Below, in pieces: positions 1-64,000 of a stretch of DNA of 64,000 bases (within the stretch, counting starts at the first letter, position 1; the number at the start of each line of letters is the position of its first letter). The DNA is from Escherichia coli. Lineage in GTDB: Bacteria > Pseudomonadota > Gammaproteobacteria > Enterobacterales > Enterobacteriaceae. Under the pieces are notes generated by a model that saw only the letters and a program-made list of their open reading frames with translations, was not told the origin of the DNA and ran no database searches. The stretch lies in the NCBI RefSeq assembly GCF_013315695.1, contig NZ_CP054354.1, one strand, 5' to 3'. A program made the position numbers and the translations under genes.

Positions 1-1032
1 GTGGCAGGTCTGAAGAATACTTCATATAACGCAGTACACTGGAGTCAGTTAGCACCCGAAGAGCAGATCCGTTTCTGGGAAGACTATGAAGCGGGAAGGG
101 CGACCACTTTCCTGGTTGAACCGGAAAGGAAGCGCACGAAGCGCCGTCGCGGTGAGCACTCCACCAAACCCAAATGCGAAAATCCGTCCTGGTATCGTCC
201 TGAGCGCTATAAAGCGCTGAAAGGGCAGCTCGGGCACGCCTATAACCGTCTGGTGAAAAAGGACCCGGTGACCGGCGAGCAGAGCCTGCGCATGCGCATG
301 TCGCGGCATCCTTTTTATGTACAGAAACGGACGTTCGTCGGTCGCAAATACGCTTTCCGGCCGGAAAAACAACGTCTCCTCGATGCCATCTGGCCGGTTC
401 TGGTCAGCTTCAGTGATGCCGGCACACATACCGTGGGGATGAGCGTCACTCGGCTGGCTGAAGAAATCAGCCCGAAAGACAGCGAGGGACATGTTATTCC
501 GGAACTGGAAGTGACGGTCTCCCGTCTTTCCCGTCTGCTGGCCGAACAGGTGCGCTTTGGTGTGCTGGGTGTGTCAGAGGAAACAATGTGGGACCGTGAA
601 CATCGTCAGCGTCTGCCACGTTACGTCTGGATAACACCGGCAGGCTGGCAGATGCTGGGCGTCGACATGGTAAAACTTCACGAACAGCAGCAGAAACGAC
701 TGCGTGAAAGTGAAATCCGCCAGCAGCTCATTCGGGAAGGTGTTCTGCGTGAGGATGAAGATATCTCCGTTCATGCGGCCAGAAAACGCTGGTATCTGCA
801 GCGCAGCCAGGATGCCCTGAAGAAGCGCCGAGAAAAAGCCGCAGCCAGCAAGCGTGCCAACCGCCTGAAGAAATTACCTGTTGACCAGCAGATTTATGAG
901 ATGGCTGAGTATCTCCGGAAGCGTCTGCCGCCGGATGAAGCCTATTTCTGTTCCGATGACCATCTGAAGCGACTGGCCATCAGGGAGTTGCGTCAGCTTG
1001 AACTGACGCTGGCTGCCCCGCCACCGCACTAG
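1..1032 (+). CDS. Plasmid replication initiation protein (RepZ/RepA1-type); ORF begins with GTG at window position 1, so true start may be here or upstream
   Basis: 343-aa basic protein with Lys/Arg-rich C-terminal half; followed 167 bp downstream by a consensus DnaA box, as at IncFII/IncI origins. Family assignment from memory, not alignment. Confidence 0.65.
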   Translation: MAGLKNTSYNAVHWSQLAPEEQIRFWEDYEAGRATTFLVEPERKRTKRRRGEHSTKPKCENPSWYRPERYKALKGQLGHAYNRLVKKDPVTGEQSLRMRMSRHPFYVQKRTFVGRKYAFRPEKQRLLDAIWPVLVSFSDAGTHTVGMSVTRLAEEISPKDSEGHVIPELEVTVSRLSRLLAEQVRFGVLGVSEETMWDREHRQRLPRYVWITPAGWQMLGVDMVKLHEQQQKRLRESEIRQQLIREGVLREDEDISVHAARKRWYLQRSQDALKKRREKAAASKRANRLKKLPVDQQIYEMAEYLRKRLPPDEAYFCSDDHLKRLAIRELRQLELTLAAPPPH

Positions 1033-1198
1033 ACAGCATCATTCCCTCAGCACTGAATCATCGCCAGCCCCTCCGGGGCTTTCGGCGCAGATTCCGCTCA
1101 GCCCAAAATCCTTAGTAGTCACCTTAAATCCCCTCAGAGGGGCATATCTGCCCATAAAACCACGCATCAGTCATCAGAACGTGGCCACGTTGTTTCAG

Positions 1199-1207
1199 TT
1201 ATCCACA
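1199..1207 (+). promoter_or_regulatory. DnaA box TTATCCACA in the putative origin region downstream of rep
   Basis: Exact 9-mer TTATCCACA at 1199-1207; GC-rich hairpins follow (e.g. cccgccc-gaa-gggcggg near 1530-1546). Confidence 0.45.
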
Positions 1208-1939
1208 TAAATCCGCAAACAAAGAACTTTAAGAAGCTGCAAACCTGAAACAGCAAACCTGCAATATATTCTTAACCCCATCATTTAATCCCCTGCGTTG
1301 CTTCGCCGCAGGGAAAGTCTTTATCTCTGAAACCACTGTGAACAAATACAAAGAGGCCTTCGCTTGCAGCGGCCAAGGCCGCGCCGCTCAGAATCTAAAA
1401 GCACCTCCCACGCTGACGCGCGGGCCCCGAACCTCACCGTTCTGAAACCACAACAAAAAGACATCAGGAATAAAAACACCACACAAACGCAGCACCGTGC
1501 CTACCCCTCATAACTGAAAAGCGAGGCCGCCCCCGCCCGAAGGGCGGGAACAACATCGCTTTTAATTATGAATGTTGTAACTATACTCCGTCATCGCTGT
1601 CAGTCTTCTCGCTGGAAGTATTGAGTACACGCTCGTAAGCGGCCCTCACGGCCCGCTAACGCGGAGATACGCCCCGACTTCGGGTAAACCCTCGTCGGGA
1701 CCACTCCGACCGCGCACAGAAGCTCTGTCATGGCTGAAAACGGGTATGGCTTAGCAGGGCTGGGGATGGGTAAGGTGAAATCTATCAATCAGTACCGGCT
1801 TACGCCGGGCTTCGGCGGTTTCACACCTGTGCTACATGTAACCACCGTATGCCGCCTTACATGCGCTGACGCGCATTATTTGCCTTGTTTCGTCTGAAAG
1901 TAATCACTATGATTAAATATGATTAACAACTAATCGGAT

Positions 1940-2224
1940 ATGCAAATGAAAAACAATACCGCACAGGCAACAAAAGTCATTACCGCGCATGTGCCATTAC
2001 CTATGGCTGATAAAGTCGACCAGATGGCCGCCAGGCTGGAACGCTCCCGGGGCTGGGTTATCAAACAGGCGCTTTCTGCATGGCTTGCCCAGGAGGAGGA
2101 GCGTAATCGCCTGACGCTGGAAGCCCTGGACGATGTGACATCCGGACAGGTTATCGACCATCAGGCTGTACAGGCCTGGGCGGACAGCCTCAGTACTGAC
2201 AATCCGTTACCGGTGCCACGCTGA
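1940..2224 (+). CDS. Type II antitoxin, ribbon-helix-helix (RelB/ParD/CopG-like)
   Basis: 94-aa ORF whose stop overlaps the toxin start (TGATG at 2222-2226); small acidic protein upstream of a RelE/ParE-like toxin. Confidence 0.75.
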   Translation: MQMKNNTAQATKVITAHVPLPMADKVDQMAARLERSRGWVIKQALSAWLAQEEERNRLTLEALDDVTSGQVIDHQAVQAWADSLSTDNPLPVPR

Positions 2225-2499
2225 TGGAACTGAAGTGGACCAGTAAGGCGCTTTCTGATTTGGCGCGGTTATATGATTTTCTGGTGCTGGCCAGTAAACC
2301 TGCGGCCGCCAGAACGGTGCAATCCCTGACACAGGCACCGGTCATTCTGTTAACTCATCCACGTATGGGAGAACAGTTGTTTCAGTTTGAACCCAGGGAG
2401 GTCAGACGGATTTTTGCTGGCGAGTACGAAATCCGTTACGAACTTAATGGCCAGACTATTTATGTATTGCGCCTGTGGCACACACGAGAAAACAGGTAG
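2224..2499 (+). CDS. Type II toxin, RelE/ParE family
   Basis: 91 aa, MELKWT...YEIRYELNGQTIYVLRLWHTRE, typical RelE/ParE length and C-terminal motif; translationally coupled to the upstream antitoxin. Confidence 0.8.
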   Translation: MELKWTSKALSDLARLYDFLVLASKPAAARTVQSLTQAPVILLTHPRMGEQLFQFEPREVRRIFAGEYEIRYELNGQTIYVLRLWHTRENR

Positions 2500-2604
2500 A
2501 TTGTGTGTGGGGACAACTTAACATAGCCTGCAGATATTAATTCTGGAATATTATTATCAGGCCAGATATTTTTCATTCCATTAAATAATCTTGTAGGAGA
2601 TAAA

Positions 2605-2886
2605 ATGAATTACGATGAAATAACAAAAATTACCGCTGAACGTATTAGCGACTACATGACCGAAGCAGTTAATACAGACTCTATAGCCGTTGCGGAAATG
2701 TTTCATAACGCTGCCTGGGGAGTGCGAACATTGTGGTTTGAACTCGTCACAAAAATAGATATAGATATACATAAAAAGAACAGGTATGCGAGTTATGATC
2801 TTAGAAGGAAAATCGAAATGCAGCATGAAGAGTTTCAGAAAATGACAGAGCGCGAGCAAGTGCCTTTATTGAAATCGCCAGAATAA
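2605..2886 (+). CDS. Hypothetical protein (93 aa), low-GC
   Basis: ATG preceded by RBS taggagataaa; AT-rich codon usage unlike the flanking backbone. Confidence 0.5.
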
Positions 2887-3076
2887 TAGAAACAGTACAA
2901 GTACATTGCTGTATTGTGTTTTCCTTGAATATTGAATCGCGGTGCCCATGTACTACGATTCCTTTCGTGTTGTTTATCATTGCACACTTTCCCTGACTGA
3001 GCGTAAACACTGACTACTTTCCCCTCAAACTCCTGGACGGCGAATGCAAAATTGGTCTGTTCCAGCATAGAATATG

Positions 3077-3346
3077 TTACTTTTTCATGACCGAACCCGA
3101 AATTTTGCGCGTCAATAAGAGACGTTGTGTAAACTCAGTCCTTTTATCTGGCAGGTTAACCCCTATCAATCTTAGGATGAAACCACGCCATCCTCTGTTT
3201 GCCTGGTTATTAATTTCATAAAGACGATTGTTTTCCTCTCGTAGTTTTGTCCACTCTAAACAAAGTGTTATATCATCCAGTTCTGTGATGTGTTTCACTT
3301 TTCCATTGACAGTTACAGTGTTTATTCCATTTCCTGTGATCATCAT
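3077..3346 (-). CDS. Hypothetical protein (89 aa), last gene of a minus-strand three-gene unit
   Basis: Start overlaps the stop of the upstream ORF (3343-3346); low GC. Confidence 0.4.
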   Translation of the reverse strand: MMITGNGINTVTVNGKVKHITELDDITLCLEWTKLREENNRLYEINNQANRGWRGFILRLIGVNLPDKRTEFTQRLLLTRKISGSVMKK

Positions 3347-3819
3347 CTTATGCCTTTTTTATCTTCATTTGGGACCGTGCTTTTCTTCGGAGTATCACTA
3401 TTCGTTAACTGCTGTTTATCAATAAAATTCCTGATGTTATCAAGTGCTTCCTTTGTTTTTAGAATGCGCTTGATATCCATTTCATCCCGCCCGGTCATTC
3501 TTTTTCCGGACAAAAGACGTTCAAGAAGCTCCTGTTTCGCATCAGGAGAATCTTTGGCGAGATCCATCAGGTTAAGCAAATCTTCACGATCGAGAGGAAA
3601 GAAGTATTTTACAAAATACTCGAAAAGCGAAAGAAAGTAGTATGCTGTCCATGCAATACCGAAACCGATTCCTATACAGAAATGCAGGTATATAATCAGG
3701 AGAATAGGTAAAATCCATAATACTATAGCTAAAAAAATATATACGGGGTACTGGCATCTGTATGCCCGTTCATGTTTATCCAGGATGAATAAAATCTTCT
3801 CCGCTTCTGAATCACACAT
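3343..3819 (-). CDS. Hypothetical membrane protein (~158 aa from ATG at 3819; ORF track extends to GTG at 3858)
   Basis: Two long hydrophobic segments (YPVYIFLAIVLWILPILLIIYLHFCIGIGFGIAWTAYYFL); GGGAAGAG SD-like sequence before the ATG at 3819. Confidence 0.45.
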   Translation of the reverse strand: MCDSEAEKILFILDKHERAYRCQYPVYIFLAIVLWILPILLIIYLHFCIGIGFGIAWTAYYFLSLFEYFVKYFFPLDREDLLNLMDLAKDSPDAKQELLERLLSGKRMTGRDEMDIKRILKTKEALDNIRNFIDKQQLTNSDTPKKSTVPNEDKKGIR

Positions 3820-3874
3820 AACATTCTCTTCCCATTTTTTCTGATACGTAATGTCCACCTGTTATCAGGAGTGT

Positions 3875-4477
3875 TTATTGCCCAGAAATATTCTCCTGCT
3901 GTGCCTGCATCCTGAGCCACTTTTGTTCTAATGTCGCCAGTCTGCGACCGGCACTCTGTGCTTCAGAGTCTGAGACCTGCCCTTTGGGGTGACCATCCAG
4001 GCCATAACGTGGGACGCCGGCGACAGCTGTCCGCTGCAGATATACGCGGCGGGATGTGATGCAGGACACTGCACAGAGCCATTCGTCCATGGTCAGTTCT
4101 GTCTCCGGGTGTTCTGCCAGAAATGCCGAAATATCATTGTTTATGCCAATTTTCAGGGGAATAAATCCACCACCTTCAGCACGAAGATGAGGAAACAGGG
4201 CCTTTATTTTTTCCACGCACTCGTGAGTATACTCACGGGTCCAGTGGGAGGGACGTGGAAAACGGTGTCTTTTCTTTTTCTTCTTCCTGGCTGGCGCTTC
4301 GGGGATATGTGTTTCGACGGCAGATGAATTTATTCCGGCGGGGGCTGATTCTGCCGTCTGTTCAGTAAATACAGGTGCGATAATATCTGTTTTTTCGGAT
4401 AAGGACGGTGGCGAAAAAGTACGACGTTTTTTCACCACAATGACGGGAGTTTTCCTTTCTTCCTGATTTTTTCCCAT
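3875..4477 (-). CDS. FinO/ProQ-domain RNA-binding protein
   Basis: 200 aa; Lys/Arg-rich N-terminal region (ARKKKKKRHRFPR) and a C-terminal segment (IPLKIGINNDI...ITSRRVYLQRTAVAGVPRYGLDGHPKGQV) that aligns by eye with the FinO C-terminal domain; GAGG RBS. Confidence 0.65.
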   Translation of the reverse strand: MGKNQEERKTPVIVVKKRRTFSPPSLSEKTDIIAPVFTEQTAESAPAGINSSAVETHIPEAPARKKKKKRHRFPRPSHWTREYTHECVEKIKALFPHLRAEGGGFIPLKIGINNDISAFLAEHPETELTMDEWLCAVSCITSRRVYLQRTAVAGVPRYGLDGHPKGQVSDSEAQSAGRRLATLEQKWLRMQAQQENISGQ

Positions 4478-4830
4478 AAATACCTCGGCTGGCTGGTTTT
4501 ACTCTTTAATAATATCACAATTCATAAATTAGTAAATTTCCCATCAGGTGATTTTTCATGGCTAATAAGTCCGTTCTCTGAGTATTTATACTCGAGGTAG
4601 TAACAGTTATGGCGTGACAGTCGAATTGATATTCTACTGAACCCTGACAGAAACATGGTTGATATATTCTCTCACTTTAATGTTGTCATGATATAAATAA
4701 AAACAATTCATTTGAAAGGATATCAGAAGAAGATATCGGGGCGCACAGTTCATCTCTGCCTTTGTTTCATGGGGTGTTCTTTGTATATTTTACTTACTGT
4801 TTAAGCATGTACATAAGGAGTGCTTTCATT

Positions 4831-6177
4831 ATGCCAATGATACTTGTAAAGAAGAATCCCCGGGGCAAAGTGATTCGGGAGCTTAGCAGTGAGGAAGAGA
4901 CTGCAGTAAAGACGGTCTGTGGACTGAAAAAGCCAGCAACCATGGCACTACATAACCTGGCCAATGATATTCTCCGGGAAATGCGTGAGTATGATGCATG
5001 GTTACAGTGTGACTGTATTCCGGGAGATTCGCCGGCCATGAATTTTGCTGCTCTTAAAAACAATACGGGTACTCTTTATCTGTCCAGTTTTAATCATGAG
5101 CATGCACCTGAATGCCCCATGTATCGTCAGTTATCCGGAAATGAAGAGGAAACATCTTCCGGAGCAAGCCGGCATCCCGTTAGCACCCGTATAAATTACA
5201 GAAACTTTTTACCACCTGATGACAGTAATTCTGTTATCAAACTGCAGGCCCGCTCTGCTTACCATAATGGTGAGAGCTCCTCCGTTCGCAAGAAACGTCC
5301 GCGCCTTGCCCGTTTACTCCTGTCGCTTATTGACGATGCTGGGCTGAATAAACTGGATTCCCTGGCTAATCCCCGTATCCGGACTAATTATCGTGAGTGT
5401 CTTGATGCCATACGGCAGGTTACACTGCAGCAGGAGTATATTCGGGGAAGATCCTTATCTGAAATTATCCATTTCCGGCCTGGAATGTCTGAAAGGTCTC
5501 AGGAGCGGTTAATGGAAACGCTGGAGAATTCAGAACGACACTGGCCTGCCAGAAGAAAACATATGTTCTTTCAGATTTTTATGGCGCAGCACATCTGTCG
5601 TGATGCTGTGGAAATTCACTGGGCGAACGGTAATATTCAGGTCATCAGACCTGTGCGGGGGATCAGTATTAATGGTGAAGCGCAGGGCGGAATACGTCCC
5701 CCTTACTGGGTTATTCTTGCTTTTTGCCGGAGTGCCGATGGCAGAATCATCTGCAGTGAAGGGTATGCTCATGCTCTTTATCAACTGACATGTCCGGTGC
5801 CTGTGGACAGCAAACTGGAACGAAACACGCTCACTGCTCTTCTGAATGTGGCCAGCTGGCTTAAAAGAAAGCCAGGTACGCCGGAATTAAGTCTGGAAAG
5901 GCCCCTGTTTGATACAGAAGTTTATGTTAATGGTGAAAAGAAATATGTCCTGCCGGATTTCATTGTCACTGCAAGGGCTCCTGACGGAAAGACGGCCAGA
6001 GTGGTCATCGAAACGATGGGATATGAAGACAGTGATTACTGCGCGAGAAAATCCAGGCAGCATACCGGCATGAAGCAGATTGGTGTTCTGCATACCGATC
6101 CACCGAAATGGCTGGATAACGATCATCCCCCTTTTGAGAAACATATGTACGGTGTTTTTATGCATCTCAGGTACTGA
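4831..6177 (+). CDS. Hypothetical protein (~449 aa) with a Cys/His cluster and a degenerate PD-(D/E)xK-like C-terminal motif
   Basis: ORF track 4762-6177; ATG at 4831 follows AAGGAG (4814-4819). CDCIPGD...HEHAPECP cluster; C-terminal YVLPDFIV...VVIETMGY resembles a TnsA/PD-(D/E)xK core but lacks the Lys. Confidence 0.6.
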   Translation: MPMILVKKNPRGKVIRELSSEEETAVKTVCGLKKPATMALHNLANDILREMREYDAWLQCDCIPGDSPAMNFAALKNNTGTLYLSSFNHEHAPECPMYRQLSGNEEETSSGASRHPVSTRINYRNFLPPDDSNSVIKLQARSAYHNGESSSVRKKRPRLARLLLSLIDDAGLNKLDSLANPRIRTNYRECLDAIRQVTLQQEYIRGRSLSEIIHFRPGMSERSQERLMETLENSERHWPARRKHMFFQIFMAQHICRDAVEIHWANGNIQVIRPVRGISINGEAQGGIRPPYWVILAFCRSADGRIICSEGYAHALYQLTCPVPVDSKLERNTLTALLNVASWLKRKPGTPELSLERPLFDTEVYVNGEKKYVLPDFIVTARAPDGKTARVVIETMGYEDSDYCARKSRQHTGMKQIGVLHTDPPKWLDNDHPPFEKHMYGVFMHLRY

Positions 6178-6204
6178 GATATTTTGTGGCTCAGTTCTGT
6201 AACT

Positions 6205-6250
6205 TTTCCCGTAACATTGTCTGTTGTTACGGGAAAGTCCGGTTTTTGTA
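6205..6250 (+). terminator. Putative rho-independent terminator after the 449-aa gene
   Basis: 12-bp stem tttcccgtaaca / tgttacgggaaa (6205-6236) followed by ggttttt. Confidence 0.4.
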
Positions 6251-6622
6251 TTGCACCAGAGAATACTCAGACTGTGATGCTGCCACAGCGTCAGCAGGCT
6301 TTCTGAACGGTGTAACATTACTTCATGTTAATGATAATCACTATCATTAAATCTTGACATGCCATTTTCTCCTTAATAAATTAATACTGTATATGTATCC
6401 ATATACGTAAGCAGTTAATTCATTTGTTTTCCTCAGAGGATGAAGGAGATACCGAATGTCTGACCCTGTACGGGGTTCAGTGAGTTAGCTGGCCTGGATG
6501 TAACCACTCGTTCAACTCAATTCTCTTAGCGTGGGAAAATTTCCCTTTTCCAAGCGGACCCCTATTAATATTTGTTTTGTTTTAGGTTCTATTCAACATA
6601 GGTCATCCTAAAATACATTGAA

Positions 6623-6654
6623 GATAACAAGATAACAAGATAACAAGATAACAA
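6623..6654. repeat. Iteron array: 4 tandem copies of GATAACAA plus inverted copies, downstream of the partition operon
   Basis: gataacaa x4 at 6623-6654, then ggtgttatcttgttatc inverted copies to ~6690. Confidence 0.55.
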
Positions 6655-6679
6655 GGTGTTATCTTGTTATCTCAAGGTG

Positions 6680-6982
6680 TTATCTTTGTTTTACTTCTGC
6701 TATCAATCGTGATACCTCTGTTTTTGATAGTGTTTTAAGTGCTTCTACCGCCGCCCTGACAACATCAGAACGATTCACTCTGCCTTTACCTGAAACCATC
6801 TCAGCCGTTATAAGGGCATCAATGTCTTTTAGGTTTTCTTCAAAAAAAGAAATACTCACTGGTTTTGCTTTGCTTACAACCGATGATTTATCTGATGACT
6901 TTTTGGTATTATCAAGGCCAGCCGTGCCACCGTTAATAAATGCTGCCTCGTCACGAGGTGAAGTGTTTGCTCTATTTCTCAC
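6680..6982 (-). CDS. Partition centromere-binding protein, ParG-like (predicted ribbon-helix-helix C-terminus)
   Basis: 100 aa; GTG start overlapping the ParA stop (GTGA); C-terminal GRVNRSDVVRAAVEALKTL fits a strand-helix-helix pattern; sits immediately after a small ParA. Confidence 0.55.
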   Translation of the reverse strand: MRNRANTSPRDEAAFINGGTAGLDNTKKSSDKSSVVSKAKPVSISFFEENLKDIDALITAEMVSGKGRVNRSDVVRAAVEALKTLSKTEVSRLIAEVKQR

Positions 6983-7605
6983 AGAATAACCTCTTTCACT
7001 AACGCTTCGATTTCTTGCTGGGCTTTATCATTTTGCGTTTCAAAAATTGTCATTGATTCGGCCCAAGCATCTCGATGTGCTTTACGATCACATACCCGGG
7101 AGTTTGCCAGATGCATTTCAGGGTAATCCTTAAGTACTTCAGCTGCCTCATTGGCTTCATTAACAAACATATTTGTGGGCGTCATGTTTAAAACGAGATA
7201 TCCCCGAACATCCTCATTAAAATCTTTTGCTGCTGTAAAAACGGAGCATGTATGAGGCACAACATCCAGGTCCATCTGAGATGGGCGCAAAGGAGAAATG
7301 AATACATCTGCGGCCATCAATCCACTACGCATTTCTGCGCTATCACGGCCAGCACAGTCTGCAATAACAAAATCATAGGATTTTTCGTGTTCCTTTAACA
7401 TGGCTTTGATGTTACCTGTCGCGCCTGTAACCGGAATATGAGGGAGATCTTCAGGGCGATTGTTGTACCAGGTTAATACTGATTTCTGGTCATCTGCGTC
7501 GACAATAATCACTCTATTGCCTAGTGACATCAGATACGCAGCTATAGATACCGCCAGTGTACTTTTACCTACCCCACCCTTTTGACTACCTAATACTATT
7601 ATCAT
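6979..7605 (-). CDS. Partition ATPase, small ParA (type Ib, ParF-like)
   Basis: 208 aa with deviant Walker A KGGVGKST near the N-terminus; GAGG RBS; flanked by iteron arrays. Confidence 0.9.
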   Translation of the reverse strand: MIIVLGSQKGGVGKSTLAVSIAAYLMSLGNRVIIVDADDQKSVLTWYNNRPEDLPHIPVTGATGNIKAMLKEHEKSYDFVIADCAGRDSAEMRSGLMAADVFISPLRPSQMDLDVVPHTCSVFTAAKDFNEDVRGYLVLNMTPTNMFVNEANEAAEVLKDYPEMHLANSRVCDRKAHRDAWAESMTIFETQNDKAQQEIEALVKEVIL

Positions 7606-7731
7606 TATAGCCTCATATTAAGCTGTTAAGTTAACAACTTAATATTGCCATCTGAACGCGAACCATGCAATTATTTTTGTTATGTTAACAACTTAGCAAG
7701 TTGTTAAGTATTTGATTTATAGATTAATTAA

Positions 7732-7795
7732 GATAACAAGATAACAAGATAACAAGATAACAAGATAACAAGATAACAAGATAACAGGATAACAA
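7732..7795. repeat. Iteron array: 8 tandem copies of GATAACAA (one GATAACAG) upstream of parA; likely centromere/operator
   Basis: Perfect 8-bp tandem repeats 7732-7795; additional palindromes (ttaagttaacaactt) at 7620-7710. Confidence 0.6.
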
Positions 7796-7816
7796 TATTA
7801 TGGGTGGATTACATAT

Positions 7817-9088
7817 TCATAACTGGGCTACTGGCAAATCTGTCCATCTGGTGGTATACGCAGGAGAAAGCATTTCCCGTTTCATTTGCCATTCAGGGGC
7901 GGTTCCTCGCCCCGCAAACCACACTTTCCCTTTTCCCGACTGGTTCAGTTCATCGAGTGTTTTCATTAACTTTTCACTGTTTTTACGGGGCTGGATTTCA
8001 TCAAATAATCCCGGCTGCGCTATACCCGATGGTGTGAAATCAGCCAGCATGACACCTGCCTTCATATAGCGGTACCCTTCACGCCAGACATGGTTTAACG
8101 CTCTGCATGCTGCGGCAATAATGTCCCGGCTGTCCTGTGTGGGCAATGGAAGCTTTTCCACAGCGGCATTGCTGTAACAGGGTTCTTTTACTGCAAAGGG
8201 GGATGTCCGTACAAATGTCGTCACCTGCCGGCAATACTGACGCTCCCCACGTAGTTTCTCTGCGGCCCGCTCTGCATACTGAACAACAGCCTGGTGCATG
8301 GCATCTTTGTCTGTGATTCGTTCACCAAAACTGCGACTACAGACAATCTGCTGTTTTGCCGGCGGTGCTTCTTCCAGAGATATGCAGGACTCGCCGTTGA
8401 GTTCGCGTACCGTACGCTCAAGAATGACGCTGAAGTTTTTCCGGATGAATGCCGTGTTAGCCTGCGCCAGCTGCAGTGCTGTGTTAATACCCAGCGCATT
8501 CAGCTTTTCCGTCAGTCTGCGTCCTACTCCCCAGACCTCACCAACTGGCTGCAACCCCAGTAGCTTCAAGATCCGATTACGGTTTTCTGCCGTCAGCGCG
8601 ACCACACCGGAAAACTGTGGCCATTGCTTTGTTGCCCACTGGGCACTTTTAGCCAGCGTTTTTGTAGGCGCAATGCCCACCCCCATGGTGAGTCCTGTCC
8701 AGCTCTTTACCTGTTCCCTGAGCTGATGACCAAAAATCTCCGGAGAGATGCAATGATTTATCCCCCGCAAATCAATGAACATTTCATCAATTGAGTAGGG
8801 CTCAACTGCGGGAGAAAGCGACTCCAGAACAGCCATAACCCGTTGGCTCATGCTGTGGTACAGCGCATAATTGCTGGAAAATACATGTATTTTCTTCTCC
8901 AGGCGCATTTGTCTCACCTGAAACCAGGGCTGCCCCATTCTGATGCCAAGGGCTTTTGCCTCCGGGCTGCGCGCGATCACACAGCCATCGTTATTGCTGA
9001 GTACGATGACCGGTTCGTTGCGAAGGTCCGGGCGGAAAACTTTTTCACATGAGGCGTAGAAACTGTTGATATCAGCCAGTGCAAACAT
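7817..9088 (-). CDS. impB: Error-prone Y-family DNA polymerase subunit, UmuC homologue (ImpB)
   Basis: 423 aa, N-terminus MFALADINSFYASCE...VIVLSNNDGCVIARS typical of UmuC/MucB/ImpB; start overlaps impA stop. Confidence 0.95.
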   Translation of the reverse strand: MFALADINSFYASCEKVFRPDLRNEPVIVLSNNDGCVIARSPEAKALGIRMGQPWFQVRQMRLEKKIHVFSSNYALYHSMSQRVMAVLESLSPAVEPYSIDEMFIDLRGINHCISPEIFGHQLREQVKSWTGLTMGVGIAPTKTLAKSAQWATKQWPQFSGVVALTAENRNRILKLLGLQPVGEVWGVGRRLTEKLNALGINTALQLAQANTAFIRKNFSVILERTVRELNGESCISLEEAPPAKQQIVCSRSFGERITDKDAMHQAVVQYAERAAEKLRGERQYCRQVTTFVRTSPFAVKEPCYSNAAVEKLPLPTQDSRDIIAAACRALNHVWREGYRYMKAGVMLADFTPSGIAQPGLFDEIQPRKNSEKLMKTLDELNQSGKGKVWFAGRGTAPEWQMKREMLSPAYTTRWTDLPVAQL

Positions 9089-9525
9089 CAGCGTAACTCC
9101 CGCGTCCTGTGTATCACGTGAGTGACAACACCAAAAATACAGATGTTTTCCGGATACAGTGTGCGGAACTCCGGGCTGTCTGAAACCGGCTCCAGTGCCG
9201 GGCGTGGGCGCAACAGCAGTCGTTTGACGGTGGACTCACCGTCGATCTCAGCGATAACGATGTCCCCGTGTTGTGGTTTTTCGGCCCTGTCCACTACCAG
9301 CAGATCACCATTCTGCACGCCAGCCTGGTTCATCGATTCACCGCTGGCGCGCAGAAAGAAGGTGGCTGCAGGTCTGCTGATGCAATAGCTGTTCAGATCC
9401 AGTTCCTGCTCAGCATAATCAGTGGCAGGCGAAGGAAAACCGGCCTGGCAACGATCGGCAAACAACGGTCGCACGTAACTGTCATCGCCTGAAGGGTCAG
9501 CCGGACGGTGATAAACGGTACTCAT
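9088..9525 (-). CDS. impA: UmuD homologue (ImpA), LexA-like S24 peptidase
   Basis: 145 aa with the S24 self-cleavage region (GESMNQAGVQNGDLLVVDR) and Lys in VKRL; overlaps impC stop. Confidence 0.9.
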   Translation of the reverse strand: MSTVYHRPADPSGDDSYVRPLFADRCQAGFPSPATDYAEQELDLNSYCISRPAATFFLRASGESMNQAGVQNGDLLVVDRAEKPQHGDIVIAEIDGESTVKRLLLRPRPALEPVSDSPEFRTLYPENICIFGVVTHVIHRTRELR

Positions 9526-9770
9526 GCTGCAGGCAGCCAGCTGTCGTCCTGCCAGATTTCTTCCAGCAGAGACAGGATACGTTCTTTATCCTTGTCGTTG
9601 CGGGCTCCTGTGACAGATACAGACGGGGCGCTGCCCTGGTCTATACGCAGCCAGATTTCCGGGTAGTGTGGTTTCAGACGTTGTTCGATTTCATTCTGTA
9701 GCGCCTGAAGTGTGCCTGATTTGAGGTTTTTTGTGCTCTGGCGGTCGAAAAGAATTTCAATGCGGATCAT
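9522..9770 (-). CDS. impC: ImpC, small first gene of the impCAB operon
   Basis: 82 aa from ATG at 9770 (MIRIEILFDRQ...), GGAG RBS; ORF track extends it to 9941 but upstream codons lack an RBS and overlap the LexA box. Confidence 0.7.
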   Translation of the reverse strand: MIRIEILFDRQSTKNLKSGTLQALQNEIEQRLKPHYPEIWLRIDQGSAPSVSVTGARNDKDKERILSLLEEIWQDDSWLPAA

Positions 9771-9794
9771 GTTCTCATCTCCCTTTTCTTTATG

Positions 9795-9810
9795 CTGTAT
9801 GTTTATACAG
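9795..9810 (-). promoter_or_regulatory. LexA (SOS) box CTGT-N8-ACAG upstream of impC
   Basis: ctgtatgtttatacag at 9795-9810, 25 bp upstream of the impC start. Confidence 0.75.
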
Positions 9811-10164
9811 TATTCTAATAACTGAATCCGCACACAGTCAAATGTCATTGTTGTGACTAAAAAACGCTCAATTCTCTGAGTGTGTGGCTGTATGCCTGCT
9901 GTGGGCTGCTGTGTCCAGCTTATCCACAGCATTTTGTGCACGGTTCTGTGGACAAAATACCTGGTTACCCAGGCCGTGCCGGCACGTTAACCGGGCTGCA
10001 TCCGATGCAAGTGTGTCGCTGTCGCCGGCCTCCTCACCCGGTCACGTTTCGTCGTTCCTCCTCCACGCGCTGCGGCTTCGGGGCCGCACCTGCATTCGTA
10101 TGCGGTCGCCCGGTAACAGGTGCGGCACGGCCTGATGGAGGCCGCATGTGAGAGGAGAATTCCC

Positions 10165-11091
10165 ATGCCAAACTGGTGCTCGAATCGTATGTATTTTTCT
10201 GGTGAACCGGCACAGATCGCTGAGATTAAACGACTGGCCAGCGGTGCAGTCACACCGCTTTATCGCCGCGCTACAAATGAAGGTATTCAGCTGTTTCTGG
10301 CCGGAAGTGCCGGACTTCTGCAGATCACTGAAAATATCCGCTCTGAGCAGTGCCCCGGAGTGACGGCTGCCGGACGTGGTGCTGTATCACCGGAAAATAT
10401 CGCGTTCACCCGCTGGCTGACACACCTGCAGAACGGTGTACTGCTGGATGAGCAAAACTGCCTGATGCTGCATGAACTCTGGCTGCAGAGCGGTACTGGA
10501 CAGCGTCGCTGGGAAGAGTTACCGGATGATGTCAGGGAAACTATCACTGTGCATTTCACCGCAAAAAGAGGTGACTGGTGTGACATCTGGGGTAACGAGG
10601 ATGTATCGGTGTGGTGGAACCGTCTGTGTGACAACGTACTGCCGGAAAAAACCATGCCGTTTGACCTGCTGACGGTTTTGCCGACCCGCCTGGATATTGA
10701 AGTGAATGGCTTTAACGGCGGTGTTCTGAACGGTGTTCCTTCTGCATATCACTGGTATACAGAACGGTATGGCGTGAAGTGGCCTTGTGGGTATGACCTG
10801 AATATCAGCAGTCAGGGGGAAAACTTCATTCAGGTAGATTTCGACACGCCGTGGTGTCAGCCGGAAAGCGACGTTGTTGCAGAATTAAGCCGCCGTTTCG
10901 GCTGCACGCTGGAGCACTGGTACGCCGAACAGGGCTGCAATTTCTGTGGCTGGCAGTTGTATGAGCGCGGAGAGCTCGTTGATGTGCTGTGGGGGGAACT
11001 GGAATGGTCTTCCCCGACAGATGATGATGAGCTGCCGGAAGTCACCGGACCTGCGTGGATAATCGACAATGTGGCGCATTATGGCGGATGA
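10165..11091 (+). CDS. Conserved hypothetical leading-region protein (~308 aa)
   Basis: ATG at 10165 follows GAGGAG (10152-10157); ORF track start 10120 has no RBS; Trp/Cys-rich. Confidence 0.6.
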   Translation: MPNWCSNRMYFSGEPAQIAEIKRLASGAVTPLYRRATNEGIQLFLAGSAGLLQITENIRSEQCPGVTAAGRGAVSPENIAFTRWLTHLQNGVLLDEQNCLMLHELWLQSGTGQRRWEELPDDVRETITVHFTAKRGDWCDIWGNEDVSVWWNRLCDNVLPEKTMPFDLLTVLPTRLDIEVNGFNGGVLNGVPSAYHWYTERYGVKWPCGYDLNISSQGENFIQVDFDTPWCQPESDVVAELSRRFGCTLEHWYAEQGCNFCGWQLYERGELVDVLWGELEWSSPTDDDELPEVTGPAWIIDNVAHYGG

Positions 11092-11103
11092 AGTATGACG
11101 GAG

Positions 11104-11130
11104 ACGGGCGGGCAACCGCCCGTTTCTTTT
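11104..11130 (+). terminator. Putative rho-independent terminator
   Basis: Stem acgggcgg / ccgcccgt with loop gcaa, followed by ttcttttcc. Confidence 0.4.
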
Positions 11131-11475
11131 CCGACAAAGGATGTCGCCGTGCTCCTCTTTTTACTGCGCCGGCTGACGCGGCGCGGCATAAACGCTGCCT
11201 GTGGTCAGTGTCCCGCGTCCGGCCGGGCACGGGACGGGCGCTTTTACCGCTCCCGGCTGGCGTCGGTGACAGTGTACGCCAGCCCGTCGCCCTTTTCTGA
11301 TGAACGCCCTTCAAGCCGCTTTCGCGGCATAGCCTTGCCGTCAGAAAGACGACGGCTGCGGTATTCCACGGTCGGCCTGACCCGTTACCGGACGCGGTGA
11401 ACAGCCCACAGGCAGCGGGGAACGGGCACCACAGGGGTGCCCTCCCGGTGCCCTCTGTAAGAGAAGGAGTTTGGT

Positions 11476-12159
11476 ATGTCCCGTTTTGTCCTCGGTAACT
11501 GCATCGATGTTATGGCCCGTATCCCTGATAACGCCATTGATTTCATCCTCACCGACCCGCCGTACCTCGTCGGTTTTCGTGACCGTCAGGGGCGTACCAT
11601 TGCCGGCGATAAAACCGATGAATGGCTGCAACCGGCCTGTAATGAGATGTACCGCGTACTCAAAAAAGACGCGTTAATGGTGAGCTTCTATGGCTGGAAT
11701 CGCGTCGATCGTTTTATGTCTGCCTGGAAAAATGCGGGATTCAGCGTTGTTGGTCACCTGGTCTTCACCAAAAACTACACATCGAAGGCCGCATATGTGG
11801 GCTATCGCCACGAATGTGCCTACATCCTGGCAAAAGGCCGTCCACGTCTGCCACAAAACCCGCTGCCGGACGTGCTGGGCTGGAAATATTCGGGCAATCG
11901 CCATCACCCGACGGAAAAGCCCGTTACCAGCCTGCAACCACTGATTGAGAGCTTCACACATCCGAACGCGATTGTGCTGGACCCGTTTGCAGGCAGCGGA
12001 TCAACCTGCGTGGCCGCTCTTCAGTCCGGACGCCGGTATATCGGTATCGAGCTGCTTGAACAGTATCACCGTGCCGGACAGCAACGACTGACCGCCGTGC
12101 AACGGGCCATGCAGCAGGGGGCCGCGAATGATAACTGGTTTGAACCGGAGGCTGCGTAA
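11476..12159 (+). CDS. Orphan DNA N6-adenine methyltransferase
   Basis: 227 aa with DPPY motif (ILTDPPYLVG) and AdoMet-binding FAGSGST; AAGGAG RBS; no adjacent restriction gene. Confidence 0.9.
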   Translation: MSRFVLGNCIDVMARIPDNAIDFILTDPPYLVGFRDRQGRTIAGDKTDEWLQPACNEMYRVLKKDALMVSFYGWNRVDRFMSAWKNAGFSVVGHLVFTKNYTSKAAYVGYRHECAYILAKGRPRLPQNPLPDVLGWKYSGNRHHPTEKPVTSLQPLIESFTHPNAIVLDPFAGSGSTCVAALQSGRRYIGIELLEQYHRAGQQRLTAVQRAMQQGAANDNWFEPEAA

Positions 12160-12381
12160 ATGAACTATGCCGGACACGAAAAACTTCGCGCCGACGTGGC
12201 GGAGGTGGCCAACACCATGTGTGACCTTCGGGCCAGGCTGAACGATATGGAGCATCGCTGTCGCTTTGATTCCGATGTGCTTGTTGAACGCCTGACACGC
12301 CAGACGCTGTATCGCGCCAATCGCCTGTTCATGGAAGCGTATACCGAAATTCTGGAACTGGATTCCTGCTTCAAAGATTGA
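12160..12381 (+). CDS. Hypothetical leading-region protein (73 aa)
   Basis: ATG immediately after the methylase stop (taaATG). Confidence 0.5.
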   Translation: MNYAGHEKLRADVAEVANTMCDLRARLNDMEHRCRFDSDVLVERLTRQTLYRANRLFMEAYTEILELDSCFKD

Positions 12382-12394
12382 GAAGGAGACGAGA

Positions 12395-12829
12395 ATGTAC
12401 GGAACATGCGAAACGCTCTGCCGGGCGCTGGCAGCAAAGTATCCGGGAGATACGCCGCTGATGCTGGTTATCTGGTCCCCGGAAGAAATTCAGGCCCTCG
12501 CTGACGGAATGGATATTTCCCTGTCCGATCATGAAATCAGGACTGTCCTGGCGCGCCTGGAGGACATCCCGGAAGACCAGCGGACTGAATCCGGTATTTC
12601 TTCCGGTGCGGCGATGGAGATCATCAATAACGTGAGAGAAAACCGCCAGGTGACCGTCCCTGCTGAACTGCTGGCGTCCCTGATTCAGACCGCCGAACAG
12701 GCACTGTGGAAACGTGAGTGGGCCGCCCGTGATAACGGCCTCGCCGTCCCGGAATGCGTCACCCGCCGACAGGCGGTGGTTAATCAGGCCCGCGCCCTGC
12801 TGAAAAACAACACACGCGAAAACGACTGA
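12395..12829 (+). CDS. Hypothetical leading-region protein (144 aa); paralogue of 14532-14954
   Basis: RBS gaaggagacgaga-ATG; shares N-terminal MY.T..E and central HVTVPA segment with the 140-aa protein at 14532. Confidence 0.6.
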   Translation: MYGTCETLCRALAAKYPGDTPLMLVIWSPEEIQALADGMDISLSDHEIRTVLARLEDIPEDQRTESGISSGAAMEIINNVRENRQVTVPAELLASLIQTAEQALWKREWAARDNGLAVPECVTRRQAVVNQARALLKNNTREND

Positions 12830-12873
12830 TGTTATCGCCGCCTGCGGGCGGCGATTCAGGGAGACCATGAATC

Positions 12874-13644
12874 ATGAACGAAACGCTGAATGCACTGATT
12901 TGTCGCCACGCCCGTAACCTGCTGCTGGCGCAGGGCTGGCCGGAAGAGACGGATGTTGACCAGCGTAACCCGAAGTATCCGGGCTGGATCAGCATTTATG
13001 TTCTGCTGGATGCGCCCCGGCTGGCGACGTTACTTATCAACCGTCACGGCGGCGTACTGCCGCCGCTCCTGGCCTCTGCCATTCAGAAACTGACCGGAAC
13101 CGGGGCGGAACTTGTTCTGTCCGGCAGTCAGTGGCAGTCGCTGCCGGTACTTCCGGCAGACGGAACGCAGGTGTCTTTCCCGTATGCCGGAGAATGGCTG
13201 ACCGAAGACGAAATCAGGGCAGTTCTTGATGCGGTGCACGATGCGGTACGCAGTGTCAGTTGCCGGGTGGCAGAAGATGCGCGGCGTATCAGGGCGGCGC
13301 TGACCACAACCGGTCAGACGTTGCTGACCCGCCAGACGCGCCGCTTTCGCCTGGTTGTGAAGGAAAGCGATCACCCCTGCTGGCTCGATGAAGACGACGA
13401 AAACCTGCCCGTGGTGCTCGATGCCATCCTGAACCGGGGCGCTCGTTTTTCGTCGGTGGAAATGTATCTGGTCAGTGAGTGTGTGGAGCATATCCTGTCC
13501 AGTGGGCTGGCCTGCGATGTGCTGCGTATACCTGATGAACCGTCCCGTCGCTGGTTTGACCGGGATATTCTGCGGGAGGTGGTCCTGGAAGCCCGGACTG
13601 AAATCCGCAGCATGGCGGATGCACTGGCGAAAATCCGGAAATGA
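12874..13644 (+). CDS. Hypothetical leading-region protein (256 aa)
   Basis: Long ORF with backbone-like codon usage, no competing frame. Confidence 0.6.
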
Positions 13645-13700
13645 TGACGCTGGCGGGGAAAAATCTCCGCCTTTTCCAGCCGGTCCCCGGAAAGAGCAAA

Positions 13701-14040
13701 AGGATGTCGCCGCAGGCTCCGCTTTACCCGGCCATGCGGGGCATGGCCTTGTGGGTTTTCAGTTATGTGGCCTCAGCGCCGTGTGCGGGCTGTGCCGTGC
13801 CTCCATCGTAGCCGGGCTTCTGCGGGCGGGTTGCAAGGTAAGGTGAACCGCTGCGGTCACCCGGTCCCTCCTTCCCGTCTGCCGTGATTTTCCGGTCGTT
13901 CACCCGCTCAGATTTCGCGGTCTCACCCTTCAACTCCCGTCAGCCGTGCGCGTCAGGCTGCGGCTTCCCTTGCGCCCTTGCAACCCTGCAGGCCCGGCAA
14001 AGATGGAGGCACGGCACCGCCCGGTGTCGCGGAATATGTG
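13701..14040. repeat. GC-rich ~340-bp non-coding element, family A copy 1, immediately upstream of klcA
   Basis: Near-identical to 20650-20992; contains palindromes such as gccatgcggggcatggc; no supported ORF. Confidence 0.7.
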
Positions 14041-14059
14041 AACAACGGAGGAAAACATC

Positions 14060-14485
14060 ATGCAATATGCGAAACCTGTCACTCTGAACGTTGAAGAGTG
14101 CGACCGTCTGTCTTTTCTGCCTTACCTGTTTGGCCTGGATTTTCTGTATGCCGAAGCGTCTGTATACGCGCTGGCGAAAAAAATGATGCCGGAATATCAG
14201 GGAGGCTTCTGGCACTTCATCCGCCTGCCGGACGGTGGCGGTTACATGATGCCGGATGGCGACCGTTTCCACATGGTGAACGGTGCAAACTGGTTTGACC
14301 GTACCGTGAGTGCTGATGCCGCAGGCATCATCCTTACCTCCCTTGTGATTAACCGCCAGTTGTGGCTGTACCACGACAGCGGGGATGCAGGGTTGACACA
14401 CCTGTACAGGATGCGTGATGCGCAGTTGTGGAGCCACATCGAATTTCACCCCGAATGCAACGCGATTTACGCGGCACTTGACTGA
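14060..14485 (+). CDS. klcA: Antirestriction protein, KlcA/ArdB family
   Basis: 141 aa; FLPYLFG...[21 protein letters not shown]...SADAAGI matches the KlcA/ArdB pattern from memory; RBS aacggaggaaaa. Confidence 0.8.
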
Positions 14486-14531
14486 TTAACGGACGGGGCG
14501 GCAATGCCGCCCCTGTAAAGGAGACGAGAAC

Positions 14532-14954
14532 ATGTACTGTACTGTTAAAGAAATCATCCGCGATGTACTGGATACAGACGTGCCGGACAGTGAATGCGTT
14601 TTTGCCGTGGTGCTGACCCGTGGGGATGTGCGTCACATAGCCCAGGACTGGAACCTGTCAGACGATGAGCTGGAAACCGTCATGCAGCGACTGGACGATG
14701 CCTTTGAGCATGGTGCGGATGTCAGCGTTGTTCACGACGTTGTTCGTGAACTGATGGAAGAAAAGCGCGCCAGCCGTCATGTGACAGTCCCGGCGGTGAT
14801 GCTGGAAAAAGTGATGGCGCTGGCAGGCAGTGAAATGAAGCGCCTGTATGCCGTCGGGAGTGAGAACGGGGGCGACGGTGACGCATTCGTCAGGGAGGAA
14901 CGCGAAGCAATGGACGTTGTGTTACAGGCGCTGGACGGGGAGACGATGTCATGA
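14532..14954 (+). CDS. Hypothetical leading-region protein (140 aa); paralogue of 12395-12829
   Basis: RBS aaggagacgagaac-ATG nearly identical to that of 12395; acidic. Confidence 0.6.
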   Translation: MYCTVKEIIRDVLDTDVPDSECVFAVVLTRGDVRHIAQDWNLSDDELETVMQRLDDAFEHGADVSVVHDVVRELMEEKRASRHVTVPAVMLEKVMALAGSEMKRLYAVGSENGGDGDAFVREEREAMDVVLQALDGETMS

Positions 14955-15142
14955 ATATCAGCACAGAAACCCGCGAAATTCTGCGTAATTACAGGGCCGT
15001 GATTAATGCGCGGCGTCGTGAAATGGGGCAGAAACCGCTCACCACCGCGCAGATTGTTGATGAAATCTGCGATTTTGTGGCGAATCAGCAGGCGGTTTTC
15101 CTGGGCGGTCACTACATCCTTCAGGGCAGCAGAAACAGGTGA
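14951..15142 (+). CDS. Hypothetical small protein (63 aa)
   Basis: Start overlaps upstream stop (ATGTCATGA). Confidence 0.4.
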   Translation: MNISTETREILRNYRAVINARRREMGQKPLTTAQIVDEICDFVANQQAVFLGGHYILQGSRNR

Positions 15143-15342
15143 TACAGGGGCAGGCGGTGGAGGCCGCCTGTCAGCCCGCGCGAAAACCCCTGGCAGGCTG
15201 ACGCCTGCCGGAAACGCGGGGTGCAGCGCCTGCGGCGCTGCCGGCCCGGCTTTCCGGTCAGAAGGTAGTGTATGGCTGTATGCAGGGAACAGGAGTGATA
15301 TTCCGTGACACTGTCACCGTTTCTGGCTGTCTTTTATTGCGC

Positions 15343-15905
15343 CCACTTCGGCTCCCGGCTGCCTGGCGGCATCCGGTCGTCAGGCCCGACTCCGACGGGC
15401 AGCTGCTGGCGCACCCGCCAGTCTCCGCCGAACCCGCTGGCGCGGTTTCGGGCTGCCGCTACGGTCCGATGCGTGAAAACCCGGGCTTGCAGCGACCGTT
15501 CCGGTCGCGCCGCCCCTGTCGCGCCGTGACCTGCGCTCCCTGCACACCTGACGGTGTGTGAGGAAACTGCGCCTGATGGCGCAGCAGTCCTCCCTCCTGC
15601 CGCCCCCCCTGCGGCCTGTTTCCCCGCTGTGGACTTTCCGGGGGGCAGACGTAACCCCCTCCCGTTCCATCTGTCCAGGGTGAGATGCACCGGCCACAAA
15701 ATTTTTAGCCATGAACCCGGCAAAAAATTTTGCGTCCGCCCCCGGACAGCTGCCCCGTGAGGCGGTAAACGGGCCCCCATCGGAAAGGTCCACTGCGGGG
15801 AGAAACCCCTGTGAAGTGGACGGCAGGAGGAGCTTTCGCTCCTCTGAAGGGGCACATGAACGTCCCGTCGCCGGTATCCGGTTTATCTCACATCTTTCAG
15901 TCAGG
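15343..15905. repeat. GC-rich ~560-bp non-coding element, family B copy 1 (Frpo/ssi-like), upstream of ssb
   Basis: Repeated at 21690-22240 and partially at 25230-25600; hairpins such as ctgcgcc-tgat-ggcgcag; ORFs here lie on both strands without RBS. Confidence 0.65.
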
Positions 15906-15913
15906 AGGTTCTT

Positions 15914-16441
15914 ATGAGTGCACGTGGTATCAACAAGGTCATCCTCGTCGGGCGTCTGGGCAATGATCCGGAAGTCCGTTACATCCCCAACGGGGGCGCA
16001 GTGGCAAACCTGCAGGTGGCCACATCAGAAAGCTGGCGTGACAAACAGACGGGGGAGATGCGGGAGCAGACGGAATGGCACCGCGTGGTGCTGTTCGGCA
16101 AGCTCGCGGAAGTGGCAGGTGAATATCTGCGCAAGGGTGCGCAGGTCTACATCGAAGGTCAGCTTCGCACCCGTAGCTGGGAAGATAACGGTATCACCCG
16201 TTACGTCACTGAAATTCTTGTTAAGACCACGGGCACCGTGCAGATGCTGGGACGTGCACCACAGCAGAACGCTCAGGCGCAACCGAAGCCTCAGCAGAAT
16301 GGGCAGCCACAGAGTGCTGACGCGACGAAAAAAGGTGGCGCGAAAACGAAAGGCCGTGGACGTAAGGCCGCGCAGCCAGAGCCTCAGCCGCAACCGCCGG
16401 AGGGGGAGGATTACGGGTTTTCAGACGACATCCCGTTCTGA
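15914..16441 (+). CDS. ssb: Plasmid single-stranded DNA-binding protein
   Basis: 175 aa; OB-fold N-terminus ([18 protein letters not shown]), Gln/Pro-rich linker, acidic tail ending DDIPF; AGGAGG RBS. Confidence 0.95.
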
Positions 16442-16498
16442 TCGGGCTGACTGTGACAACCGCCCCGCCCTGTGCGGGGCATCACCGGAGATATGAGG

Positions 16499-16732
16499 AT
16501 GAGCGAATATTTCAGAATACTTCAGGGACTGCCGGACGGCTCCTTTACCCGCGAACAGGCGGAAGCCGTTGCCGCACAGCACCGGAACGTCTTTATCGAG
16601 GATGATCAGGGAACGCATTTTCGCCTGGTTGTCCGTCAGGATGGCACGTTGATCTGGCGCTCCTGGAATTTTGAGGACTGTGCCGGGTACTGGATGAACC
16701 AGTACATCAGGGATTTCGGGATTCTTAAGTAA
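16499..16732 (+). CDS. Hypothetical leading-region protein (77 aa)
   Basis: ATG at 16499 is 8 nt after GGAG (16487-16490); ORF track start 16472 is GTG without RBS. Confidence 0.5.
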
Positions 16733-16790
16733 GAGAGGTGCCGGACGCGCGAACGTCCGGCAGGACATAAGCAATTATAAGGGGATGATT

Positions 16791-18749
16791 ATGCCTGTAA
16801 CGAAGTGTGAACCAGAAACCACCCGCAAAGCAAGCCGTAAATCTGTAAAAACGCAGGAAACTGTCCTGTCTGCCCTGCTGGCGCAGACGGAGGAAGTGAG
16901 CGTGCCGCTGGCCTCGCTGATTAAATCACCGCTGAATGTGCGCACGGTGCCGTATTCTGCGGAGTCCGTCAGCGAACTGGCGGAGTCCATTAAGGGCGTC
17001 GGACTGCTGCAGAATCTGGTCGTGCATACCCTGCCTGGTGACCGTTACGCTGTCGCCGCAGGCGGTCGCCGACTGGCAGCACTCAACATGCTGGCAGAGC
17101 GCAACATCCTTCCGGCTGACTGGCCTGTACGCGTGAAGGTCATTCCGCAGGAGCTGGCGACTGCCGCATCGATGACCGAGAACGGTCAGCGTCGGGATAT
17201 GCACCCTGCCGAACAGATTGCCGGATTCCGCGCAATGGCGCAGGAAGGCAAAACACCTGCACAAATCGGTGATTTGCTGGGCTATTCACCCCGCCACGTT
17301 CAGCGAATGCTGAAACTGGCAGACCTTGCTCCGGTTATCCTCGATGCGCTGGCAGAAGACCGCATCACCACAGAGCACTGTCAGGCGCTGGCGCTGGAGA
17401 ACGACACCGCGCGTCAGGTGCAGGTGTTTGAAGCCGCCTGCCAGTCGGGATGGGGCGGTAAACCGGAAGTACAGACCATTCGTCGTCTGGTGACCGAAAG
17501 TGAAGTGGCGGTGGCGGGGAACAGTAAATTCCGCTTCGTGGGGGCTGATGCCTTCTCGCCAGACGAACTGCGCACCGATTTGTTCAGCGATGACGGGGAC
17601 GGTTATGTCGACCGCGTGGCGCTCGATGCCGCCCTGCTGGAAAAACTCCAGGCTGTCGCAGAGTTCCTTCGGGAAGCCGAAGGCTGGGAATGGTGCGCCG
17701 GACGCATGGAGCCTGTCGGTGAGTGCCGTGAAGATGCCCGGGCATACCGCAACCTGCCGGAGCCGGAAGCGGTGCTGACGGAGGCGGAAGACGAACGTCT
17801 GAACGAACTGATGGCTCGTTACGACTCGCTGGAAAACCAGTGTGAGGAATCTGACCTGCTGGCAGCAGAAATGAAGCTGATTGACTGCATGGCGAAGGTC
17901 AGGGCGTGGACGCCGGAGATGCGTGCCGGAAGTGGCGTGGTGGTGTCCTGGCGTTACGGTAATGTGTGTATCCAGCGTGGTGTGCAGTTGCGCAGTGAGG
18001 ATGATGTGGCTGACGACGCTGACCGCACGGAACAGGGGCTGGAGAGCGCGTCAGTGGAGGAAATTAGTCTGCCGTTGCTGACTAAATTGACCTCAGAGCG
18101 CACGCTGGCTGTCCAGGCAGCACTGATGCAGCAACCGGACAAATCCCTGGCACTGCTGGCATGGACGCTCTGCCTGAATGTGTTTGACAGCAAAGCGCAT
18201 AGTAGTCCCGCCAGAATTCGCCTGGAATGTGAGCATTATGCGCTGACCAGCGATGCACCGTCAGGGAAGGAAGGTGCCGCATTCATGGCGCTGATGGCAG
18301 AACACTCTCGTTTTGCTGCCCTGCTGCCGGAAGGATGGGAACGGGATATGACGACGTTCCTGTCACTTAGCCAGGAGGTGCTGTTATCCCTGCTCAGTTT
18401 CTGTACCGCGTGCAGTCTTAACGGTGTCCAGACCCGCGAGTGTGGTCACACGTCACGCAGTCCGCTGGACTCGCTGGAAACCGCCATCGGCTTTCACATG
18501 CGCGACTGGTGGCAGCCGACAAAAGCAAACTTCTTCGGACACCTGAAAAAGCCGCAGATTATCGCAGCCCTGAATGAGGCCGGACTGTCCGGTGCCGCAC
18601 GGGACGCGGAGAAAATGAAGAAAGGCGATGCGGCTGAACATGCAGAGTTCCATATGAAAGACAACCGCTGGGTGCCTGGCTGGATGTGTGCACCACGTCC
18701 ACAGACGGATGCCACTGAACACACCGCTAACCTGGCTGATGCCGCCTGA
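16791..18749 (+). CDS. ParB-like nuclease-domain protein of the leading region (~652 aa)
   Basis: N-terminal ParB/Srx-like segment (GLLQNLVVHTLPGDRYAVAAGGRRLAALNML); alternative ATG at 16785. Confidence 0.8.
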   Translation: MPVTKCEPETTRKASRKSVKTQETVLSALLAQTEEVSVPLASLIKSPLNVRTVPYSAESVSELAESIKGVGLLQNLVVHTLPGDRYAVAAGGRRLAALNMLAERNILPADWPVRVKVIPQELATAASMTENGQRRDMHPAEQIAGFRAMAQEGKTPAQIGDLLGYSPRHVQRMLKLADLAPVILDALAEDRITTEHCQALALENDTARQVQVFEAACQSGWGGKPEVQTIRRLVTESEVAVAGNSKFRFVGADAFSPDELRTDLFSDDGDGYVDRVALDAALLEKLQAVAEFLREAEGWEWCAGRMEPVGECREDARAYRNLPEPEAVLTEAEDERLNELMARYDSLENQCEESDLLAAEMKLIDCMAKVRAWTPEMRAGSGVVVSWRYGNVCIQRGVQLRSEDDVADDADRTEQGLESASVEEISLPLLTKLTSERTLAVQAALMQQPDKSLALLAWTLCLNVFDSKAHSSPARIRLECEHYALTSDAPSGKEGAAFMALMAEHSRFAALLPEGWERDMTTFLSLSQEVLLSLLSFCTACSLNGVQTRECGHTSRSPLDSLETAIGFHMRDWWQPTKANFFGHLKKPQIIAALNEAGLSGAARDAEKMKKGDAAEHAEFHMKDNRWVPGWMCAPRPQTDATEHTANLADAA

Positions 18750-18803
18750 TGAACAACCACACCGCCCCGCCGGAGACGGGGCGGCAGCAAGGGAGATACC
18801 GTG

Positions 18804-19238
18804 ATGAAAACTGAACTGACCCTGAATGCCCTGCAGTCCATGAACGCACAGGAATATGAAGATATCCGTGCTGCGGGAAGCGATATGCGCCGTAATCTCA
18901 CTCACGAGGTGATGCGTGAAGTGGACGCACCGGCTAACTGGGTGATGAACGGAGAGTATGGCAGTGAGTTCGGGGGCTTTTTCCCCGTCCAGGTTCGTTT
19001 CACGCCAGCCCACGAACGTTTCCACCTGGCATTATGTTCGCCGGGAGACGTCTCTCAGCTCTGGATGCTGGTTCTGGTGAATGGTGGTGGACAGCCTTTC
19101 GCCGTCGTTCAGGTGCAACATATCTTCACGCCTGTCGCGATCAGTCACACGCTGGCGCTTGCCGCGACACTGGATGCGCAGGGATACAGTGTTAACGACA
19201 TCATCCATATCCTGATGGCAGAAGGAGGTCAGGCATGA
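18804..19238 (+). CDS. psiB: Plasmid SOS inhibition protein PsiB
   Basis: [27 protein letters not shown]...[34 protein letters not shown] matches F PsiB as recalled; GGGAG RBS 8 nt upstream; GTG at 18801 used by the ORF track. Confidence 0.95.
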
Positions 19239-19954
19239 GCGCACGTTCACGGGCACTGATCCCCCTCAGCGCAGAACAACAGGCCGCCATGCAGGCGGTG
19301 GCTGTCACAGAACAACGTCGTCGTCAGGGACGCACACTTTCAGCATGGCCTTATGCCACCGCTTTCTTTCGCTGCCTGAATGGCAGTCGCCGGATTTCGC
19401 TGACCGATCTCCGCTTTTTTGCCCCTGCGCTGACGAAGGAGGAATTTCATGGCAACCGTCTCCTGTGGCTGGCTGCCGTGGATAAACTGATTGAAAGTTT
19501 TGGGGAAGTCTGTGTTCTTCCCCTGCCATCCGATGCGGGGCACCGTCTGTTCCCGTCCGTGCCTTTTCGTGAAGGTGAGCGTCGTCGTCAGAAAACCACG
19601 CTGACAGAGCAGAAATACAGCCGCCAGCGGGAACGTGAGGCAGAACGACGGGAACTGGAATACCAGACATGTTTTGCTCAGGCGCAGATTGACCTTGCGT
19701 TTCATACTCCCGCCACGGTCGGAAGCTGGTTGTCCCGCTGGTCTGGTGTTGTTGAGGAGCATGATCTGGAAACGATTTTCTGGGGGTGGTGCGGGCGTTT
19801 TCCATCACTGTCATCATTTGACCGGTTTTTCTGGCAGGAGGAACCACTCTGGCGGCTGATTTTTGAAGCCGGTGAGGCCGGTCGTGGTGCACCGGTACAG
19901 GTACGTGCACTTGAGCAGTGGATGATCCCGAACAAGCTGGAGAACGTAATATGA
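19235..19954 (+). CDS. psiA: PsiA
   Basis: 239 aa directly downstream of and overlapping psiB (ATGA), the conserved psiB-psiA arrangement. Confidence 0.85.
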
Positions 19955-20547
19955 TGAAATCAGACGAAAAATACCAGGTTCCCGCGTGGATGCGACCTCT
20001 GTTGCCGTTGCTCTGCAACACCGGGGGGAACGATCCGGAAGAACTGCTGAATGATACAGAAACCACTGCCAGTGCGAATGTTGTCCGTTATGTACTGATA
20101 GTTGCTGTGCGGTCGCAGGTTGATCTGCTGCAGCTTCTGTACAGGAAAGGGCTGTTGCGCACAGAGATACCAGGTGGCTTTTCACCGGAAGAAGCGCAGG
20201 CACTCCTGGATAATCTGGTGCGCAGCCATATCAGCAAGGCGCTGTCGGGCGAGCGAATGGCAGCCCGTGACAGAAATGCCGATCTGGCCTGGATTGGACA
20301 GCAACTGGTCGATGCCGCCTGGTTTGTCCGTGCCACACTGGAAGCGCATGGGATGAGCGTCGGAAATGAGAGTCCCCCTGCTCCGCCGGAGACAATGCCG
20401 GACATACAGACACGGGAACTGGTGATGTTGATCAAGCGACTGGCATCATCGCTGAAAGCGGTGAAACCGGACAGTTGTGTGGTGCGTGAAGCGCAGGACT
20501 GGCTGCGCGACAGAAAACTTGTGGATATCACAGATATTCTCCGGTGA
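19951..20547 (+). CDS. Hypothetical leading-region protein (198 aa)
   Basis: ATG overlaps psiA stop (ATATGA); ORF track start 19918 lies inside psiA. Confidence 0.55.
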   Translation: MMKSDEKYQVPAWMRPLLPLLCNTGGNDPEELLNDTETTASANVVRYVLIVAVRSQVDLLQLLYRKGLLRTEIPGGFSPEEAQALLDNLVRSHISKALSGERMAARDRNADLAWIGQQLVDAAWFVRATLEAHGMSVGNESPPAPPETMPDIQTRELVMLIKRLASSLKAVKPDSCVVREAQDWLRDRKLVDITDILR

Positions 20548-20649
20548 ACCAGGCATGTATATTTTACGCAGGGACATGCCGGTCATGATCGTTTCGTTCC
20601 AGGGGTGGTCTGGAGATCATGCGGTGTGCTCCCTGCTCTCGCCGGAATA

Positions 20650-20992
20650 AGGACGTCGCCGCCGGCTCCGCTTTTACCCGGCCATGCGGGGCATGGCCTT
20701 GTGGGTTTTCAGTTATGTGGCCGCCGTGTCGTGTGCGGGCTGTGCCGTGCCTCCATCGTAGCCGGGCTTCTGCGGGCGGGATGCAAGGTAAGATGAACCG
20801 CTGCGGTCACCCGGTCCCTCCTTCCCGTCTGCCGTGATTTTCCGGTCGTTCACCCGCTCAGATTTCGCGGTCTCACCCTCCAACTCCCGCCAGCCGTGTG
20901 CGTCAGGCTGCGGCTTCCCTTGCGCCCTTGCATCCCTGCAGGCCCGGCAAAGATGGAGGCACGGCACCGCCCGGTGTCGCAGAACATGTGAC
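20650..20992. repeat. GC-rich ~340-bp non-coding element, family A copy 2, immediately upstream of ardA
   Basis: Near-identical to 13701-14040 over ~330 bp. Confidence 0.7.
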
Positions 20993-21008
20993 TATGGAGG
21001 ATTCGGGA

Positions 21009-21509
21009 ATGTCTGTTGTTGCACCTGCTGTATACGTTGGAACCTGGCACAAATACAACTGTGGAAGCATCGCTGGCCGCTGGTTTGACCTGACAACGTT
21101 TGATGATGAACGCGACTTTTTCGCCGCCTGCCGTGCCCTTCACCAGGATGAAACCGACCCGGAACTGATGTTTCAGGATTATGAGGGATTCCCGGGGAAT
21201 ATGGCCTCTGAATGCCATATCAACTGGGCCTGGGTTGAAGGCTTCCGCCAGGCGCGGGATGAAGGCTGCGAAGAGGCTTATCGTCTCTGGGTGGATGATA
21301 CCGGTGAGACGGATTTTGACAGCTTCCGCGATGCCTGGTGGGGCGAGGCTGACAGTGAGGAGGCTTTTGCGGTTGAGTTCGTCAGTGATACCGGCCTGCT
21401 GGCTGACGTGCCGGAGACGGTGGCGCTCTATTTTGACTATGAGGCGTATGCGCGGGATTTATTCCTGGACTCCTTCACCTTTATTGACGGTCATGTGTTC
21501 CGTCGGTGA
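21009..21509 (+). CDS. ardA: Antirestriction protein ArdA
   Basis: 166 aa from ATG at 21009 (GGAGG RBS 20996-21000); MSVVAPAVYVGTWHKYNCGSIAGRWFDLTTFDDE and very acidic C-terminal half typical of ArdA DNA mimics. Confidence 0.85.
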   Translation: MSVVAPAVYVGTWHKYNCGSIAGRWFDLTTFDDERDFFAACRALHQDETDPELMFQDYEGFPGNMASECHINWAWVEGFRQARDEGCEEAYRLWVDDTGETDFDSFRDAWWGEADSEEAFAVEFVSDTGLLADVPETVALYFDYEAYARDLFLDSFTFIDGHVFRR

Positions 21510-21689
21510 TTTACTCCCCGCTCCGGCGGGGGGATGGCCTGCCAGGCCCCCGGAAAACCCTGGCAGGCTTACGCCTGCCTGAAATACAGGAGGGCCGCGC
21601 CTGCGGCGCTACCCTTCCTGCCTGTCATAGTGTGAGGCATTTTTCTGTTTTGTCGTTTCTGTTGTTCTGACTCCCGGGGGCGGGGACAC

Positions 21690-22240
21690 CCTTCGGCTCC
21701 CGGCTGCCTGGCGGCATCCGGTCGTCAGGCCCGACTCCGACAGGCAGCTGCTGGCGCACCCGCCAGTCTCCGCCGAACCCGCTGGCGCGGTTTCGGGCTG
21801 CCGCTACGGTCCGATGTCTGAAAAACCAGGCTTGCAGCGACCGTTCCGGTCGCGCCGCCTCTGTCGCGCCGTGACCTGCGCTCCCTGCACACCTGACGGT
21901 GTGTAAGGAAACTGCGCCTGATGGCGCAGTTGTCTGCCCTTCCGCCGCCCCCCCTGCGGCCTGTTTCCCCGCTGTGGACTTTCCGGGGGCTGAAGCGGCC
22001 ACAACACGTTTCAGCCGTCCAGGGGAGAGATGTACCAGCCACAAAACTTTTTGCCGCAAGCGTCAAAAACTTTTGCGTCTGCCCCCGGACAACTGCCCCG
22101 TGCCGTGGCAGTCGCTGCCCCATCGGAAAGGTCCACTGCGGGGAGAAACCCCGAAGAAGTGGACGGCAGAAGGGGCTTTCGCCCCTCCGGGGGAGCAACC
22201 GGTCGGCCCGGCGACCTGATTCAGCAGAAGGAGACGTTTT
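21690..22240. repeat. GC-rich non-coding element, family B copy 2 (Frpo/ssi-like)
   Basis: Aligns with 15343-15905 along most of its length; ends at the RBS of the 22242 gene. Confidence 0.65.
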
Positions 22241-22241
22241 C

Positions 22242-22676
22242 ATGACAGTCAGCAGCACGATTTCCGTTTTTTGCCGCGACGGGGTGTTCCGTACCGTTTA
22301 CTGCCACCTGCACGGTGAGCCGACCTGGAACGGTCGCATCCTGCATACCCACTATGCCACCGGTCAGCAGGCCGAAGCCCTGGTTGAACACGGTGATATC
22401 CGTTGCCTCGGTCCCCGTTGCGACAAACCCGCCGGGCATACGCTTCAGAACCCGGTGGACGGTGTGACGGCTTATTACGGACGTGACAGTGGTTTCCGGA
22501 TGGACAGTGAGGCGCGTGAGTACCGTTCTTTCAGGGAGGCCATCGCCACGGAAAGCACTGAAGAGGTGCGCTTCCATTATGTGTTCATCGACGGCTACTG
22601 GAAGGTGATGTACCGCACGCCGGAAGGCTGGAAGATGAAAGCGCTCGCGCTGGCACTGCGTCGCTGTCCGGAATGA
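22242..22676 (+). CDS. Hypothetical leading-region protein (144 aa)
   Basis: AAGGAG RBS then ATG at 22242; followed by hairpin terminator gcagggcgataaaccctgc (22682-22700). Confidence 0.55.
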   Translation: MTVSSTISVFCRDGVFRTVYCHLHGEPTWNGRILHTHYATGQQAEALVEHGDIRCLGPRCDKPAGHTLQNPVDGVTAYYGRDSGFRMDSEAREYRSFREAIATESTEEVRFHYVFIDGYWKVMYRTPEGWKMKALALALRRCPE

Positions 22677-22768
22677 AAAAAAGCAGGGCGATAAACCCTG
22701 CCTTTCTCCGCTGGCGCTTCCCCGTACGGAAGTCCGGCATCTCATTCACTAACTATGGAGATTATGCC

Positions 22769-23035
22769 ATGAGACCATCAATTATCTTCGCAACCGCCGA
22801 GTATGTAAAGCGTCTGCGAGAAGAGTGCCTGCGGGAGAACAAACCCCTGCACCGCCATACCCGCTTCAGACGCCAGGAACTGGCACCGGATGAGATTAAC
22901 CCGGACGTCCTGGCGATGGGCGGTCATATCGCCAGACGCTGCAGTGAGCAGAAGCGGGTACGTATCCCCGCCATGAAAGTCAGCGAATGGGGCCACCTGC
23001 TCCGCGCGCTTGAAATTGAACGGGTCTGTCACTGA
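22769..23035 (+). CDS. Hypothetical basic protein (88 aa)
   Basis: ATG at 22769 after ctatggagattatgcc; Arg/His-rich. Confidence 0.45.
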   Translation: MRPSIIFATAEYVKRLREECLRENKPLHRHTRFRRQELAPDEINPDVLAMGGHIARRCSEQKRVRIPAMKVSEWGHLLRALEIERVCH

Positions 23036-23211
23036 TTAACCCCTGCCGTCTGCCTGTGCAGGTGGCAGGATGTGTTCAGGTACTTTACCAGGAGGAACCG
23101 TGAGCAAGATGAAAAACATCACGACGTCTGTGTTGCATGGTGTCTCCACAAAAAACAGAAAAGGGAAACAGATTCTCTTTCATTCAGGGCCCGGGAGGGC
23201 TGGAGATAACA

Positions 23212-23601
23212 ATGAAGTCTTGTTTTGATACTGACAAAGCTTTTCATATGTCTTTTGATGAAGTCACTTTCAACGCTGACAGAATTCGCTCAAAACTGGA
23301 ACTATTATCCGAAGAACTAATGCCCCGTTGTGGTCTTGTTTATGAGCTATATCAGCGACGTTTGAGTGCTGCTATTGATAATTTTGTGGCCACATTGCCG
23401 ACAGAACAACATCTACTGGTCCTGGAACTGGCCCGTGAGGAGTTTGATTACCTTTCCGCAGAAGAGATTGCTGAAGAAATACGCCGTGACTCAGAACGCG
23501 GCTATTGTTGTCATGGCTTTGAACGCAATTGCTGTCCTCTCGGTTGTGGGGATTTGGGCGATGATTGCTGCGATGCTGCTGATTTGATGGAGGAACCGTG
23601 A
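23212..23601 (+). CDS. Hypothetical acidic protein with Cys-rich C-terminus (129 aa)
   Basis: GGAG RBS 23202-23205; C-terminal CCHGFERNCCPLGCGDLGDDCCD. Confidence 0.5.
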   Translation: MKSCFDTDKAFHMSFDEVTFNADRIRSKLELLSEELMPRCGLVYELYQRRLSAAIDNFVATLPTEQHLLVLELAREEFDYLSAEEIAEEIRRDSERGYCCHGFERNCCPLGCGDLGDDCCDAADLMEEP

Positions 23602-24512
23602 GTAAGAAGAAAAACACCACAACGCCCACGCCGCATGATGCCGCGTTCCGGTCGTTCCTGGCGAATCCCGACGTCGCCAGAGATTTTCTGGAACTGCATC
23701 TTCCTGCGGAGTACCGGCAGTTGTGCGACCTGTCCACGCTGAAGCTGGAACCCGCCACCTTTGTAGAGCCGGACCTGCATCAGTACGCCAGCGATATCCT
23801 CTGGAGCGTGAAAACCACCGGGGGTGAAGACGGCTATGTTTATACGCTCATCGAGCACCAGAGCACAGAAAATCTGTACATGCCTTTTCGCATGTTACGC
23901 TACAGTGTGGCGGCGATGCAGAGACATCTGGAGCAGCACAAAACGTTGCCACTGGTGATTCCGGTGCTGTTCTATCACGGTGAGCGCAGCCCGTACCCGT
24001 ACAGCATGAACTGGCTGGACTGTTTTGAGAATCCGGCACTTGCGGCTAAAATATACACAAAACCGTTTCCGCTGGTTGATATCACTGTCGTTGATGACAA
24101 TGAAATCATGAATCATCGCCGGATGGCCGCACTGACGCTGCTGATGAAGCATATCCGCCATCGTGACATGATGGAGCTGCTGGACAAACTCCCGCAGGTC
24201 ATGGTGGAAATTTCAGACGAGCAGGTGCGTGTTCTGATTCATTACATCGTTAACGCAGGGGACTCTGTATCACCGGAATTTATGCGGGCGCTGGCTGAGC
24301 GTCTGCCGCAGCATGAGGATAAACTGATGACTATCGCAGAACGTCTTGAGCAAAAAGGTCGCCAGGAAGGCAGGATGGAAGGACGCATGGAAGGAGCGCT
24401 TGAAAAAGCCCTGGCTATTGCGTGCCAGCTTCAGAAAATGGGGATGACGCCGGAGCAGATTAAGCAGGCTACCGGACTTTCCGATGACGAACTGAAGAAA
24501 ATCACTCACTGA
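23598..24512 (+). CDS. Rpn (YhgA-like) recombination-promoting nuclease, PD-(D/E)xK family
   Basis: 304 aa, GTG start after GGAGG; N-terminal PHDAAFRSFLANPDVARDFLELHLP and C-terminal QEGRMEGRMEG...MGMTPEQIKQATGLSDDELKK are characteristic of Rpn proteins as recalled. Confidence 0.8.
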   Translation: MSKKKNTTTPTPHDAAFRSFLANPDVARDFLELHLPAEYRQLCDLSTLKLEPATFVEPDLHQYASDILWSVKTTGGEDGYVYTLIEHQSTENLYMPFRMLRYSVAAMQRHLEQHKTLPLVIPVLFYHGERSPYPYSMNWLDCFENPALAAKIYTKPFPLVDITVVDDNEIMNHRRMAALTLLMKHIRHRDMMELLDKLPQVMVEISDEQVRVLIHYIVNAGDSVSPEFMRALAERLPQHEDKLMTIAERLEQKGRQEGRMEGRMEGALEKALAIACQLQKMGMTPEQIKQATGLSDDELKKITH

Positions 24513-24519
24513 TGAGAAC

Positions 24520-24552
24520 CGCAAAGCCCGGCAAAATCCCGGGCTTTTTTGC
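24520..24552 (+). terminator. Rho-independent terminator after rpn
   Basis: aaagcccggcaaaatcccgggctttttt: GC stem plus T-run. Confidence 0.6.
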
Positions 24553-24574
24553 CTGCAGGAGCAGAGCAAACAGC

Positions 24575-24745
24575 ATGACGATTGCAGAACGTCTTATACA
24601 GAAAGGTTTTGAAAAAGGTGCTCTTGAAGTGGCGCGGGAAATAGCCTGCCGGCTGCGGGATATGGGCTGGACGCCGGAACGGATTCAGGAGGCGACCGGA
24701 CTTTCCGGTGAAGAACTGAAAAAGCTGTTTCCTGATGAGCAGTAG
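24575..24745 (+). CDS. Free-standing Rpn C-terminal-domain paralogue (RpnS-like small protein, 56 aa)
   Basis: MTIAERLIQKGFEKGALEVAREIACRLRDMGWTPERIQEATGLSGEELKK parallels the rpn C-terminus MTIAERLEQKG...; begins after the rpn terminator; weak RBS. Confidence 0.45.
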   Translation: MTIAERLIQKGFEKGALEVAREIACRLRDMGWTPERIQEATGLSGEELKKLFPDEQ

Positions 24746-24775
24746 CCTGGCATTCTGCCAGGCTGTGAATCACGC

Positions 24776-25027
24776 TCACACATCCTCTGCCGTTTCCCCC
24801 AGTTCATTTTCCAGTCGCCTGATGATATCTGCCTTACGCATCCCCTGCATGTGAGGCAGCAGGTCACGGACTGAAAGTGCCTGGGTGGTCCTCCAGACGG
24901 TGACATCCACCTGCTCCGCATTTTCCCAGGCGTGCCATGTTCTCTGTGTCACGCCAAATTCTCTGGCCGCTTTTTCGCGTGACCAGAGCATGCTTTTTCG
25001 CCAGATTCGCAGTTCCCAGCCGGTCAT
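24776..25027 (-). CDS. Small Xre-like helix-turn-helix regulator (83 aa)
   Basis: REKAAREFGVTQRTWHAWE resembles an Xre-type HTH; divergent from the leading-region genes; operator-like repeats upstream. Confidence 0.5.
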   Translation of the reverse strand: MTGWELRIWRKSMLWSREKAAREFGVTQRTWHAWENAEQVDVTVWRTTQALSVRDLLPHMQGMRKADIIRRLENELGETAEDV

Positions 25028-25039
25028 AAAATACCTTTT

Positions 25040-25140
25040 AAAAAGTGAAAAAACTTCACTTTATTTTATCACCATAATCACCAAATCAGCGCGAAAAATA
25101 AATGTGAAAAAGTGAAGAAATTTCACTTTTTTTAGTTGTA
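25040..25140. promoter_or_regulatory. Inverted-repeat operator candidates (GTGAA-N-TTCAC) upstream of the Xre-like gene
   Basis: aaagtgaaaaaacttcacttt and gtgaaaaagtgaagaaatttcac in an AT-rich stretch. Confidence 0.4.
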
Positions 25141-25229
25141 GATGTCGTGCTGTTTTCTCTGTTTTCACCTGTGCGGGAGTGGGTGTCAGTGACCACCACA
25201 TGCCATTGTTGTGCCGTCGTTTTTCTTCA

Positions 25230-25600
25230 GTCGCGCCGGATGCAGCGCTCCCTGCACACCTTACGGTGTGTAAGGCCACTGCGCCTGATGGCGCAGCTGT
25301 CTCTGCCTGTCTGCCGCCGCACTGCGGCCTGTTCTCCGCAGACGGACTTTCCGGGGAACATACACGACCACATCCCGTTTCAGTTATCCAGGGGAGAGAT
25401 GTACCAGCCACAAAACTTTTTGCCGCAGGCGTCAAAAACTTTTGCGTCTGCCCCCGGACAACTGCCCCGTGACGTGGTGAGCATCCCCCGTCGGAAAGGT
25501 CCACTGCGGGGAAATCCCCGAAGACCCGGACGGCAGAAGGAGCTTCGCTCCTCCGGGAAATGACCTGGCTGACCCGGCAGTCGTGACGATGAGGAGACAA
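25230..25600. repeat. GC-rich non-coding element, family B copy 3 (partial, 3' ~370 bp)
   Basis: Aligns with the 3' part of 15343-15905 and 21690-22240; ends at the RBS of the 25605 gene. Confidence 0.6.
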
Positions 25601-25604
25601 TGTG

Positions 25605-26453
25605 ATGAATCAGACTTTACCCACTGCTGACCTGAATACTGCCGGCACGACAGATGTTATTCCGTCTGTAGCTATCGACCGCATCATCGCGCAGCGTAAC
25701 GAAGGTATTGCACTGTTCATGCAGGCGATGGAATGCCTGGCGACAGCGCGCAAGATTCTGCTCGATGCGTCAGGTGATATTTTTCTTTACGGGTTTGAAG
25801 ACTGCGTGACTGATTCCGTTCGTCGCATGGATAAGACGGAAGAAGCGAAAAGGAATATCACCCGTCTTGCCGACCGGAAAATCTGGGACCGCCTGATGAC
25901 AGATACGGGCATGTACACCTTCATGAGTTCATGCCAGCGTGATGAGTGGAACAGCCAGCTGATGAGCGACACCTGTCCTGAAATCACCCTGGACAATGTA
26001 CTGGCAACATTCCGCCATCTTAATGCCAGCAAGATGCAGACGTTTGAACAGGGGCTGATTGATGTCTACCGGAAATTGTCATGGGATTACAGAACCAATA
26101 ATCCCTGCCGTCTGGGTAAGAAAATCATTATTGAAAACCTACTGTACCGCTGGAGTAACGGGCGTGTGACGCTGGACTGCAGCGGACGGGAGGCACTGGA
26201 TGACCTGGTACGTCCGTTTTATCTGCTGGAGGGGCGCAACGTTCCTGACTTCAGGAACAGCATCGGGGCGCAGTATGGTGAATTTCTCGGGAACGGTGAC
26301 AATGTCGGTAAGCTGTTAGAAGGGGAATATTTTACGGTGCGTGGCTACCAGAAAGGGACCGTACACATTGTCTTTAAGCGTTCTGACCTTGTTGAAAAAC
26401 TGAATGATATTATTGCACGGCATTATCCTGGTGCATTGCCGCCACGAGTCTGA
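25605..26453 (+). CDS. Hypothetical leading-region protein (283 aa)
   Basis: GAGGAG RBS 25591-25596 then ATG at 25605; terminator-like hairpin at 26464-26496. Confidence 0.6.
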   Translation: MNQTLPTADLNTAGTTDVIPSVAIDRIIAQRNEGIALFMQAMECLATARKILLDASGDIFLYGFEDCVTDSVRRMDKTEEAKRNITRLADRKIWDRLMTDTGMYTFMSSCQRDEWNSQLMSDTCPEITLDNVLATFRHLNASKMQTFEQGLIDVYRKLSWDYRTNNPCRLGKKIIIENLLYRWSNGRVTLDCSGREALDDLVRPFYLLEGRNVPDFRNSIGAQYGEFLGNGDNVGKLLEGEYFTVRGYQKGTVHIVFKRSDLVEKLNDIIARHYPGALPPRV

Positions 26454-26538
26454 TTAAACAGAAAAGCCCAGGTATTTATGCCGGGGCTTTTTTTTCTGTA
26501 ATCATCATAATCTCAGAACACAATGTGACATTGTCACA

Positions 26539-26880
26539 TCAATTGTTGTTCATATCGATGCCATCTTTCCTGCCTGAATCTGTCTTTTTAGGTGCTGTTT
26601 TAGAGGAAGAACGGCGGGATGGTTTTTTCGATTCTGCTTCCCGAATAATGTCACGAAGTGCTTTCTCTCCTACTTCATATCCTGCATTTTTGAGCGTGTC
26701 ACGAACATCTGTCAGTGTATAACCCTTTGTCCTTACCAGGATAATGATGTCATCACGAATGGCATCAAGAAAATCACGCAATGTTTTCCGTTGAGCGGTG
26801 AGGTCTGGCAATTCCGATAAAGCAGCTTTTGCCAGCTGGATGTCATCATCTGAGTAAAATTTTTTAGACGCCATTGGCAC
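26539..26880 (-). CDS. Hypothetical Lys/Ser-rich protein adjacent to oriT (113 aa)
   Basis: GGAGAG RBS before GTG at 26880 (alternative ATG at 26874); basic C-terminal tail. Confidence 0.5.
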   Translation of the reverse strand: MPMASKKFYSDDDIQLAKAALSELPDLTAQRKTLRDFLDAIRDDIIILVRTKGYTLTDVRDTLKNAGYEVGEKALRDIIREAESKKPSRRSSSKTAPKKTDSGRKDGIDMNNN

Positions 26881-26989
26881 TTTCTCTCCGTTTAATGTTG
26901 AAGCCTGATTTTATCATCAAAAACTGCCTCCTGGCAGGGCTGCGCCCTGCCTCTGCCGTCTGCATAAGACTATGATGCACAAAAATAAC

Positions 26990-27065
26990 AGGCTATAATG
27001 GACTGAAAAACGGGACAGGATGTGTAATCGTATAACCGCGCACGCACGGCTATACGATTACCACC
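26990..27065 (-). other. oriT core: MOBP-type nic site ATCCTG|T on the minus strand (nick between 27016 and 27015) plus 11-bp inverted repeat
   Basis: Minus strand reads cacATCCTG|TCCCGTTTTTC; inverted repeat GTAATCGTATA...TATACGATTAC at 27024-27061, 7-8 nt from the nick; sits just upstream of nikA-nikB. Confidence 0.75.
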
Positions 27066-27106
27066 TGGTCAGGGCTTAGCCCCGACACCCCGGTAAGGAG
27101 CAGACC

Positions 27107-27439
27107 ATGAGTGAGAAGAAAACCCGAAGTGGCAGTGAGAAACGGCAAAAGAATGTCCTCATTGCTGTTCGTTTTTCACCAGAAGAGGCTGAGATTGTTA
27201 AAGAAAAGGCAGAAAAAAACGGACTGACAGTTTCAACTCTGATAAGAAAAACTGTGCTGGGAAAACAGATAAATGCCCGCATTGACGAAGATTTTTTGAA
27301 AGAGCTGATGCGTCTTGGTCGCCTGCAGAAGCATCTGTTTGTGGAAGGAAAACGCACGGGAGATAAAGAGTATGCAGAGGTTCTCGTTGCTATTACAGAG
27401 CTTGCTAATACTCTGCGAAGAAATTTAATGGGACGCTGA
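27107..27439 (+). CDS. nikA: Relaxosome accessory protein NikA (ribbon-helix-helix)
   Basis: 110 aa; VRFSPEEAEIVKEKAEKNGLTVSTLIRK...LMRLGRLQKHLFVEGKR matches R64 NikA as recalled; AAGGAG RBS. Confidence 0.9.
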   Translation: MSEKKTRSGSEKRQKNVLIAVRFSPEEAEIVKEKAEKNGLTVSTLIRKTVLGKQINARIDEDFLKELMRLGRLQKHLFVEGKRTGDKEYAEVLVAITELANTLRRNLMGR

Positions 27440-27450
27440 GATAATCGCTG

Positions 27451-30171
27451 ATGAATGCCATCATTCCGAAAAAAAGACGTGACGGAAAGTCTTCTTTTGA
27501 AGACCTGATTGCGTACACCTCAGTGCGGGATGATGTGCCGGAAGATGAACTCAGGCCTGACACGGAAATGAAAGCTGAGATTCCGCACCGGAACCGCTTC
27601 AGACGTCTTGTTGATTATGCAACACGTCTGCGTAATGAAAAATTTGTTTCCCTGATTGATGTGATGAAAGACGGCAGTCAGTGGGTGAATTTCTATGGTG
27701 TGACCTGCTTTCATAACTGTTTGTCTCTTGAATCTGCGGCTGAAGAAATGCAGAAAGCAGCAGAGCTTGCTCATTTTTCCAAAGATGATACAGACCCTGT
27801 TTTTCACTATATTCTCTCCTGGCCTGCGCACGAAAGTCCGCGTTCTGAGCAGCTTTTTGACTGTGTGCGTCACACCCTGAAATCCCTTGAGCTGTCAAAA
27901 CATCAGTATGTGGCAGCCGTTCATACAGACACGGATAACCTGCATGTACATGTTGCAGTGAATCGTGTCCACCCTGAAACCGGCTATATCAATTGCCTTC
28001 CGTGGAGCCAGGAAAAACTCAGTCGTGCATGCCGTGAACTTGAACTTAAGCACGGATTCGCGCCGGATAATGGTTGCTTTGTACATGCACCGGGCAATCG
28101 TATTGTGCGCAAAACAGCGCTGGTACGTGAGCGCCGTAATGCCTGGCGACGCGGGAAAAAGCAGACGTTCAGGGAATATATTGATCAGATGTCGATTGCC
28201 GGGCTGCGTGAAGAGCCAGCACAGGACTGGTTATCTTTGCATAAACGGCTGGCCAGTGATGGTCTGTATATCACGATGCAGGAAGGGGAACTGGTGGTGA
28301 AGGATGGCTGGGACAAAGCGCGGGAAGGTATTGCACTCAGTTCGTTCGGACCGTCATGGACAGCTGAAAAACTGGGGCGGAAACTGGGGGAATATCAGCC
28401 TGTACCGACAGATATTTTCAGTCAGGTGGGGACACCCGGTCGTTATGATCCGGAAGCCATAAACGTTGATATCCGGCCGGAAAAAGTGGCAGAAACGGAG
28501 AGTCTGAAACAGTACGCCTGCCGTCATTTTGCCGAACGCTTACTGGCAATGGCGCGCAATGGTGAACTGAAAAGCTGCCTGGCTGTACACCGTACTCTGG
28601 CAGAGGCGGGATTATGGATGGGGATTCAACACGGGCATCTGGTACTGCATGATGGATTTGATAAACAACAGACACCAGTACGTGCAGACAGTGTGTGGCC
28701 GTTAATGACGCTGGATTACATGCAGGATCTGGATGGTGGATGGCAGCCTGTACCGAAGGATATTTTTACTCAGGTCGTTCCCGGAGAACGATTCCGGGGA
28801 CACAGTATTGGCTCTCAGCCTGTCAGTGATTACGAATGGTATCGCATGAGGATGGGCACAGGTCCGCAGGGGGCTATAAAGCGTGAACTGTTTTCTGATA
28901 AGGAAAGTCTGTGGGGATACGGCCTTATTCAGTGCAGGAGCCTGATTGAAGAGATGATAGCTGACGGGGATTTCAGCTGGCAGGCATGTCATGAGATGTT
29001 TGCACGTAAAGGGCTTATGCTGCAGAAACAGCATCATGGTCTTGTGATTGTGGATGCGTTTAATCATGAGCTGACACCGGTGAAGGCCAGCAGTATCCAT
29101 CCTGATTTGACGTTATCCCGTGCCGAGCCTCAGGCCGGGCCATTTGAAATTGCGGCTGCAGATATTTTCGAACGGGTGAAGCCTGAATGTCGTTACAATC
29201 CGGAACTTGCTGCCAGTGATGAAGTGGAACCCGGCTTCCGGCGCGATCCTGAGATTCGTCGTGAGCGCCGTGAAGCCCGTGCAGCTGCGCGGGAAGATTT
29301 GCGTGCGCGTTATCTTGCATGGAAGGAGCACTGGCGTAAACCCGACTTACGTTACGGAGAACGGTTACGGGAAATTCATGCTGCCTGCCGTCGGCGCAAG
29401 GCGTATATCCGTGTGCAGTTCCGGGATCCACAATTGCGTAAGCTGCATTACCATATTGCGGAAGTGCAGCGTATGCAGGCGCTGATCAGGCTGAAGGAGA
29501 GTGTGAAGGAAGAGCGGTTGTCACTGATTGCGGAGGGTAAGTGGTATCCTTTGTCCTACCGGCAGTGGGTGGAACAACAGGCGGCTCAGGGAGACAGGGC
29601 TGCAGTATCGCAGTTACGTGGCTGGGATTATCGTGATCGTCGCTCGCGTAATAAGGATAAAAGACGCACAACTAATGTTGATCGTTGTGTCGTACTCTGC
29701 GAACCCGGAGGAACGCCACTTTTTAATAATGTTGCAAAACTTGAAGCTCGTCTTCAGAAAAATGGAAGTGTTCATTTCAGGGATACGCGGACAGGAAAAA
29801 ATGTCTGTACGGATTACGGAGATCGGGTTGTTTTCTACCATCACACGGACCGAAATGAACTGGCAGAGAAGCTTGATTTAATTGCGCCAGTTCTGTTCAG
29901 CCGCAACGGAAAGCTTGGTTTTGAGCCGGAAGGTTCATACCAGCAGTTTAATGATGTGTTTGCAGAAATGGTGGCCTGGCACAATGCAGCGGGAATAACC
30001 GGAAACGGACACTTCACCATTACTCGTCCGGACGTGGATTTGCACCGTCAACGCAGTGAGCAGTATTACCGGGAATATATCAGACAGCAGACCCGTTTAT
30101 CGGAGAGCCATGATGATAATTATACGTTACGGCAGGAGAAAACATGGGAGCCACCATCACCTGGAATGTAA
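27451..30171 (+). CDS. nikB: Relaxase NikB (MOBP family)
   Basis: 906 aa; relaxase histidine motif HVHVAVNRVHP; directly downstream of nikA. Confidence 0.95.
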   Translation: MNAIIPKKRRDGKSSFEDLIAYTSVRDDVPEDELRPDTEMKAEIPHRNRFRRLVDYATRLRNEKFVSLIDVMKDGSQWVNFYGVTCFHNCLSLESAAEEMQKAAELAHFSKDDTDPVFHYILSWPAHESPRSEQLFDCVRHTLKSLELSKHQYVAAVHTDTDNLHVHVAVNRVHPETGYINCLPWSQEKLSRACRELELKHGFAPDNGCFVHAPGNRIVRKTALVRERRNAWRRGKKQTFREYIDQMSIAGLREEPAQDWLSLHKRLASDGLYITMQEGELVVKDGWDKAREGIALSSFGPSWTAEKLGRKLGEYQPVPTDIFSQVGTPGRYDPEAINVDIRPEKVAETESLKQYACRHFAERLLAMARNGELKSCLAVHRTLAEAGLWMGIQHGHLVLHDGFDKQQTPVRADSVWPLMTLDYMQDLDGGWQPVPKDIFTQVVPGERFRGHSIGSQPVSDYEWYRMRMGTGPQGAIKRELFSDKESLWGYGLIQCRSLIEEMIADGDFSWQACHEMFARKGLMLQKQHHGLVIVDAFNHELTPVKASSIHPDLTLSRAEPQAGPFEIAAADIFERVKPECRYNPELAASDEVEPGFRRDPEIRRERREARAAAREDLRARYLAWKEHWRKPDLRYGERLREIHAACRRRKAYIRVQFRDPQLRKLHYHIAEVQRMQALIRLKESVKEERLSLIAEGKWYPLSYRQWVEQQAAQGDRAAVSQLRGWDYRDRRSRNKDKRRTTNVDRCVVLCEPGGTPLFNNVAKLEARLQKNGSVHFRDTRTGKNVCTDYGDRVVFYHHTDRNELAEKLDLIAPVLFSRNGKLGFEPEGSYQQFNDVFAEMVAWHNAAGITGNGHFTITRPDVDLHRQRSEQYYREYIRQQTRLSESHDDNYTLRQEKTWEPPSPGM

Positions 30172-30391
30172 GCCCGGATAAGTGATGGTGCAAAGATTCA
30201 GCCCAAAAACGGCAGGAATCTTCGTCAATAAGGGCGGGAGTAGTCACTGAATTGAGTTTATACCCGGTTAACTCTGAATTAAGGGCCGTGTCTGCGGCCC
30301 TTATCCAGTGCGCCGTAAAACCCCGGACTTAGTGAACAGGGTTTTACAGTCTGATTGACAGATATGGTCACCAGAAAATATTTGTATTCCT

Positions 30392-32692
30392 TCAGTATTT
30401 TTCGTCAGTTGTTGGTTGTGCTCCACATGATTTCTGGGGATGATCATTATTTATTGTCTTCGATTTATTATTTTCAGCGACCGGTAACAGTATCTCCAGG
30501 GGGAGCAGGGTATTCAGAATCGCCTTCACTGAAGGTATATCTTCAGGACCGGAGTGTTCCTCTTCCGGACGATTCAGTGTGATATAACATACCCGGCGTT
30601 CTTCCCTGGTTGTGTTATTGATAGTGTGCACAGCCTTTTTCCACAGTTCGTTTGCCCGGGATTCGATATCTGTATCATATTGCGGAAGCAGATCCAGTGA
30701 TGTCTGCGCTGTTGCCAACCGGCGCTGGAATGTATCAATGATACGGTAAGGCTCTGTACGGTTTTTACGACGTTTACGGGATGGTTTTGCTGTCAGTACA
30801 CCGATGATGCTGCTGACATGCTCCGGTGTGGGGAGCCTGCGCTGCACTGTCCTGGGGACGAGACGGCGGAGACGCTCCAGCCGGGGGGCTTCAACGGAAA
30901 TATAGCGGTTGATGACCACCGGATCACTGTCGCAACTTTTCTCGCTGTCCGGAATATACACAGAGGCTGACGGCACCACATCCCCCTGGAAAACGGTAAA
31001 GAACTCACCGGCATTCAGTCTGATCAAATCCTGCACGTCGATTTTGCTTTCCATCTGGATGGTGATCTGGTTACCGTCCACCCAGGACTCACCCATCACA
31101 CCATCGTGGCGCTGCAGGCTGCCCATTCTGGCCCGTGCCTCTTCACCGGCGGCATTTTTCACCGTTCTTGCCGTTTTGTCGTCACTGACAATGCGTCCGG
31201 CGAATTTGGTGCCGGCGTTCTGCATCAGTGTGGCGGTGTTGGTGGCGGAGGTCTGCCCTTCAATTCGCTCCTGATCCTGCGCCATCATTATCAGGGAAAA
31301 CTCCAGTGAACGTACCTGGGTGGCCTCCACAGCAATGCGGTCTGTGTAGTAGGCACCGACTTCGTCAAGGATACAGATATAGGGGAAGCTGCCTTTGTAT
31401 TTTTTGACTTCCAGGGTCTGTGCATCTGTGCCTTCCAGGCGGTAGCCCAGGTCACGGGCGAGGAGCATGCTCTGCTGGGTGACGAACATACGACCGAGTG
31501 CCGACGTGGTATGGGCCGATGTGTCCAGTGCAGGGATCATCACAATCAGAATGCGGTCGCTGTGAATACTGTCGCGAATATCGATATCGCCGGCATCTGC
31601 CGCAAAGACGTCCCCGAAGGTTTCGGCAAAGGTTGTGAACGTTTCCGAGAACTGACCGGAGAGATAAGCATGCTGTTTACGGGGCTCCTCAGTCCAGGCT
31701 GACGGCGTTCTCACCAGTGACATATCGAATCCCGGGACATCCTGCAGGTAGTTTCGCAGTGGTGCGATAGCTTCTTCCGGCCACTGGTCATCAAGGCCAC
31801 GGCAATAGAGTTTTGCCATCCCTTCCAGCGTCATATGTTCCCGTAACATCTGCAGGGACATGGTTTTACCTTCCCGGACGCACCAGAATTTTGTGCCAAA
31901 GACCAGGGCTTTGTTCATGGCTATCGCCCGTGACTGCCATTCACCGCCCTGAACGTTCTGGGGCAGCATGGACTGCATGGTTTCGGCGGTGAAGGCTTCG
32001 GTGCTGAATGCGAACGGGTTCCAGGTGTTTGACTGTGGGCGGGATTTATCGCCACTCTGAATGACTTCACTGCGGGATTTTCCGCCGTTCATGAAGTTGA
32101 TGACTTCGATATCATCCTCCCTGCCAAAACGTCGGGAGAGATACCAGATTGTCCTCGTGGTATCGTTCTGTGCCTTGCCGTCAACAAAGGTAAAGCCTCT
32201 TCCCCAGCAGAGCGGGTTGAGCAGCCAGGCAAAGGTGGTTTCTGTTTTACCGCCACCGGTGGTGGCAAAAAACATGACATGCCGGGTGAGGTCATCCATG
32301 CTCAGCCAGAGTTCGCGACCGATATCGTTGATACGGCGGTAACCGACATAAAAAATCCCCCGGGCGGGGAATGTTTCATCCGCTTCATACTGAAACAGGG
32401 TGGGCCAGAAGCTGAAGAGGCTTCTCCTGACCTTTCTGTCCTGGGAGGGGTCATCAAGGCTGAGTGTCATGGGCATACGCAGGGGGCATCGCCAGCGTTG
32501 CAGCATGAATATCACGGAGGTGACCAGGGTGAACAGCAGGCAGACAGGAAGGGCCAGTGGCCATATCAGCGCCGTAATGATACTGCCGGCCAGACACAGA
32601 CCAGTGATGTTCAGGTTATGCAGTGCATTCCACAACGGGTTTCCCCAGGCCGTGCGGTGTATGAGGTCAGGATTAACGTGGTGCTGGCTCAT
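30392..32692 (-). CDS. trbC: TrbC, DotL-like type IV coupling protein
   Basis: 766 aa; N-terminal transmembrane segments and Walker A TTGGGKT; GAGGAG RBS. Confidence 0.85.
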   Translation of the reverse strand: MSQHHVNPDLIHRTAWGNPLWNALHNLNITGLCLAGSIITALIWPLALPVCLLFTLVTSVIFMLQRWRCPLRMPMTLSLDDPSQDRKVRRSLFSFWPTLFQYEADETFPARGIFYVGYRRINDIGRELWLSMDDLTRHVMFFATTGGGKTETTFAWLLNPLCWGRGFTFVDGKAQNDTTRTIWYLSRRFGREDDIEVINFMNGGKSRSEVIQSGDKSRPQSNTWNPFAFSTEAFTAETMQSMLPQNVQGGEWQSRAIAMNKALVFGTKFWCVREGKTMSLQMLREHMTLEGMAKLYCRGLDDQWPEEAIAPLRNYLQDVPGFDMSLVRTPSAWTEEPRKQHAYLSGQFSETFTTFAETFGDVFAADAGDIDIRDSIHSDRILIVMIPALDTSAHTTSALGRMFVTQQSMLLARDLGYRLEGTDAQTLEVKKYKGSFPYICILDEVGAYYTDRIAVEATQVRSLEFSLIMMAQDQERIEGQTSATNTATLMQNAGTKFAGRIVSDDKTARTVKNAAGEEARARMGSLQRHDGVMGESWVDGNQITIQMESKIDVQDLIRLNAGEFFTVFQGDVVPSASVYIPDSEKSCDSDPVVINRYISVEAPRLERLRRLVPRTVQRRLPTPEHVSSIIGVLTAKPSRKRRKNRTEPYRIIDTFQRRLATAQTSLDLLPQYDTDIESRANELWKKAVHTINNTTREERRVCYITLNRPEEEHSGPEDIPSVKAILNTLLPLEILLPVAENNKSKTINNDHPQKSCGAQPTTDEKY

Positions 32693-33797
32693 TGTGATAC
32701 TCCTCGCTATCTGTTGCTTTCAGGAAGAGGCGAACGGAAGTGGCGTCTTTCAGGATGCCGGACGGCAGGTGCCAGCCGGTATCTGATAACACCCAGGGGG
32801 TTCCGCCAAAACCGAACTGGCGGAAAGCCTGGTTATTGACATCGATGGCAGCACGTGCGGCGGTCAGACACTGTCCATCCTGTGCGGCCGGTGCATCGCC
32901 GGTGGGGGCCATACCACTGTCAGCGGAATACAGCTGATGCCATCCGGTCGCCCGTTTTTGTGAGTCCGGTTCACACAGCAGCGGAGCAGTCCGCTTTGTA
33001 CTGGACTCCCCGCCAATCACGGAGACCGGATAAATCACCACGCTGAATTCCCGGGCCAGTTGCTTAAGCGCGGGTTCCAGCAGACGGCAGTTGATGCATG
33101 CGGGGTCAAGGAAGGCGTACAGCGTGCGTTCATGACCAGTGGACAGGTTAATGGTGAACATCCCCCGGTCTGCGTTGCGTTTAAGTACTGTGGCCAGATT
33201 ACGGCGGGCCTCAGCGGCCTGAACGTGTTGTTCTTCCGTCACTGCCGTCGGGGCGGGGGCAGAAGAAGGTTCCTGCTGTGTGGGAGCCGGGCGGACCGGG
33301 ATGCTGTTAACATGATGTTCCGTATGTGGGCGTGGTGTCTCTGTGTCGGTTACTGGTTCAGCTCTCCATTCCTGAGATGTAGGGTAAGCCAGCGTGGAAG
33401 GGGACTCTGCCTTCATCCAGTGGTAACCTGCAACTGTCGCCGGCAGAGCAATTCCGGCGATAAAGCCACACATCAGTGTCCGCCAGAAGCCATTTTTCCG
33501 GGAGGGATGTTTTCCTTTTCCGGCATATTCGGCATCCAGGCAGGCATCAATCGCTGAGAGCATTCTGCCGATGTGATGTCCGGGACGTTCTGCATCAACG
33601 GTATCAACAAGCACCGTTTCGGTTATTTCGCGAAAAGGGGAACTGAAGGACAGGTGCATCAGCCTGTTATTACGGTTAATCAGTGCGCCCAGTTCTGTGA
33701 CTGGCAGGATGGCAATCACCTCCCGATTACCGTCAGGGTACAGGGCGGTCAGGGACAGGTGTTTATTATTCAGTGTTGCAGTGTAGTGGATGGTCAT
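32673..33797 (-). CDS. trbB: TrbB, thioredoxin-fold disulfide isomerase-like
   Basis: 374 aa; CxxC motif (DPACINC) in the C-terminal domain; start overlaps trbA stop (ATGA). Confidence 0.75.
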   Translation of the reverse strand: MTIHYTATLNNKHLSLTALYPDGNREVIAILPVTELGALINRNNRLMHLSFSSPFREITETVLVDTVDAERPGHHIGRMLSAIDACLDAEYAGKGKHPSRKNGFWRTLMCGFIAGIALPATVAGYHWMKAESPSTLAYPTSQEWRAEPVTDTETPRPHTEHHVNSIPVRPAPTQQEPSSAPAPTAVTEEQHVQAAEARRNLATVLKRNADRGMFTINLSTGHERTLYAFLDPACINCRLLEPALKQLAREFSVVIYPVSVIGGESSTKRTAPLLCEPDSQKRATGWHQLYSADSGMAPTGDAPAAQDGQCLTAARAAIDVNNQAFRQFGFGGTPWVLSDTGWHLPSGILKDATSVRLFLKATDSEEYHNEPAPR

Positions 33798-35137
33798 TGT
33801 TCTTTTTCCTTGTCGGCGGGATGCTGTTTTTCGGTGGTTTCGGTGGTTTCGGTGGTTTCGGTGGTTTCGGTGGTTTCGGTGGTTTCGGTGGTTTCGGTGG
33901 TTTCGGTGGTTTCGGTGGTTTCACCAGTGTCAGTGTCTTCGTCGTTATCATGGCGGCGGGGTATCACGTCATCCGTGAGTGACCAGCGGGTTCTGATCTG
34001 ACGTTTACGATCGCGATCTGGCTGAGGTTCGTCCCATATCAGGCCCAGCCCCAGCATGTCCCGTCGAAGCCCTTCAATGGCCTCTTCCACACAGGGTTCC
34101 GGGCAGGGGAGGCCGAGACGGCTGGCTTCATTTTCTGCCCGGGCAACGGCCACCACGCCGGCCCCTTCGATGAAGCCTTTTGTGGTGTTTGCCCGGTGAA
34201 GGGCATAGAAGAGCGTCCGGTCAACGCCCTTGAGCCACAGCCAGTTGGGGGGCGTCAGGCGCAAATCATGTGCGTAAAGCCAGACCAGACCGCTGCGAAC
34301 GTAACGGTGCTGCCTGAGCCACTGTTGTGCACCTTCTGTTTTTATGACCCGGATAAAGGCGTTTCTGGCCAGTGAATACACTGGCGTGCTGAAACGCCCC
34401 TGGTCCCGCTTGCTTTTGAGTCTGCAGGAGAGGTTGAGGTTATTCATCAGGGAAACAGCCGCTTTCCGGTCCCCGAGGAAGAACTGCAGGCCAAAGACGG
34501 CAAAGAGCGCTTTTTCATGTGGAGCCATGTCTTTCCAGGTGGTCAGAGGCTGGCCCAGCTGCGCCATAAAGCGCTGGCGCGTGGCCGCAACATCGAGCTG
34601 CATGTTGCGGATAAGGTTGTTCTGCGCCACAAAGACTTCCGGGGTTAGAGCGACACGGCGCTCGGGACGTTTTTGTCCGTGGAAGAGTCTGTTGCTGTCT
34701 CCGTCAGCCAGAACGGGGGCGATCGCCGGTGACAGTGATGAAAACAGATGTGGCAGCGTGTGGATATTCAGTGGTCTGCGGGTGAAGCGGGGCTGGGCCG
34801 GATGCTGAAACCACATCCACAGAAAGCCGATCGTCATGGGAAGCAGAATCAGCCAGAGGATCCCCACGGTCTGTGACATGACATCCAGCCACTGGCTGAA
34901 AGTGATCGTTGCAGCGTTGTTGGCGGTGTTGGCCAGCAGGTTATAACGGGGGGCGGCAAAATGGTGAAAAGGCCCCCAGTCAGTCATCCCCCACATTGTG
35001 TGCAGGATCAGGCAGGTGGCAAAGACGATGTCGGGTAAAAAGAGCCAGATGAGAAGCGCAAAGAGCAGACATATGGTGCCAACGATATACCATATGTTCA
35101 TCGGGTCTTCTGTTGTGGGGGAGTGTTGGTAAGACAC
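33794..35137 (-). CDS. trbA: TrbA (membrane protein) with a C-terminal Thr-Thr-Glu repeat tract
   Basis: 447 aa; GTG start 7 nt after GGAGG; N-terminal transmembrane segments; C-terminus (TTE)x9. Confidence 0.75.
   Translation of the reverse strand: MSYQHSPTTEDPMNIWYIVGTICLLFALLIWLFLPDIVFATCLILHTMWGMTDWGPFHHFAAPRYNLLANTANNAATITFSQWLDVMSQTVGILWLILLPMTIGFLWMWFQHPAQPRFTRRPLNIHTLPHLFSSLSPAIAPVLADGDSNRLFHGQKRPERRVALTPEVFVAQNNLIRNMQLDVAATRQRFMAQLGQPLTTWKDMAPHEKALFAVFGLQFFLGDRKAAVSLMNNLNLSCRLKSKRDQGRFSTPVYSLARNAFIRVIKTEGAQQWLRQHRYVRSGLVWLYAHDLRLTPPNWLWLKGVDRTLFYALHRANTTKGFIEGAGVVAVARAENEASRLGLPCPEPCVEEAIEGLRRDMLGLGLIWDEPQPDRDRKRQIRTRWSLTDDVIPRRHDNDEDTDTGETTETTETTETTETTETTETTETTETTETTEKQHPADKEKEQ
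33832..33921. repeat. Perfect 9-bp tandem repeat (cggtggttt x10) encoding the TrbA TTE tract
   Basis: Ten exact units at 33832-33921. Confidence 0.9.
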
Positions 35138-35281
35138 GAGGATTCCTCCATCGATAAATAGATAAATTTCGGGATGAGGCTGAGTGGAATTAATGCGAAC
35201 AATCGCCGGTAATGACCGGGCAGGGCTGAATTCAGCAGGGCATTTTCACAGGAACAACAGAAGGTGGTGAGAGACAGGCAC

Positions 35282-35312
35282 AAAAAAGCCGACTGGTGAG
35301 GCCGGCTTTTTT
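35282..35312. terminator. Hairpin flanked by A-run and T-run (bidirectional terminator geometry) at the start of type I module 1
   Basis: aaaaaagccgactggtgaggccggctttttt; on the minus strand the hairpin is followed by a T-run. Confidence 0.55.
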
Positions 35313-35375
35313 GCGATCCCAGGGAGAGTGGGTGGCTCTGGCCCGGAGGAAGTCTCTTTTCAACTAACGTTACCA
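35313..35375 (-). ncRNA. Predicted antisense sRNA for module 1 (cis-encoded upstream, minus strand)
   Basis: 35335-35367 repeats 35570-35601 (in the toxin leader) at ~31/33; a minus-strand transcript here would be complementary to the leader and end at the 35282-35312 terminator. Not demonstrated. Confidence 0.3.
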
Positions 35376-35673
35376 GAATATCGTTATATTCACCTGATCG
35401 CAATCTGTTCGTTACAGTCTATTGTTCCGGGAGTAGCGATATCGCCTGAAACAAGTATAATCAGCAAGTTAGCCTTGTCTGGAGACTTACCTTCGCATCA
35501 ATCCATCGGGACTATGGATCTGTGCTATTCAAAGACCTGGGCGGACAAACAGGTGGTGCTGCGTCTGGTGCTCTGGCCGGAGGAAGTCTCTTTTCAGCTA
35601 ACAATGAAAGAGCTGTTGTGACAGGCAATGTAAGAGTAAACAACAGTGATTTCCTCCATTGATGGAGAAACGG

Positions 35674-35769
35674 ATGATTAACCTGTTAATCATCGTTCTC
35701 AGGGCGGTTGTTGCTGTGGCTAACGCAGTGATAGCTCTCCTGGAACTGATCCGGGAACTGGTTGACTGA
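35674..35769 (+). CDS. DinQ/TisB-like type I toxin, copy 1 (31 aa, single transmembrane helix)
   Basis: MINLLIIVLRAVVAVANAVIALLELIRELVD; GGAG RBS 6 nt upstream next to a CCTCC stretch; strong terminator 35791-35816; below the ORF-track size cutoff. Confidence 0.6.
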   Translation: MINLLIIVLRAVVAVANAVIALLELIRELVD

Positions 35770-35790
35770 TAATCCCGGAAACGTACTTAA

Positions 35791-35819
35791 GGGCAGAGGG
35801 TCACCGCCCTCTGCCCTTT
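35791..35819 (+). terminator. Terminator hairpin after toxin copy 1
   Basis: gggcagaggg-tcaccg-ccctctgccc followed by ttt. Confidence 0.55.
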
Positions 35820-36010
35820 AATAATCTACGGACAGATTACTTTCTGTACTTCCAGAGCCTGTTTCTGTGAGTCAAACATGAGCTGGTTTTTACCGACTAC
35901 ACCCAAGTAAATATATTCGATATCTCCCATTTGCCGTATTTTCGTAAAATTCAACAGGAAATATTCAACGGGAGTGAGAGAACTGCTGTCCGGGGAGGAG
36001 GTACAGACGC

Positions 36011-36044
36011 AAAAAAACCGACTGGTGAGGCCGGTTTTTTTGCG
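36011..36044. terminator. Hairpin with flanking A/T runs at the start of type I module 2
   Basis: aaaaaaaccgactggtgaggccggttttttt, paralogue of 35282-35312. Confidence 0.55.
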
Positions 36045-36105
36045 ATTCCGGATCGAAGTTGGTAGCCCTGACCGGAAGATAACTGCCTATAACTGACTAT
36101 GAAAT
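36045..36105 (-). ncRNA. Predicted antisense sRNA for module 2
   Basis: 36071-36101 repeats 36254-36292 (toxin 2 leader) at ~26/30; repeat sequence differs from module 1. Confidence 0.3.
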
Positions 36106-36357
36106 AATACGGCTGAAATAATATTTCTGCAAGCACAGTATAAGTATATACTCGGTGTGTCAGCTTTGAGGCACGTTCTTTCCGGCATATCGTTCACCGG
36201 GATGAACAGGTTGCAAGTCCTGGCCAAAACATCAGGTGGTGCTGGTTTTGGTGCTCTGGCCGGAGAAGAACTGTCTATAACTGACACTATAGAAAACGTG
36301 GCGACAGGCAATGTAAGGGCAAACCACGGTGTTCTTTCTCCATTGATGGAGAAGCGG

Positions 36358-36453
36358 ATGATTAACCTGTTAATCATCGTTCTCAGGGCGGTTGTTGCTG
36401 TGGCTAACGCAGTGATAGCAATCCTGGAACTGATCCGGGAACTGGTTGACTGA
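36358..36453 (+). CDS. DinQ/TisB-like type I toxin, copy 2 (31 aa)
   Basis: MINLLIIVLRAVVAVANAVIAILELIRELVD, one substitution from copy 1; same RBS context and terminator. Confidence 0.6.
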   Translation: MINLLIIVLRAVVAVANAVIAILELIRELVD

Positions 36454-36473
36454 TAATCCCGGAAACGTACTTA

Positions 36474-36503
36474 AGGGCAGAGGGTCACCGCCTTCTGCCC
36501 TTT
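36474..36503 (+). terminator. Terminator hairpin after toxin copy 2
   Basis: gggcagaggg-tcaccg-ccttctgccc then ttt. Confidence 0.55.
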
Positions 36504-36515
36504 AACAAAATATGC

Positions 36516-36692
36516 TCAGGTTAAAAATCGAAAACCTTCCTGCACTTCCTGTGCCTGTTCCCGTGAGTCAAACATGAGCCGGCTTTTACCCGGAACTCCC
36601 CAGGAAATATATTCTACATCCACCCACCATTTTCCGTATTCTTCATACGGTCCGGATATCACTTTAGTGACAAATGCATCAACCAGGTTCAT
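36516..36692 (-). CDS. Hypothetical small protein (58 aa) convergent with toxin copy 2, possibly co-transcribed with nuc
   Basis: AAGGTG RBS then ATG at 36692; MNLVDAFVTKVISGPYEEYGKWWVD...; a frameshifted paralogous stretch lies at ~35830-35950. Confidence 0.35.
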   Translation of the reverse strand: MNLVDAFVTKVISGPYEEYGKWWVDVEYISWGVPGKSRLMFDSREQAQEVQEGFRFLT

Positions 36693-36842
36693 TTTTACAC
36701 CTTTCTGTTATTCTGCTTATTACGACCAGCAGACAGCAAATATTAAAAATAACGCGGCGGTAAAAATGGCAATTTTTTTCCATGCTGTATTTTTGCCATT
36801 TATTTTCTTTGAAATGGTTTTTTTCTTCATATCAGCAAATAA

Positions 36843-37310
36843 TTATTTCTTATTCTGTTTTCTCCAGGTCCATGGTGGTACCGGATTTTTATCTGCCCAT
36901 AATCCCCGCTTCAGGGCGCGGGCATCACGCTGGAGCGGCGGGAGAGTATAGTCATTATTGTAGTCCGGGTACACCCAGGCAGCGCCGTTACGGACCTGCC
37001 AGCGATTTGCTTCTGTGCCGTCAGCGGTATAGACCCGGCCGAGAATACGGCCATACCTGTCTGTCTGCGCGTATTGCACGGTTACGGGCTTTCCGGCCAC
37101 CAGGTCCTTCAGCTGAGTGGCTGACCAGCGTCCAAAGGGCTGTTTCTTTTCCGGTGCATCAATATTAGCCAGACGGACCCTGACAGGCTTTTTGTCCTGT
37201 AATATTTCCAGCGTATCACCATCAAGAACGCGGATGACGTGCCCCTGAATCTGTGCAGCACAGAGAGAAGCGGAAAAAATAATGGTGAGTGAAAAGATAT
37301 ATTTTATCAT
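36843..37310 (-). CDS. nuc: Secreted thermonuclease (micrococcal nuclease-like)
   Basis: 155 aa; signal peptide then VIRVLDGDTLEI...VRVRLANIDAPE, matching SNase active-site pattern; GGAG RBS. Confidence 0.85.
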   Translation of the reverse strand: MIKYIFSLTIIFSASLCAAQIQGHVIRVLDGDTLEILQDKKPVRVRLANIDAPEKKQPFGRWSATQLKDLVAGKPVTVQYAQTDRYGRILGRVYTADGTEANRWQVRNGAAWVYPDYNNDYTLPPLQRDARALKRGLWADKNPVPPWTWRKQNKK

Positions 37311-37412
37311 TTCATCGTCTCCTTTTTATTTATGAAAACAGGTGCAATTAATATTGCGAAATAATAACGTTCAGGTGTGTTTTTTTTGGCAGTGTGATAC
37401 TTCACGCAGGGC

Positions 37413-38093
37413 ATGAATTCCAGTACGCTGATATCCGTGATGATACGGCAACAGATATCCGGTGACGGTATGCAGGAACATATTGATTATCAGATTGAGA
37501 AATATCAGTTCAGGGCCAGGAATGAGTCACCGCGACTGATGCGCCAGTGGGAAGATGTCATGCGTGAATGCCGTGATACCGGAGCAGGAGCCAGGGAGCG
37601 GCTGCGGATTGCCTTACTTAATGTTGATTATGTGACCAGTTTTGAACTGCCGTTTCGTCTGCTGTTAACCCGGACACCGCAGATGATTGACAGCGTGCGG
37701 CGGGAATGGCAGCTCAGCCAGAAAAAAGTTGTATTCAATGAGCGGCAGCGGGGATGTGTATACAGTCTGCAGAATGACTTATCCGGCGTGCCGGATAGCT
37801 TCAGTTACAGTCTTGCGACGCGAATACGGCGGGCGGACAGCTATGGCATGACGACGCGTTGTTTCACTGATATAGCCGGGCAGGTTAAAGCCCCGACAGC
37901 ACGGCTGAAACTGGCGCTGGAAAGCGGGTTAATTGTCACCGCGCTGGATGGTCTGTTCTGGCTTGGTATTCAACGTATTGCCGCAGATGTGCAGCGGCTG
38001 CGTCAGTCCGGAATGACAATCATCACCCGGGATGTTGAGGTCTCAGACTCGCTGACCGGAACCACACGGGTTGTTTCCGGGTACAGCCTTTGA
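37413..38093 (+). CDS. Hypothetical protein (226 aa)
   Basis: Long ORF, no clear RBS at any candidate start; 3' end overlaps the convergent 38043-38294 ORF by 51 nt. Confidence 0.45.
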   Translation: MNSSTLISVMIRQQISGDGMQEHIDYQIEKYQFRARNESPRLMRQWEDVMRECRDTGAGARERLRIALLNVDYVTSFELPFRLLLTRTPQMIDSVRREWQLSQKKVVFNERQRGCVYSLQNDLSGVPDSFSYSLATRIRRADSYGMTTRCFTDIAGQVKAPTARLKLALESGLIVTALDGLFWLGIQRIAADVQRLRQSGMTIITRDVEVSDSLTGTTRVVSGYSL

Positions 38094-38294
38094 TTTATGC
38101 AACAAAGTATCGCAGCGTCGAATATGAGCTATGGCCAGATTTTTGTTAATCGTGGTTGTTGCAACATGTAAGGCGAATGACCACACTATTCTGGCACGCT
38201 CGTAATCATGCTGAAATTCTGCTTCCTGTCCTGCCGTGATGAGTTCCGACCAGGACATACGGCGAAGTGTATGTCTGTCAGTAATATCCGTCAT
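38043..38294 (-). CDS. Small putative regulatory protein (83 aa), possibly PerC-like
   Basis: GGAGGAGG upstream of ATG; YERARIVW...AIAHIRRC loosely recalls PerC-type motifs; weak assignment. Confidence 0.4.
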   Translation of the reverse strand: MTDITDRHTLRRMSWSELITAGQEAEFQHDYERARIVWSFALHVATTTINKNLAIAHIRRCDTLLHKSKAVPGNNPCGSGQRV

Positions 38295-38506
38295 GAGCTC
38301 TCAGCCTCCTCCTTCGTATTTCCGTCAGAAACACAAACGCCCCGCAGAGAAAATTCGCCAACATTCTCCTTTTTAATGGCGCGCAATGCATCGCGGCAGG
38401 CCCGTTCGGTATGAAAGGCCTGGCTGTGCACCGCCAGTGTGGGCTGACGGGCATCACCGGAAGAGACATTAAAGGGCGATGAAAGCCAGAAAATCAGTAG
38501 CCACAT
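38291..38506 (-). CDS. Hypothetical small protein (71 aa) with hydrophobic N-terminus
   Basis: GAGGTG RBS 6 nt before ATG; N-terminal MWLLIFWLSSPF. Confidence 0.5.
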   Translation of the reverse strand: MWLLIFWLSSPFNVSSGDARQPTLAVHSQAFHTERACRDALRAIKKENVGEFSLRGVCVSDGNTKEEAESS

Positions 38507-38509
38507 GCG

Positions 38510-38878
38510 TCACACCTCGTCCTTTTTATGCGGGTATCTGGACAGAATATTGAGCGCCTGTAATGGCGCTTCATGCATTTCACGGATACAACGGGCATCG
38601 GTGATATTTTCCCGGTAATGTGTGGTTTCCAGCATCATATGATGCATATGGAGCATCCGGGCCAGGGCTGCGCGGAGTTCTTCAATATGTTGTTCATGGG
38701 AATGCTGGCGGGGCTGTATCCGGCAGAGAGGGATAACCTCCACATCATCCGGGTGCGCGCGAAGCCACGCGTCAGTGACTGCAATGTCGTCAGTGTAAAA
38801 CCATGTGCCGGATGTCCCGTTGGCCAGAAAACGCATTTTCCAGGCTTCTGGGGTGGCGGTTGTGTTGTTATCTTTCAT
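38510..38878 (-). CDS. Hypothetical His-rich protein (122 aa)
   Basis: ATG at 38878 after GGTGG; ORF track start 38893 is upstream alternative. Confidence 0.5.
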   Translation of the reverse strand: MKDNNTTATPEAWKMRFLANGTSGTWFYTDDIAVTDAWLRAHPDDVEVIPLCRIQPRQHSHEQHIEELRAALARMLHMHHMMLETTHYRENITDARCIREMHEAPLQALNILSRYPHKKDEV

Positions 38879-39177
38879 GGTGCCACCACTCATTCAACAG
38901 GCTTAATGCTGTCCAGGCGCAGTCTGCTCAGACTGTCGTGGCTGCCACAGCGGCGTCCAGTGCTTTTGCTGTAGCACTCCTGCCCCCTGATACACCATGC
39001 CGTTGGCGTTTCGTAGAGGCTGACACGTCGGGTTTTATCTTTAATGATGAGAAGCCCGGTGTGAGTTTTTGTCTTTTTCATCGGTGGGGTACAAACGCAG
39101 AAATTTTGTTGTCATTACATCATCAGTTTTAGCCTGCAGAGACGCTGAAAAATCAGCGTTTTCAGACCCTGTTCAGG

Positions 39178-39420
39178 TTAGTGAATATTCTTGCCTGGCC
39201 TTTCGGCAATATCAATCCCCTGAAGTTGCATGGATATCCCATGCCCATTGAGCATCTGGCTGTCCATGGAATGGATACCGCATGTCATCATCAGGTTGTA
39301 ACAAAGCGTACTCAGCATGGCGAGTGCCTCTTCTGAGGATTTACAATGTGTGTTCATAAGGGCCAGAAACTGCTCAACAACATCCGGGTTAATGCTGGTA
39401 CTGTGTATTTCATCCTTCAT
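39178..39420 (-). CDS. Hypothetical small protein (80 aa)
   Basis: AAGGA RBS 6 nt before ATG at 39420; ORF track extends to 39498 without RBS. Confidence 0.4.
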   Translation of the reverse strand: MKDEIHSTSINPDVVEQFLALMNTHCKSSEEALAMLSTLCYNLMMTCGIHSMDSQMLNGHGISMQLQGIDIAERPGKNIH

Positions 39421-39749
39421 GATGTGTCCTTGTTTTTTATTATTTTGCATTTCAGAAAATAACACGATGCCTGCAGCCCGGAAAACAGATGTGTGCACAC
39501 GTAGTCACTTTCCGGCTTTATTTCTGTCCCTGACACAAAATACGTGGTGGCATGAAAAGGATTGTGGCGGACTGGAAAACGATTAGAATAGCGGCGGGCG
39601 CTTGAGGCTGTATGCCGAAAGCGTTTTGTGGACGGCATGTAGCAGAAAGCCCCAGGCGATTTTTTTATCAATCAACCCAGGGCCCACTGTAATGCCTCAA
39701 CAACATTATAGTAGCCCGATGACGGCCGAAAGGCAATGGAGGGGCTGCG

Positions 39750-39902
39750 ATGCCACAACGAACGTTTTTAATGATGTTAATCGTCGTCTGTGTGACGATA
39801 CTGTGTTTTGTCTGGATGGTGAGGGATTCGCTTTGCGGATTTCGTATCGAGCAGGGAAATACGGTGCTTGTGGCAACGTTAGCCTACGAAGTTAAACGTT
39901 AA
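39750..39902 (+). CDS. Hok/Gef-family type I toxin (PndA-like, 50 aa) with overlapping mok-like frame
   Basis: MPQRTFLMMLIVVCVTILCFVWMVRDSLCGFRIEQGNTVLVATLAYEVKR fits the Hok pattern (...R.SLC....G...V.A.LAYE.K); overlapping ORF 39692-39895 ends 7 nt before the hok stop, as mok does; below the ORF-track cutoff. Confidence 0.7.
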   Translation: MPQRTFLMMLIVVCVTILCFVWMVRDSLCGFRIEQGNTVLVATLAYEVKR

Positions 39903-40039
39903 CGGGCAACACGGCGGTAGAGAATCTGCCGCCGGATTGTTGCGAAGGCTGACCTCAATGCGCCTTGTTTGTCTTTTTTACCGGACGACTGCTGGTTGCT
40001 GCTGTCCGGCAGCTATTATTTTTTCCGTCCTGTGCGTCA

Positions 40040-41626
40040 TCAATTATGACAGTCGCTCTCATTTAGTTGTCTCTGGTTAGATGTATTATTAGATATTTTC
40101 GGGGTAATTCGATAAAAGTTATCCACTTCAGCACCAGACTGAATGATATATGCAATAAGATCTAAACGATGAATCTCGTATCGTGTACGTAACTCCATCA
40201 TTTCACGCCATGCTAAAATCCTTGATGTTTTCAGTTCAGCCTCTATAAGTTTCCATGTGTTTGTTGAGATGGCATGTTCTTCCAGCTGACGTAACGAGAA
40301 CCTATCACTAATGACCAACCATCCCCATCCTCGAGTATGTGCCCATTTGCGACCTGCATTACTTTTTATTCTCGTGAGACTCAAGGTCATTCGGTCTGTT
40401 GGCTTCACTTCCATAAGTAGGCACCGACCATCAACTGTCGCAATGAGTAAATCTGGATAGTATTTTTTTGATTTGTTTTTAAAACAATATGGAATAGAAA
40501 ATGGTTGTTCTTGATAGAAAAGAACCTGATCGCAACATTCTAATAGATTCATTATTTTAAACTCAAGCCCTGATTCGTACTGGACTGTACGACCTAATTT
40601 TTGAGAGTAAAAGAATCCAGATATGTCAGTATCATTAACCGCTCTCTGTGAACATAGCTGTTCTACGGGGGGAGGAGGTGCGATATATTTTGGCCAATGT
40701 GTATTGTCTAGCCATTTACTGAATATGAACTCAACTCTTTCTTTCTTGATTCGGGCTCTTTCCTGAGCGCGAGCGTGTGCTAATTCTGCTCTTCGTTCAC
40801 GTAACCTCTGCTTTTGTAATTGTGATATTAATGAGAGCGAACTTTTTATTTCATCTCGTCTTGCTTTAGGAATGCCTGCGGTAAAAATAATGAATTTGGC
40901 GGCTAAGTCAGAGGATGTAACGAAATCCCGATGAACAATACGATAAATCCATACTGCTATATCATATGGTGAATTACCTATTGAGTTAATAAGGGCTTTA
41001 AGGCAAGCTCCAGGTGTCCCTTCATAGCGAGATTTAGCAGCTAGTAAGCCAAGGGCTCGTTCCTGAAGTTGTCTTACCCTTTCACGGGAAATTCCTAATT
41101 TGACGGCAATATCTGCCAGAGAATGAGGTGAATCATCTGTGCCGAGTCGCATTAGAAGAATATATTGATGTCGTTTATTAGATAAACTTTCGATAGCAGA
41201 ATGAATTAGCATAATGACATCATGTTCATCGGCTATATAATCTTTAAAATCTGTATTGGGTTGGCAGAGGGGGAGTGGGGTATTTTGTTTAAAACTATTC
41301 TTTTGTATTTCAACTTTATCATGAGCAATTGTTTTTGCAGTGCTCAATGATATTAAATTATTGATGATACTATTGTGTTCTTGGCGAGGAATCTTGTTGA
41401 AGTAATTGCTGAGATCATTCACCGTGTTTATATCGTTGAACTCAAGAAACTCAGAAGGAAGCAGGCGTTTGATTGCTCCACGTATTCCCCCGGACGATCG
41501 TTGATGTGTTTGAGTAAGTTTTTTTAGCGAGACGCCCTCCGCTATGGATACGAGAAGACGCTGTAACTCTTCAGTATTCCATGGAGTACCATGTCGTGCT
41601 GGAAAATTGCTGCGGGATTCAGACAT
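40040..41626 (-). CDS. AT-rich multi-domain protein: Myb/SANT-like N-terminus, sigma-70 region-4-type HTH, C-terminal TnsA-like PD-(D/E)xK endonuclease (528 aa)
   Basis: GTPWNTEELQRLL (SANT-like W..EEL), SLADIAVKLGISRERVRQLQERALGLL (sigma r4/LuxR-type HTH), QYESGLEF...YYPDLLIATVDGRCLLMEVKP (E...PD...EVK nuclease core). Domain calls by eye. Confidence 0.65.
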   Translation of the reverse strand: MSESRSNFPARHGTPWNTEELQRLLVSIAEGVSLKKLTQTHQRSSGGIRGAIKRLLPSEFLEFNDINTVNDLSNYFNKIPRQEHNSIINNLISLSTAKTIAHDKVEIQKNSFKQNTPLPLCQPNTDFKDYIADEHDVIMLIHSAIESLSNKRHQYILLMRLGTDDSPHSLADIAVKLGISRERVRQLQERALGLLAAKSRYEGTPGACLKALINSIGNSPYDIAVWIYRIVHRDFVTSSDLAAKFIIFTAGIPKARRDEIKSSLSLISQLQKQRLRERRAELAHARAQERARIKKERVEFIFSKWLDNTHWPKYIAPPPPVEQLCSQRAVNDTDISGFFYSQKLGRTVQYESGLEFKIMNLLECCDQVLFYQEQPFSIPYCFKNKSKKYYPDLLIATVDGRCLLMEVKPTDRMTLSLTRIKSNAGRKWAHTRGWGWLVISDRFSLRQLEEHAISTNTWKLIEAELKTSRILAWREMMELRTRYEIHRLDLIAYIIQSGAEVDNFYRITPKISNNTSNQRQLNESDCHN

Positions 41627-41832
41627 GATTTTATCTTTATGTTTTCTAGGTACTGCCTTGAGTGTGTGGATATGATAATTATTTGTAATGATATTGTTAT
41701 CTTTTATAGATAACTGATATGCAGAATTGTATTGATTTTGTCTACAGTGGGCAAGACAGTGCTAAGAATTTGTGGGGAAAACATAGAGACTCCATGCGGC
41801 GTCCTGAGATAGACGGCAGACAGGCATTCTGC

Positions 41833-41867
41833 CTGAAAAGAAAAAGCCGGTTCAGAGAAAACCGGCT
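41833..41867 (-). terminator. Rho-independent terminator after the excA-like gene
   Basis: Minus strand: agccggttttctctgaaccggct followed by ttttt. Confidence 0.5.
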
Positions 41868-41899
41868 GACGGATTATCGTCTAACAGTTGATAGCTACC

Positions 41900-42553
41900 T
41901 CAAAATACTTCTGCAACAGGAACACCGGCAACTTTTTCCCACTCTTTAACCCGATACCGGATCATCTGTGGGAAACGTTCCTTGTACTCATATCCACGTG
42001 CAGCCATGGTGTGCATGGTGTTGGCCAGCGTCCTTGCTGAGATGCCGGAGATCTCAAGAGGAATCATCGGCAGACTCACATAGGTGGTGTGGATTTCCAG
42101 CTTGCCGTCTTCAGCAACCGTGCGGGTAAAGTTGTGAATATCCAGACCAATCACATCCATCACATTGTTTGGATAAATACGCACATACAGCATGGTGCCG
42201 TTTTTAATGTCGATCCCGAAATAACAACTCTTCGAGAATGACAGTTGCTCATAATCGCTGGTCGGCGCAAAGGGACTGCTTTCTTTTATCTGCTGAACAA
42301 CCTGCTGGACTTTCTTTTTCTTCGCTCTGGTTTTCATATATAGCCAGAGTGATGGGAGTATTAATAGGAGCCAACTGCCATAAGTATATAGATATGCTTG
42401 AATATCTGTTTCTATATATGGTTCTGTAAGCATCATACCGGTAAATCCTAGAGAACATAGTAATAAAAAAGGAACACCAAATATAAAATAAGCAGTGCGG
42501 ATAAGGTAATAATATGCCCACCAGGAAGGATATCTGCTTTTTGTTGTGTTCAT
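41900..42553 (-). CDS. Putative entry-exclusion inner-membrane protein (ExcA-like by position)
   Basis: 217 aa, two N-terminal transmembrane segments, GGAGG RBS; lies directly downstream of traY where I-type plasmids carry exc; AT-rich; sequence itself not recognised. Confidence 0.45.
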   Translation of the reverse strand: MNTTKSRYPSWWAYYYLIRTAYFIFGVPFLLLCSLGFTGMMLTEPYIETDIQAYLYTYGSWLLLILPSLWLYMKTRAKKKKVQQVVQQIKESSPFAPTSDYEQLSFSKSCYFGIDIKNGTMLYVRIYPNNVMDVIGLDIHNFTRTVAEDGKLEIHTTYVSLPMIPLEISGISARTLANTMHTMAARGYEYKERFPQMIRYRVKEWEKVAGVPVAEVF

Positions 42554-42640
42554 AATAAACCTCCATATTCACCTGAATGTATTTTAATCTCTTCAGGTGA
42601 ATATGGCAATGGTGTTTTAGTGGTTTTTCGATATTTTCAT

Positions 42641-44806
42641 TTATTGTTTTATTCCGTCTTTATCATCTCTATTAATATTTTTCAGTTTTTCTTCACGAAC
42701 GCCAGGTGTTCTGCGCATATTGGTATTACCTCCGGCAATAATATCTTTGACTGAAGAAACCATATTCCCCAGCATATTAACACCGTCACGTCCGCCCAGA
42801 AAATTAATTACATGGTCAGGCAGATAAGCCTGAAGCGCAAAAACGGCTGCAACCAGTGTGGTACAGGCGCGGGCATAAATCATCAAAAATCCCGCCATGC
42901 TGAACACACCCGTCACAGAGTTTATCTGGACATTCATCAGTGCAGCAGCATACAGCGCATTCAGGATTGTGCCGCCGGCCACGATGGCGACTGATGCAAA
43001 AAAGAACCCGAACACCATCAGCAGCGGTCTGATCATGCTGTCTATCAGGTAGATGTAACCGTAAGCGGCTCGGCTTCCCCGGTCCTGACTTGTTCCCAGA
43101 TGGGTGGCGGCCCACAGGGGGCCAGCAGCACATCCAATCAGTACGCTGACTATCCAGTTGCCGATGCCGGTCATCCAGAAGATAAACGGGATAAACGGCA
43201 GGTAAATGGATAACGAAAAACCGGCACAAAACAGCAAAAACAGCAGGAAGTAGAGTGGTGGTGCGGATGCTTCCAGAAAAGCCTTTGCGGCGTCAGATAA
43301 TCCGCTGACGGCATTGACCAGTCGACCAAAAACGGAGTTGCTGCCGGCCGTGGAAAGTACCCTGACGGTGGTATAACCCGCCCAGATGGTTTCGGTCGTA
43401 ACCATGGTGTAATCGCCAATGTTTTTCATTTTTATCAACGGATTTAGTTGATTAGTTGTGGTACCTGTACCGCTCAGATAAGTGGCTGTCCAGTTAGTCA
43501 TTCTTGTTAGGTTAAACCCAATCAATTTTAAGATTGCTGATTGAGGGTCTTGAGTTTTAGATGCGTGGTATTCACTGGCAGAGGTGGCGGTTCCCAGTGC
43601 AGGAGTATACGCTGAGTTCTGCAGCTGTGCCTGGTAAGCCCCCTTGACTTCCTTCAGGAATTCCGTATCCCCGGCTTCGCCCAGTGACGAGACGCCACTC
43701 ACTGTAGGAGCACGGTCGGCCAGTTCAGCCAGTCGCTGGTTGGCGGTGGCAAAGGTCTGGTACCAGGCGCCCAGGGCAACCCAGCCGTAGGTGGTCAGGT
43801 AGGATTTCAGCTGCTCCCTGCGCTCAGTTTCTGCGTTATCTGCCGGCAACGCCTTCTGCACCGTTTCTTCATACCGGTTGGCTGCCTTCTGAATACGGCT
43901 TTCAATATCCGGCAGGTTGCCGTTACCCGTGTCGCGCCGGGTCCGGTATGCCGACACAAATTCCTGCGCCGCGCTGTCCAGGTCACGGAGCATGGTATCC
44001 ATGGCGGAGCGCTGTGCCGTCAGAACCCCCTGATATTCCGTTTCAATGAAGGGATTGAAAAAATGGGCCAGCGCGGACTGCTTGTTACTGCCGTTTCCTT
44101 TCACGGAGAGACTCACACTCCCGCAGGTGGCGCTGCCATTTGAGACGGTGACGGTATATCTGCCATTCTCTGTCCGTGAGGATTCGCTCATGGGCGGCGT
44201 TGATGAACGTGCGGTACGGTTAAAGTCATCGAGGCCCGTATTCATGGCGTGTTTGCACAGTTCCATCTCCAGAATTCCCCGTGCTGCCGTGCGGGTGGAG
44301 ACATGTACTGGCTGTACGGTCATTGAATAGCCTTCAGCAATGTTTTCTGCCGCTGTCTGAACCATGATATTGGCGGAACCGATGCCCATGATGGATGCGC
44401 CCCACAGCATGACCAGTTGCGCCAGACTCCAGCCGGAAGCGGTGGGCACAATCATCAAAAATCCACTCACGACACTGAGTATGCCGACGACGTCCCGTCC
44501 GTTGTTAAAGACACTGCCCTGGTGTCCCGTGCGGACAGCATGACGGATACCAATAAACAGAAACCAGACTATCCCCATCGTGGCGATAATTGCGTTAAAC
44601 ACCATGAACAGGTTGCCAATGATGGTGTTGCTGCTGGCTGTCAGGGGATTTGTGACCACATCACCAAAAATGGTGACCAGTGCCTGGCGCGACAGGTCAT
44701 CCGGATTGGTGGCGGCACTCACAATGTCCTGATAGGTGACGAAAGCCTGTGCAGGTACGGCAGCCAGCGCCAGACCTGCACTCAGTGCTCTGGGTATGAT
44801 TTTCAC
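42641..44806 (-). CDS. traY: TraY, polytopic inner-membrane T4SS protein (DotA-like)
   Basis: 721 aa, signal peptide plus many transmembrane segments; GTG start 5 nt after GGAG. Confidence 0.8.
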   Translation of the reverse strand: MKIIPRALSAGLALAAVPAQAFVTYQDIVSAATNPDDLSRQALVTIFGDVVTNPLTASSNTIIGNLFMVFNAIIATMGIVWFLFIGIRHAVRTGHQGSVFNNGRDVVGILSVVSGFLMIVPTASGWSLAQLVMLWGASIMGIGSANIMVQTAAENIAEGYSMTVQPVHVSTRTAARGILEMELCKHAMNTGLDDFNRTARSSTPPMSESSRTENGRYTVTVSNGSATCGSVSLSVKGNGSNKQSALAHFFNPFIETEYQGVLTAQRSAMDTMLRDLDSAAQEFVSAYRTRRDTGNGNLPDIESRIQKAANRYEETVQKALPADNAETERREQLKSYLTTYGWVALGAWYQTFATANQRLAELADRAPTVSGVSSLGEAGDTEFLKEVKGAYQAQLQNSAYTPALGTATSASEYHASKTQDPQSAILKLIGFNLTRMTNWTATYLSGTGTTTNQLNPLIKMKNIGDYTMVTTETIWAGYTTVRVLSTAGSNSVFGRLVNAVSGLSDAAKAFLEASAPPLYFLLFLLFCAGFSLSIYLPFIPFIFWMTGIGNWIVSVLIGCAAGPLWAATHLGTSQDRGSRAAYGYIYLIDSMIRPLLMVFGFFFASVAIVAGGTILNALYAAALMNVQINSVTGVFSMAGFLMIYARACTTLVAAVFALQAYLPDHVINFLGGRDGVNMLGNMVSSVKDIIAGGNTNMRRTPGVREEKLKNINRDDKDGIKQ

Positions 44807-44880
44807 GGTAACTCCGGAACCGAAGGGGATGCCCGGGCATCAGCCCCCGGAATGAGGAAAAGAAATTGCAGACCGGACAG

Positions 44881-45450
44881 TCAGTACTGCCGGTGGGTAA
44901 TGGCCAGCCATGTGGCCTGTTTCCAGCCGTGCCGGGCCTGCAGGTAATCGGGGAATGTGCCCTGTTCGTCCTCGCTGACCCGACGTTCATTCAGCTGCCA
45001 GAGGCGGTATGACGCAATCAGGGCTTTTGAGGCACACAGTGCTGCAATGGTGCTCATCAGTAACAGGCAGACCAGGATACGTATCAGGGTGATGACCGGC
45101 AGTGCGGTGGCCGCAAGGGCCATACCACACAGCAGAAGTACCGGTATCATCATCAGCCAGAATCCTGTCCGCCAGAACATCCTGCGACGTCGCAGACGCC
45201 GGTCCAGTTCGTCGACCGTCAGTCCGCTGGCCCTGACCGCTTCCTCCCAGGTCATACAGACCGGACTCTCCGGTTGCCGGTCGGGCATGAGGCGCTTCAG
45301 GCGCGTTTTATGCTGGTCCAGCATATGGCGGCAGCTGCGCAGCATCCAGCGGGTTTCGGCCAGTGGTGCGAACAGATTTATCCCTATATCACCGATGCGG
45401 CGGAGACGGGGGGCCGGTTTTTTTTCGTCGATGCTGTTGTCGTCTTTCAT
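44881..45450 (-). CDS. traX: TraX, membrane protein
   Basis: 189 aa with two central transmembrane helices; assigned by synteny between traW and traY. Confidence 0.6.
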   Translation of the reverse strand: MKDDNSIDEKKPAPRLRRIGDIGINLFAPLAETRWMLRSCRHMLDQHKTRLKRLMPDRQPESPVCMTWEEAVRASGLTVDELDRRLRRRRMFWRTGFWLMMIPVLLLCGMALAATALPVITLIRILVCLLLMSTIAALCASKALIASYRLWQLNERRVSEDEQGTFPDYLQARHGWKQATWLAITHRQY

Positions 45451-46652
45451 CTTACGCTCCCCTGGCTCATGGCCTGTGACAGTTCGCCAAGGCGCTGTCC
45501 GTAATACTGCCGTGCGGCCAGCGCAAGTTGCTGCCCGGCGATAACGTTACCCTGACGAATCTGCTCTTTCAGATCGTTCATCTGCCAGTTCAGCAGGGCG
45601 GTGGTGCGCAGCAGCTCACGGAGAAGGTTATCGCCTTCCATGCCCTGCAGATCCTGCTGCCAGTCGGTGTTGGCATACCGTCTGCCGGCTTCAAAGGCCT
45701 CAAACTCCCGCTGGCTCATGTGGCCACGGGTGCGGGCTTCTGATGATGCGGTCCGGTCAAAATATGCCGCAGCTGACGGTGACTGCAGGGCTTCAGTCAG
45801 TGCCCCACGGGTGGCTTCATTAGGGGTACTGTCAGCAATCAGTGACAGCTGCGGATGAGAGGCGGCATCGATGATGCCGTTGTATTCATTCTGCAGGCCC
45901 ACATACGTGCGCCCGGTCTGTGTGCCCACTTCTCCTTTCCCCGGGGCACGACCCGCTGACGGTCTGGCGGTGTTTTTCATATAAGCCGTCGCGGCATCAA
46001 TCTGTTTCTGATCCCAGGTGAGAGCGGCCGGGGTATCTGCTGTGCCTGCGCCCTGATAGAGCGATCGTACCTGGCTGTCTCCGCCCGGCAGATCGCCCAC
46101 GGCAGGGCAGACATCAGTTCCGCCAAAGCGGGCATACTCCGCTTCCGTGCAGTAACCGGCGTGGATGCCGGCACTGTCATACGCCTCGCGGACCGGGGAG
46201 TCCGCAGCCCGGGAGAGACGTTCCCGGATGGGTTTACTGCTGACCCCTCCCCCCTGACTCAGACGTGCCGCTGCAGACGCTGCTGCCCGGCGGCTTTCTG
46301 CTGCAATGCCGGACGCGGATTCACTGCAGATGGAGTCCGGCACGCTGAAGCTTTTCCTGGCCTCCTCGAGGCGGTGTGTTTCATTACTGAATATCATCTG
46401 CTGACGGGTGGCCTGCCCGTCCTGGGCAATGACGGTGGCCAGTTTTTCTGAGTTCTGGGTGATGGCTGTGCCGGTGGCCGTCTGCATACGGACCATTTCC
46501 TCCATGATGCCCTGTATGGTGGCCAGCTCCGGCATGATCTGTCGGGTGACGGGCTGACTGGACACAACATTCACAGAGTAGGCATGGGTGGCAGGGATAA
46601 CCGCACAGCCTACAAGGAGTGCAAGCAGTGTGGTTGCAGATTGTCTTTGCAT
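45447..46652 (-). CDS. traW: TraW, lipoprotein
   Basis: ATG at 46652 with GGAG RBS gives MQRQSATTLLALLVGCAVIP (lipobox LVGC); ORF track starts further upstream at 46757. Confidence 0.65.
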   Translation of the reverse strand: MQRQSATTLLALLVGCAVIPATHAYSVNVVSSQPVTRQIMPELATIQGIMEEMVRMQTATGTAITQNSEKLATVIAQDGQATRQQMIFSNETHRLEEARKSFSVPDSICSESASGIAAESRRAAASAAARLSQGGGVSSKPIRERLSRAADSPVREAYDSAGIHAGYCTEAEYARFGGTDVCPAVGDLPGGDSQVRSLYQGAGTADTPAALTWDQKQIDAATAYMKNTARPSAGRAPGKGEVGTQTGRTYVGLQNEYNGIIDAASHPQLSLIADSTPNEATRGALTEALQSPSAAAYFDRTASSEARTRGHMSQREFEAFEAGRRYANTDWQQDLQGMEGDNLLRELLRTTALLNWQMNDLKEQIRQGNVIAGQQLALAARQYYGQRLGELSQAMSQGSVR

Positions 46653-47230
46653 TCTTTTTTCTCCGTTTTCGGGGGATACAGGATGTCTGGTACGCGATGA
46701 CTGAGTGATTCCGGCAGCGGAGCCAGCGGGAAACACTGGAAGCGGCGCGTGATCCATCCCTGACGGTTACGGTTATCGATGAGCGTGAAGGTACGACGCT
46801 TCACGCGTTTCAGTGTCGGGGTGTCGCTTTCCATGACCGGCCAGTCTCCGGCTGTGAGTGCCGGTGTGCCGGGGACATCCGGCCACAGCCAGGTGTTGTC
46901 AGACATCAGCGCAGTGAGTGGTGCGGGCAGAAGCCAGTGAATGACATGCTGTATATCAAAAGGCGGTCGCTCCGGCACGTTAACCTGCCAGGTGGCCGTT
47001 GTTATCAGCGTGCCTGTCTCTCCGGGCAGGGCCAGGCGAATACCACTCATCTCCCCGTCAGCCCGTCTGTCACTGGCAAAAATGACCCGGGGATTAGGGG
47101 ACGGTCGCAGTGTGAAGCAGGCGGACGGCAGGGTGAAGCTGAAACTGTCACCGTCCACGCGCAGTGTTTTCAGGAAGACCTGTCCCCGGGCAGGACGCCG
47201 GCAGCGGGGGGTGATATGAATGCTGTACAT
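46610..47230 (-). CDS. traV: TraV
   Basis: 206 aa; start overlaps traU stop; assigned by synteny. Confidence 0.55.
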   Translation of the reverse strand: MYSIHITPRCRRPARGQVFLKTLRVDGDSFSFTLPSACFTLRPSPNPRVIFASDRRADGEMSGIRLALPGETGTLITTATWQVNVPERPPFDIQHVIHWLLPAPLTALMSDNTWLWPDVPGTPALTAGDWPVMESDTPTLKRVKRRTFTLIDNRNRQGWITRRFQCFPLAPLPESLSHRVPDILYPPKTEKKECKDNLQPHCLHSL

Positions 47231-50200
47231 CAGAGGTTATATCCCTGCTTACGGATGAGTTCTGCTGCCAGCTCATGGATGACGTTTTCACTGTCATGTG
47301 TACGGGCGCGGTGTTCTATCAGTGAGGTGGCTGAACCCCGGGGAAAGTGTTCGGCCAGGATCTGGCGTGCCCGCAGTGACCCCACCTCCTGCGTCAGCGC
47401 ACGTCGCAGGGCGCTGTCTTTAGGAGAGGAGTTCAGTGCCCACAGCTCCAGTGGACCGAGGGTGAATTTCAGGATCCGGGCCAGCGTGCCGTTTTTTACA
47501 CGGAACACAGCCAGTACCGGGACACCACTGCCGTCCGGTGCGGCCCCTTCCGGCATTTTCAGGAAGCGCCGCAGTGTGACTTCCGGGACGCCAAAGTTAT
47601 CCCGCAGGAACGGAATTTCGTCAGGGCGGTAACGCAGCAGCCACAGGGTGTTGGCGGATTTGAGCACGGCCGGAGGATAATGCTGCAGCAGCTGGGTGCT
47701 CAGCACCGTGCGTATCCCGAACTTACGCTGCTCCAGCTCCTGGGTGTCCAGGGCTTCCCAGATGAAGTTGATCCCTTTTGCATTGTGCAGTTCGTCATAG
47801 ACTTTGGTCTTGACCTCCTGATCAAGCTGTTCAATGCGGCGGAAAATCACCTCATGGTAGCGTGGGTCGAGATTTTTCCGTATTTCCTCCTGATACTGCG
47901 GCAGGACAAAATCCCCGCCGGCGATCTGCCCGGCCAGCAGATACATGATACCGGTGCGCAGACGTCCGGCAGGTGTCTTGTCCCCGGCCACATTGTTCAG
48001 ATCAACGGCGACCACGCGGGTGTCGGGGCTGAGCATAAACCGGGTACAGCCGGACATCATCGGGTAGTCACTGTGTCCCTGATCGAGGGCACGGCGGATG
48101 TAGTCCAGCAACCGCTCTTCCGAGTTATCACGCTGAACGGTGCCGAACACATCCCGGATGGACGGCTGTCCCAGCAGGGCGGACATTTCAGCCAGCAGGG
48201 GCATGGCCTGGTAGTGTGCCCGCTGGGCGGCGGGGATATTCCCTGCAATATGCAGCATGTCCCTGATTTCAAACCAGGTGGCGGCATTCCACCATCCGGC
48301 ATCATGTTGTTCAGCGATGCCGCTCTCTTCCAGGGCGAGATCCACCAGGGGTTCCGTACCTGCGCGGTAAAGTCTGGGGTTATTCTCGCCATATTCCCGG
48401 AAGGCCAGGTCCACCAGGCTGCTGATGATTTGCCGGGTGTCGCCGGGATTACAGGGCTGACCGGTGCCGGTATCCACACACAATGCACAGAGGACGGAGA
48501 CCATGAAGTTCTTTTCCGGTGTGACGGGTTTTCTGGCCCCGTACATCACATCAAACAGGTTGCGGGTGTGGTCCGGGTCATTACTCAGAATGATCCCCAC
48601 GGCTTCGTCCTTTCTCTGCTCAGGCAGGCTGTCACGGATAAGCTGTACCAGTCCCTGTGCACTGAATCCCTTGTCGATATAGGCAATGAAAGGGAGATTC
48701 TTCTGGGCTGAGGCTATCTGGATCTCCGACAGTGCGTTGATGAGTACCGATTTGCCCAGACCGGGTGCGCCGGGTGTCAGCTCCGTGTGCTTGTTCTGTT
48801 GTGATGACGCCAGCGCCACCTCCCATGCAGAGCCGTCTTCGGTGTGCATCATCAGATTTCCCTGTCCCCGCCAGACAGAGCCTGCCCTGTTCAGGGGAAA
48901 CAGGGAAAGGGCGTGTGAAAGGGGCGGGTAAAGGGGGATCGGGCCGGAGCTGTGGGAGGCTGCCAGAACCGTGTTCACCCAGGCACGTCTCGGATCACCG
49001 AAGGTTGTGGTGGTGCCGCATACCCCCCAGCCTTCCAGCGCAGATTTCAGGAGAGCCTGGTTACGGGTACAGACTTCCCGGCTGTTTCCCCATGTGGTGG
49101 CAACAATGGTCATGATACAGACCGGATCATGCTTGTTGATGTCATTCAGCATCATTACCGAGTCATACATGGGCCGGAGAGGAGGAATAAAGCTGCTGTA
49201 GGTCAGCAGGGTTTTCTTGACCCCCAGCGCCTTCATGCCGTCGGGCATCAGATCCATCCGGATACGCCAGGGGATTGCACGGGGCACATCCCTGACCAGC
49301 TGGTTGAATGTCCGCAGATTCTGAGGGGGCAGGGTAATGGCGACCATACCGTGCCAGAGCTCACCGGCCTGAATCAGGCTGCCGTGTGTTTCAGGCTGTG
49401 TGGTGAATAACTGCAGATTCAGCGACGGTGCGTGGAATACAGAGGTATCCCCGCCCTGTCGCCAGCCGGCAGGACGGGCATCTTCAGGCAGATGAGGCTG
49501 CCATACTGCCGGTGTACTGTTGCGCTCCAGCTGGCGGCGGATTTCCCGTCCCACTTCATGGATATCCATCAGGCGAATCAGCAGGCCATCAGAATCATGT
49601 GTCAGGGCCTGCTCCAGCGTGTCCAGTAAGGCGTCATGCCGTATTTTGAGGGCGGAAAGTGTCCAGCGCCAGGGATCCTGCGCAAAACGGGCTGGCGGAG
49701 CGTGTTCAGCGAGTTTCCTGACACGGGTCTGATGGTCCTTGCGATCGGTCCGGCTCAGCAGTTCTTCAGAGCTCCAGACGGTCAGCCAGCAGCGCTCCCG
49801 GACAAGCCAGGGGGTGAGTGTGGTGACTTTTTCATCCAGGACGTCCTGAAGCAGGATCCCCGTGCGTGCGATGGATTTTCGCTGGGGTAAGAGCATGGCT
49901 TCGATTTCATCCCTTCCACGCTCCGGATCGCGTTCGAAAACAAAACTGATTTTGTGGCCGGAATTTTTCCAGGCCGTGTTCATTCGCTCAGCCAGTGCTG
50001 CAATCAGTGACTCCAGTGTCCCGGGGGCCGTCTGGTCCGGGTTTTCATCCATTTCTTTCAGGGCACCGCTGATTTCAAAGACGGAAAGGTAATACCCCTG
50101 TTTTGTGGTGGCAATGTAGGGGGCTTTCAGCCAGGGGCGGCGTTCGCGGTCCTGCTGGTCCAGACCGATGACGGTGTGCAGATCACAGTAATCGGGGAAG

Positions 50201-50286
50201 AATGCGGAAACGGAATACCGTGACAGGGTACTGATACAGTCTTCAATGGCAAAAATAATGCGGTTGATATTCATGGCATGGGGCAC
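47230..50286 (-). CDS. traU: TraU, large nucleotide-binding T4SS protein (DotO-like)
   Basis: 1018 aa; Walker A GAPGLGKS; size and position match R64 TraU. Confidence 0.85.
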   Translation of the reverse strand: MPHAMNINRIIFAIEDCISTLSRYSVSAFFPDYCDLHTVIGLDQQDRERRPWLKAPYIATTKQGYYLSVFEISGALKEMDENPDQTAPGTLESLIAALAERMNTAWKNSGHKISFVFERDPERGRDEIEAMLLPQRKSIARTGILLQDVLDEKVTTLTPWLVRERCWLTVWSSEELLSRTDRKDHQTRVRKLAEHAPPARFAQDPWRWTLSALKIRHDALLDTLEQALTHDSDGLLIRLMDIHEVGREIRRQLERNSTPAVWQPHLPEDARPAGWRQGGDTSVFHAPSLNLQLFTTQPETHGSLIQAGELWHGMVAITLPPQNLRTFNQLVRDVPRAIPWRIRMDLMPDGMKALGVKKTLLTYSSFIPPLRPMYDSVMMLNDINKHDPVCIMTIVATTWGNSREVCTRNQALLKSALEGWGVCGTTTTFGDPRRAWVNTVLAASHSSGPIPLYPPLSHALSLFPLNRAGSVWRGQGNLMMHTEDGSAWEVALASSQQNKHTELTPGAPGLGKSVLINALSEIQIASAQKNLPFIAYIDKGFSAQGLVQLIRDSLPEQRKDEAVGIILSNDPDHTRNLFDVMYGARKPVTPEKNFMVSVLCALCVDTGTGQPCNPGDTRQIISSLVDLAFREYGENNPRLYRAGTEPLVDLALEESGIAEQHDAGWWNAATWFEIRDMLHIAGNIPAAQRAHYQAMPLLAEMSALLGQPSIRDVFGTVQRDNSEERLLDYIRRALDQGHSDYPMMSGCTRFMLSPDTRVVAVDLNNVAGDKTPAGRLRTGIMYLLAGQIAGGDFVLPQYQEEIRKNLDPRYHEVIFRRIEQLDQEVKTKVYDELHNAKGINFIWEALDTQELEQRKFGIRTVLSTQLLQHYPPAVLKSANTLWLLRYRPDEIPFLRDNFGVPEVTLRRFLKMPEGAAPDGSGVPVLAVFRVKNGTLARILKFTLGPLELWALNSSPKDSALRRALTQEVGSLRARQILAEHFPRGSATSLIEHRARTHDSENVIHELAAELIRKQGYNL

Positions 50287-50568
50287 TCCGGTAAGGATGA
50301 ATCATCACGGTCTTATATTTTTTGATGCCACAGCAGGGGATGTGGCATGAAAAAACAGCAGAGAAGATAAATAATCTGTTGAGGGGCAGGGGCGTATTTC
50401 TGTGTGATTACACCCGGATAAATAAACTGCTGGCGGCGAATGAACCGGGCAATCTCTTTTTCATCTCCGTCAGGCGGAATATCGTCAGTCAGCGACCGGA
50501 TAATAAAGTGCCGGAATGCATCTGCGGAGAACTGATATCCGGCAGAACGTCACCGGCACCGGTGTGTG

Positions 50569-51387
50569 TCACATGACGTACTTTTTGTCAGGAAACGAAT
50601 CCGGCAGCAGAATGAGCGCCACCCCGTCCATTTTCTCCCTCAACGTTTTACGCTGTGCCGGCGGCCAGCGGCGCAGGGCATCAGCAAAATCCGCCGGACG
50701 CCAGGTGCGGAATTTCTCCTCAACGGCCAGACGGTTCTGTACCAGGGCATTCAGGACTGCCCGTCCCTGCCTGACCCGCTGACGGTTATCGCTGAAAATC
50801 TCCTGCAGTGCCCGCGCATTGAGGGCAACCACCGAGGCCGGATGCAAATCGGGGAGCCAGACCATCACTCCCTGTGCGGCAGCGTAGCCGTTCAGACAGT
50901 GCCAGGCGTGGCAGAAGGCACAGAGATGAAAGGGCGGGCCTTCCGGCTGCAGCAGGTCACTTTCATTTTCGCTGAGTGCATCCGTTGTGACGATTTGCGA
51001 CTTTTCCACATGACGCAGGGCCAGTCGCCTGGCCGACAGGCGGGCCTGTGCCAGGGACCGCTCCGCATCCTGCAGGGTTCGGGTGTGTTTCTTTTTTTCG
51101 TCAGCGTTTTCCGGTACCGGACGTTTTTTCAGGCGCATCACCCGGGTGAGGTTTTTTTCCAGCAGGACGATCGTATCCCGGCAGGTGTCAGCCATCTGCT
51201 GTAATGGCCATGAATCTTCCAGAATGAAGCGGTGAGTGACGGTTCTGCGACAGCAGGGGCAGCGTCCCTCTGTTGAGAGCACTGGCGGTGGTAACAGGGC
51301 TTCACCGCTGAATACCGTGTCCGGTTGCGGGAGCGGGAAAAGCCATCGTTCCCGGACCGGGGCGATGAGTGGCGGGGTCTTTTTCAT
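50569..51387 (-). CDS. traT: TraT (I-type transfer protein, not the F surface-exclusion TraT)
   Basis: 272 aa; assigned by synteny upstream of traU; start uncertain because it overlaps the traS candidate. Confidence 0.55.
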   Translation of the reverse strand: MKKTPPLIAPVRERWLFPLPQPDTVFSGEALLPPPVLSTEGRCPCCRRTVTHRFILEDSWPLQQMADTCRDTIVLLEKNLTRVMRLKKRPVPENADEKKKHTRTLQDAERSLAQARLSARRLALRHVEKSQIVTTDALSENESDLLQPEGPPFHLCAFCHAWHCLNGYAAAQGVMVWLPDLHPASVVALNARALQEIFSDNRQRVRQGRAVLNALVQNRLAVEEKFRTWRPADFADALRRWPPAQRKTLREKMDGVALILLPDSFPDKKYVM

Positions 51388-51553
51388 ACGCTTTTCTCTC
51401 TGTATACAGGGTGACGGCAGCCAGAATCAGTGCTGCTATAGCGGTGGAGTAACACTCTGCAAACACAAACTCCTGATTATCCCGGTTGTCGCGGGCAATC
51501 ACGTTGCCGTGCTCTGTTCTGAGCAGGGTGAAAGGGGGTAGCTCACAGGACAT
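51302..51553 (-). CDS. Small membrane protein, TraS candidate (83 aa)
   Basis: GGAGG RBS 8 nt before ATG at 51553; one transmembrane segment; overlaps traT by 86 nt in another frame. Confidence 0.35.
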   Translation of the reverse strand: MSCELPPFTLLRTEHGNVIARDNRDNQEFVFAECYSTAIAALILAAVTLYTERKAYEKDPATHRPGPGTMAFPAPATGHGIQR

Positions 51554-51609
51554 GGTCTGGTCCTCCTCATTGTGTGAAGACGGCACCGGTTTCCCGGTGC
51601 CTTTGCGGA

Positions 51610-52008
51610 TTAACTGATTGAAACCGGAGAAAGACCGAGCGTTTTCTGTCCGCTGCCCATCAGTTCCGGTACGACGGCAAGGCAGACGCCGACCAGAATT
51701 GACAGCAGGCAGGCCAGCCCTGCACCGGGTTTTTTACCGATTTGTTTGAGGCCAAGCAGTCCGCCGATAAAGAGCACCAGGCCAATAACCTGACCGATAG
51801 CCACAAACGAACTGCTGGAGCCTCTGGCACCATCGCCAACGGTTTTAATCATATCGAAGAGGGTATTTGCCATTGCGGTGTGGGGCAGCAGCATCACGGG
51901 AAGCAGCAGTAACAGGCGTACCAGCCGGTCACGGCAGGCCATCAGGCATAACTGAACATAAACAGATGCAGCGCGCAGACGCGCCGCCATGGCACGAAGT
52001 CGTGACAT
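51610..52008 (-). CDS. traR: TraR, small membrane protein
   Basis: 133 aa from ATG at 52008 (GGAG RBS); hydrophobic core; ORF track starts at 52161 inside traQ. Confidence 0.55.
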   Translation of the reverse strand: MSRLRAMAARLRAASVYVQLCLMACRDRLVRLLLLLPVMLLPHTAMANTLFDMIKTVGDGARGSSSSFVAIGQVIGLVLFIGGLLGLKQIGKKPGAGLACLLSILVGVCLAVVPELMGSGQKTLGLSPVSIS

Positions 52009-52054
52009 AGTGTCTCCTTTATTAACAGATTGATTTACTGAAAAAATACAGGGG

Positions 52055-52585
52055 TCAGAAGGCGATACCGAGGCTTGCCAGAGTGGCATCGATAACCCGG
52101 TCGTTGAAAACCAGCAGAACGCCGGCCACAAACTTGACGTTCCCTTTACTGATGGATTCACTGGCGCTCAGGGCGGTGTGCCCGTCCAGCAGTGATTTGC
52201 GCCAGATGGATATGCCGTTCATGACAAAACCGACGCCGGCCAGTTTTGCCAGTGAGAGAATGGCATTGACGGCACCGGCAGCGGCACCAAAGGAGCCCGG
52301 CTGCACGTATGCGATGGGGGCGAAAGAATCTGCCCTGAAGCCCATCTGGGTACCACCGGCATTGATCATTGAGGGCAGACTGACCAGCATGCCGCAGATG
52401 AAGATACCGGCAATAAATTTTCCCGGTCCCATACTGTGACGTCCTTCTGCCCGGGCGCGCATCAGATGACCGATAAGGCCGATAATCCCCAGCAGCTCTC
52501 CCCAGGTAAAGAGAAACTCCATGCCTGCACTGAAAATACCGCTGGCAAAGTTCTCTATGGCTGTCAGGGCATCAATGCTCATCAT
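52055..52585 (-). CDS. traQ: TraQ, membrane protein
   Basis: 176 aa, Gly/Ala-rich hydrophobic segments; synteny. Confidence 0.6.
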   Translation of the reverse strand: MMSIDALTAIENFASGIFSAGMEFLFTWGELLGIIGLIGHLMRARAEGRHSMGPGKFIAGIFICGMLVSLPSMINAGGTQMGFRADSFAPIAYVQPGSFGAAAGAVNAILSLAKLAGVGFVMNGISIWRKSLLDGHTALSASESISKGNVKFVAGVLLVFNDRVIDATLASLGIAF

Positions 52586-53295
52586 CGTAATGTACCGGCA
52601 GAGGTGATGACTGCCCGGCTGGACGGGTCAATCCGAGTGATGGTGATGTTTCCCAGACTGTCGCCTTCCCGTACTGCCCAGGCACTGCCCTGCCAGCGGA
52701 TCCAGGCCATGCCTTTCTCCACCGACATGATTTTCATGCCCTGCAGAGGTGAAGGCAGGGTTTTCGCAGGCTGTCTGTTATTCCCGGTCGGGGCTGGCAG
52801 TGCTCCCTGCATCTGCAGGGTATGCACCTGCTTACGGGTCTCCTCAAGCAACTGACGGGTTTCCTGTGCCCAGGCCTCATCCTTCTGAATGGCGTTACTG
52901 AGGGTGGTGATACTGTCCTTCAGCATGGTCAGGGTGCGCCGGATTTCCTCATCCCGTCTGTCCAGCTCTGCTTTCAGATCACGGGCAAGTTGCTGCATGT
53001 CTGCCTGTGGGGTAACCGGCGGTGCGGGCATGTTGTTTCCGCTCCCGGACTCCGTCATGGTCATGGGCTCTGCCCAGCTCTCAGCAGCGGGCGGTGTGAC
53101 AGCAAAGCCTGCATCTGCAGGGGGCTCTGAGGGTGTCCGCAGAAACTTGTACCAGATGGCGACCAGGATGATGAGGGCACAGCCGGCCCAGACCGGCAGG
53201 CTGTATCCCATATACTGGCGTTTCAGGAAGGATTTGCCGGATGCCGGTGCCGTCGTTTCGCCAAAGCTGCCGGGATCTTCATGTTCGTTTTTCAT
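52582..53295 (-). CDS. traP: TraP (DotF/IcmG-like bitopic protein)
   Basis: 237 aa, single transmembrane segment then coiled-coil-like region; synteny. Confidence 0.6.
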   Translation of the reverse strand: MKNEHEDPGSFGETTAPASGKSFLKRQYMGYSLPVWAGCALIILVAIWYKFLRTPSEPPADAGFAVTPPAAESWAEPMTMTESGSGNNMPAPPVTPQADMQQLARDLKAELDRRDEEIRRTLTMLKDSITTLSNAIQKDEAWAQETRQLLEETRKQVHTLQMQGALPAPTGNNRQPAKTLPSPLQGMKIMSVEKGMAWIRWQGSAWAVREGDSLGNITITRIDPSSRAVITSAGTLR

Positions 53296-54629
53296 GGATA
53301 ACTTTCCTGTTGTATGCCGTAGCGTTGCTGCATTTCATTCTGTTTACGGAGGACCGCCGCCCGGATCCTGTCAGAGGCCTGGTGCTCTGCCTCCGCCTGG
53401 GTGAGCGGACGTCCGGAGGAGGGGGACTCAGAAGGGGCAGTGCCGGAGGACGGCGTACTGATATCGTTGCTCATGACCGGCTCAACAAACAGAATGGAGA
53501 CGACCTCGCCCCGTGATACTGTCACCTGACGGTAAGGTTCGCTCTCTGCCTGGCGGGTCAGCAGCTGGCTGCCCCGTTCGGCCATGCCACCTGCAATGAC
53601 GCCGGCCAGCGCCTCTCCATCAGGCATTCCCACCCTGCCGGTAATACTGCCGTAGTTTCCCTGAAGGATCTGTGTGTTGGCGTCTTTGTAAAGACTTCCG
53701 ACATTGCCCACCCCGCCAAGTACGGACGGCAGAACGATGTGCTTAAACCAGCGGTGGTTCACGTCGCTGGCCACGGTTGACATTCCTGTTCGTTCATTCA
53801 GGGCATATGCATTCACCTTCAGAAACATGCCCCTCCACATCATCCGGTCAAAGTGGATATCCATTCCCTGACCTGCGAGTCTGGCGTCCTGGCTGTAGAG
53901 GACGGCCCCGGCCCATGGGCCGGCAGGTACGGAGGCCACCACACGGGAGACCGCATTGTCAGAGTCCACTTCGGTATCAATGTAGGCCGGTACGCGGGTC
54001 AGTGCCGGTATCAGCTGGATCCCCGGACGTGCTGCCGGGGTTGCCAGACTCGTCTCCTGCAGACGGGGATGTTGTGATGTAACGGTACCGGGCGGTGACG
54101 CATGTGGGGCTGTCCCGGGAGTGCCGGTGGTGCTCCACATGGCTGCTGCCACTACCGGTGGCCGGGCATCCTGATGCTGTGTATTGATACGGGCAAGCAG
54201 TTTCTGTAATGCCTCACGCCGTTTTTCCCGGGCAGTCTGATCTTCCTGAGGGGGGGATGCGTTTTGCCCGGAAGTGCCTGACTGATCATCGGGGGGATTA
54301 TCCCTTTTCTGATCGTTTCCGGTATCGGTATCCAGTCCCCGGGGCAGACTGGCGATAAACGTCTCGTTATTACGTAACGCTTCTGCAGCACCACGTTCAT
54401 TGTCAGCCCGCAGTAAATCCCGGTAGTGCTGTGTCTCCATCACGTTCCGTCCGCCGCCGGACGTTGTGCTGTTGATATTGACTGACGAGAGCGATGCAGC
54501 GTTTTCGGGGGACAGCCAGGTGAGCAGCAGGTATCCGCCCCCGATGATAATCACGCCCCCCATAACCAGCAGGGCTGACAGCTTTTTGCCGGATTTTGCG
54601 GCTGTGTCCTGTTCTTGTTCTGCGCTCAT
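53292..54629 (-). CDS. traO: TraO (DotG/IcmE-like, VirB10-type)
   Basis: 445 aa; N-terminal transmembrane segment, Pro/Thr-rich linker, conserved C-terminal domain; synteny. Confidence 0.65.
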   Translation of the reverse strand: MSAEQEQDTAAKSGKKLSALLVMGGVIIIGGGYLLLTWLSPENAASLSSVNINSTTSGGGRNVMETQHYRDLLRADNERGAAEALRNNETFIASLPRGLDTDTGNDQKRDNPPDDQSGTSGQNASPPQEDQTAREKRREALQKLLARINTQHQDARPPVVAAAMWSTTGTPGTAPHASPPGTVTSQHPRLQETSLATPAARPGIQLIPALTRVPAYIDTEVDSDNAVSRVVASVPAGPWAGAVLYSQDARLAGQGMDIHFDRMMWRGMFLKVNAYALNERTGMSTVASDVNHRWFKHIVLPSVLGGVGNVGSLYKDANTQILQGNYGSITGRVGMPDGEALAGVIAGGMAERGSQLLTRQAESEPYRQVTVSRGEVVSILFVEPVMSNDISTPSSGTAPSESPSSGRPLTQAEAEHQASDRIRAAVLRKQNEMQQRYGIQQESYP

Positions 54630-54632
54630 GAT

Positions 54633-55607
54633 TTACTCCAGTTCCGGGGTGACGTGAACGGACTGACCATTCACGGAGAAGGTGAGTAAGGGGGTCACCG
54701 GCAGTTTCCACAGCCGCGTACCATCAGCCGATGCCAGCGTCTGTTCAAATTCATCCCGCAGCATGGCCCGTGAGCGCACGAGAAGATCATCGCCGTGTTG
54801 CCAGATGGTGGTGTCCGGGACGTTACCGGAGAATTTCAGGCGGCGGATGGCGGGATCATCCGGTGGCACACCGTCCAGAAAGGCCTGCAGAGTGGCGTCA
54901 TGCAGGGCAATTTTTTCTGACGGTATGGACACCACCGGGCTGGCAGGTCCCTGCCGGGGAATGCGCAGATCCAGACGACTGTCGATTTCCTGACTCAGGG
55001 TAGTGGTGTCCGTTTCACCACTGGTGATATTCAGGATGACCGGTACAGACAATCCTTTGAGATAGACCGTCACATTCCCGGCAGCCCAGGCGCGCAGGGG
55101 GGTGACGGACACCATATTGCCGTTGAACTGCACGTCAAAGTGACCGGGCGCAGCGTTATAGGGCGGATCCGACTGTGGCCACGGACTGCCGTTGACGTCC
55201 GTGAAGGTCACCACGCTGACGTTATGCAGAGCGGTACGGACAAGGGGCAGGCTGGCCCCCGGAGACAGATTCACCGTGAGGGAACTGATACGGGGCACCA
55301 CACTGGTGAGCGGGGCACTGATGGCCCGTTCGTTATCGGCCATTATCCCACGGAGTTCACGAATTTCACTGGCATTCAGGGGAGAATCCAGCGATGCGCC
55401 TTCCTGTACAAGAGCAGCGCCGGGAGGCGGCAGGTTTCCCGGGAGTTGTGCGGCTGGCGGGGGACCGCCTGCCGGGGTGTTCCCGGTTGCCTGTGCGGTC
55501 TTTCCGCCGGTCTGCGGGCTTCGTGCATTTTTCCAGCCCGGGTTATCTGCAGCTGTGACAGTGCCGCACACAATAAGCAGTGCGCCAATAAGATGATGTA
55601 TGTGCAT
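54633..55607 (-). CDS. traN: TraN (DotH/IcmK-like secreted protein)
   Basis: 324 aa from ATG at 55607 giving signal peptide MHIHHLIGALLIVCGTVTA; ORF track start 55904 runs into traM. Confidence 0.65.
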   Translation of the reverse strand: MHIHHLIGALLIVCGTVTAADNPGWKNARSPQTGGKTAQATGNTPAGGPPPAAQLPGNLPPPGAALVQEGASLDSPLNASEIRELRGIMADNERAISAPLTSVVPRISSLTVNLSPGASLPLVRTALHNVSVVTFTDVNGSPWPQSDPPYNAAPGHFDVQFNGNMVSVTPLRAWAAGNVTVYLKGLSVPVILNITSGETDTTTLSQEIDSRLDLRIPRQGPASPVVSIPSEKIALHDATLQAFLDGVPPDDPAIRRLKFSGNVPDTTIWQHGDDLLVRSRAMLRDEFEQTLASADGTRLWKLPVTPLLTFSVNGQSVHVTPELE

Positions 55608-55617
55608 GATATGAGTC

Positions 55618-56313
55618 TCAGATTCCTGCTGCGGCGTTACGGGAAACCATCTGGCTGATTTCCATGCCGCCGGGTTTGATGCGGGGGTCAACGCGCCGGA
55701 CAGTGATTTCAAAGGTGAAGGCCTGTTCGGGGCGGGTGCTGGTCTGACCGACCAGGCGCATCCTGACCGGATACTGGAATTTCCAGAACCAGACGCCGTT
55801 CTCCATCTGTCCCTGGTTGACCAGGGTACCTGCCCCGATAGTGGTTGTGAGGTTAAATTTCTCCTTTTTAATAGTGTCGAGAATGTTCGAGGCCTGAAGG
55901 GCATTCACATAGCCGGCAAAGCCGGCTTCGGAAAAGCGGGGGGCCTGTGTCGTGATTTGTTTTCGGTAGTGGACAAAATCGAGATTGAAGGCTTCGCTCA
56001 GCGTCATGCTGCCAAAGTTCATGACGTCGCTCTGACTCCAGGCCGGCTGGCTGGTTGGTGCCAGACGGACCAGTCGGCCATTGTCAGTGGCAAAGTATTC
56101 GCGCGTCACGCCGGTGGCATGCCAGTACTGTATGCCATTAGCCACCAGGCTGATGCAGAGTGCTGCGCCGCTGTACAGCAACGCCCTGACCAGACCGGGT
56201 ACCAGCGCGGCCCGTTGTTCTGACTGTGCGATGGTTCTGAGCACGGGGTTATAAATATCTCCGCTGTTATCCGCTTCCGGTGAGACAGGGGAGGTGGGTT
56301 GTGCTTCGCTCAT
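55618..56313 (-). CDS. traM: TraM (DotI/IcmL-like)
   Basis: 231 aa with one transmembrane segment; AGGAG RBS. Confidence 0.65.
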   Translation of the reverse strand: MSEAQPTSPVSPEADNSGDIYNPVLRTIAQSEQRAALVPGLVRALLYSGAALCISLVANGIQYWHATGVTREYFATDNGRLVRLAPTSQPAWSQSDVMNFGSMTLSEAFNLDFVHYRKQITTQAPRFSEAGFAGYVNALQASNILDTIKKEKFNLTTTIGAGTLVNQGQMENGVWFWKFQYPVRMRLVGQTSTRPEQAFTFEITVRRVDPRIKPGGMEISQMVSRNAAAGI

Positions 56314-56324
56314 GGTGCTCCTGT

Positions 56325-56675
56325 TCAGAGGTTGTAGTCTTTCCAGGGGTCGATATTCCCCGGAAGATGGTCATTCACCCGATCCACGACGGCATCACAG
56401 ACCTGGTTTTCCAGGTCGCGGAGGAGCTTGTCCAGGCTGGGGAACTGCGGAAGAGTGATACTGATGTCCTTGATGCGGGACAGGCAGGACTGCAGGGAGG
56501 AGGCGACGTCATTCTCCCGCTGTGACCATGCCTGGCTGGCTGTGCGCGCCCGCTCCCAGGCGGCTCTGCTGCCGGCTTCGGCAGCGGCCCCCGCCCGGCA
56601 GGTGGCGGCACCTGCCACCGGTGATGCCAGGGTGATGCCGGTCAGTATGACCAGCAGCGTTTTTTTCATGTTCAT
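56325..56675 (-). CDS. traL: TraL, small secreted protein
   Basis: 116 aa from ATG at 56675 (AAGGA RBS), signal peptide MNMKKTLLVILTGITLASPVAGA; ORF track start 56846 overlaps sog. Confidence 0.5.
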   Translation of the reverse strand: MNMKKTLLVILTGITLASPVAGAATCRAGAAAEAGSRAAWERARTASQAWSQRENDVASSLQSCLSRIKDISITLPQFPSLDKLLRDLENQVCDAVVDRVNDHLPGNIDPWKDYNL

Positions 56676-56691
56676 GGTCGTCCTTACCGGC

Positions 56692-59600
56692 TCATCGGCC
56701 GGGGCTGTGGGATTGTGCCTGTTGCAGAGTTTTTTCCTGCCTGTCCTCCGCCTTTTGGCTGTCAGACCACTCTTTCCAGGTCTGCTCAAAACCCAGAGAG
56801 CGGAAAAGCTTGTCCGGTTGCTCTTCCGGTTTGTGGATGGCGGCAAACAACGGGGAGTCCTGTTGCTTCAGGTGAAACTGCATTATTTGTGGGGACGGAC
56901 GCTGATGATTATTCTCATCATGGTTAACAGCTTCACCGTAACCGGCAAACTGCAGACCGTTATCCGTCAGGGCATTGATAACCAGCTGACGGTTGTCAGC
57001 TGACGGGGTGGCCAGTGCCGGGTAAAGGGTGCCGTTCAGGCGGACCACGCCCTGCAGATGATCATCTGCGCTGTGGACCAGCAGAAGATTCAACTGACGA
57101 TTGTCCTTATCGGCAGAGGCGATGGCTGGTATCAGTTCATTGGGGGCATTACCAGCGAGGGGGAGTCGCATTGATTGATCCTGAGGTGCTGATGCAGGTT
57201 GCCTGTCTTCACCAATGTACAGATTATTGGGAGGATTTTTGGGGGAGCGAACTTCCTGCATTATCTGTGGCCAGTGTTGTTGCATCTGTAACATCACCTG
57301 GCTGAATGTTGCCATCGGAAACTCCAGGGTATGCTGACCCGCATGAGGTTGGTCATTATTAACGGTAATGCCGTTACTGACCGGGGTTATGGCCCAGATA
57401 TTACGGATACGATCCCGCGTTTCACCGGACAGCCGGAATGTTTCTCTCGCCTGCAGTGTCAGTGTGACGGGGTCACCCTTCTGATGGTTTTTGACCAGTT
57501 CTTCCAGGCCGTTTCCCCAGTATTCCCGTTTGCCACTGCGGTTGGTGAGCTCCACAAAAAAGCAGCGCCCTTTTCCGGGCGCATACTCTTTTTCTCCGTA
57601 GTTTGTCAGGACGGCAGTCACACTTTCACCGGGGCTGAGCTTGCCGGGCGGCTCTTCCACCGGTGTGTCGGGTTGCTGCGGCTGTGCACTGACAGGGGCT
57701 TTTTCTGGCGCAGACGACGGGGCGGCGGGGTGTTCCGGTCTGTCGGCCCGGGGGGCTTCAGCTTTTGCCGTGACCGGCGCTTCCGGATGCGGTGTTTCAG
57801 CCGTACTGCCTGCTGTTTGTTCAGCCTCTGCCTTCGGTGACACAGGGGGAGCCGGTTGGGCCATTGTTGTCTCTTCCGGTGACTGGCGGTTGAGTTCCGG
57901 CGTGGGTCTGTGGGTGACAATGGCATCATGCGCCATCTCTTTTTCCTTGCGGAGTTTTTCCAGTGCTGCCCGCTGGGCCGGGAGTTTCATGCGAACCTTG
58001 ATGTCGTATTCGACAATCAGCTGCATGGCTTTTTGCTTAAAGGCATCACTGCCGGTCAGCTCGATAACGCCGCCATAGAAGTTGGTGGCCACAGCAAGGG
58101 CAGCCAGGACCTTTTTGTCATCCGCGCTGGCGCCATCCACCATTTCGAGACAGTAGAGTCTGTCCAGGAAGGCGGGTTCACCGTCAACGCTGTAGAGCGC
58201 AGTCCTGTCGGGAAACTCTTTGTGTGTAAGATTTTTAAGGATCTCGTCCAGGTTGTGCCGCTGCGGACTGTCGGGACGGCGGGGTGCAAAGATAATCGTG
58301 TCCGGTTCCGCTGACGATGTGTCTTCCGGGCTGGTTTCCGGTGGTGATGGTGGTGCGACCTCCTCTGTTGCTGTTTCAGCCTCCGTGGGCTTTTTCTCCT
58401 GAATAACGGAAGGTTCTGAGGTGCGTGATTTCACACCGGTCAGAAAACGGCGCAGACGGCTGAAAAGCGATGGCGTTTCAGGGCGGGCTGCTTCATTCGC
58501 TGTGCTGGTCTCAGTGGCGGACACAAGACGCTCTTCCTGCAGTTTATCTTCAGCCGTCGGTTCAGCGGTGGCCTGCCGGACTGGCTGAGTTTCTGCAGGT
58601 TCAGAAGGTGAGGCTGTTTCTGCTGTGCCGGTGTTGTGAACAGCAACCGTGGCATCGGCATTGAGCTCCTCAGCGGGTGCGTTCCTGTTGTCATCGGTGA
58701 TGTCAGAGGAGTGCTCTGCGCCGGTCTCAGCGGCAGACGCAACGCTCTTTTCCTGTGCTTTATCTTCTGCCGTCAGTTCAGTGGTCACCTGCTGAACTGG
58801 CCGCATCCCGGCCGGTTCAGAAACTGTGTTTGTCTCCGCGTTGTCGGTGTTGTGAACAGTGGGGGCCCCCGGAGTGTCAGCGTTGAGATCTTCCGCAAAT
58901 GCGCTCCAGTCGTCAGCGCTGGCCATGGAAACCTGCACTTGTTCTTCAGACTGCGTTGTGGTGGTGTGCTGTGTCCCGGCCGCGTCGGAGAGGGCGGTTT
59001 CCGGTGTGTCTTCACTCCGGGGATGTTCTTCTGCCTGCGTGCTCTGGTTGTCAGCGGTGGTGGCAGAGGCATTTTCTTCACCGGTATCAGCGGTAGCCAC
59101 AGAGGCATTTTCTTCTCTGGTATCGGCAGCGGAAACAACGTTCTCGTGTGGTTTATCTTCTGCGGTCGGTTCAGTGGTTGCCTGCTGCACGGACTGCATC
59201 CCGGCAGGTTCAGGAAGCGCTCCTGTTTCTGCTGTGTCGCTGTTGTGAGCGGTGTCTGTACCTGTGGCGTCTGTATTGAGGTCTTCCTGGTCGCCAGCGG
59301 TAGGCACAGAGGTATTCTCTGTGCCGGTATCAGCGGCAGACGCAATATTCTCCAGTGGTTTATCCGGGGATAACGTCTCCGCAGTTACTGATTGCAGGGA
59401 TGCATAGGCGGCATAGTCATCTTCATATGCCTGGTTTTCTGTATCGTCGGAGTGGGTGTCATAAGGCGTATCCTGTGTCGCCAGCTCCGTTTCCGGGGCT
59501 GTGCTCTGTCTGTTTTCAGGGGACATTTGTGGCTTCTCATCTTTTACCGGTGTGAATATCAGGTTGTCGATCACGACAGCCTCACGATGGTCGGCAGTGT

Positions 59601-60753
59601 CACTGTTGGGTGTGGGGATACCGATATGTTTTAACTGTGCATTCATGGCATTCTGAAAGTTGTCCCGTCCCCGGCTGGCGTCCAGGTCATTGAAATCGGT
59701 CAGTCCCTGTGCTTTTTCCGCCTCCGTAAAGGCCGGAATAATGACTTCGCCATTCGTGACTTCTGCGGCCTTTGTTGCACTAAAAACCCCTTTGTTAATT
59801 TCCCGTTGATGATCGTTGTCGGCACAGAAGACAAAGGGGCTGTCAGTCCAGATTTGGCGGGCATTTTCTGCCACGGCAATCATATTGCTGGCATCAACTG
59901 TCATCAGAACCGGAAGGCCGGTTGCTTCGTGCAGGGAGGCGGCAGTAGCGTAACCTTCCGCAAATAACAGGGGGCGGCCATTTTCCGGGGTTCCGAAGGT
60001 GAACCAGTTGCCGGTTTTCTCGGAGTCTTTCAGAATGCGGGCATCCTTCCCGCCGGTGACCGGAATACGCTGGTACGAACGTATTTCTCCCCGGCCGTTG
60101 CTGAAGGGAATAACCAGCTCATTTTTATTGTTCAGCCGCACGCCAGGCGCGGCCCGGATGCCCTTGCGCGTCAGGTATTCATGTGCTGTTGCCTGTGGCA
60201 ACCTGTTAATATAGGAGCGGGCATAGCCGGCCTGTTTGTTATACTGTTGCTGCAGTTTACGAGCGTTATCATCGCGCTGTTGCTGAGCGAATGCCCGCAG
60301 ATGCAGTCTGGCCAGAGGATCGTGTTGTTCTCCGCCGGAAAATACCCAGTTTGTGGGACTGTCATCGGCGCTCCGGTAGTCGCGGTACCAGCCGGCGGGA
60401 CGACCATCAAGATAGGCCCTGTATGCGCCACTTTTGGCCCCTTTTTTGTCATCCCGGGTGGCCACTCTGTGTATGGCTCCGTCCATCTGTGGCAATCCCT
60501 GAATAACCAGCCCGGCGTTTTCCAGGACCTGAGCAAATTCAGTGACCGGATCGCCGGCATCCATCGACAGTTCCTGTGGCCGGGGTAACCAGCGCTCCAG
60601 CAGTGAAAGTTCGGTACCCGCCCGGGCATACCAGAGCTTTTTTTCTGGATCCCATGCGACAGCTTTGCGGCCATTTAACGGGGGAACTGCATTTTTTACG
60701 GCTTCTGTCTCCTCAGGCGGGACAGCAAGCCAGGTTCGATATCTGGACTTCAT
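56692..60753 (-). CDS. sog: Sog-type conjugative DNA primase with repeat-rich linker
   Basis: 1353 aa; TOPRIM-like motifs (FAEGYATAASL, CADNDH) in the N-terminal third; central region of imperfect ~80-aa Thr/Ala/Glu-rich repeats; GGAG RBS. Confidence 0.85.
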   Translation of the reverse strand: MKSRYRTWLAVPPEETEAVKNAVPPLNGRKAVAWDPEKKLWYARAGTELSLLERWLPRPQELSMDAGDPVTEFAQVLENAGLVIQGLPQMDGAIHRVATRDDKKGAKSGAYRAYLDGRPAGWYRDYRSADDSPTNWVFSGGEQHDPLARLHLRAFAQQQRDDNARKLQQQYNKQAGYARSYINRLPQATAHEYLTRKGIRAAPGVRLNNKNELVIPFSNGRGEIRSYQRIPVTGGKDARILKDSEKTGNWFTFGTPENGRPLLFAEGYATAASLHEATGLPVLMTVDASNMIAVAENARQIWTDSPFVFCADNDHQREINKGVFSATKAAEVTNGEVIIPAFTEAEKAQGLTDFNDLDASRGRDNFQNAMNAQLKHIGIPTPNSDTADHREAVVIDNLIFTPVKDEKPQMSPENRQSTAPETELATQDTPYDTHSDDTENQAYEDDYAAYASLQSVTAETLSPDKPLENIASAADTGTENTSVPTAGDQEDLNTDATGTDTAHNSDTAETGALPEPAGMQSVQQATTEPTAEDKPHENVVSAADTREENASVATADTGEENASATTADNQSTQAEEHPRSEDTPETALSDAAGTQHTTTTQSEEQVQVSMASADDWSAFAEDLNADTPGAPTVHNTDNAETNTVSEPAGMRPVQQVTTELTAEDKAQEKSVASAAETGAEHSSDITDDNRNAPAEELNADATVAVHNTGTAETASPSEPAETQPVRQATAEPTAEDKLQEERLVSATETSTANEAARPETPSLFSRLRRFLTGVKSRTSEPSVIQEKKPTEAETATEEVAPPSPPETSPEDTSSAEPDTIIFAPRRPDSPQRHNLDEILKNLTHKEFPDRTALYSVDGEPAFLDRLYCLEMVDGASADDKKVLAALAVATNFYGGVIELTGSDAFKQKAMQLIVEYDIKVRMKLPAQRAALEKLRKEKEMAHDAIVTHRPTPELNRQSPEETTMAQPAPPVSPKAEAEQTAGSTAETPHPEAPVTAKAEAPRADRPEHPAAPSSAPEKAPVSAQPQQPDTPVEEPPGKLSPGESVTAVLTNYGEKEYAPGKGRCFFVELTNRSGKREYWGNGLEELVKNHQKGDPVTLTLQARETFRLSGETRDRIRNIWAITPVSNGITVNNDQPHAGQHTLEFPMATFSQVMLQMQQHWPQIMQEVRSPKNPPNNLYIGEDRQPASAPQDQSMRLPLAGNAPNELIPAIASADKDNRQLNLLLVHSADDHLQGVVRLNGTLYPALATPSADNRQLVINALTDNGLQFAGYGEAVNHDENNHQRPSPQIMQFHLKQQDSPLFAAIHKPEEQPDKLFRSLGFEQTWKEWSDSQKAEDRQEKTLQQAQSHSPGR

Positions 60754-60816
60754 GTCGTTCTCCGGGGATTAAAGATGAGGGCGTTGTGATACGCCGGGAT
60801 GATGAACAAAAGAGGG

Positions 60817-61107
60817 TTATTCCGTTCCGCGCCATTCACGGGGTAATTCTGTGCGATGCCGGTACCACCAGGGACGGCCTGACGCCTGTTTACCCTGCAC
60901 CAGGCTGTACAGACGCCGGCAGAGCGTCCGGACAGTCCATCCTGAGTACCCCAGGAGCACAAAAAACAGCAAAATGCCGCTGCACACCCAGAATGTTGTT
61001 TTTGACGGATACGGAAACAGCAGCAGGTAAATCATGGTAAACGGCAACGGGACACCATAAATATTCAGTGGCGGAGTGACATCCCGCCAGAAGCCTTCGC
61101 GTTTCAT
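60817..61107 (-). CDS. traK: TraK, small membrane protein
   Basis: 96 aa, two transmembrane helices; start overlaps traJ stop. Confidence 0.5.
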   Translation of the reverse strand: MKREGFWRDVTPPLNIYGVPLPFTMIYLLLFPYPSKTTFWVCSGILLFFVLLGYSGWTVRTLCRRLYSLVQGKQASGRPWWYRHRTELPREWRGTE

Positions 61108-62252
61108 TTGGGGAATTCTCCGGCCGGGATGAAGAGCGCAGCTTCTGATGCCTCAATGCTGCCCGTCTGATACATGGTCAGAACCTGATCCCGTATCCGC
61201 CGTTTTTCCTTGCGAATGATTTCATCAATGTAATGCCCCCATGTCGCATGGGACTGCCGGGAGAGCGTATCACGCAGTTCGTCAGTTATGACGATGTATT
61301 CCCGGACGGCCTGTCTGCCACCGTCATTTGTTCTGACCAGGACCTGCACCAGAATGAACTGCACCAGGGAAAGGGTGGCGGCTGCCATTGAATCCCTGAT
61401 TTCCGGTGGAAATAACCCCAGCAGCCGGGCAAAGGTTTCACCGGGTGATTTGGTGTGCATGGTGCCGATGCATAAGTGACCGGTGTTACCTGCCTGGACG
61501 GCTGCATCTGCCGTTTCATAATCCCTGATTTCACCGATACCGATGATGTCCGGGTTACGGCGAACGGCAGAGCGAAGTCCTGCCGCAAAACTTTCCACAT
61601 CACGCCCGATTTCGGCCTGATGGGGTGGCAGAAGGTCATTCTCTCCCCCCAGAATGTATTCCACCGGATCTTCATAGGTCACCGTTTTGCGGTCGGGGAA
61701 ATGCGTCTGAATGTAGCGGTACAGTGCCGCTGCCAGTGTGGATTTACCGGAGCCGGTCTCTCCGCAGATGAAACCCAGACCGGTTTTCCGGAGCATGGCA
61801 TCCAGCAGGTCCGGTTCAATATTCATGGTGAGGATGTCCGGAATATCGGACGGGATCACCCGCATGGTGACGGAGATTACTTTTTCTTCTGTTGCTGATG
61901 TTCCCTGAATCAGATGACAGCGCAGGCGAACACGCTGCCCCCGTTGCAGACCGTAGCGACCGGAGGCATCACCGCTGACCTGAATGGTACGGTCCACGGG
62001 ATGACCGGACAGCACCCGGGGAAGGACTTCCCGTCCAAACAATTCATCACTCAGCGCCATCATGATGGAGGACGGCAGAGGATGTGCGGACGAACGTACC
62101 CGCCGTCCAAAGCGACTGACAGATACCGGTGAGCCGCCTGTCAGATCGATATCACTGACGCGGTGTCGGGCACACCAGGCAAAAAAATAGCGAAACTCTT
62201 CGGCCGTGAAACGGGCGAAAGGGAATGTGCCGAACTCATCGGGTAATTTCAT
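61104..62252 (-). CDS. traJ: TraJ, PilT/VirB11-family traffic ATPase (DotB-like)
   Basis: 382 aa; Walker A GETGSGKST; GGAAGGAG RBS. Confidence 0.9.
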   Translation of the reverse strand: MKLPDEFGTFPFARFTAEEFRYFFAWCARHRVSDIDLTGGSPVSVSRFGRRVRSSAHPLPSSIMMALSDELFGREVLPRVLSGHPVDRTIQVSGDASGRYGLQRGQRVRLRCHLIQGTSATEEKVISVTMRVIPSDIPDILTMNIEPDLLDAMLRKTGLGFICGETGSGKSTLAAALYRYIQTHFPDRKTVTYEDPVEYILGGENDLLPPHQAEIGRDVESFAAGLRSAVRRNPDIIGIGEIRDYETADAAVQAGNTGHLCIGTMHTKSPGETFARLLGLFPPEIRDSMAAATLSLVQFILVQVLVRTNDGGRQAVREYIVITDELRDTLSRQSHATWGHYIDEIIRKEKRRIRDQVLTMYQTGSIEASEAALFIPAGEFPK

Positions 62253-63072
62253 CGGGGGCTCCTTCCGTGCTGACGACCGGACGCCAGCGTGATTTCTGCA
62301 GGGTGAATTCCGCGTGTGTCTTCAGACGGCGGACGTGGTCTCCGGTGATGAGTTTCCTGCCGTTACCGGTGACGGTCTGCCGCTGTTCAGTCACATCCGG
62401 GCGTGTGATCATGCCCTGACGCCAGAGCAGGGCATAAAGCATCATTCCCCGGTAATCCCGGGTCAGGCGTTTCTGGTTGGCTTCCAGGGTGAGGTCAGCG
62501 TTGTCACGGCCTTCCTGCCAGCCCTGGCGGAGTGCGTTTTCCCAGAGTCTGCGCTGTGCGCGGTCTTCCGGTACAACACGGCCCTCAGTTCCCGGGGTGG
62601 CGGTAGTGGAAAGCCCCCGCAGAAGCCAGTCACGCCAGCCCGGCGGGTTACTGACAAAACGTTCGGGGCGCAGGATGGTCCAGACACGGGACGCGGTTCT
62701 TATCTGGTCAGGCTGAATGTGAGCAACATCCTGCGCTTCATCAATAACAGGGGGTAGCCAGCCTTCCCTGCTGATAAGGGGACGGAAGTCATACAGGGCA
62801 TTCAGTGTACTTTCCCGGGCATTCAGTGCCTGAATCAGTTCCCATGAGCGCTGTGCTTTTCCGCCACGGAATCCCAGCGTTCGTCCGGCGTCCGTGAGCA
62901 TCTGGCGACGGGTGTCTGAAATGCCGTCATCCTGGTTGTCAGTGGGCGTCAGCCATGCCCGGAGATCCGGCGGTGGTAAATTGCCTGCCATACCGGCAGG
63001 GGGGCGATGGTGCTGTCCGGCACAGCCTGCCAGCAGGAGCCCGGACAGCAGGAGACAGACCTGTTTTTTCAT
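62236..63072 (-). CDS. traI: TraI, lipoprotein (DotC-like)
   Basis: 278 aa; MKKQVCLLLSGLLLAGC lipobox; start overlaps traH stop. Confidence 0.65.
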   Translation of the reverse strand: MKKQVCLLLSGLLLAGCAGQHHRPPAGMAGNLPPPDLRAWLTPTDNQDDGISDTRRQMLTDAGRTLGFRGGKAQRSWELIQALNARESTLNALYDFRPLISREGWLPPVIDEAQDVAHIQPDQIRTASRVWTILRPERFVSNPPGWRDWLLRGLSTTATPGTEGRVVPEDRAQRRLWENALRQGWQEGRDNADLTLEANQKRLTRDYRGMMLYALLWRQGMITRPDVTEQRQTVTGNGRKLITGDHVRRLKTHAEFTLQKSRWRPVVSTEGAPDEITR

Positions 63073-63527
63073 TTTTTCTCCGTTGGCATATAGGAAAGAT
63101 GTAAACGCCCGGCTGACTGTGAGAGGACTGCCCGCCAGGCAGTCTGGGCCTCTGTGAGACGAAGGGCATCAGCGAAGGTCATATCGCGTACATGGAGTGA
63201 GACGGGCAGGGGAAGACGCACGCCGCTGTAACTGAACTGTTGTCCGCGCAGACGGGCCAGCTCGCTCAGGAGCTCCAGAGCATCGCCTTCCCAGTCAAAG
63301 GAAACCCGCCCGCTGTGAGCCTGCAGGCTGCCTCCGGGCTGGCGGGAAGGCAGGGCTGCAGAATACGTGCCCTGCTCCCACAACTGATACTGTGCATGTC
63401 GTGTGACAGCGACTTCAGAAGCTGCACCGTACTTCCTGGCCGGTGCGGTATTATCCGGGGGAAGATGACAGCCGCTCAGACAGAGCATGGCAACTCCCCC
63501 TGCAAGGGTGATACGTTTTTTTTGCAT
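63069..63527 (-). CDS. traH: TraH, lipoprotein (DotD-like)
   Basis: 152 aa; MQKKRITLAGGVAMLCLSGC lipobox. Confidence 0.6.
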   Translation of the reverse strand: MQKKRITLAGGVAMLCLSGCHLPPDNTAPARKYGAASEVAVTRHAQYQLWEQGTYSAALPSRQPGGSLQAHSGRVSFDWEGDALELLSELARLRGQQFSYSGVRLPLPVSLHVRDMTFADALRLTEAQTAWRAVLSQSAGRLHLSYMPTEKK

Positions 63528-63630
63528 GGTTTTATCCGGAAAATAATGAACAGGACTGGCGGTGAGTGGCCAGAAGAGCGGAAACGAGCAGATTCAGGTC
63601 AGAAGCCCCGGGCGTCCCGGGGCGTGATAA

Positions 63631-64000
63631 TCAGAAGGTGAACTGTAACTGAGCAATGGCACCGTAGTTGTTGTCGGTGCCCACGAGGCCGGCGACATCA
63701 ATGTGAATCACATCAAACGGTGAGAGCCCAATCCCGGCAGTGAATGCACTGCCGTTGTTGCTGGCCAGATTCTGGCGGTAACCGGTACGTAACTGTGCCC
63801 ATTTCCAGGCATTAAACTCAGCACCTACGGCGGCAAACTGACGTTTGCTGTCTGATGTGAAGCCGCTGGCCGGGGTCAGATCCACATCCAGTGCCGTGGT
63901 GAACATGTCGTTGTGCCATGATACGCCGGTTGTTACCTGCGGACGGATCCTGAAGGTTTCAGTGACACCATGTACCTCTTTGGTCTCAATGCTGCGTGGG
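63631..64000 (-). CDS. 3' end of an upstream transfer gene (start beyond the window), outer-membrane-type C-terminus
   Basis: Frame is open from 64000 down to the stop at 63631 (I translated 63907-63999: no stop); C-terminus ...GAIAQLQFTF ends in aromatic-X-Phe typical of beta-barrel proteins. Confidence 0.5.
   Translation of the reverse strand, partial: PRSIETKEVHGVTETFRIRPQVTTGVSWHNDMFTTALDVDLTPASGFTSDSKRQFAAVGAEFNAWKWAQLRTGYRQNLASNNGSAFTAGIGLSPFDVIHIDVAGLVGTDNNYGAIAQLQFTF

What the first reader, a model, noticed from the sequence alone, without database searches (positions are those of the whole stretch)
10165..26453. Leading region is a dense anti-defence island with about a dozen unassigned ORFs
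From oriT leftward the first DNA to enter a recipient carries ardA, klcA, psiB-psiA, ssb, an orphan adenine methylase and a ParB-like protein, all on the strand that would be transcribed from the entering single strand. Interleaved are unassigned ORFs at 10165-11091, 12160-12381, 12395-12829, 12874-13644, 14532-14954, 14951-15142, 16499-16732, 19951-20547, 22242-22676, 22769-23035, 23212-23601 and 25605-26453. Leading regions are known to concentrate anti-restriction, anti-SOS and anti-CRISPR functions, so these are candidate uncharacterised anti-defence genes.
Basis: partly seen in the sequence, partly recalled or inferred. Interest (0 to 1): 0.65.

Follow-up and report, generated by a model that had tools for sequence, protein, structure and literature searches.

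The report
Known IncI plasmid leading-region island
This is the well-studied first-to-enter segment of an IncI-type resistance plasmid (99.7% identical to plasmid R16): the twelve unassigned genes are real and conserved, but the idea that they help the plasmid evade host defences is already published and partly tested.

Summary
The window at 10-27 kb is the leading region of an I-complex conjugative plasmid. It is 99.7% identical to R16, gene-for-gene colinear with pESBL, and shared with F from DUF1281 to psiA.

All twelve ORFs match RefSeq CDSs, have a Shine-Dalgarno sequence plus ATG, and are under purifying selection wherever the compared plasmids differ. A MOBP nick motif on the minus strand shows that this strand enters first. 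21 of 23 genes are readable from it.

Six structured intergenic elements head six gene blocks, and eleven of the twelve ORFs lie in those blocks. The elements correspond to the three classes of single-strand promoter mapped in pESBL.

The proposed tests have largely been done in near-identical plasmids: early RNA-seq, Tn-seq and TraDIS.

"Anti-defence" is too broad for the whole island. The ParB-like gene is a HerB homologue, a host reprogrammer. Rpn/orf77 is a toxin-antitoxin phage-defence module. DUF1281 lies outside the promoter-headed blocks.

New here:
- orf144 (YgcA, inferred to be the toxic "810") founds a large Pfam-less family with a confident predicted fold that has no PDB match.
- orf129 is a CcgAII-like cassette.
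- "PndC" is a misnomer for orf144.

The parts
7817..9941 (-). impCAB (DinI-like ImpC, UmuD-like ImpA, Y-family polymerase ImpB). This is the distal boundary of the island, on the strand that cannot be read from the entering DNA.
   Evidence: ORFs; R16 annotation; DinI Pfam. Samuel 2024 describes umuCD-like operons as the island boundary.
10165..11091 (+). DUF1281 + DUF1281_C (Api92-like) gene; pESBL Hp8. It lies outside the six promoter-headed blocks.
   Evidence: Pfam 1.6e-46 and 1.3e-14. PDB 2IJR Api92, 3e-47, function unknown. dN/dS 0.19-0.30. Upstream spacer fold z=-2.2, like the control.
11151..11469 (-). Class-3-type single-strand promoter hairpin on the transferred strand, upstream of the methylase. 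The RefSeq 'hypothetical protein' at 11095-11400 inside it is spurious.
   Evidence: ssDNA fold z=-7.1. 96% identical to the F region upstream of its methylase. The class is defined in pESBL. dN/dS of the annotated ORF is 1.1-3.7.
11476..12159 (+). M.EcoGIX-type single-strand-specific adenine methylase.
   Evidence: NF010253, 500 bits. 93% aa identity to pESBL M.EcoGIX. Function from PMC7736820.
12160..12381 (+). orf73 (pESBL Hp9; inferred pMS7163B '950'); no domain.
   Evidence: SD+ATG; dN/dS 0.13 against pESBL at dS about 1.0. phrog_4830, unknown function.
12395..12829 (+). DUF1380 paralogue a (Hp10; inferred '940').
   Evidence: Pfam DUF1380. 27% identical to paralogue b. Cis overexpression of 930/940 was costly in pMS7163B.
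12874..13644 (+). orf256 (Hp11, 'YchA'); no domain. Found in at least 5000 PLSDB plasmids.
   Evidence: dN/dS 0.16-0.18. tblastn against plasmids. No PDB match.
13723..14023 (-). Class-2-type single-strand promoter element, copy a, upstream of klcA. Its 5' end carries a terminator-like hairpin on the plus strand (13735-13753).
   Evidence: 300-nt repeat, 97% identical to copy b. Fold z=-4.2. 88% identical to F ssp2 region. Terminator scan.
14060..14485 (+). KlcA/ArdB anti-restriction gene.
   Evidence: PF03230, 2e-26. PHROG anti-restriction family. 94% identical to the F gene downstream of the class-2 promoter, which Fraikin et al. call yfgB.
14532..14954 (+). DUF1380 paralogue b (Hp12; inferred '910'); strongly acidic. 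Best single candidate for an anti-restriction accessory.
   Evidence: Pfam. pI 4.39, net charge -12 per 100 aa, against -15 for ArdA. The 910::Cm phenotype matches ardB::Cm. It lies in the operon whose promoter deletion cripples F transfer into foreign hosts.
14951..15142 (+). orf63 (Hp13), translationally coupled to DUF1380b.
   Evidence: 4-nt overlap with the upstream gene. dN/dS 0.09-0.11. 98% identical in F.
15346..15870 (-). Class-1 (ssi/Frpo-type) single-strand promoter element, copy a, upstream of ssb.
   Evidence: Repeat families D2-D5. Fold z=-8.3. Matches both class-1 (ssi/Frpo-type) repeat loci of F, one upstream of ssb and one near oriT.
15914..16441 (+). Plasmid SSB.
   Evidence: NF010292, 386 bits.
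16499..16732 (+). DUF905 gene (Hp14; inferred ydcB in pMS7163B; occupies the slot between ssb and the ParB-like gene in F, so probably YfjA).
   Evidence: Pfam 4.9e-34. PDB 2HJJ YkfF, 3e-21, function unknown. 79% identical to the F homologue.
16791..18749 (+). ParB-like protein, homologue of F YfjB/HerB.
   Evidence: ParB_N + HTH_ParB. 90.6% identical to F. HerB function from PMC13370423.
18804..19954 (+). psiB-psiA SOS-inhibition pair.
   Evidence: NF010255 and NF010258, both above cutoff.
19951..20547 (+). orf198 (Hp15, 'YgaA'), coupled to psiA. Absent from F.
   Evidence: 4-nt overlap with psiA. Found in about 2200 plasmids. Weak C-terminal PHROG matches. No PDB match.
20673..20973 (-). Class-2-type single-strand promoter element, copy b, upstream of ardA.
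   Evidence: Repeat D1. Fold z=-4.5.
21009..21509 (+). ArdA anti-restriction DNA mimic.
   Evidence: PF07275, 6e-30.
21691..22213 (-). Class-1 single-strand promoter element, copy b, upstream of orf144.
   Evidence: Repeats D2-D6. Fold z=-9.2.
22242..22676 (+). orf144 (Hp16, 'YgcA', inferred '810'). Member of a large Pfam-less family with a predicted fold that has no PDB match. Mis-named PndC in databases.
22769..23035 (+). orf88 (Hp17), basic, no domain.
   Evidence: pI 9.9. At least 5000 plasmids, including 40-47% identical relatives.
23212..23601 (+). orf129 (Hp18): acidic, Cys-rich, CcgAII-like. An accessory cassette flanked by a 52-nt duplication of the rpn 5' end.
   Evidence: 57-77% identical to IncN CcgAII over residues 26-106. 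pI 4.38. Repeat D8 at 23091-23142 and 23589-23640. Absent from L012-L014.
23598..24512 (+). Rpn (YhgA-like) nuclease (Hp19) with an internal RpnS start at Met244 and 4-aa repeats.
   Evidence: PF04754, 2e-78. TIGR01784. Family biology from PMC10400941.
24512..24745 (+). orf77 (Hp20): free-standing RpnS-like copy ('RpnSs' type) with two fewer 4-aa repeats than the neighbouring RpnS.
   Evidence: 58% identity, Met22 aligned to Rpn Met244, 8-residue gap. DNA repeat D7.
24776..25027 (-). HTH regulator (Hp21) on the opposite strand, so not expressible from the entering strand.
   Evidence: HTH_31. R16 annotation.
25227..25503 (-). Class-1 single-strand promoter element, copy c, nearest oriT, upstream of DUF4942.
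   Evidence: Repeats D3, D5 and D6. Fold z=-7.3.
25605..26453 (+). DUF4942 gene (Hp22), the first plus-strand (T-strand-templated) gene to enter. It resembles the non-catalytic part of some phage methyltransferases.
   Evidence: Pfam 6.9e-51. phrog_6263 'DNA methyltransferase', positions 26-286 of 548. No PDB match.
26539..26880 (-). Small basic 'MobC'-annotated gene (Hp23) next to oriT, on the opposite strand.
27011..27062 (-). oriT core: inverted repeat plus the MOBP nick motif ACATCCTG|T on the transferred strand.
   Evidence: Sequence read. The motif identity rests on my knowledge of the IncP/IncI nick-region consensus.
27107..30171 (+). nikA-nikB relaxosome genes (the lagging side).
   Evidence: Only 66% and 72% identical to pESBL.

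Best explanation
The region is the leading (first-transferred) region of an IncI-complex conjugative plasmid, essentially that of R16 and pESBL. It is also shared with F from DUF1281 to psiA.

How it works:
1. The relaxase NikB nicks the minus strand at about 27016/27015. That strand enters the recipient 5'-first, so 26.9 kb down to 10 kb arrives first as single-stranded DNA.
2. Six long imperfect hairpins form in that strand. Three are class-1 ssi/Frpo-type, two are class-2 and one is class-3. They mimic duplex promoters and drive a burst of transcription toward oriT.
3. Complementary-strand synthesis then irons the hairpins out and silences them.

The six transcription units are:
- DUF4942
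- orf144-orf88-orf129-rpn-orf77
- ardA
- ssb-DUF905-herB-like-psiB-psiA-orf198
- klcA-DUF1380b-orf63
- methylase-orf73-DUF1380a-orf256

Eleven of the twelve unassigned ORFs are therefore passengers of this zygotically induced regulon. They are genuine, conserved genes. Collectively they are best read as establishment functions of mixed kind:
- Some are probably anti-restriction accessories. DUF1380b in the klcA operon is the strongest case.
- Some probably act on host physiology, as HerB does and as the toxic orf144 may.
- One block is a toxin-antitoxin defence module (Rpn/RpnS/orf77).

What is shown and what is inferred:
- Shown here: gene reality, colinearity, strand and nick orientation, the repeat families and their single-strand folding, and homology to the experimentally mapped promoters.
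- Taken from the literature on near-identical plasmids: induction and transcription start sites.
- Inferred: the individual ORF functions.
For: - Identity and colinearity: 99.7% identity to R16 over 17.5 kb, with matching annotation. Every ORF is 77-100% identical to its pESBL counterpart in the same order. DUF1281 to psiA are 64-98% identical to F.
- Orientation: the nick motif lies on the minus strand. 21 of 23 genes are on the plus strand.
- Repeats: two repeat families sit exactly upstream of klcA and ardA, and of ssb, orf144 and DUF4942.
- Folding: all six spacers fold as single-stranded DNA at z = -4.2 to -9.2. A coding control gives -2.6.
- Promoter homology: class-1 copies match both F class-1 (ssi/Frpo-type) loci, and the class-2 and class-3 elements are 88-96% identical to the F counterparts.
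- No conventional promoters: no sigma-70-like duplex promoter lies on the plus strand upstream of any block.
- Expression data from pESBL: RNA-seq and 5' RACE found six operons and three promoter classes, with up to about 500-fold induction at 15 min.
- Methylase: M.EcoGIX acts on the entering strand and protects against restriction.
- F plasmid: deleting ssp2 lowers transfer into non-isogenic hosts 21-fold to undetectable.
- pMS7163B: the 910 and 810 phenotypes.
- Gene reality: purifying selection and ribosome-binding sites for the ORFs.
Against: - No expression or phenotype data exist for this exact sequence.
- pESBL Tn-seq found all these ORFs dispensable for transfer between K-12 strains.
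- The mapping of pMS7163B numbers 810, 910, 940 and 950 to genes is inferred from gene order, not read from a table.
- The 910::Cm phenotype could be a cassette or polar effect, as the same study showed for 950, ssb and ydcB.
- I did not locate the -35 and -10 boxes in the hairpins. The consensus scan found none.
Confidence: 0.88

Rival explanations
1. All, or nearly all, of the twelve ORFs are dedicated anti-defence proteins, each neutralising a particular restriction, CRISPR or other immune system.
For: - They sit among ArdA, KlcA, PsiB and M.EcoGIX, behind single-strand promoters.
- Samuel 2024 finds leading regions enriched for anti-defence genes.
- DUF1380b and orf129 are almost as acidic as ArdA.
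- The 910 mutant behaves like the ardB mutant.
- A 43%-identical orf144 homologue lies beside two ArdC-like genes.
- Dispensability in K-12 to K-12 matings is what an anti-defence role predicts.
Against: - The best-characterised 'unknown' of this region, YfjB/HerB, turned out to reprogram host transcription and not to block immunity.
- Rpn/RpnS is itself a defence toxin-antitoxin system.
- orf144 ('810') is severely toxic.
- DUF1281 is not behind a structured promoter.
- No ORF matches any known anti-defence or defence family in PHROGs, NCBIfam, PADLOC or the PDB.
Confidence: 0.2
2. Most of the unassigned ORFs are neutral hitch-hiking cargo or mis-called reading frames in GC-rich DNA, with no role in establishment.
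For: - pESBL Tn-seq classes them as non-essential.
- The GC-rich repeats do generate many long spurious ORFs.
- At least one RefSeq CDS here (11095-11400) is spurious, with dN/dS of 1.1 or more.
Against: - All twelve have a ribosome-binding site plus ATG, and every ORF that can be tested has dN/dS of 0.08-0.39.
- Order and sequence are conserved across IncI, IncB/O/K/Z and IncF backbones, in 2,000 to more than 5,000 plasmids.
- Several are translationally coupled to known genes.
- pMS7163B homologues show strong negative selection.
Confidence: 0.04

Closest known systems
Leading region of IncI1-type plasmid pESBL-EA11 (NC_018659) and of R16/R64/ColIb-P9
   Same: The gene order is identical from impCAB to nikA. 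Amino-acid identity is 77-100% for every ORF. The same six structured spacers are present, falling into the three promoter classes, and the M.EcoGIX methylase is the same.
   Different: nikA and nikB are only 66% and 72% identical to pESBL, so this plasmid has the R16/I-gamma/B-O-type relaxase. orf73 and orf77 are the most diverged ORFs, at 77% identity.
F plasmid leading region (ssp/Frpo promoters; YfjA, YfjB/HerB, YfgB)
   Same: DUF1281, methylase, orf73, DUF1380a, orf256, klcA, DUF1380b, orf63, ssb, DUF905, the ParB-like gene, psiB and psiA are shared at 64-98% identity. Class-1, class-2 and class-3 promoter homologues are also shared.
   Different: Beyond psiA, F carries hok/flm and a different oriT-proximal set. 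It lacks orf198, ardA, orf144, orf88, orf129, rpn and DUF4942.
Plasmid 'anti-defence islands' of Samuel et al. 2024
   Same: The island is bounded by oriT and a umuCD-like operon in the opposite orientation. Genes lie on the T strand. Frpo-type promoters, MTase, SSB, anti-restriction and anti-SOS genes are all present.
   Different: No recognisable anti-CRISPR was found. The island contains an Rpn toxin-antitoxin defence module.
IncN (pKM101/R46) CUP-controlled regulon gene ccgAII
   Same: orf129 is 57-77% identical to CcgAII over residues 26-106, and both lie in leading regions beside ardA.
   Different: The IncN genes are controlled by ArdK and CUP repeats, not by ssi-type hairpins. The function of CcgAII is also unknown.
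Rpn (YhgA-like) RpnL/RpnS toxin-antitoxin phage-defence systems
   Same: The PF04754 nuclease domain is present, along with an internal Met start for a C-terminal small protein, 4-aa repeats, and a second small copy encoded downstream, as for rpnE-ypaA.
   Different: This one is carried in a leading region behind a single-strand promoter. The downstream copy has two fewer repeats than its neighbour, and its activity is untested.

Membership tests
Plasmid leading-region anti-defence island (Samuel 2024) | Lies next to oriT on the side that enters the recipient first. | tested here: met
   The MOBP-type nick motif ACATCCTG|T follows an inverted repeat on the minus strand at 27062-27015, upstream of nikAB.
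Plasmid leading-region anti-defence island (Samuel 2024) | Contains known anti-restriction, anti-SOS, MTase and SSB genes. | tested here: met
   ArdA and KlcA/ArdB by Pfam. PsiB, PsiA, SSB and MTase are above NCBIfam cutoffs.
Plasmid leading-region anti-defence island (Samuel 2024) | Genes are oriented for transcription from the transferred strand. | tested here: met
   21 of 23 genes are on the plus strand, and the transferred strand is the minus strand.
Plasmid leading-region anti-defence island (Samuel 2024) | Frpo/ssi-type single-strand promoters lie upstream of the gene blocks. | tested here: met
   Sequence homology to both F class-1 (ssi/Frpo-type) loci. Three class-1 copies fold at z = -7.3 to -9.2. 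Promoter activity itself was not testable.
Plasmid leading-region anti-defence island (Samuel 2024) | The distal boundary is formed by a umuCD-like operon in the opposite orientation. | tested here: met
   impCAB at 7817-9941 on the minus strand.
IncI-complex leading region (pESBL/R16 type) | Colinear gene order and high identity to reference plasmids. | tested here: met
   99.7% identical to R16. All ORFs match pESBL in the same order.
Anti-defence protein (each of the 12 ORFs) | Protects incoming DNA against a defined defence system. | not testable with these tools
   Only indirect evidence is available: the 910 (inferred DUF1380b) mutant phenotype in pMS7163B and the F ssp2 operon deletion.
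DNA-mimic anti-restriction proteins (ArdA/Ocr-like) | Highly acidic surface that imitates the DNA backbone in a defined fold. | tested here: inconclusive
   DUF1380b and orf129 have a net charge of -12 per 100 aa, against -15 for ArdA. The DUF1380b model failed at pLDDT 46. orf129 was not modelled.
Hok/Sok-type 'PndC' (database name of orf144) | Belongs to a pnd/hok locus with a sok-type antisense RNA and an overlapping toxin frame. | tested here: not met
   The only sok match in the window is at 39596-39752, with none near 22 kb. orf144 is a 144-aa globular protein of a large independent family.
HerB/YfjB ParB-like host reprogrammer | ParB N-terminal CTP-binding domain plus HTH, and full-length similarity to F YfjB. 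| tested here: met
   ParB_N + HTH_ParB. 90.6% identity over 652 aa to the F protein. Activity was not tested.
Rpn RpnL/RpnS toxin-antitoxin | YhgA-like nuclease domain, with an internally initiated C-terminal small protein carrying 4-aa repeats. | tested here: met
   PF04754. Met244 is followed by QEGR/MEGR/MEGA repeats and aligns to Met22 of orf77. Toxicity and defence activity were not tested.

The most novel reading that the evidence does not exclude
orf144 (YgcA, Hp16, '810') is the first gene behind the copy-b class-1 single-strand promoter (class 1 was the strongest class in pESBL). It may be the plasmid representative of a very large, structurally novel family of early-expressed mobile-element effectors. 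Members occur in plasmid leading regions, beside ArdC genes and in phage early-gene clusters. On this reading the protein acts on a host target, which explains its toxicity, to disarm immunity or take over the cell. The 51%-identical allele found in an otherwise 95-99% identical backbone would then reflect an arms race.

A second, smaller possibility concerns orf77. Its repeat number does not match that of its neighbouring RpnS, so it could be a decoy antitoxin aimed at Rpn nucleases of the recipient.
Probability: 0.2. Interest if true: 0.6.

Novelty: already known. Interest (0 to 1): 0.27.

Why it matters
These genes ride on thousands of resistance plasmids of Escherichia coli, Salmonella, Shigella and Klebsiella. 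Individual ORFs match about 1,200 to more than 5,000 PLSDB records. Most lie in the gene blocks that are switched on first when such a plasmid enters a new cell. Knowing what they do could reveal how plasmids cross strain barriers and how to block that.

The region as a whole, and the hypothesis about it, are already in the literature. The value left here lies in prioritising individual genes, not in a discovery. The genes to prioritise are DUF1380b, orf144/YgcA, orf129/CcgAII-like, DUF4942 and orf77.

Tried and rejected
- NCBIfam, PHROGs and PADLOC scans of the unassigned ORFs gave no functional family. There were only 'unknown function' PHROGs and chance-level PADLOC hits.
- PDB sequence searches returned only structural-genomics entries of unknown function: Api92 2IJR for DUF1281 and YkfF 2HJJ for DUF905. 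There was nothing for DUF1380b, orf144, orf256, orf198 or DUF4942.
- The AlphaFold model of DUF1380b from a shallow 24-sequence alignment failed (pLDDT 46), so no fold search was run on it.
- A Python script for fold z-scores timed out. It was replaced by strand-folding runs.
- The consensus promoter scan did not find the -35 and -10 boxes inside the hairpins, and I did not resolve them by eye.
- The supplementary expression table of Wen et al. is not held.
- The database name 'PndC' for orf144 was considered and rejected.
- The RefSeq ORF at 11095-11400 was considered as a thirteenth candidate and rejected as non-coding.

Full report
**What the region is.** Megablast of window 10000-27500 against PLSDB finds more than 5000 plasmids. 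The best is Escherichia coli plasmid R16 (IncI-gamma/K1 replicon type, MOBP relaxase, MPF_I), at 99.7% identity over the full 17.5 kb. The region runs from the impCAB operon (7817-9941, minus strand) to nikA-nikB (27107-30171, plus strand). It is also gene-for-gene colinear with pESBL-EA11. Amino-acid identity to pESBL is 77-100% for every leading-region ORF, but only 66% and 72% for NikA and NikB. From DUF1281 through psiA it is shared with the F plasmid at 64-98% identity.

**Check of the observation.**
- All twelve coordinate pairs are correct.
- Each ORF has a GGAG/AGGAG-type ribosome-binding site and an ATG.
- Pairwise dN/dS against pESBL, F or R16 is 0.08-0.39 wherever there is divergence to measure.
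- One extra RefSeq 'hypothetical protein' at 11095-11400 has dN/dS of 1.1-3.7 and lies inside a hairpin. It is not a gene.
- The named genes are confirmed. The M.EcoGIX-type methylase, SSB, PsiB, PsiA and the ParB domain score above curated NCBIfam cutoffs. ArdA (PF07275), KlcA/ArdB (PF03230), DinI and the YhgA-like nuclease are confirmed by Pfam.
- Five of the twelve 'unassigned' ORFs carry Pfam domains of unknown function: DUF1281+DUF1281_C, DUF1380 twice, DUF905 and DUF4942. Seven have none.

**Orientation.** On the minus strand just upstream of nikA there is an inverted repeat (27062-27026) followed by ACATCCTG|T (27022-27015). From my knowledge of IncP/IncI oriT nick regions, this is the MOBP nick motif on the transferred strand. 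The minus strand therefore enters 5'-first, and DNA at lower coordinates enters first. Plus-strand genes are templated by the entering strand and transcribed toward oriT. 21 of 23 genes between impC and nikA are on the plus strand (P about 3e-5). The two exceptions are an HTH gene (24776-25027) and a small 'MobC'-annotated gene (26539-26880). This agrees with the published polarity of pESBL.

**Regulatory anatomy.** Two families of long direct repeats occupy the large spacers:
- A 300-nt element, 97% identical between its two copies, lies upstream of klcA (13723-14022) and ardA (20673-20972).
- A roughly 250-520-nt element is present three times, upstream of ssb (15346-15870), orf144 (21691-22213) and DUF4942 (25227-25477).
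- A sixth, unique spacer precedes the methylase (11092-11475).

Folded as single-stranded DNA of the transferred strand, all six are far more stable than dinucleotide shuffles:

| Spacer upstream of | z-score |
|---|---|
| ssb | -8.3 |
| orf144 | -9.2 |
| DUF4942 | -7.3 |
| klcA | -4.2 |
| ardA | -4.5 |
| methylase | -7.1 |
| parB-like coding control | -2.6 |
| DUF1281 | -2.2 |

The triple repeat matches both class-1 (ssi/Frpo-type) repeat loci of F. The other two types are 88-96% identical to the F sequences upstream of its klcA and methylase homologues. No sigma-70-like duplex promoter lies on the plus strand upstream of any block.

This is exactly the architecture that Wen et al. 2025 mapped experimentally in pESBL. 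They found six operons induced up to about 500-fold 15 min after mating. Transcription starts were confirmed by 5' RACE and driven by class 1 (ssi1-3, Frpo-like), class 2 (klcA, ardA) and class 3 (M.EcoGIX) single-strand promoters. [quoted passage not shown] By position, eleven of the twelve ORFs sit in these six blocks. DUF1281 does not.

**What is already known about the 'unassigned' genes.** In pESBL nomenclature they are Hp8-Hp18 and Hp22. Tn-seq scored them all as dispensable for maintenance and for transfer between K-12 strains, with Hp16 (orf144) at 0.76/0.24.

In pMS7163B the gene order lets me assign the published numbers. This assignment is my inference:
- 950 = orf73
- 940 = DUF1380a
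- 920 = ardB
- 910 = DUF1380b
- 870 = ydcB (DUF905)
- 860 = parB_2
- 810 = orf144

That study reported the following:
- 910::Cm, like ardB::Cm, lowers transfer from an hsd-deleted donor into an EcoKI-positive recipient, but not from a modifying donor.
- Overexpression of 810 causes a severe growth defect.
- Cis-overexpression of 930/940 and of parB_2 is costly.

In F, three further results bear on these genes:
- Deleting the class-2 promoter of the klcA operon reduces transfer into natural E. coli isolates from 21-fold to undetectable. [quoted passage not shown]
- The ParB-like gene is 90.6% identical to F YfjB. That protein has been characterised as HerB, a CTP-binding ParB-like protein that binds the host chromosome and reprograms host transcription.
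- The methylase homologue M.EcoGIX methylates the entering single strand and blocks restriction.

The general claim, that leading regions are anti-defence islands bounded by oriT and umuCD-like genes and full of uncharacterised candidates, is the subject of Samuel et al. 2024.

**New details found here.**

(a) *orf144 (22242-22676).*
- It belongs to a very large family: 1979 representative clusters at E<=1e-3 and 258 at E<=1e-10. It has no Pfam model.
- The conserved motif is YCHxDGY...GHSF...YGRDRGE...W. The window protein departs from it at several near-invariant positions, for example D24 to H and R83 to S.
- AlphaFold with a 75-sequence alignment gives pLDDT 96 and pTM 0.90.
- A 43%-identical homologue lies in a co-directional cluster with two ArdC-like genes. 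A 38%-identical one lies among small genes of a 235-kb phage-like contig.
- Some sister I-complex plasmids carry a 51%-identical allele in the same slot, while ArdA, orf88 and Rpn are 98%, 95% and 99% identical. This allele is rare: almost all of the 2015 PLSDB matches are at least 95% identical.
- The database name 'PndC' is wrong. The only sok/pnd locus is at 39596-39752.

(b) *orf129 (23212-23601).*
- It is 57-77% identical to CcgAII of IncN leading regions.
- It is as acidic as DUF1380b: pI 4.4 and net charge -12 per 100 aa, against -15 for ArdA.
- It is absent from the sister plasmids.
- It is bracketed by a 52-nt duplication of the rpn ribosome-binding site and first codons. It therefore looks like a cassette inserted at the start of rpn.

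(c) *Rpn and orf77.* The Rpn gene has the internal Met244 and 4-aa repeats typical of RpnL/RpnS toxin-antitoxin phage-defence genes. orf77 is a downstream free-standing RpnS-like copy with two fewer repeats.

(d) *DUF4942.* This is the first plus-strand (T-strand-templated) gene to enter. It aligns to the non-catalytic half of a phage 'DNA methyltransferase' PHROG and has no obvious SAM or catalytic motif by eye.

**Interpretation.** The best-supported account is that this is the known zygotically induced establishment regulon of I-complex and F-like plasmids. The twelve ORFs are real and conserved, and most are co-transcribed with proven anti-defence genes. Their functions are likely to be mixed:
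- anti-restriction accessories (DUF1380b is the best candidate; orf129 and DUF4942 are plausible);
- host-directed effectors (HerB as precedent; the toxic orf144 as candidate);
- a defence or addiction module (Rpn/RpnS/orf77).

**Limits.**
- I could not see the pESBL per-gene expression table.
- The pMS7163B number-to-gene mapping is inferred.
- The DUF1380b model failed.
- The promoter hexamers inside the hairpins were not located.
- No function can be demonstrated computationally.

Noticed in passing
window 11095-11400 (+): A CDS annotated as 'hypothetical protein' in RefSeq records of R16, pESBL, F and pMS7163B lies entirely inside the class-3 single-strand promoter hairpin. Its dN/dS is 1.1-3.7, so it is almost certainly not a gene.
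   Followed up: yes
window 23091-23142 and 23589-23640; orf129 at 23212-23601: The ribosome-binding site and first ~14 codons of rpn are duplicated (79% identity) on either side of orf129. Sister plasmids (L012-L014) go straight from orf88 to rpn. orf129 therefore looks like a ~0.5-kb cassette inserted at the 5' end of a recombination-promoting nuclease gene.
   Followed up: partly
window 24512-24745 vs 24327-24512: orf77 is a free-standing copy of the Rpn C-terminal (RpnS) domain, 58% identical. Its Met22 aligns to Rpn Met244, and it has two fewer four-residue repeats. Published work says repeat number sets RpnS-RpnL specificity, so it may not neutralise its own neighbour.
   Followed up: partly
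window 22242-22676; L012 7001-7432: A 51%-identical allele of orf144 occupies the same slot in some I-complex plasmids whose flanking genes are 95-99% identical. The window allele has lost several family-invariant residues (HxDGY is HLHGE here).
   Followed up: partly
window 39596-39752 (+) and 36009-36096 (-): Rfam finds a sok antitoxin RNA (the real pnd/hok-type locus) and an AgrB-type antisense RNA on the transfer-gene side of oriT, outside the finding.
   Followed up: no
window 13735-13753 and 20685-20703 (+): Each class-2 repeat begins with an identical terminator-like hairpin plus T-run on the plus strand, just after the preceding gene block. The repeat may therefore combine a terminator for the upstream operon with the promoter for the next.
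   Followed up: no
window 27107-30171: NikA and NikB are only 66% and 72% identical to those of pESBL, although the adjacent leading region is 94-100% identical. This points to a mosaic junction at oriT between a shared leading region and a different relaxase lineage.
   Followed up: no
window 15334-15855 (-), 21725-22258 (-), 21921-22676 (+), 25061-25600 (-): The GC-rich ssi-type repeats create long spurious ORFs on both strands. The 251-aa N-terminally extended form of orf144, listed in UniProt as 'PndC', is one of them.
   Followed up: partly
window 24776-25027 (-) and 26539-26880 (-): Two genes inside the island, an HTH regulator and a small basic 'MobC'-annotated protein, are on the strand that cannot be transcribed until the complementary strand is made. 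The HTH gene sits just before the oriT-proximal promoter element and could be a late-acting regulator.
   Followed up: no
L005 (F plasmid) 4856-5341: The best tblastn segment for the DUF1281 protein in F covers only residues 1-162 of 308, which suggests that the F copy is interrupted or frameshifted.
   Followed up: no

Follow-up and report, generated by a model that had tools for sequence, protein, structure and literature searches.

Class 2 single-stranded DNA (ssDNA) promoters are an already known type of element, having been described and experimentally mapped in 2025-2026 in the plasmids pESBL and F. In the IncI1 plasmid pESBL they drive klcA and ardA from start sites mapped by 5' RACE, and the published starts matched hairpin-promoter predictions for all six promoters of that plasmid (NAR Dec 2025, PMC12672017). 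Genes of the pESBL leading region show up to ~500-fold early induction in fresh transconjugants (zygotic induction), are shut off as the DNA turns double-stranded and have a prolonged induction in uvrD recipients (PMC12672017). The F promoter ssp2, which lies between yffB and yfgB, drives the ArdB/KlcA homologue yfgB and stalls complementary-strand synthesis at the base of its stem, independently of transcription, until UvrD resolves the block (bioRxiv Jan 2026, 10.64898/2026.01.09.698686). Deletion of ssp2 lowered transfer of F into restricting hosts, and its replacement by ssp3, which acts as a promoter but not as a roadblock, restored transfer against a type II system in full (10.64898/2026.01.09.698686). 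Transcripts from the class 1 promoter Frpo serve as primers of DNA synthesis in vitro, a role that also has support in vivo; such priming is reported for ssp1 but not for ssp2 (10.64898/2026.01.09.698686).

Here we describe a pair of repeats in a 64,000-nucleotide stretch of Escherichia coli DNA (GCF_013315695.1, NZ_CP054354.1; hereafter the window). The window represents the leading region of a conjugative plasmid of the IncK2/Z type (I-complex); it is fully syntenic with that of pESBL and also syntenic with ColIb-P9. The genes klcA, ssb, psiB, psiA and ardA all lie on the plus strand, the two repeat copies flank ssb-psiB-psiA, and nikA and the relaxase gene are found at 27.1 kb (Table 1). 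The nick motif, which we take to be such from the MOBP-type nick consensus, is on the minus strand; the minus strand is thus the transferred strand (T-strand), and the region below ~27 kb would therefore enter the recipient first. This strand is the template for both klcA and ardA, which are 13.0 kb and 6.0 kb, respectively, from the nick (~27.0 kb). Each repeat is very probably a class 2 ssDNA promoter that allows its antirestriction gene to be expressed before the complementary strand is made.

Table 1. Features of the two repeat copies and their surroundings (positions in the window).
Feature	Position	Strand	Details and basis
Repeat copy 1, probable class 2 ssDNA promoter unit 5' of klcA	13700..14040	-	boundaries, identity; functional strand would be the transferred (minus) strand
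Small conserved stem-loop GGCCATGC-GGG-GCATGGCC, upstream part of repeat	13730..13748	.	copy 2: 20680-20698
Copy 1 long hairpin	13786..14023	-	~44-bp promoter stem and ~150-nt imperfectly paired apical domain; MFE -92.9 kcal/mol, z -4.4; covariation
Copy 1 -10 box TACGAT, 3' arm, predicted to act as non-template	13805..13810	-	stem drawing; T-12 and C-10 mismatched against opposite arm
Copy 1 -35-like box TTGCAA, 3' arm	13831..13836	-	20 nt from -10, 6 of these bulged
Copy 1 promoter positions as duplex	13978..14004	+	TTGCAA, 15-nt spacer, AAAGAT; poor sigma-70 promoter
Predicted klcA transcription start	14010..14013	+	~7 nt past -10, from box positions; ~49-nt 5'UTR
klcA/ardB-type antirestriction gene	14060..14485	+	RBS GGAGG at 14047-14051
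Repeat copy 2, probable class 2 ssDNA promoter unit 5' of ardA	20650..20992	-	boundaries, identity
Copy 2 long hairpin	20736..20973	-	MFE -93.9 kcal/mol; predicted start ~20961
Copy 2 boxes, 3' arm	20755-20760; 20781-20786	-	-10 TACGAT; -35 TTGCAT
ardA antirestriction gene	21009..21509	+	RBS GGAGG at 20996-21000
oriT core	27010..27075	-	inverted repeat and nick motif ...CATCCTG/TCCCG; sequence; nikA/nikB synteny with ColIb-P9 and pESBL

The initial annotation had described a palindrome-rich element of ~340 bp, duplicated exactly upstream of klcA and ardA. The two copies are near-identical rather than exact: alignment of 13700-14040 with 20650-20992 gives 95.0% identity (326 of 343 columns, with 14 mismatches and 3 gap columns), and a repeat search returns 97% identity across 300 nt (13723-14022 against 20673-20972). 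Similarity starts at 13700 and breaks off at 14040, where identity in 20-nt windows falls from 18-20 to 5, in agreement with the ends originally proposed. Each copy ends ~20 nt upstream of the start codon of its antirestriction gene. The last ~20-25 nt before the start codons, RBS included, are gene-specific: klcA copies taken from different plasmids agree at 97% there, and the figure for klcA against ardA is ~40%. The RBS accordingly lies just outside the repeat, which slightly amends the view that each copy ends at the RBS. Both copies are indeed palindrome-rich, carrying inverted arms of 32 nt that are 174 nt apart, show 91% complementarity and extend to a ~44 bp stem. No further copies were found in the window, and blastn against the second repeat family present there (family B, see below) gave zero matches at E<=1, so that the two families are distinct, as had been thought.

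Folding the minus strand as ssDNA, as had been proposed, yields a hairpin of ~240 nt in each copy. The transferred-strand fold is supported by covariation: in an alignment of 18 homologues, pairing holds in 97.2% of cells and double changes are found at 19 pairs, compared with 4.2±1.3 such pairs in shuffled controls (0/500) and never more than 6 when the alignment was slid. Every sequence (18/18) folds more stably as the T-strand than as its complement, and the consensus fold has 66 pairs (-35.8) on the T-strand and 46 pairs (-24.4) on the plus strand, although with flanks included both strands fold almost equally (plus strand -89.3 kcal/mol, z -4.4). We also considered the count of G.T versus A.C wobbles as a test of the folding strand (42 versus 3 on the T-strand), but a mirror control returned the mirrored bias. 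Because this count is confounded by the strand used for prediction, the 18/18 energy asymmetry was the only strand evidence that we retained.

The good fold of the plus strand could be taken to mean that the structure acts in RNA, as part of a long 5' leader transcribed from upstream (an attenuator, riboswitch or processing site) that controls klcA and ardA, and such an arrangement would be in keeping with the upstream edge of the repeat, where a T-rich stretch follows a small hairpin. However, the plus strand has the weaker consensus fold and every homologue folds better as the T-strand, while the single hit in an Rfam 15 scan of 9000-30000 was to astro_FSE at 19471-19523, at the level of chance (E 0.9; 19 bits, with a gathering threshold of 70). 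Furthermore, the conservation of TAnnnT and TTGCAx is intelligible only if these boxes are promoter elements in DNA, and the pESBL starts fit a hairpin-promoter model in which most of the hairpin is untranscribed (PMC12672017). We therefore consider control at the RNA level to be highly improbable. The small upstream hairpin itself shows compensatory stem changes (columns 333/344 and 334/343) and might conceivably serve as a terminator of the upstream operon, which would be a weak assignment: a consensus scan found the terminator-like match there to be no commoner than chance, and its RNA fold z-scores are only -1.1 and -0.4.

The sequence of the stem points instead to a promoter that is formed in ssDNA. 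The T, A and final T of the TAnnnT -10 pattern on the 3' arm are invariant in 18/18 homologues. The spacer on the non-template arm is 20 nt in the window and 15 nt in F, ColIb and pESBL, so that neither variant has the canonical 17 nt. A conventional double-stranded promoter, whose palindromes would be repressor operators and whose burst of expression after transfer would reflect escape from repression, deserves consideration here, as palindromes are typical of operators and the duplex keeps TTGCAA and the A-11/T-7 hexamer AAAGAT. The klcA genes of IncP plasmids are repressor-controlled, which also counts for such an arrangement. Against it, a consensus scan found no conventional sigma-70 duplex promoter in either copy (a result that cannot prove inactivity), and the spacer of the duplex measures 15 nt. 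A distance of 174 nt between the arms and compensatory changes along a ~240-nt structure are what would be expected of intrastrand pairing rather than of short operators. The homologous promoters, moreover, are shut off upon duplex formation and are induced for longer in uvrD recipients (PMC12672017). Taken together, we judge repression of a duplex promoter to be very unlikely.

By homology to pESBL and F, we propose the following sequence of events for the ssDNA promoter. With its 5' end leading, the minus strand would pass into the recipient from the nick near 27.0 kb and, while it is single-stranded, its arms would pair (13786-13838 with 13975-14023, and 20736-20788 with 20925-20973) to give a pseudo-duplex that mimics double-stranded promoter DNA. 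The 3' arm would act as the non-template strand, offering TTGCAA or TTGCAT as the -35 element and TACGAT as the -10 element, with the 5' arm as template; the partial mismatch at the -10 should aid opening. Host sigma-70 RNA polymerase is predicted to start near 14011 and 20961 and to read out through the base of the hairpin into klcA and ardA, such that antirestriction proteins would be produced ahead of complementary-strand synthesis. Synthesis of the complement would then remove the hairpin and, given that TTGCAA-15 nt-AAAGAT is a poor duplex promoter, switch expression off. As for F ssp2, the stable hairpin probably stalls complementary-strand synthesis until it is unwound by UvrD, and stalling would lengthen the single-stranded window. 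Transcription from ssDNA, the start sites, the shut-off and the roadblock would all carry over from the two studied plasmids by homology. The strength of the promoter, its start site and its roadblock behaviour could nevertheless differ from those of the studied variants, because the -35/spacer stem is only 53-66% identical to theirs and bulges on the opposite arm.

The part of the hairpin beyond the promoter stem raises the question of whether DNA replication, through an ssi priming site or a pure roadblock, might be the primary role, with promoter activity secondary. The apical domain (130 nt, G+C-rich; T-strand composition A 33, C 31, G 56, T 10, i.e. 43% G and 8% T) is conserved at 93% mean pairwise identity despite lying outside the promoter boxes. 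That conservation, the priming of DNA synthesis by class 1 Frpo transcripts and the transcription-independent stall at F ssp2 would all be in keeping with a replicative function. On the other hand, priming has been reported for ssp1 and not for ssp2, and because ssp3, which lacks the roadblock, rescues transfer when put in place of ssp2 in F, promoter activity matters in its own right. A primarily replicative role is accordingly extremely unlikely, and this idea is one that complements the promoter explanation rather than excluding it. The suggestion of a 'single-strand initiation element' in the initial annotation calls for a caveat: initiation by priming has been shown for class 1/Frpo, not for class 2, for which a roadblock was found in F. 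We also searched for a G-quadruplex in the apical T-strand as a possible roadblock mechanism, and found eight G3 tracts and zero canonical G4 motifs. The predicted stability of the window's hairpins (-74.7 and -74.0 kcal/mol) is similar to that of the F core (-80.2).

Open reading frames run through the repeats on both strands, as was noted at the outset, and long stretches without a stop codon are usual in GC-rich DNA. In one Salmonella record an ORF of 190 aa has been drawn across the element, which would suggest that the repeats encode a small conserved protein (a 'DUF1472 domain-containing protein' or 'hypothetical protein'). However, none of the frames is conserved among homologues, in which the longest open frame switches both frame and strand and the indels are not multiples of three. 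The annotated ORF maps across two frames in copy 1 and three in copy 2, overlaps both flanking genes and matches nothing in current Pfam, even at E<=10, and its Arg/Pro/Cys/Trp-rich composition is that of out-of-frame GC-rich DNA. The probability that the repeats are coding is therefore close to nil. We likewise reject 'DUF1472' as a real protein family, given the lack of a Pfam match and a frame that is broken in the window, and regard the 'hypothetical protein' and 'DUF1472' ORFs annotated through these regions as artefacts.

The element family is present in at least 5000 sequenced enterobacterial plasmids. Among the copies that we sampled, every full-length one precedes a KlcA/ArdB-type or an ArdA gene, in line with the proposal of an element dedicated to antirestriction genes. 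That proposal had called it a portable promoter; the promoter part of the term is upheld by the pESBL and F homologues. A mobile element (a MITE- or REP-like 'portable' unit) is not supported, since all copies keep to one syntenic position and the window holds no others. Overall, the interpretation first placed on these repeats is supported as essentially right, for a type of element that is already known. When genomes were scanned at species level for the -10 stem pattern, no more than 12 loci emerged, all of them close variants that added little new diversity. Three minor new points arise: the -35/spacer stem is hypervariable among homologues, there is evidence for concerted evolution of the two copies in each plasmid, and elsewhere in the window a related mini-hairpin at 9974-10130 is a possible candidate for a seventh ssDNA promoter hairpin. 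A joint reading of these observations, which we put forward tentatively and think somewhat doubtful, is that the fast-evolving -35/spacer stem is a tuning module, in which the opposite-arm bulge of the window's variant could set a different promoter or roadblock strength; gene conversion within each plasmid would hold the klcA and ardA versions of the variant identical. The mini-hairpin would then be a seventh ssDNA promoter, hitherto unreported, in the leading regions of I-complex plasmids and F, and would drive the DUF1281 gene.

With hairpin promoters of this kind, a conjugative plasmid can have its antirestriction proteins produced in the first minutes after entry, while the DNA is not yet double-stranded, and such early antirestriction is one reason why resistance plasmids cross strain barriers so efficiently. 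To this picture the window adds an IncK2/Z lineage with a distinct stem variant, evidence for homogenisation within a plasmid and a candidate extra hairpin.

The early promoters of phage N4 are hairpin promoters that are used by the phage's own virion RNA polymerase and consist of short hairpins extruded from supercoiled duplex. The likeness to the present elements is an analogy only: in both, an intrastrand DNA hairpin defines the promoter and genes of injected DNA are expressed right after entry, but N4 uses neither host sigma-70 holoenzyme nor a hairpin of ~240 nt. The class 1 promoters Frpo and ssi1-3 share the principle of the present elements, being leading-region T-strand hairpins that mimic duplex -35 and -10 elements and are active only as ssDNA (Masai & Arai 1997; Bates et al. 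1999). Copies of this class make up family B in the window (15346-15870, 21691-22213 and 25227-25555). In class 1 the apical hairpin is A/T-rich, adjoins the -35 and has been called UP-like, and the transcripts reportedly prime DNA synthesis; in class 2 the apical domain is long and G+C-rich, and DNA synthesis is stalled. We considered and rejected class 1 membership for the klcA and ardA repeats, which have no such A/T-rich apical hairpin and no detectable sequence similarity to F ssiD/Frpo or ColIb-P9 ssi1-3. Frpo' 4 and the more distant Frpo*1 and Frpo*3 are bioinformatic candidates from an insect-gut metagenome (Samuel et al. 2024, Nature, PMC11541004, Supplementary Table 2). Over ~340 nt, Frpo' 4 has 79% identity to each of the two copies, and an Erwinia dacicola copy is nearly identical to it. 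Frpo*3 shares the stem layout and the GCCCGGC-TAnnnT core with the window; the -35/spacer stems of all three candidates are unlike those found here.

The closest relatives are the class 2 promoters of pESBL and F. By blastn, copy 1 is 89.2% identical to the pESBL element upstream of klcA over 380 columns, and copy 2 is 89.4% identical to that upstream of ardA over 379 columns. The two plasmids have in common the same two positions, two mutually similar copies per plasmid, and a large T-strand stem-loop with TTGCAx and TAnnnT on its 3' arm. They differ in the -35/spacer segments of both arms, which in the window have 53-66% identity to the F/ColIb type that pESBL resembles, and in the extra spacer nucleotides, which bulge from the non-template arm in the window but, in pESBL, from the template arm. 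They also belong to different plasmid types, IncK2/Z for the window and IncI1 for pESBL. The hairpin cores are 88.2% and 89.4% identical to F L002:6343-6758 (ssp2); the published ssp2-specific primer maps to L002:6175-6197, ~150 nt upstream of the aligned F copy. The roadblock and its dependence on UvrD have been shown for the F variant only. As F lacks ardA, it has a single copy where the window has two, and in both plasmids an element of this type, 88% identical over the hairpin core, stands upstream of a KlcA/ArdB homologue.

The ~340-bp family A repeat, which precedes klcA (copy 1) and ardA (copy 2), had been described in the initial annotation as an exact duplication. The copies are near-identical, with 97% identity across 300 nt in a repeat search of the window (13723-14022 versus 20673-20972), but they are not exact: over the full extent originally annotated, identity drops to 95.0% (14 mismatches, three gap columns). 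In a sliding comparison using copy 1 coordinates, similarity begins at 13700 and collapses at 14040. The final ~20-25 nt upstream of the start codons, including the RBS, are gene-specific in klcA and ardA alike, being 97% identical among klcA copies of different plasmids and ~40% identical between the klcA and ardA versions. The palindromes remarked upon earlier were recovered by repeat search as 32-nt inverted arms spaced by 174 nt in both copies, and sequence comparison detected no similarity to the family B repeats, from which family A had been held to be distinct.

Copy 1 is a 100% match to E. coli plasmid p86 (NZ_CP023387; IncK2/Z, MOBP, MPF_I). Copy 2 (20728-20980) differs slightly from its p86 counterpart (20593-20845), these being 97.6% and 97.2% identical to copy 1, respectively; the window thus derives from a plasmid very closely related to p86 rather than from p86. 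The annotated gene order (umuDC, DUF1281, methylase, klcA-type antirestriction, ssb, parB-like, psiB, psiA and ardA, with nikA and the relaxase gene farther on) is fully syntenic with ColIb-P9 and pESBL, and the region is the leading region of an I-complex plasmid. The nick was placed using the MOBP-type nick consensus. As the nicked strand is the minus strand, it is this strand that is transferred, 5′-first toward lower coordinates; it is also the template for all of the plus-strand leading genes. Downstream of ardA, short direct repeats (D7, D10 and D12; 75-82% identity, spacing 224-498 nt) lie within and between ORFs at 23091-23640 and 24327-24723, resembling the starts of tandem paralogous genes that have diverged.

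Hairpins, repeats and transfer origin in the window (the slash marks the nick)
Feature	Position	Strand	Properties
Mini-hairpin, ~157 nt	9974-10130	minus (T-strand)	-46.7 kcal/mol; mononucleotide-shuffle z -3.2
Class 3 hairpin, 5′ of methylase gene at 11476	11193-11417	minus	-100 kcal/mol; z -6.6; 98% identical to pESBL
Family A copy 1 hairpin, outer pair	14023/13786	minus	-92.9 kcal/mol; z -4.4
Family B	15346-15870		98% identity to ColIb-P9 ssi3
Family A copy 2 hairpin, outer pair	20973/20736	minus	-93.9 kcal/mol; z -4.4
Family B	21691-22213		87% identity to ColIb-P9 ssi2
Family B	25227-25555		98% identity to ColIb-P9 ssi1
oriT inverted repeat and MOBP-type nick motif	~27010-27075	minus (nicked)	reverse complement reads ...ATTACACATCCTG/TCCCG

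For each family A copy, ssDNA folding of the minus strand gives one long hairpin, whose predicted basal stem of ~44 bp has a promoter-like layout. The 3′ arm reads, 5′ to 3′, TTGCAA (TTGCAT in copy 2), 20 nt and TACGAT; six nucleotides of the spacer are bulged, and two bases of the TACGAT -10 box are mismatched against the opposite arm. Read as duplex, the same positions give TTGCAA-15 nt-AAAGAT, and neither copy yielded a duplex sigma-70 promoter in a consensus scan. If the 3′ arm of the stem is the non-template strand and the 5′ arm the template, transcription by RNA polymerase would run out through the hairpin base toward klcA or ardA, from predicted starts near 14011 or 20961, respectively, with a leader of ~49 nt.

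Three ColIb-P9 ssi/Frpo sequences and F ssiD (Supplementary Table 2, Samuel et al., 2024; PMC11541004) served as a reference set. Within the window these matched family B only and, judged by those matches, the family B repeats are classic class 1 ssDNA promoters. The sole match of family A in the Samuel et al. set was a bioinformatic candidate, Frpo′ 4 (79%). In pESBL, six hairpin promoters lie 5′ of six zygotically induced operons (NAR, December 2025; PMC12672017), and its class 2 elements occupy the same positions as the window copies, with 89% identity between them. The F homologue, ssp2, drives yfgB, an ArdB homologue; its stem end stalls complementary-strand synthesis, an effect that does not require transcription, UvrD resolves the element, and transfer of F without ssp2 to restricting hosts is reduced (January 2026 preprint, bioRxiv 10.64898/2026.01.09.698686). 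The preprint's ssp2 primer lies just upstream of the aligned F copy, which is 88% identical to the window's. Based upon these identities, the original proposal of a portable promoter or single-strand initiation element dedicated to antirestriction genes is essentially correct and the element has already been described; family A is very probably a member of the known class 2 ssDNA promoter family.

We also considered, and rejected, family A as a protein gene: no frame is kept, and the longest open frames differ in frame and strand among homologues. A conserved protein in homologues, named at the outset as evidence against a promoter, was not found. The 'DUF1472 domain-containing protein' ORF of Salmonella pN17S1598 (625-1197) corresponds to window 13517-14084 and overlaps both flanking genes. 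In the window it is broken into two frames in copy 1 and three in copy 2, and it has no match in current Pfam. On sequence grounds, this ORF is an artefact of annotation, the conserved element beneath it being non-coding.

Alignment of 18 T-strand sequences (the strand transferred in conjugation) gives a consensus hairpin with 97.2% of cells paired. Compensatory double changes affect 19 pairs, versus 4.2±1.3 in shuffled alignments (0/500) and at most six with slid partners, and T, A and the final T of the -10 box are invariant. The T-strand fold is stabler than its complement in 18/18 sequences (means -73.0 versus -64.1 kcal/mol); a wobble-pair count was confounded as a strand test and was dropped. 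Among 16 sequences, mean pairwise identity is 97% in the lower stem, 95% in GCCCGGC plus the -10 box and 93% in the apical domain. The -35/spacer portion is only 63-73% identical in both arms yet still paired. Conservation is modular.

At least 5000 plasmids in PLSDB, from Escherichia, Klebsiella, Salmonella and Shigella, carry the element, with more divergent forms in Enterobacter, Citrobacter, Raoultella, Klebsiella oxytoca/michiganensis and insect symbionts. In every full-length case examined the next gene encodes a KlcA/ArdB-type antirestriction protein, sometimes followed by ardA; contigs L022 and L009 carry a single class 2 element and then klcA directly followed by ardA in one operon. 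In Ca. Erwinia dacicola (L020) element DNA is 79% identical versus only 46% for KlcA protein, and in L016, L019, L020 and L022 alike conservation is higher in the non-coding promoter element than in the gene under its control. The enterobacterial element, at 89-99% identity, is also present in short contigs assigned to Streptomyces morookaense (L011) and to Oscillospiraceae, Collinsella and Lachnospiraceae MAGs (L012-L015, L021). It is followed by klcA in L011-L015, with 96-99% amino-acid identity for complete genes (L015 ends 14 codons in); in L021 the element breaks off after ~130 nt and klcA is absent downstream. Contamination, or mis-binning of plasmid contigs, most likely accounts for these occurrences.

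Two further leading-region hairpins were found. That at 11193-11417 is the counterpart of the M.EcoGIX class 3 ssDNA promoter already published; a 'hypothetical protein' ORF running across it (11095-11400) is probably spurious. The mini-hairpin precedes the DUF1281 gene (strong RBS, ATG at ~10164), and the class 2 layout recurs on its 3′ arm as TTGCAT-15 nt-TAACGT followed by GCCGGCACGG. It is conserved in pESBL and ColIb-P9 (99-100%) and F (98%), and resembles the low-certainty Frpo*1 (Samuel et al., 2024). It falls outside the set of six ssDNA promoters described from pESBL (PMC12672017), and this candidate may be a seventh.

Finally, in the three plasmids compared, the copy at klcA and the copy at ardA of any one plasmid have the same stem variant. 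Their identity is higher within plasmids (97.6%, 99.2% and 99.2%) than between them (86.6-96.8%), which indicates that these direct repeats, 6.9 kb apart, have been homogenised. In F, ColIb-P9, pESBL and Klebsiella variants the extra spacer nucleotides bulge from the template arm, whereas in the window variant they bulge from the non-template arm. Modular conservation, bulge side and copy homogenisation extend the published account of these promoters only slightly, and do not make this a new kind of element.

Follow-up and report, generated by a model that had tools for sequence, protein, structure and literature searches.

Three repeats of an IncI1 plasmid leading region as highly probable class 1 (Frpo-type) single-stranded-DNA promoters

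Three dispersed direct repeats (copies A, B and C) in the window, i.e., the whole 64-kb stretch of DNA analysed here, are very probably (probability of about 0.93) ssi3, ssi2 and ssi1, the class 1 (Frpo-type) single-stranded-DNA (ssDNA) promoters of the IncI1 leading region. The source stretch is an IncI1 plasmid leading region, with at least 99% identity to many ColIb-P9, R64 or pESBL-like plasmids. A preliminary description had proposed a promoter role for the repeats, a reading that is right but not new, because they are the already characterised ssi3, ssi2 and ssi1. The outcome for this window is confirmatory, with three known elements annotated precisely and the transferred strand fixed. 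We have observed identity to the characterised elements, their position and strand relative to nic, and a strand-biased hairpin with covarying pairs.

The ssi promoters explain how plasmid genes for SOS inhibition, ssDNA binding and anti-defence are expressed before the double-stranded state is reached, and this early burst of expression plays a central part in how resistance plasmids spread. The analysis also points to a variant allele of ssi2 and to an as yet uncharacterised module upstream, both open to testing in the experimental systems established for pESBL or F.

Repeat copies and their characterised counterparts

The repeats had been placed at 15343-15905, 21690-22240 and 25230-25600, and there we have indeed found three copies sharing long stretches. 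Copies A and B were 88.8% identical over 500 nt (96% in a stretch of 299 nt), copies B and C 84% over 336 nt, and copies A and C 80% over 331 nt (BLAST E-values among the copies from 1e-72 to 0). A profile search of all 64 kb gave a copy number of exactly three. As had been proposed, each copy abuts a plus-strand gene, the repeat stopping shortly 5' of the start codon of ssb, a 144-aa gene and a DUF4942 gene (ATGs at 15914, 22242 and 25605, respectively). All three ssi copies read on the minus strand, and each is followed after 49-66 nt by a ribosome-binding site and start codon of the correct strand.

The extents given in the preliminary description had to be revised. Positions 15343-15515 and 21688-21860, counted there as copies A and B, fall outside the published ssi boundaries; these first ~170 nt are part of a separate conserved upstream module of ~195 nt. 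The third copy had been taken as partial, and it is the whole published ssi1 (329 nt), short only in relation to the longer A/B repeat. Two small hairpins noticed earlier are both real, with counterparts in 3/3 copies: CTGCGCC-TGAT-GGCGCAG (plus-strand reading; 15567-15584, minus strand) and CACACC-TGAC-GGTGTG (15543-15558, minus strand), both given here as positioned within ssi3. The loop of the second is TGAC and not TGACGG. The dominant imperfect hairpin of ~190 nt was absent from the earlier description.

The ColIb-P9 ssi1, ssi2 and ssi3 (AJ238399.1) reportedly go back to Bates et al. in 1999. The references for alignment were those of Supplementary Table 2 of Samuel et al. 2024 (ColIb-P9 ssi1-3 and F ssiD/Frpo). 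For AP001918 and AB021078, the RefSeq equivalents were used. This alignment, which had been suggested as a check, found similarity to characterised Frpo/ssi sequences for all three copies and bore out the label Frpo-like. Full-length matches to ColIb-P9 were obtained at 98.5% for ssi3 (331 nt, AJ238399.1:11381-11711), 97.9% for ssi1 (329 nt, AJ238399.1:1459-1787) and 86.7% for ssi2 (326 nt), and F ssiD/Frpo matched the window copies at 75-77% at the hairpin apex (78-136 nt, E 1.7e-15 to 6.7e-8). A scan of 13000-28000 with E up to 1 returned no relevant Rfam family.

Copy A, ssi3, occupies 15516-15847 on the minus strand and is 98.8% identical to pESBL ssi3. It lies upstream of ssb (15914-16441, plus strand; Pfam SSB, E 2.4e-37), the first gene of an operon that continues with DUF905, a ParB-like gene, psiB and psiA. 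Copy C, at 25228-25555 on the minus strand, is a complete ssi1 and the copy closest to nic, with 98.5% identity to pESBL ssi1. Behind it lies the DUF4942 gene (25605-26453, plus strand; PF13708, E 4.8e-51; alternative start GTG at 25602), which is also annotated in ColIb-P9 and pESBL.

Copy B, the syntenic ssi2 (21861-22189, minus strand), is a mosaic allele: the base of its stem is of ssi2 type (100%), its apex of ssi1 type (97%) and its distal part of ssi3 type (97%). Because it mixes segments of all three elements, ssi copies do recombine. The mosaic was present at 99% identity or more in 176 of the 2051 matching plasmids, and is a minority allele, 13% different from the one that was studied experimentally. 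The first gene behind it encodes 144 aa (22242-22676, plus strand) and is followed by genes at 22769-23035, 23212-23601, 23598-24512 (an Rpn/YhgA-like nuclease; PF04754, E 1.5e-78) and 24512-24745. Pfam assigned no family to the first three of these genes (those starting at 22242, 22769 and 23212).

Hairpin fold and the transferred strand

The transferred-strand fold of each copy is an imperfect hairpin of ~190 nt (z -6.4 to -8.2), whose stability on the minus strand exceeds that on the plus strand by 13-18 kcal/mol in all copies. The main hairpins, all on the minus strand, span 15618-15806 in ssi3 (apex at ~15710-15717; -64.7 kcal/mol minus vs. -51.9 plus strand, ssDNA fold; z = -7.07 in a 414-nt context), 21963-22149 in ssi2 (-65.6 vs. 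-51.6 kcal/mol; z -8.18) and 25332-25513 in ssi1 (-50.1 vs. -36.3 kcal/mol; z -6.42). On the minus strand, the main hairpins hold 2-7 G-T pairs, and the full elements 6-10. Compensatory changes among IncI and IncF relatives were found in 17 of the 55 consensus pairs, compared with 3-6 in slid controls, and 95.4% of the cells were paired (43-53% in slid controls). Between the main hairpin of ssi3 and the ssb ribosome-binding site, the transferred strand also carries a mini-hairpin, GAGGAGC-GAAA-GCTCCTC (15827-15844, minus strand), which contains GCGAAAGC; the corresponding sequence is GCGAAAGC in copy B and GCGAAGC in copy C.

The heptamer CCCTGGA was invariant, and the next C nearly so, in 11/11 aligned IncI/IncF family members. 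On the non-template arm of the ssi3 hairpin, TGGACA (15672-15677, minus strand) is a putative, unmapped -35 box that agrees with TTGACA at 5 of 6 positions; in the duplex form, the plus strand reads CGGACA at this place. A doubtful -10 candidate, TTACGT (15649-15654, minus strand), follows 17 nt after TGGACA in a mismatched, bulged part of the stem, and its sequence lacks conservation across the family. The -10 candidate hexamers were poor and not conserved, and the positions obtained from a weighted -35/-10 scan disagreed between family members. What we give for -35, -10 and +1 are candidates deduced from the sequence, with the +1 of ssi3 put at ~15778-15780, and the promoter could alternatively be oriented within the hairpin from base toward apex. 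No sigma-70-like duplex site was found on the plus strand inside any of the three repeats.

The leading region adjoins oriT, and all downstream genes are on the plus strand, pointing toward nic. The nick-region motif CATCCTG|T of the IncI1 oriT was located at 27015-27022 on the minus strand, between the DUF4942 side and nikA/nikB, and, going by R64 and RP4-type oriT, we take it to be the IncI1 nick site. Since the motif is on the minus strand, this strand is both the one transferred and the template of the genes. The numbering agreed with the distance from nic, as subtracting 25555 from 27014 gives 1459, the coordinate listed for ssi1 in AJ238399. The ssDNA-promoter arrangement of F and ColIb leading regions, to which the window had been likened, holds in position by oriT, gene direction and transferred-strand template.

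During conjugation, the relaxase would nick the minus strand at ~27015 and the nicked strand would enter the recipient with its 5' end leading, so that the DUF4942 gene and ssi1 (1.5 kb from nic) would come in first, with ssi2 at 4.8 kb and ssi3 at 11.2 kb. While still single-stranded, the ~190-nt imperfect palindromes would fold into long hairpins, each rebuilding a duplex promoter in which the non-template arm supplies the -35-like TGGACA and a mismatched region follows 17 nt on. Host sigma-70 RNA polymerase would then bind the hairpin and, moving toward nic, transcribe its 5' arm and the transferred strand downstream of it. Three mRNAs are predicted, one for ssb-DUF905-ParB-like-psiB-psiA, one for the 144-aa gene operon and one for the DUF4942 gene. 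Complementary-strand synthesis would iron out the hairpin and turn the promoters off, so expression would be confined to a brief burst as the strand comes in; the transcripts may in addition prime that synthesis.

For polymerase binding, ssDNA dependence and early induction, the proposal draws on the ColIb-P9, F and pESBL work. By analogy with the near-identical pESBL elements and with F Frpo1/Frpo2, the window copies would support sigma-70 transcription only when single-stranded, with early transient induction. RNA-seq of the collinear IncI1 plasmid pESBL revealed six induced operons, and 5' RACE confirmed ssi1-3 as their "class 1" ssDNA promoters; the starts were mapped, and early induction reached up to ~500-fold (Wen et al. 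2025; PMC12672017). Early expression of the genes at 22242 and 25605 had been predicted from the window, and it has already been shown for the collinear pESBL operons behind ssi2 and ssi1 (PMC12672017). The region has been described as three operons transcribed by ssi3 to ssi1 (PMC10104558), and 13,089 Frpo homologues were counted in 6,006 conjugative elements (PMC11541004). Deletions of Frpo1 and Frpo2 in F abolished early expression and production of the downstream proteins (PMC9849209).

These last deletions bear on a different reading, in which the ssi elements would be mainly priming signals, with RNA polymerase making on the hairpin a short primer RNA for complementary-strand synthesis and mRNA being secondary. 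Frpo was first defined as a primer-RNA origin (summarised in PMC7690428), and a 2026 preprint describes transcription-dependent early conversion near the ssp1/Frpo promoters in F. We consider priming as the main function quite unlikely, given the ribosome-binding site and start codon that lie, correctly oriented, 49-66 nt downstream of each copy, the loss of downstream proteins upon deletion of either Frpo1 or Frpo2 (PMC9849209) and the induction of whole operons in the pESBL RNA-seq (PMC12672017). The priming and promoter roles are not exclusive.

The strand bias of the fold argues against the hairpins acting in plus-sense RNA, as 5' leaders of transcripts from ordinary upstream promoters, and not in DNA. 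A palindrome folds on either strand, and the plus-strand fold still reached -36 to -52 kcal/mol; however, the minus strand was the more stable by the margin given above, and in place of its conserved G-T pairs the plus strand or the RNA has C-A mismatches. Together with the lack of an upstream sigma-70-like promoter on the plus strand and with a functional F Frpo2 reporter construct that begins at the hairpin base, this makes the RNA-leader reading very improbable. Still less credible is that the repeats are passive, dispersed duplications that persist only because homologous recombination uses them as substrates or leaves them as by-products. Such an origin would suit the mosaic structure of ssi2, and Couturier et al. 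noted the same risk for Frpo1/Frpo2 (PMC9849209), but the hairpin was kept by compensatory changes across IncI/IncF despite diverging faster than the neighbouring genes, and position and strand are fixed relative to genes and nic. The identification of the repeats as class 1 ssDNA promoters is the reading we favour.

A conserved segment upstream of ssi3 and ssi2

The conserved non-coding module of ~195 nt sits directly upstream of ssi3 (module A, 15346-15541, of which only the last ~26 nt are inside the published ssi3) and of ssi2 (module B, 21691-21886, 97% identical to module A with 6 differences), and is absent from ssi1. No fewer than 5000 plasmids have it with an identity of 95% or above. 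The copy of an IncF Klebsiella plasmid was 96.9% identical, with sharp boundaries, and in an IncF plasmid the module is joined to a Frpo hairpin 5' of a different operon. Partial homologues were present in Salmonella and insect-gut elements, one hairpin being swapped in the insect-gut element for a different stem at the same place.

It is rather doubtful that this ~195-nt segment is an independent functional element and not a part of the promoter. It might serve, for example, to insulate or block the transferred strand, or as an RNA terminator; if true, the module would keep the promoter hairpin from being melted by polymerases of the upstream operon or by the growing complementary strand. When a Rho-loading signature was looked for, the plus strand had a C/G ratio of only 1.26-1.30, with 31-33% G.

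Several other identities of the module were considered and rejected. Reading frames are open in modules A and B, but they are broken by a 1-nt indel in the IncF copy and their translations are rich in Arg, Pro and Ala, which speaks against a protein-coding segment. A phage G4-type primase origin was discarded, the module having no similarity to any phage record. Nor is its conservation (97% between IncI1 and IncF) exceptional: the neighbouring coding genes are 82-96% identical, most of them 92-96%, so the module just ranks in the upper part of this background. The unusual part is the hairpin, which diverges faster than the neighbouring genes.

Comparison with known leading-region promoters

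The ssDNA promoters of class 2 (ssp2, which precedes klcA and ardA) and class 3 (ssp3, which precedes the methylase) share with the three ssi repeats the leading-region location, the strand logic and the large-hairpin design, but form a separate repeat family with no sequence similarity to them; class 2 copies lie in the window at 13700-14045 and 20650-20995. F Frpo1 (ssiD) and Frpo2 have the same architecture and role, including one copy upstream of ssb, and a homologous apex with the AAAA/TTTT run, the conserved bulge (CAT[C/T]T..AC) and the CCCTGGAC / GTCCGGGG core. They differ in that identity is only 75-80%, over 78-143 nt, and in the sequences of the outer stem and small flanking hairpins; F has two copies whereas the window has three, and the predicted pairing in F extends to ~315 nt. 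The closest counterparts are the ssi1-3 elements of ColIb-P9 and pESBL, which belong to the same plasmid family and agree with the window copies in their three syntenic positions, strand and downstream genes, the difference being the window ssi2, only 86.7-87% identical to their allele.

Identity of the repeats and of the plasmid

Pairwise comparison and a profile search confirmed that the three dispersed direct repeats claimed in the preliminary description are real. Copies A and B were 88.8% identical over 500 nt, including a 299-nt stretch at 96%, copies B and C 84% over 336 nt, and copies A and C 80% over 331 nt. The profile, built from 11 family members, found exactly three class 1 (ssi1-3 type) copies in the 64 kb. 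The two small hairpins noticed earlier were found in all three copies (15543-15558 and 15567-15584 in copy A). As also described, the repeats preceded plus-strand genes, ending 49-66 nt 5' of a start codon with a Shine-Dalgarno sequence (ssb, 15914, behind copy A; a 144-aa gene, 22242, behind copy B; a DUF4942 gene, 25605, behind copy C).

We have then run the alignment to characterised Frpo/ssi sequences that had been proposed as a check, comparing by BLAST the window with ssi1-3 of ColIb-P9 and ssiD and ssiE of F (Supplementary Table 2 of Samuel et al. 2024, PMC11541004). All matches lay on the minus strand: ssi3 at 15847-15516 (98.5% over 331 nt), ssi2 at 22189-21861 (86.7% over 326 nt) and ssi1 at 25555-25228 (97.9% over 329 nt). 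F ssiD (Frpo) matched all three copies around the apex (75-77% over 78-136 nt, E 1.7e-15 to 6.7e-8), and BLAST returned no match to F ssiE in the window. The pESBL elements were 98.8% (ssi3), 98.5% (ssi1) and 87.0% (ssi2) identical to the window copies. Copy C, previously regarded as partial, is a complete ssi1, being shorter than copies A and B only because these have an extra segment in common. Hence, the interpretation was supported: the three repeats are the known class 1 single-stranded promoters ssi1-3 of IncI1 plasmids and, the elements being already known, the main claim holds nothing new.

Positions 15000-26000 matched more than 5000 enterobacterial plasmids, with IncI1 plasmids of E. 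coli, Shigella and Salmonella aligning over the full length at 99.2-99.6% identity. The gene order in an annotated IncI1 relative (L001) was methylase, klcA-like antirestriction gene, ssb, DUF905, ParB-like gene, psiB, psiA and ardA, followed by unknown genes, an Rpn-family nuclease, the DUF4942 gene and then mobC, nikA and nikB. ColIb-P9 (L003) and pESBL-EA11 (L008) were collinear with the region, which is the leading region adjoining oriT in a plasmid of the ColIb-P9/R64/pESBL type.

The ssi2 copy (21861-22189) shared only ~87% identity with the allele of ColIb-P9 and pESBL, the one that has been studied by experiment. Its stem base was identical to ColIb ssi2, with the apex 97% ssi1-type and the distal small-hairpin part 97% ssi3-type. 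At the sequence level, this patchwork indicates that the three copies have undergone gene conversion with one another. The allele was present at ≥99% identity in 176 of 2051 matching plasmids.

Single-strand folding and the transferred strand

The minus-strand ssDNA of every copy was predicted to fold into a long imperfect hairpin (A, 15618-15806; B, 21963-22149; C, 25332-25513), with z-scores of -7.07, -8.18 and -6.42, respectively, in 400-nt contexts. Plus-strand folds of the main segments were 13-18 kcal/mol weaker than the minus-strand folds. The latter contained 2-7 G-T pairs per main hairpin and 6-10 per full element, which are C-A mismatches on the opposite strand. A family alignment was made from 11 hairpins (window A, B and C; ColIb ssi1 and ssi2; IncI-gamma ssi2; F Frpo1 and Frpo2; two more IncF; S. 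marcescens). The consensus comprised 55 pairs, with 95.4% of cells paired versus 43-53% when the partners were slid, and two-sided changes in 17 consensus pairs versus 3-6 in the slid controls. An A/T-rich apex, a 9-10-nt bulge on the 3' arm (CAT[C/T]T..AC) and the pairing of CCCTGGAC with GTCCGGGG were invariant. The stretch separating the main hairpin from the ribosome-binding site also held a short hairpin (minus strand 15827-15844 and equivalent sites in B and C), which contained GCGAAAGC in copies A and B and GCGAAGC in copy C; we take these to be the sequences known to form DNA mini-hairpins of unusual stability.

No sigma-70-like site was found on the plus strand of the duplex within any of the three repeats, which fits a promoter existing only in the folded single strand. 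In ssi3, the candidate -35 box is TGGACA on the non-template arm (plus coordinates 15672-15677), a 5/6 match to TTGACA oriented for transcription toward ssb; the plus-strand hexamer of the duplex at this site is CGGACA. The stem is mismatched and bulged 17 nt beyond this box, where TTACGT faces TAAACG, and then opens into an internal loop; +1 would accordingly fall near 15778-15780. The -10 hexamers were poor and varied in sequence across the family; an alternative orientation, base toward apex, scored similarly in F.

The DUF4942 side and nikA flank the minus-strand motif CATCCTG|T (27022-27015), which lies within GGGGTGTCGGGGCTAAGCCCTGACCAGG...TTATACGATTACACATCCTGTCCCG, presumably the IncI1 (R64) oriT with its RP4-type nick region. 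The position of nic was checked independently: 27014 minus 25555 gives 1459, the exact coordinate of ssi1 in the ColIb-P9 record AJ238399, which is therefore numbered from nic. This agreement, together with the strand of the nick motif, supported that the minus strand enters with its 5' end leading, starting at 27015 and proceeding to lower coordinates. The minus strand is the template for all plus-strand leading genes.

A module upstream of ssi3 and ssi2

A discrete non-coding module of ~195 nt precedes ssi3 (15346-15541) and ssi2 (21691-21886), not ssi1, and extends past the published ssi boundaries. Its two copies differed at 6 positions and had a sharp left boundary. The module occurred at ≥95% identity in at least 5000 plasmid records; an IncF Klebsiella plasmid carried a copy 96.9% identical, preceding a Frpo hairpin that lies 5' of a different operon, and F retained only ~40-70 nt from the right end. 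Samuel's table also provided partial homologues, in an element from Salmonella and in one from an insect gut; the insect-gut element kept one hairpin and had another swapped for a different stem at the same site. The module contained no conserved reading frame, had neither an Rfam nor a phage match, and gave modest structure signals (z -2.8 as minus-strand DNA, -2.1 as plus-strand RNA). Between IncI1 and IncF, the genes nearby were 82-96% identical, so that the conservation of the module is only at the upper end of the local range; the class 1 hairpin aligned between these groups at only ~80% over 83 nt. The functional F Frpo2-acrIIA4 construct begins at the main-hairpin base (Samuel et al. 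2024, PMC11541004), so that in F sequences upstream of the hairpin are dispensable for promoter function.

Upstream of ssi1, the place of the module is occupied by two A/T-rich palindromes (25040-25062 and 25109-25131), the second followed by a T run and intrinsic-terminator-like. A conserved small hairpin, CCTGGCAGGC-TKAC-GCCTGCC, lies just past the last gene of the upstream operon in the ssi3 and ssi2 contexts (15181-15214 and 21551-21584) and is shared by F upstream of Frpo2 (L002 ~9880-9910). Long ORFs run through the GC-rich repeats (plus 15268-15561; minus 15334-15855 and 21725-22258), and public records list some of these as hypothetical proteins (e.g., L001 8281-8562). The ORFs were not maintained from one copy to the next and are probably spurious.

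Relation to characterised leading regions

A second repeat family was observed at 13700-14045 and 20650-20995, with copies 95% identical. Each copy contains a 32-nt inverted repeat whose arms are 174 nt apart and directly precedes a gene, the klcA-like antirestriction gene (14060-14485) in the first case and ardA (21009-21509) in the second. Its members are the counterparts of ssp2, the class 2 ssDNA promoters known from pESBL and F. Wen et al. (2025, PMC12672017) distinguished three classes of ssDNA promoter in pESBL: class 1 comprises ssi1-3, class 2 the hairpins preceding klcA and ardA, and class 3 the hairpin preceding the methylase. Frpo homologues number 13,089 across 6,006 conjugative elements (Samuel et al. 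2024, PMC11541004), and deletions of Frpo1 and Frpo2 abolished early expression in F (Couturier et al. 2023, PMC9849209). For ssi3 to ssi1, transcription of three operons has been reported (Benz et al. 2023, PMC10104558). RNA-seq of pESBL transconjugants revealed strong induction of six leading-region operons, up to ~500-fold at 15 min, and 5' RACE mapped all six starts (Wen et al. 2025, PMC12672017). The predicted early expression of the genes at 22242 and 25605 has therefore already been borne out in this collinear relative.
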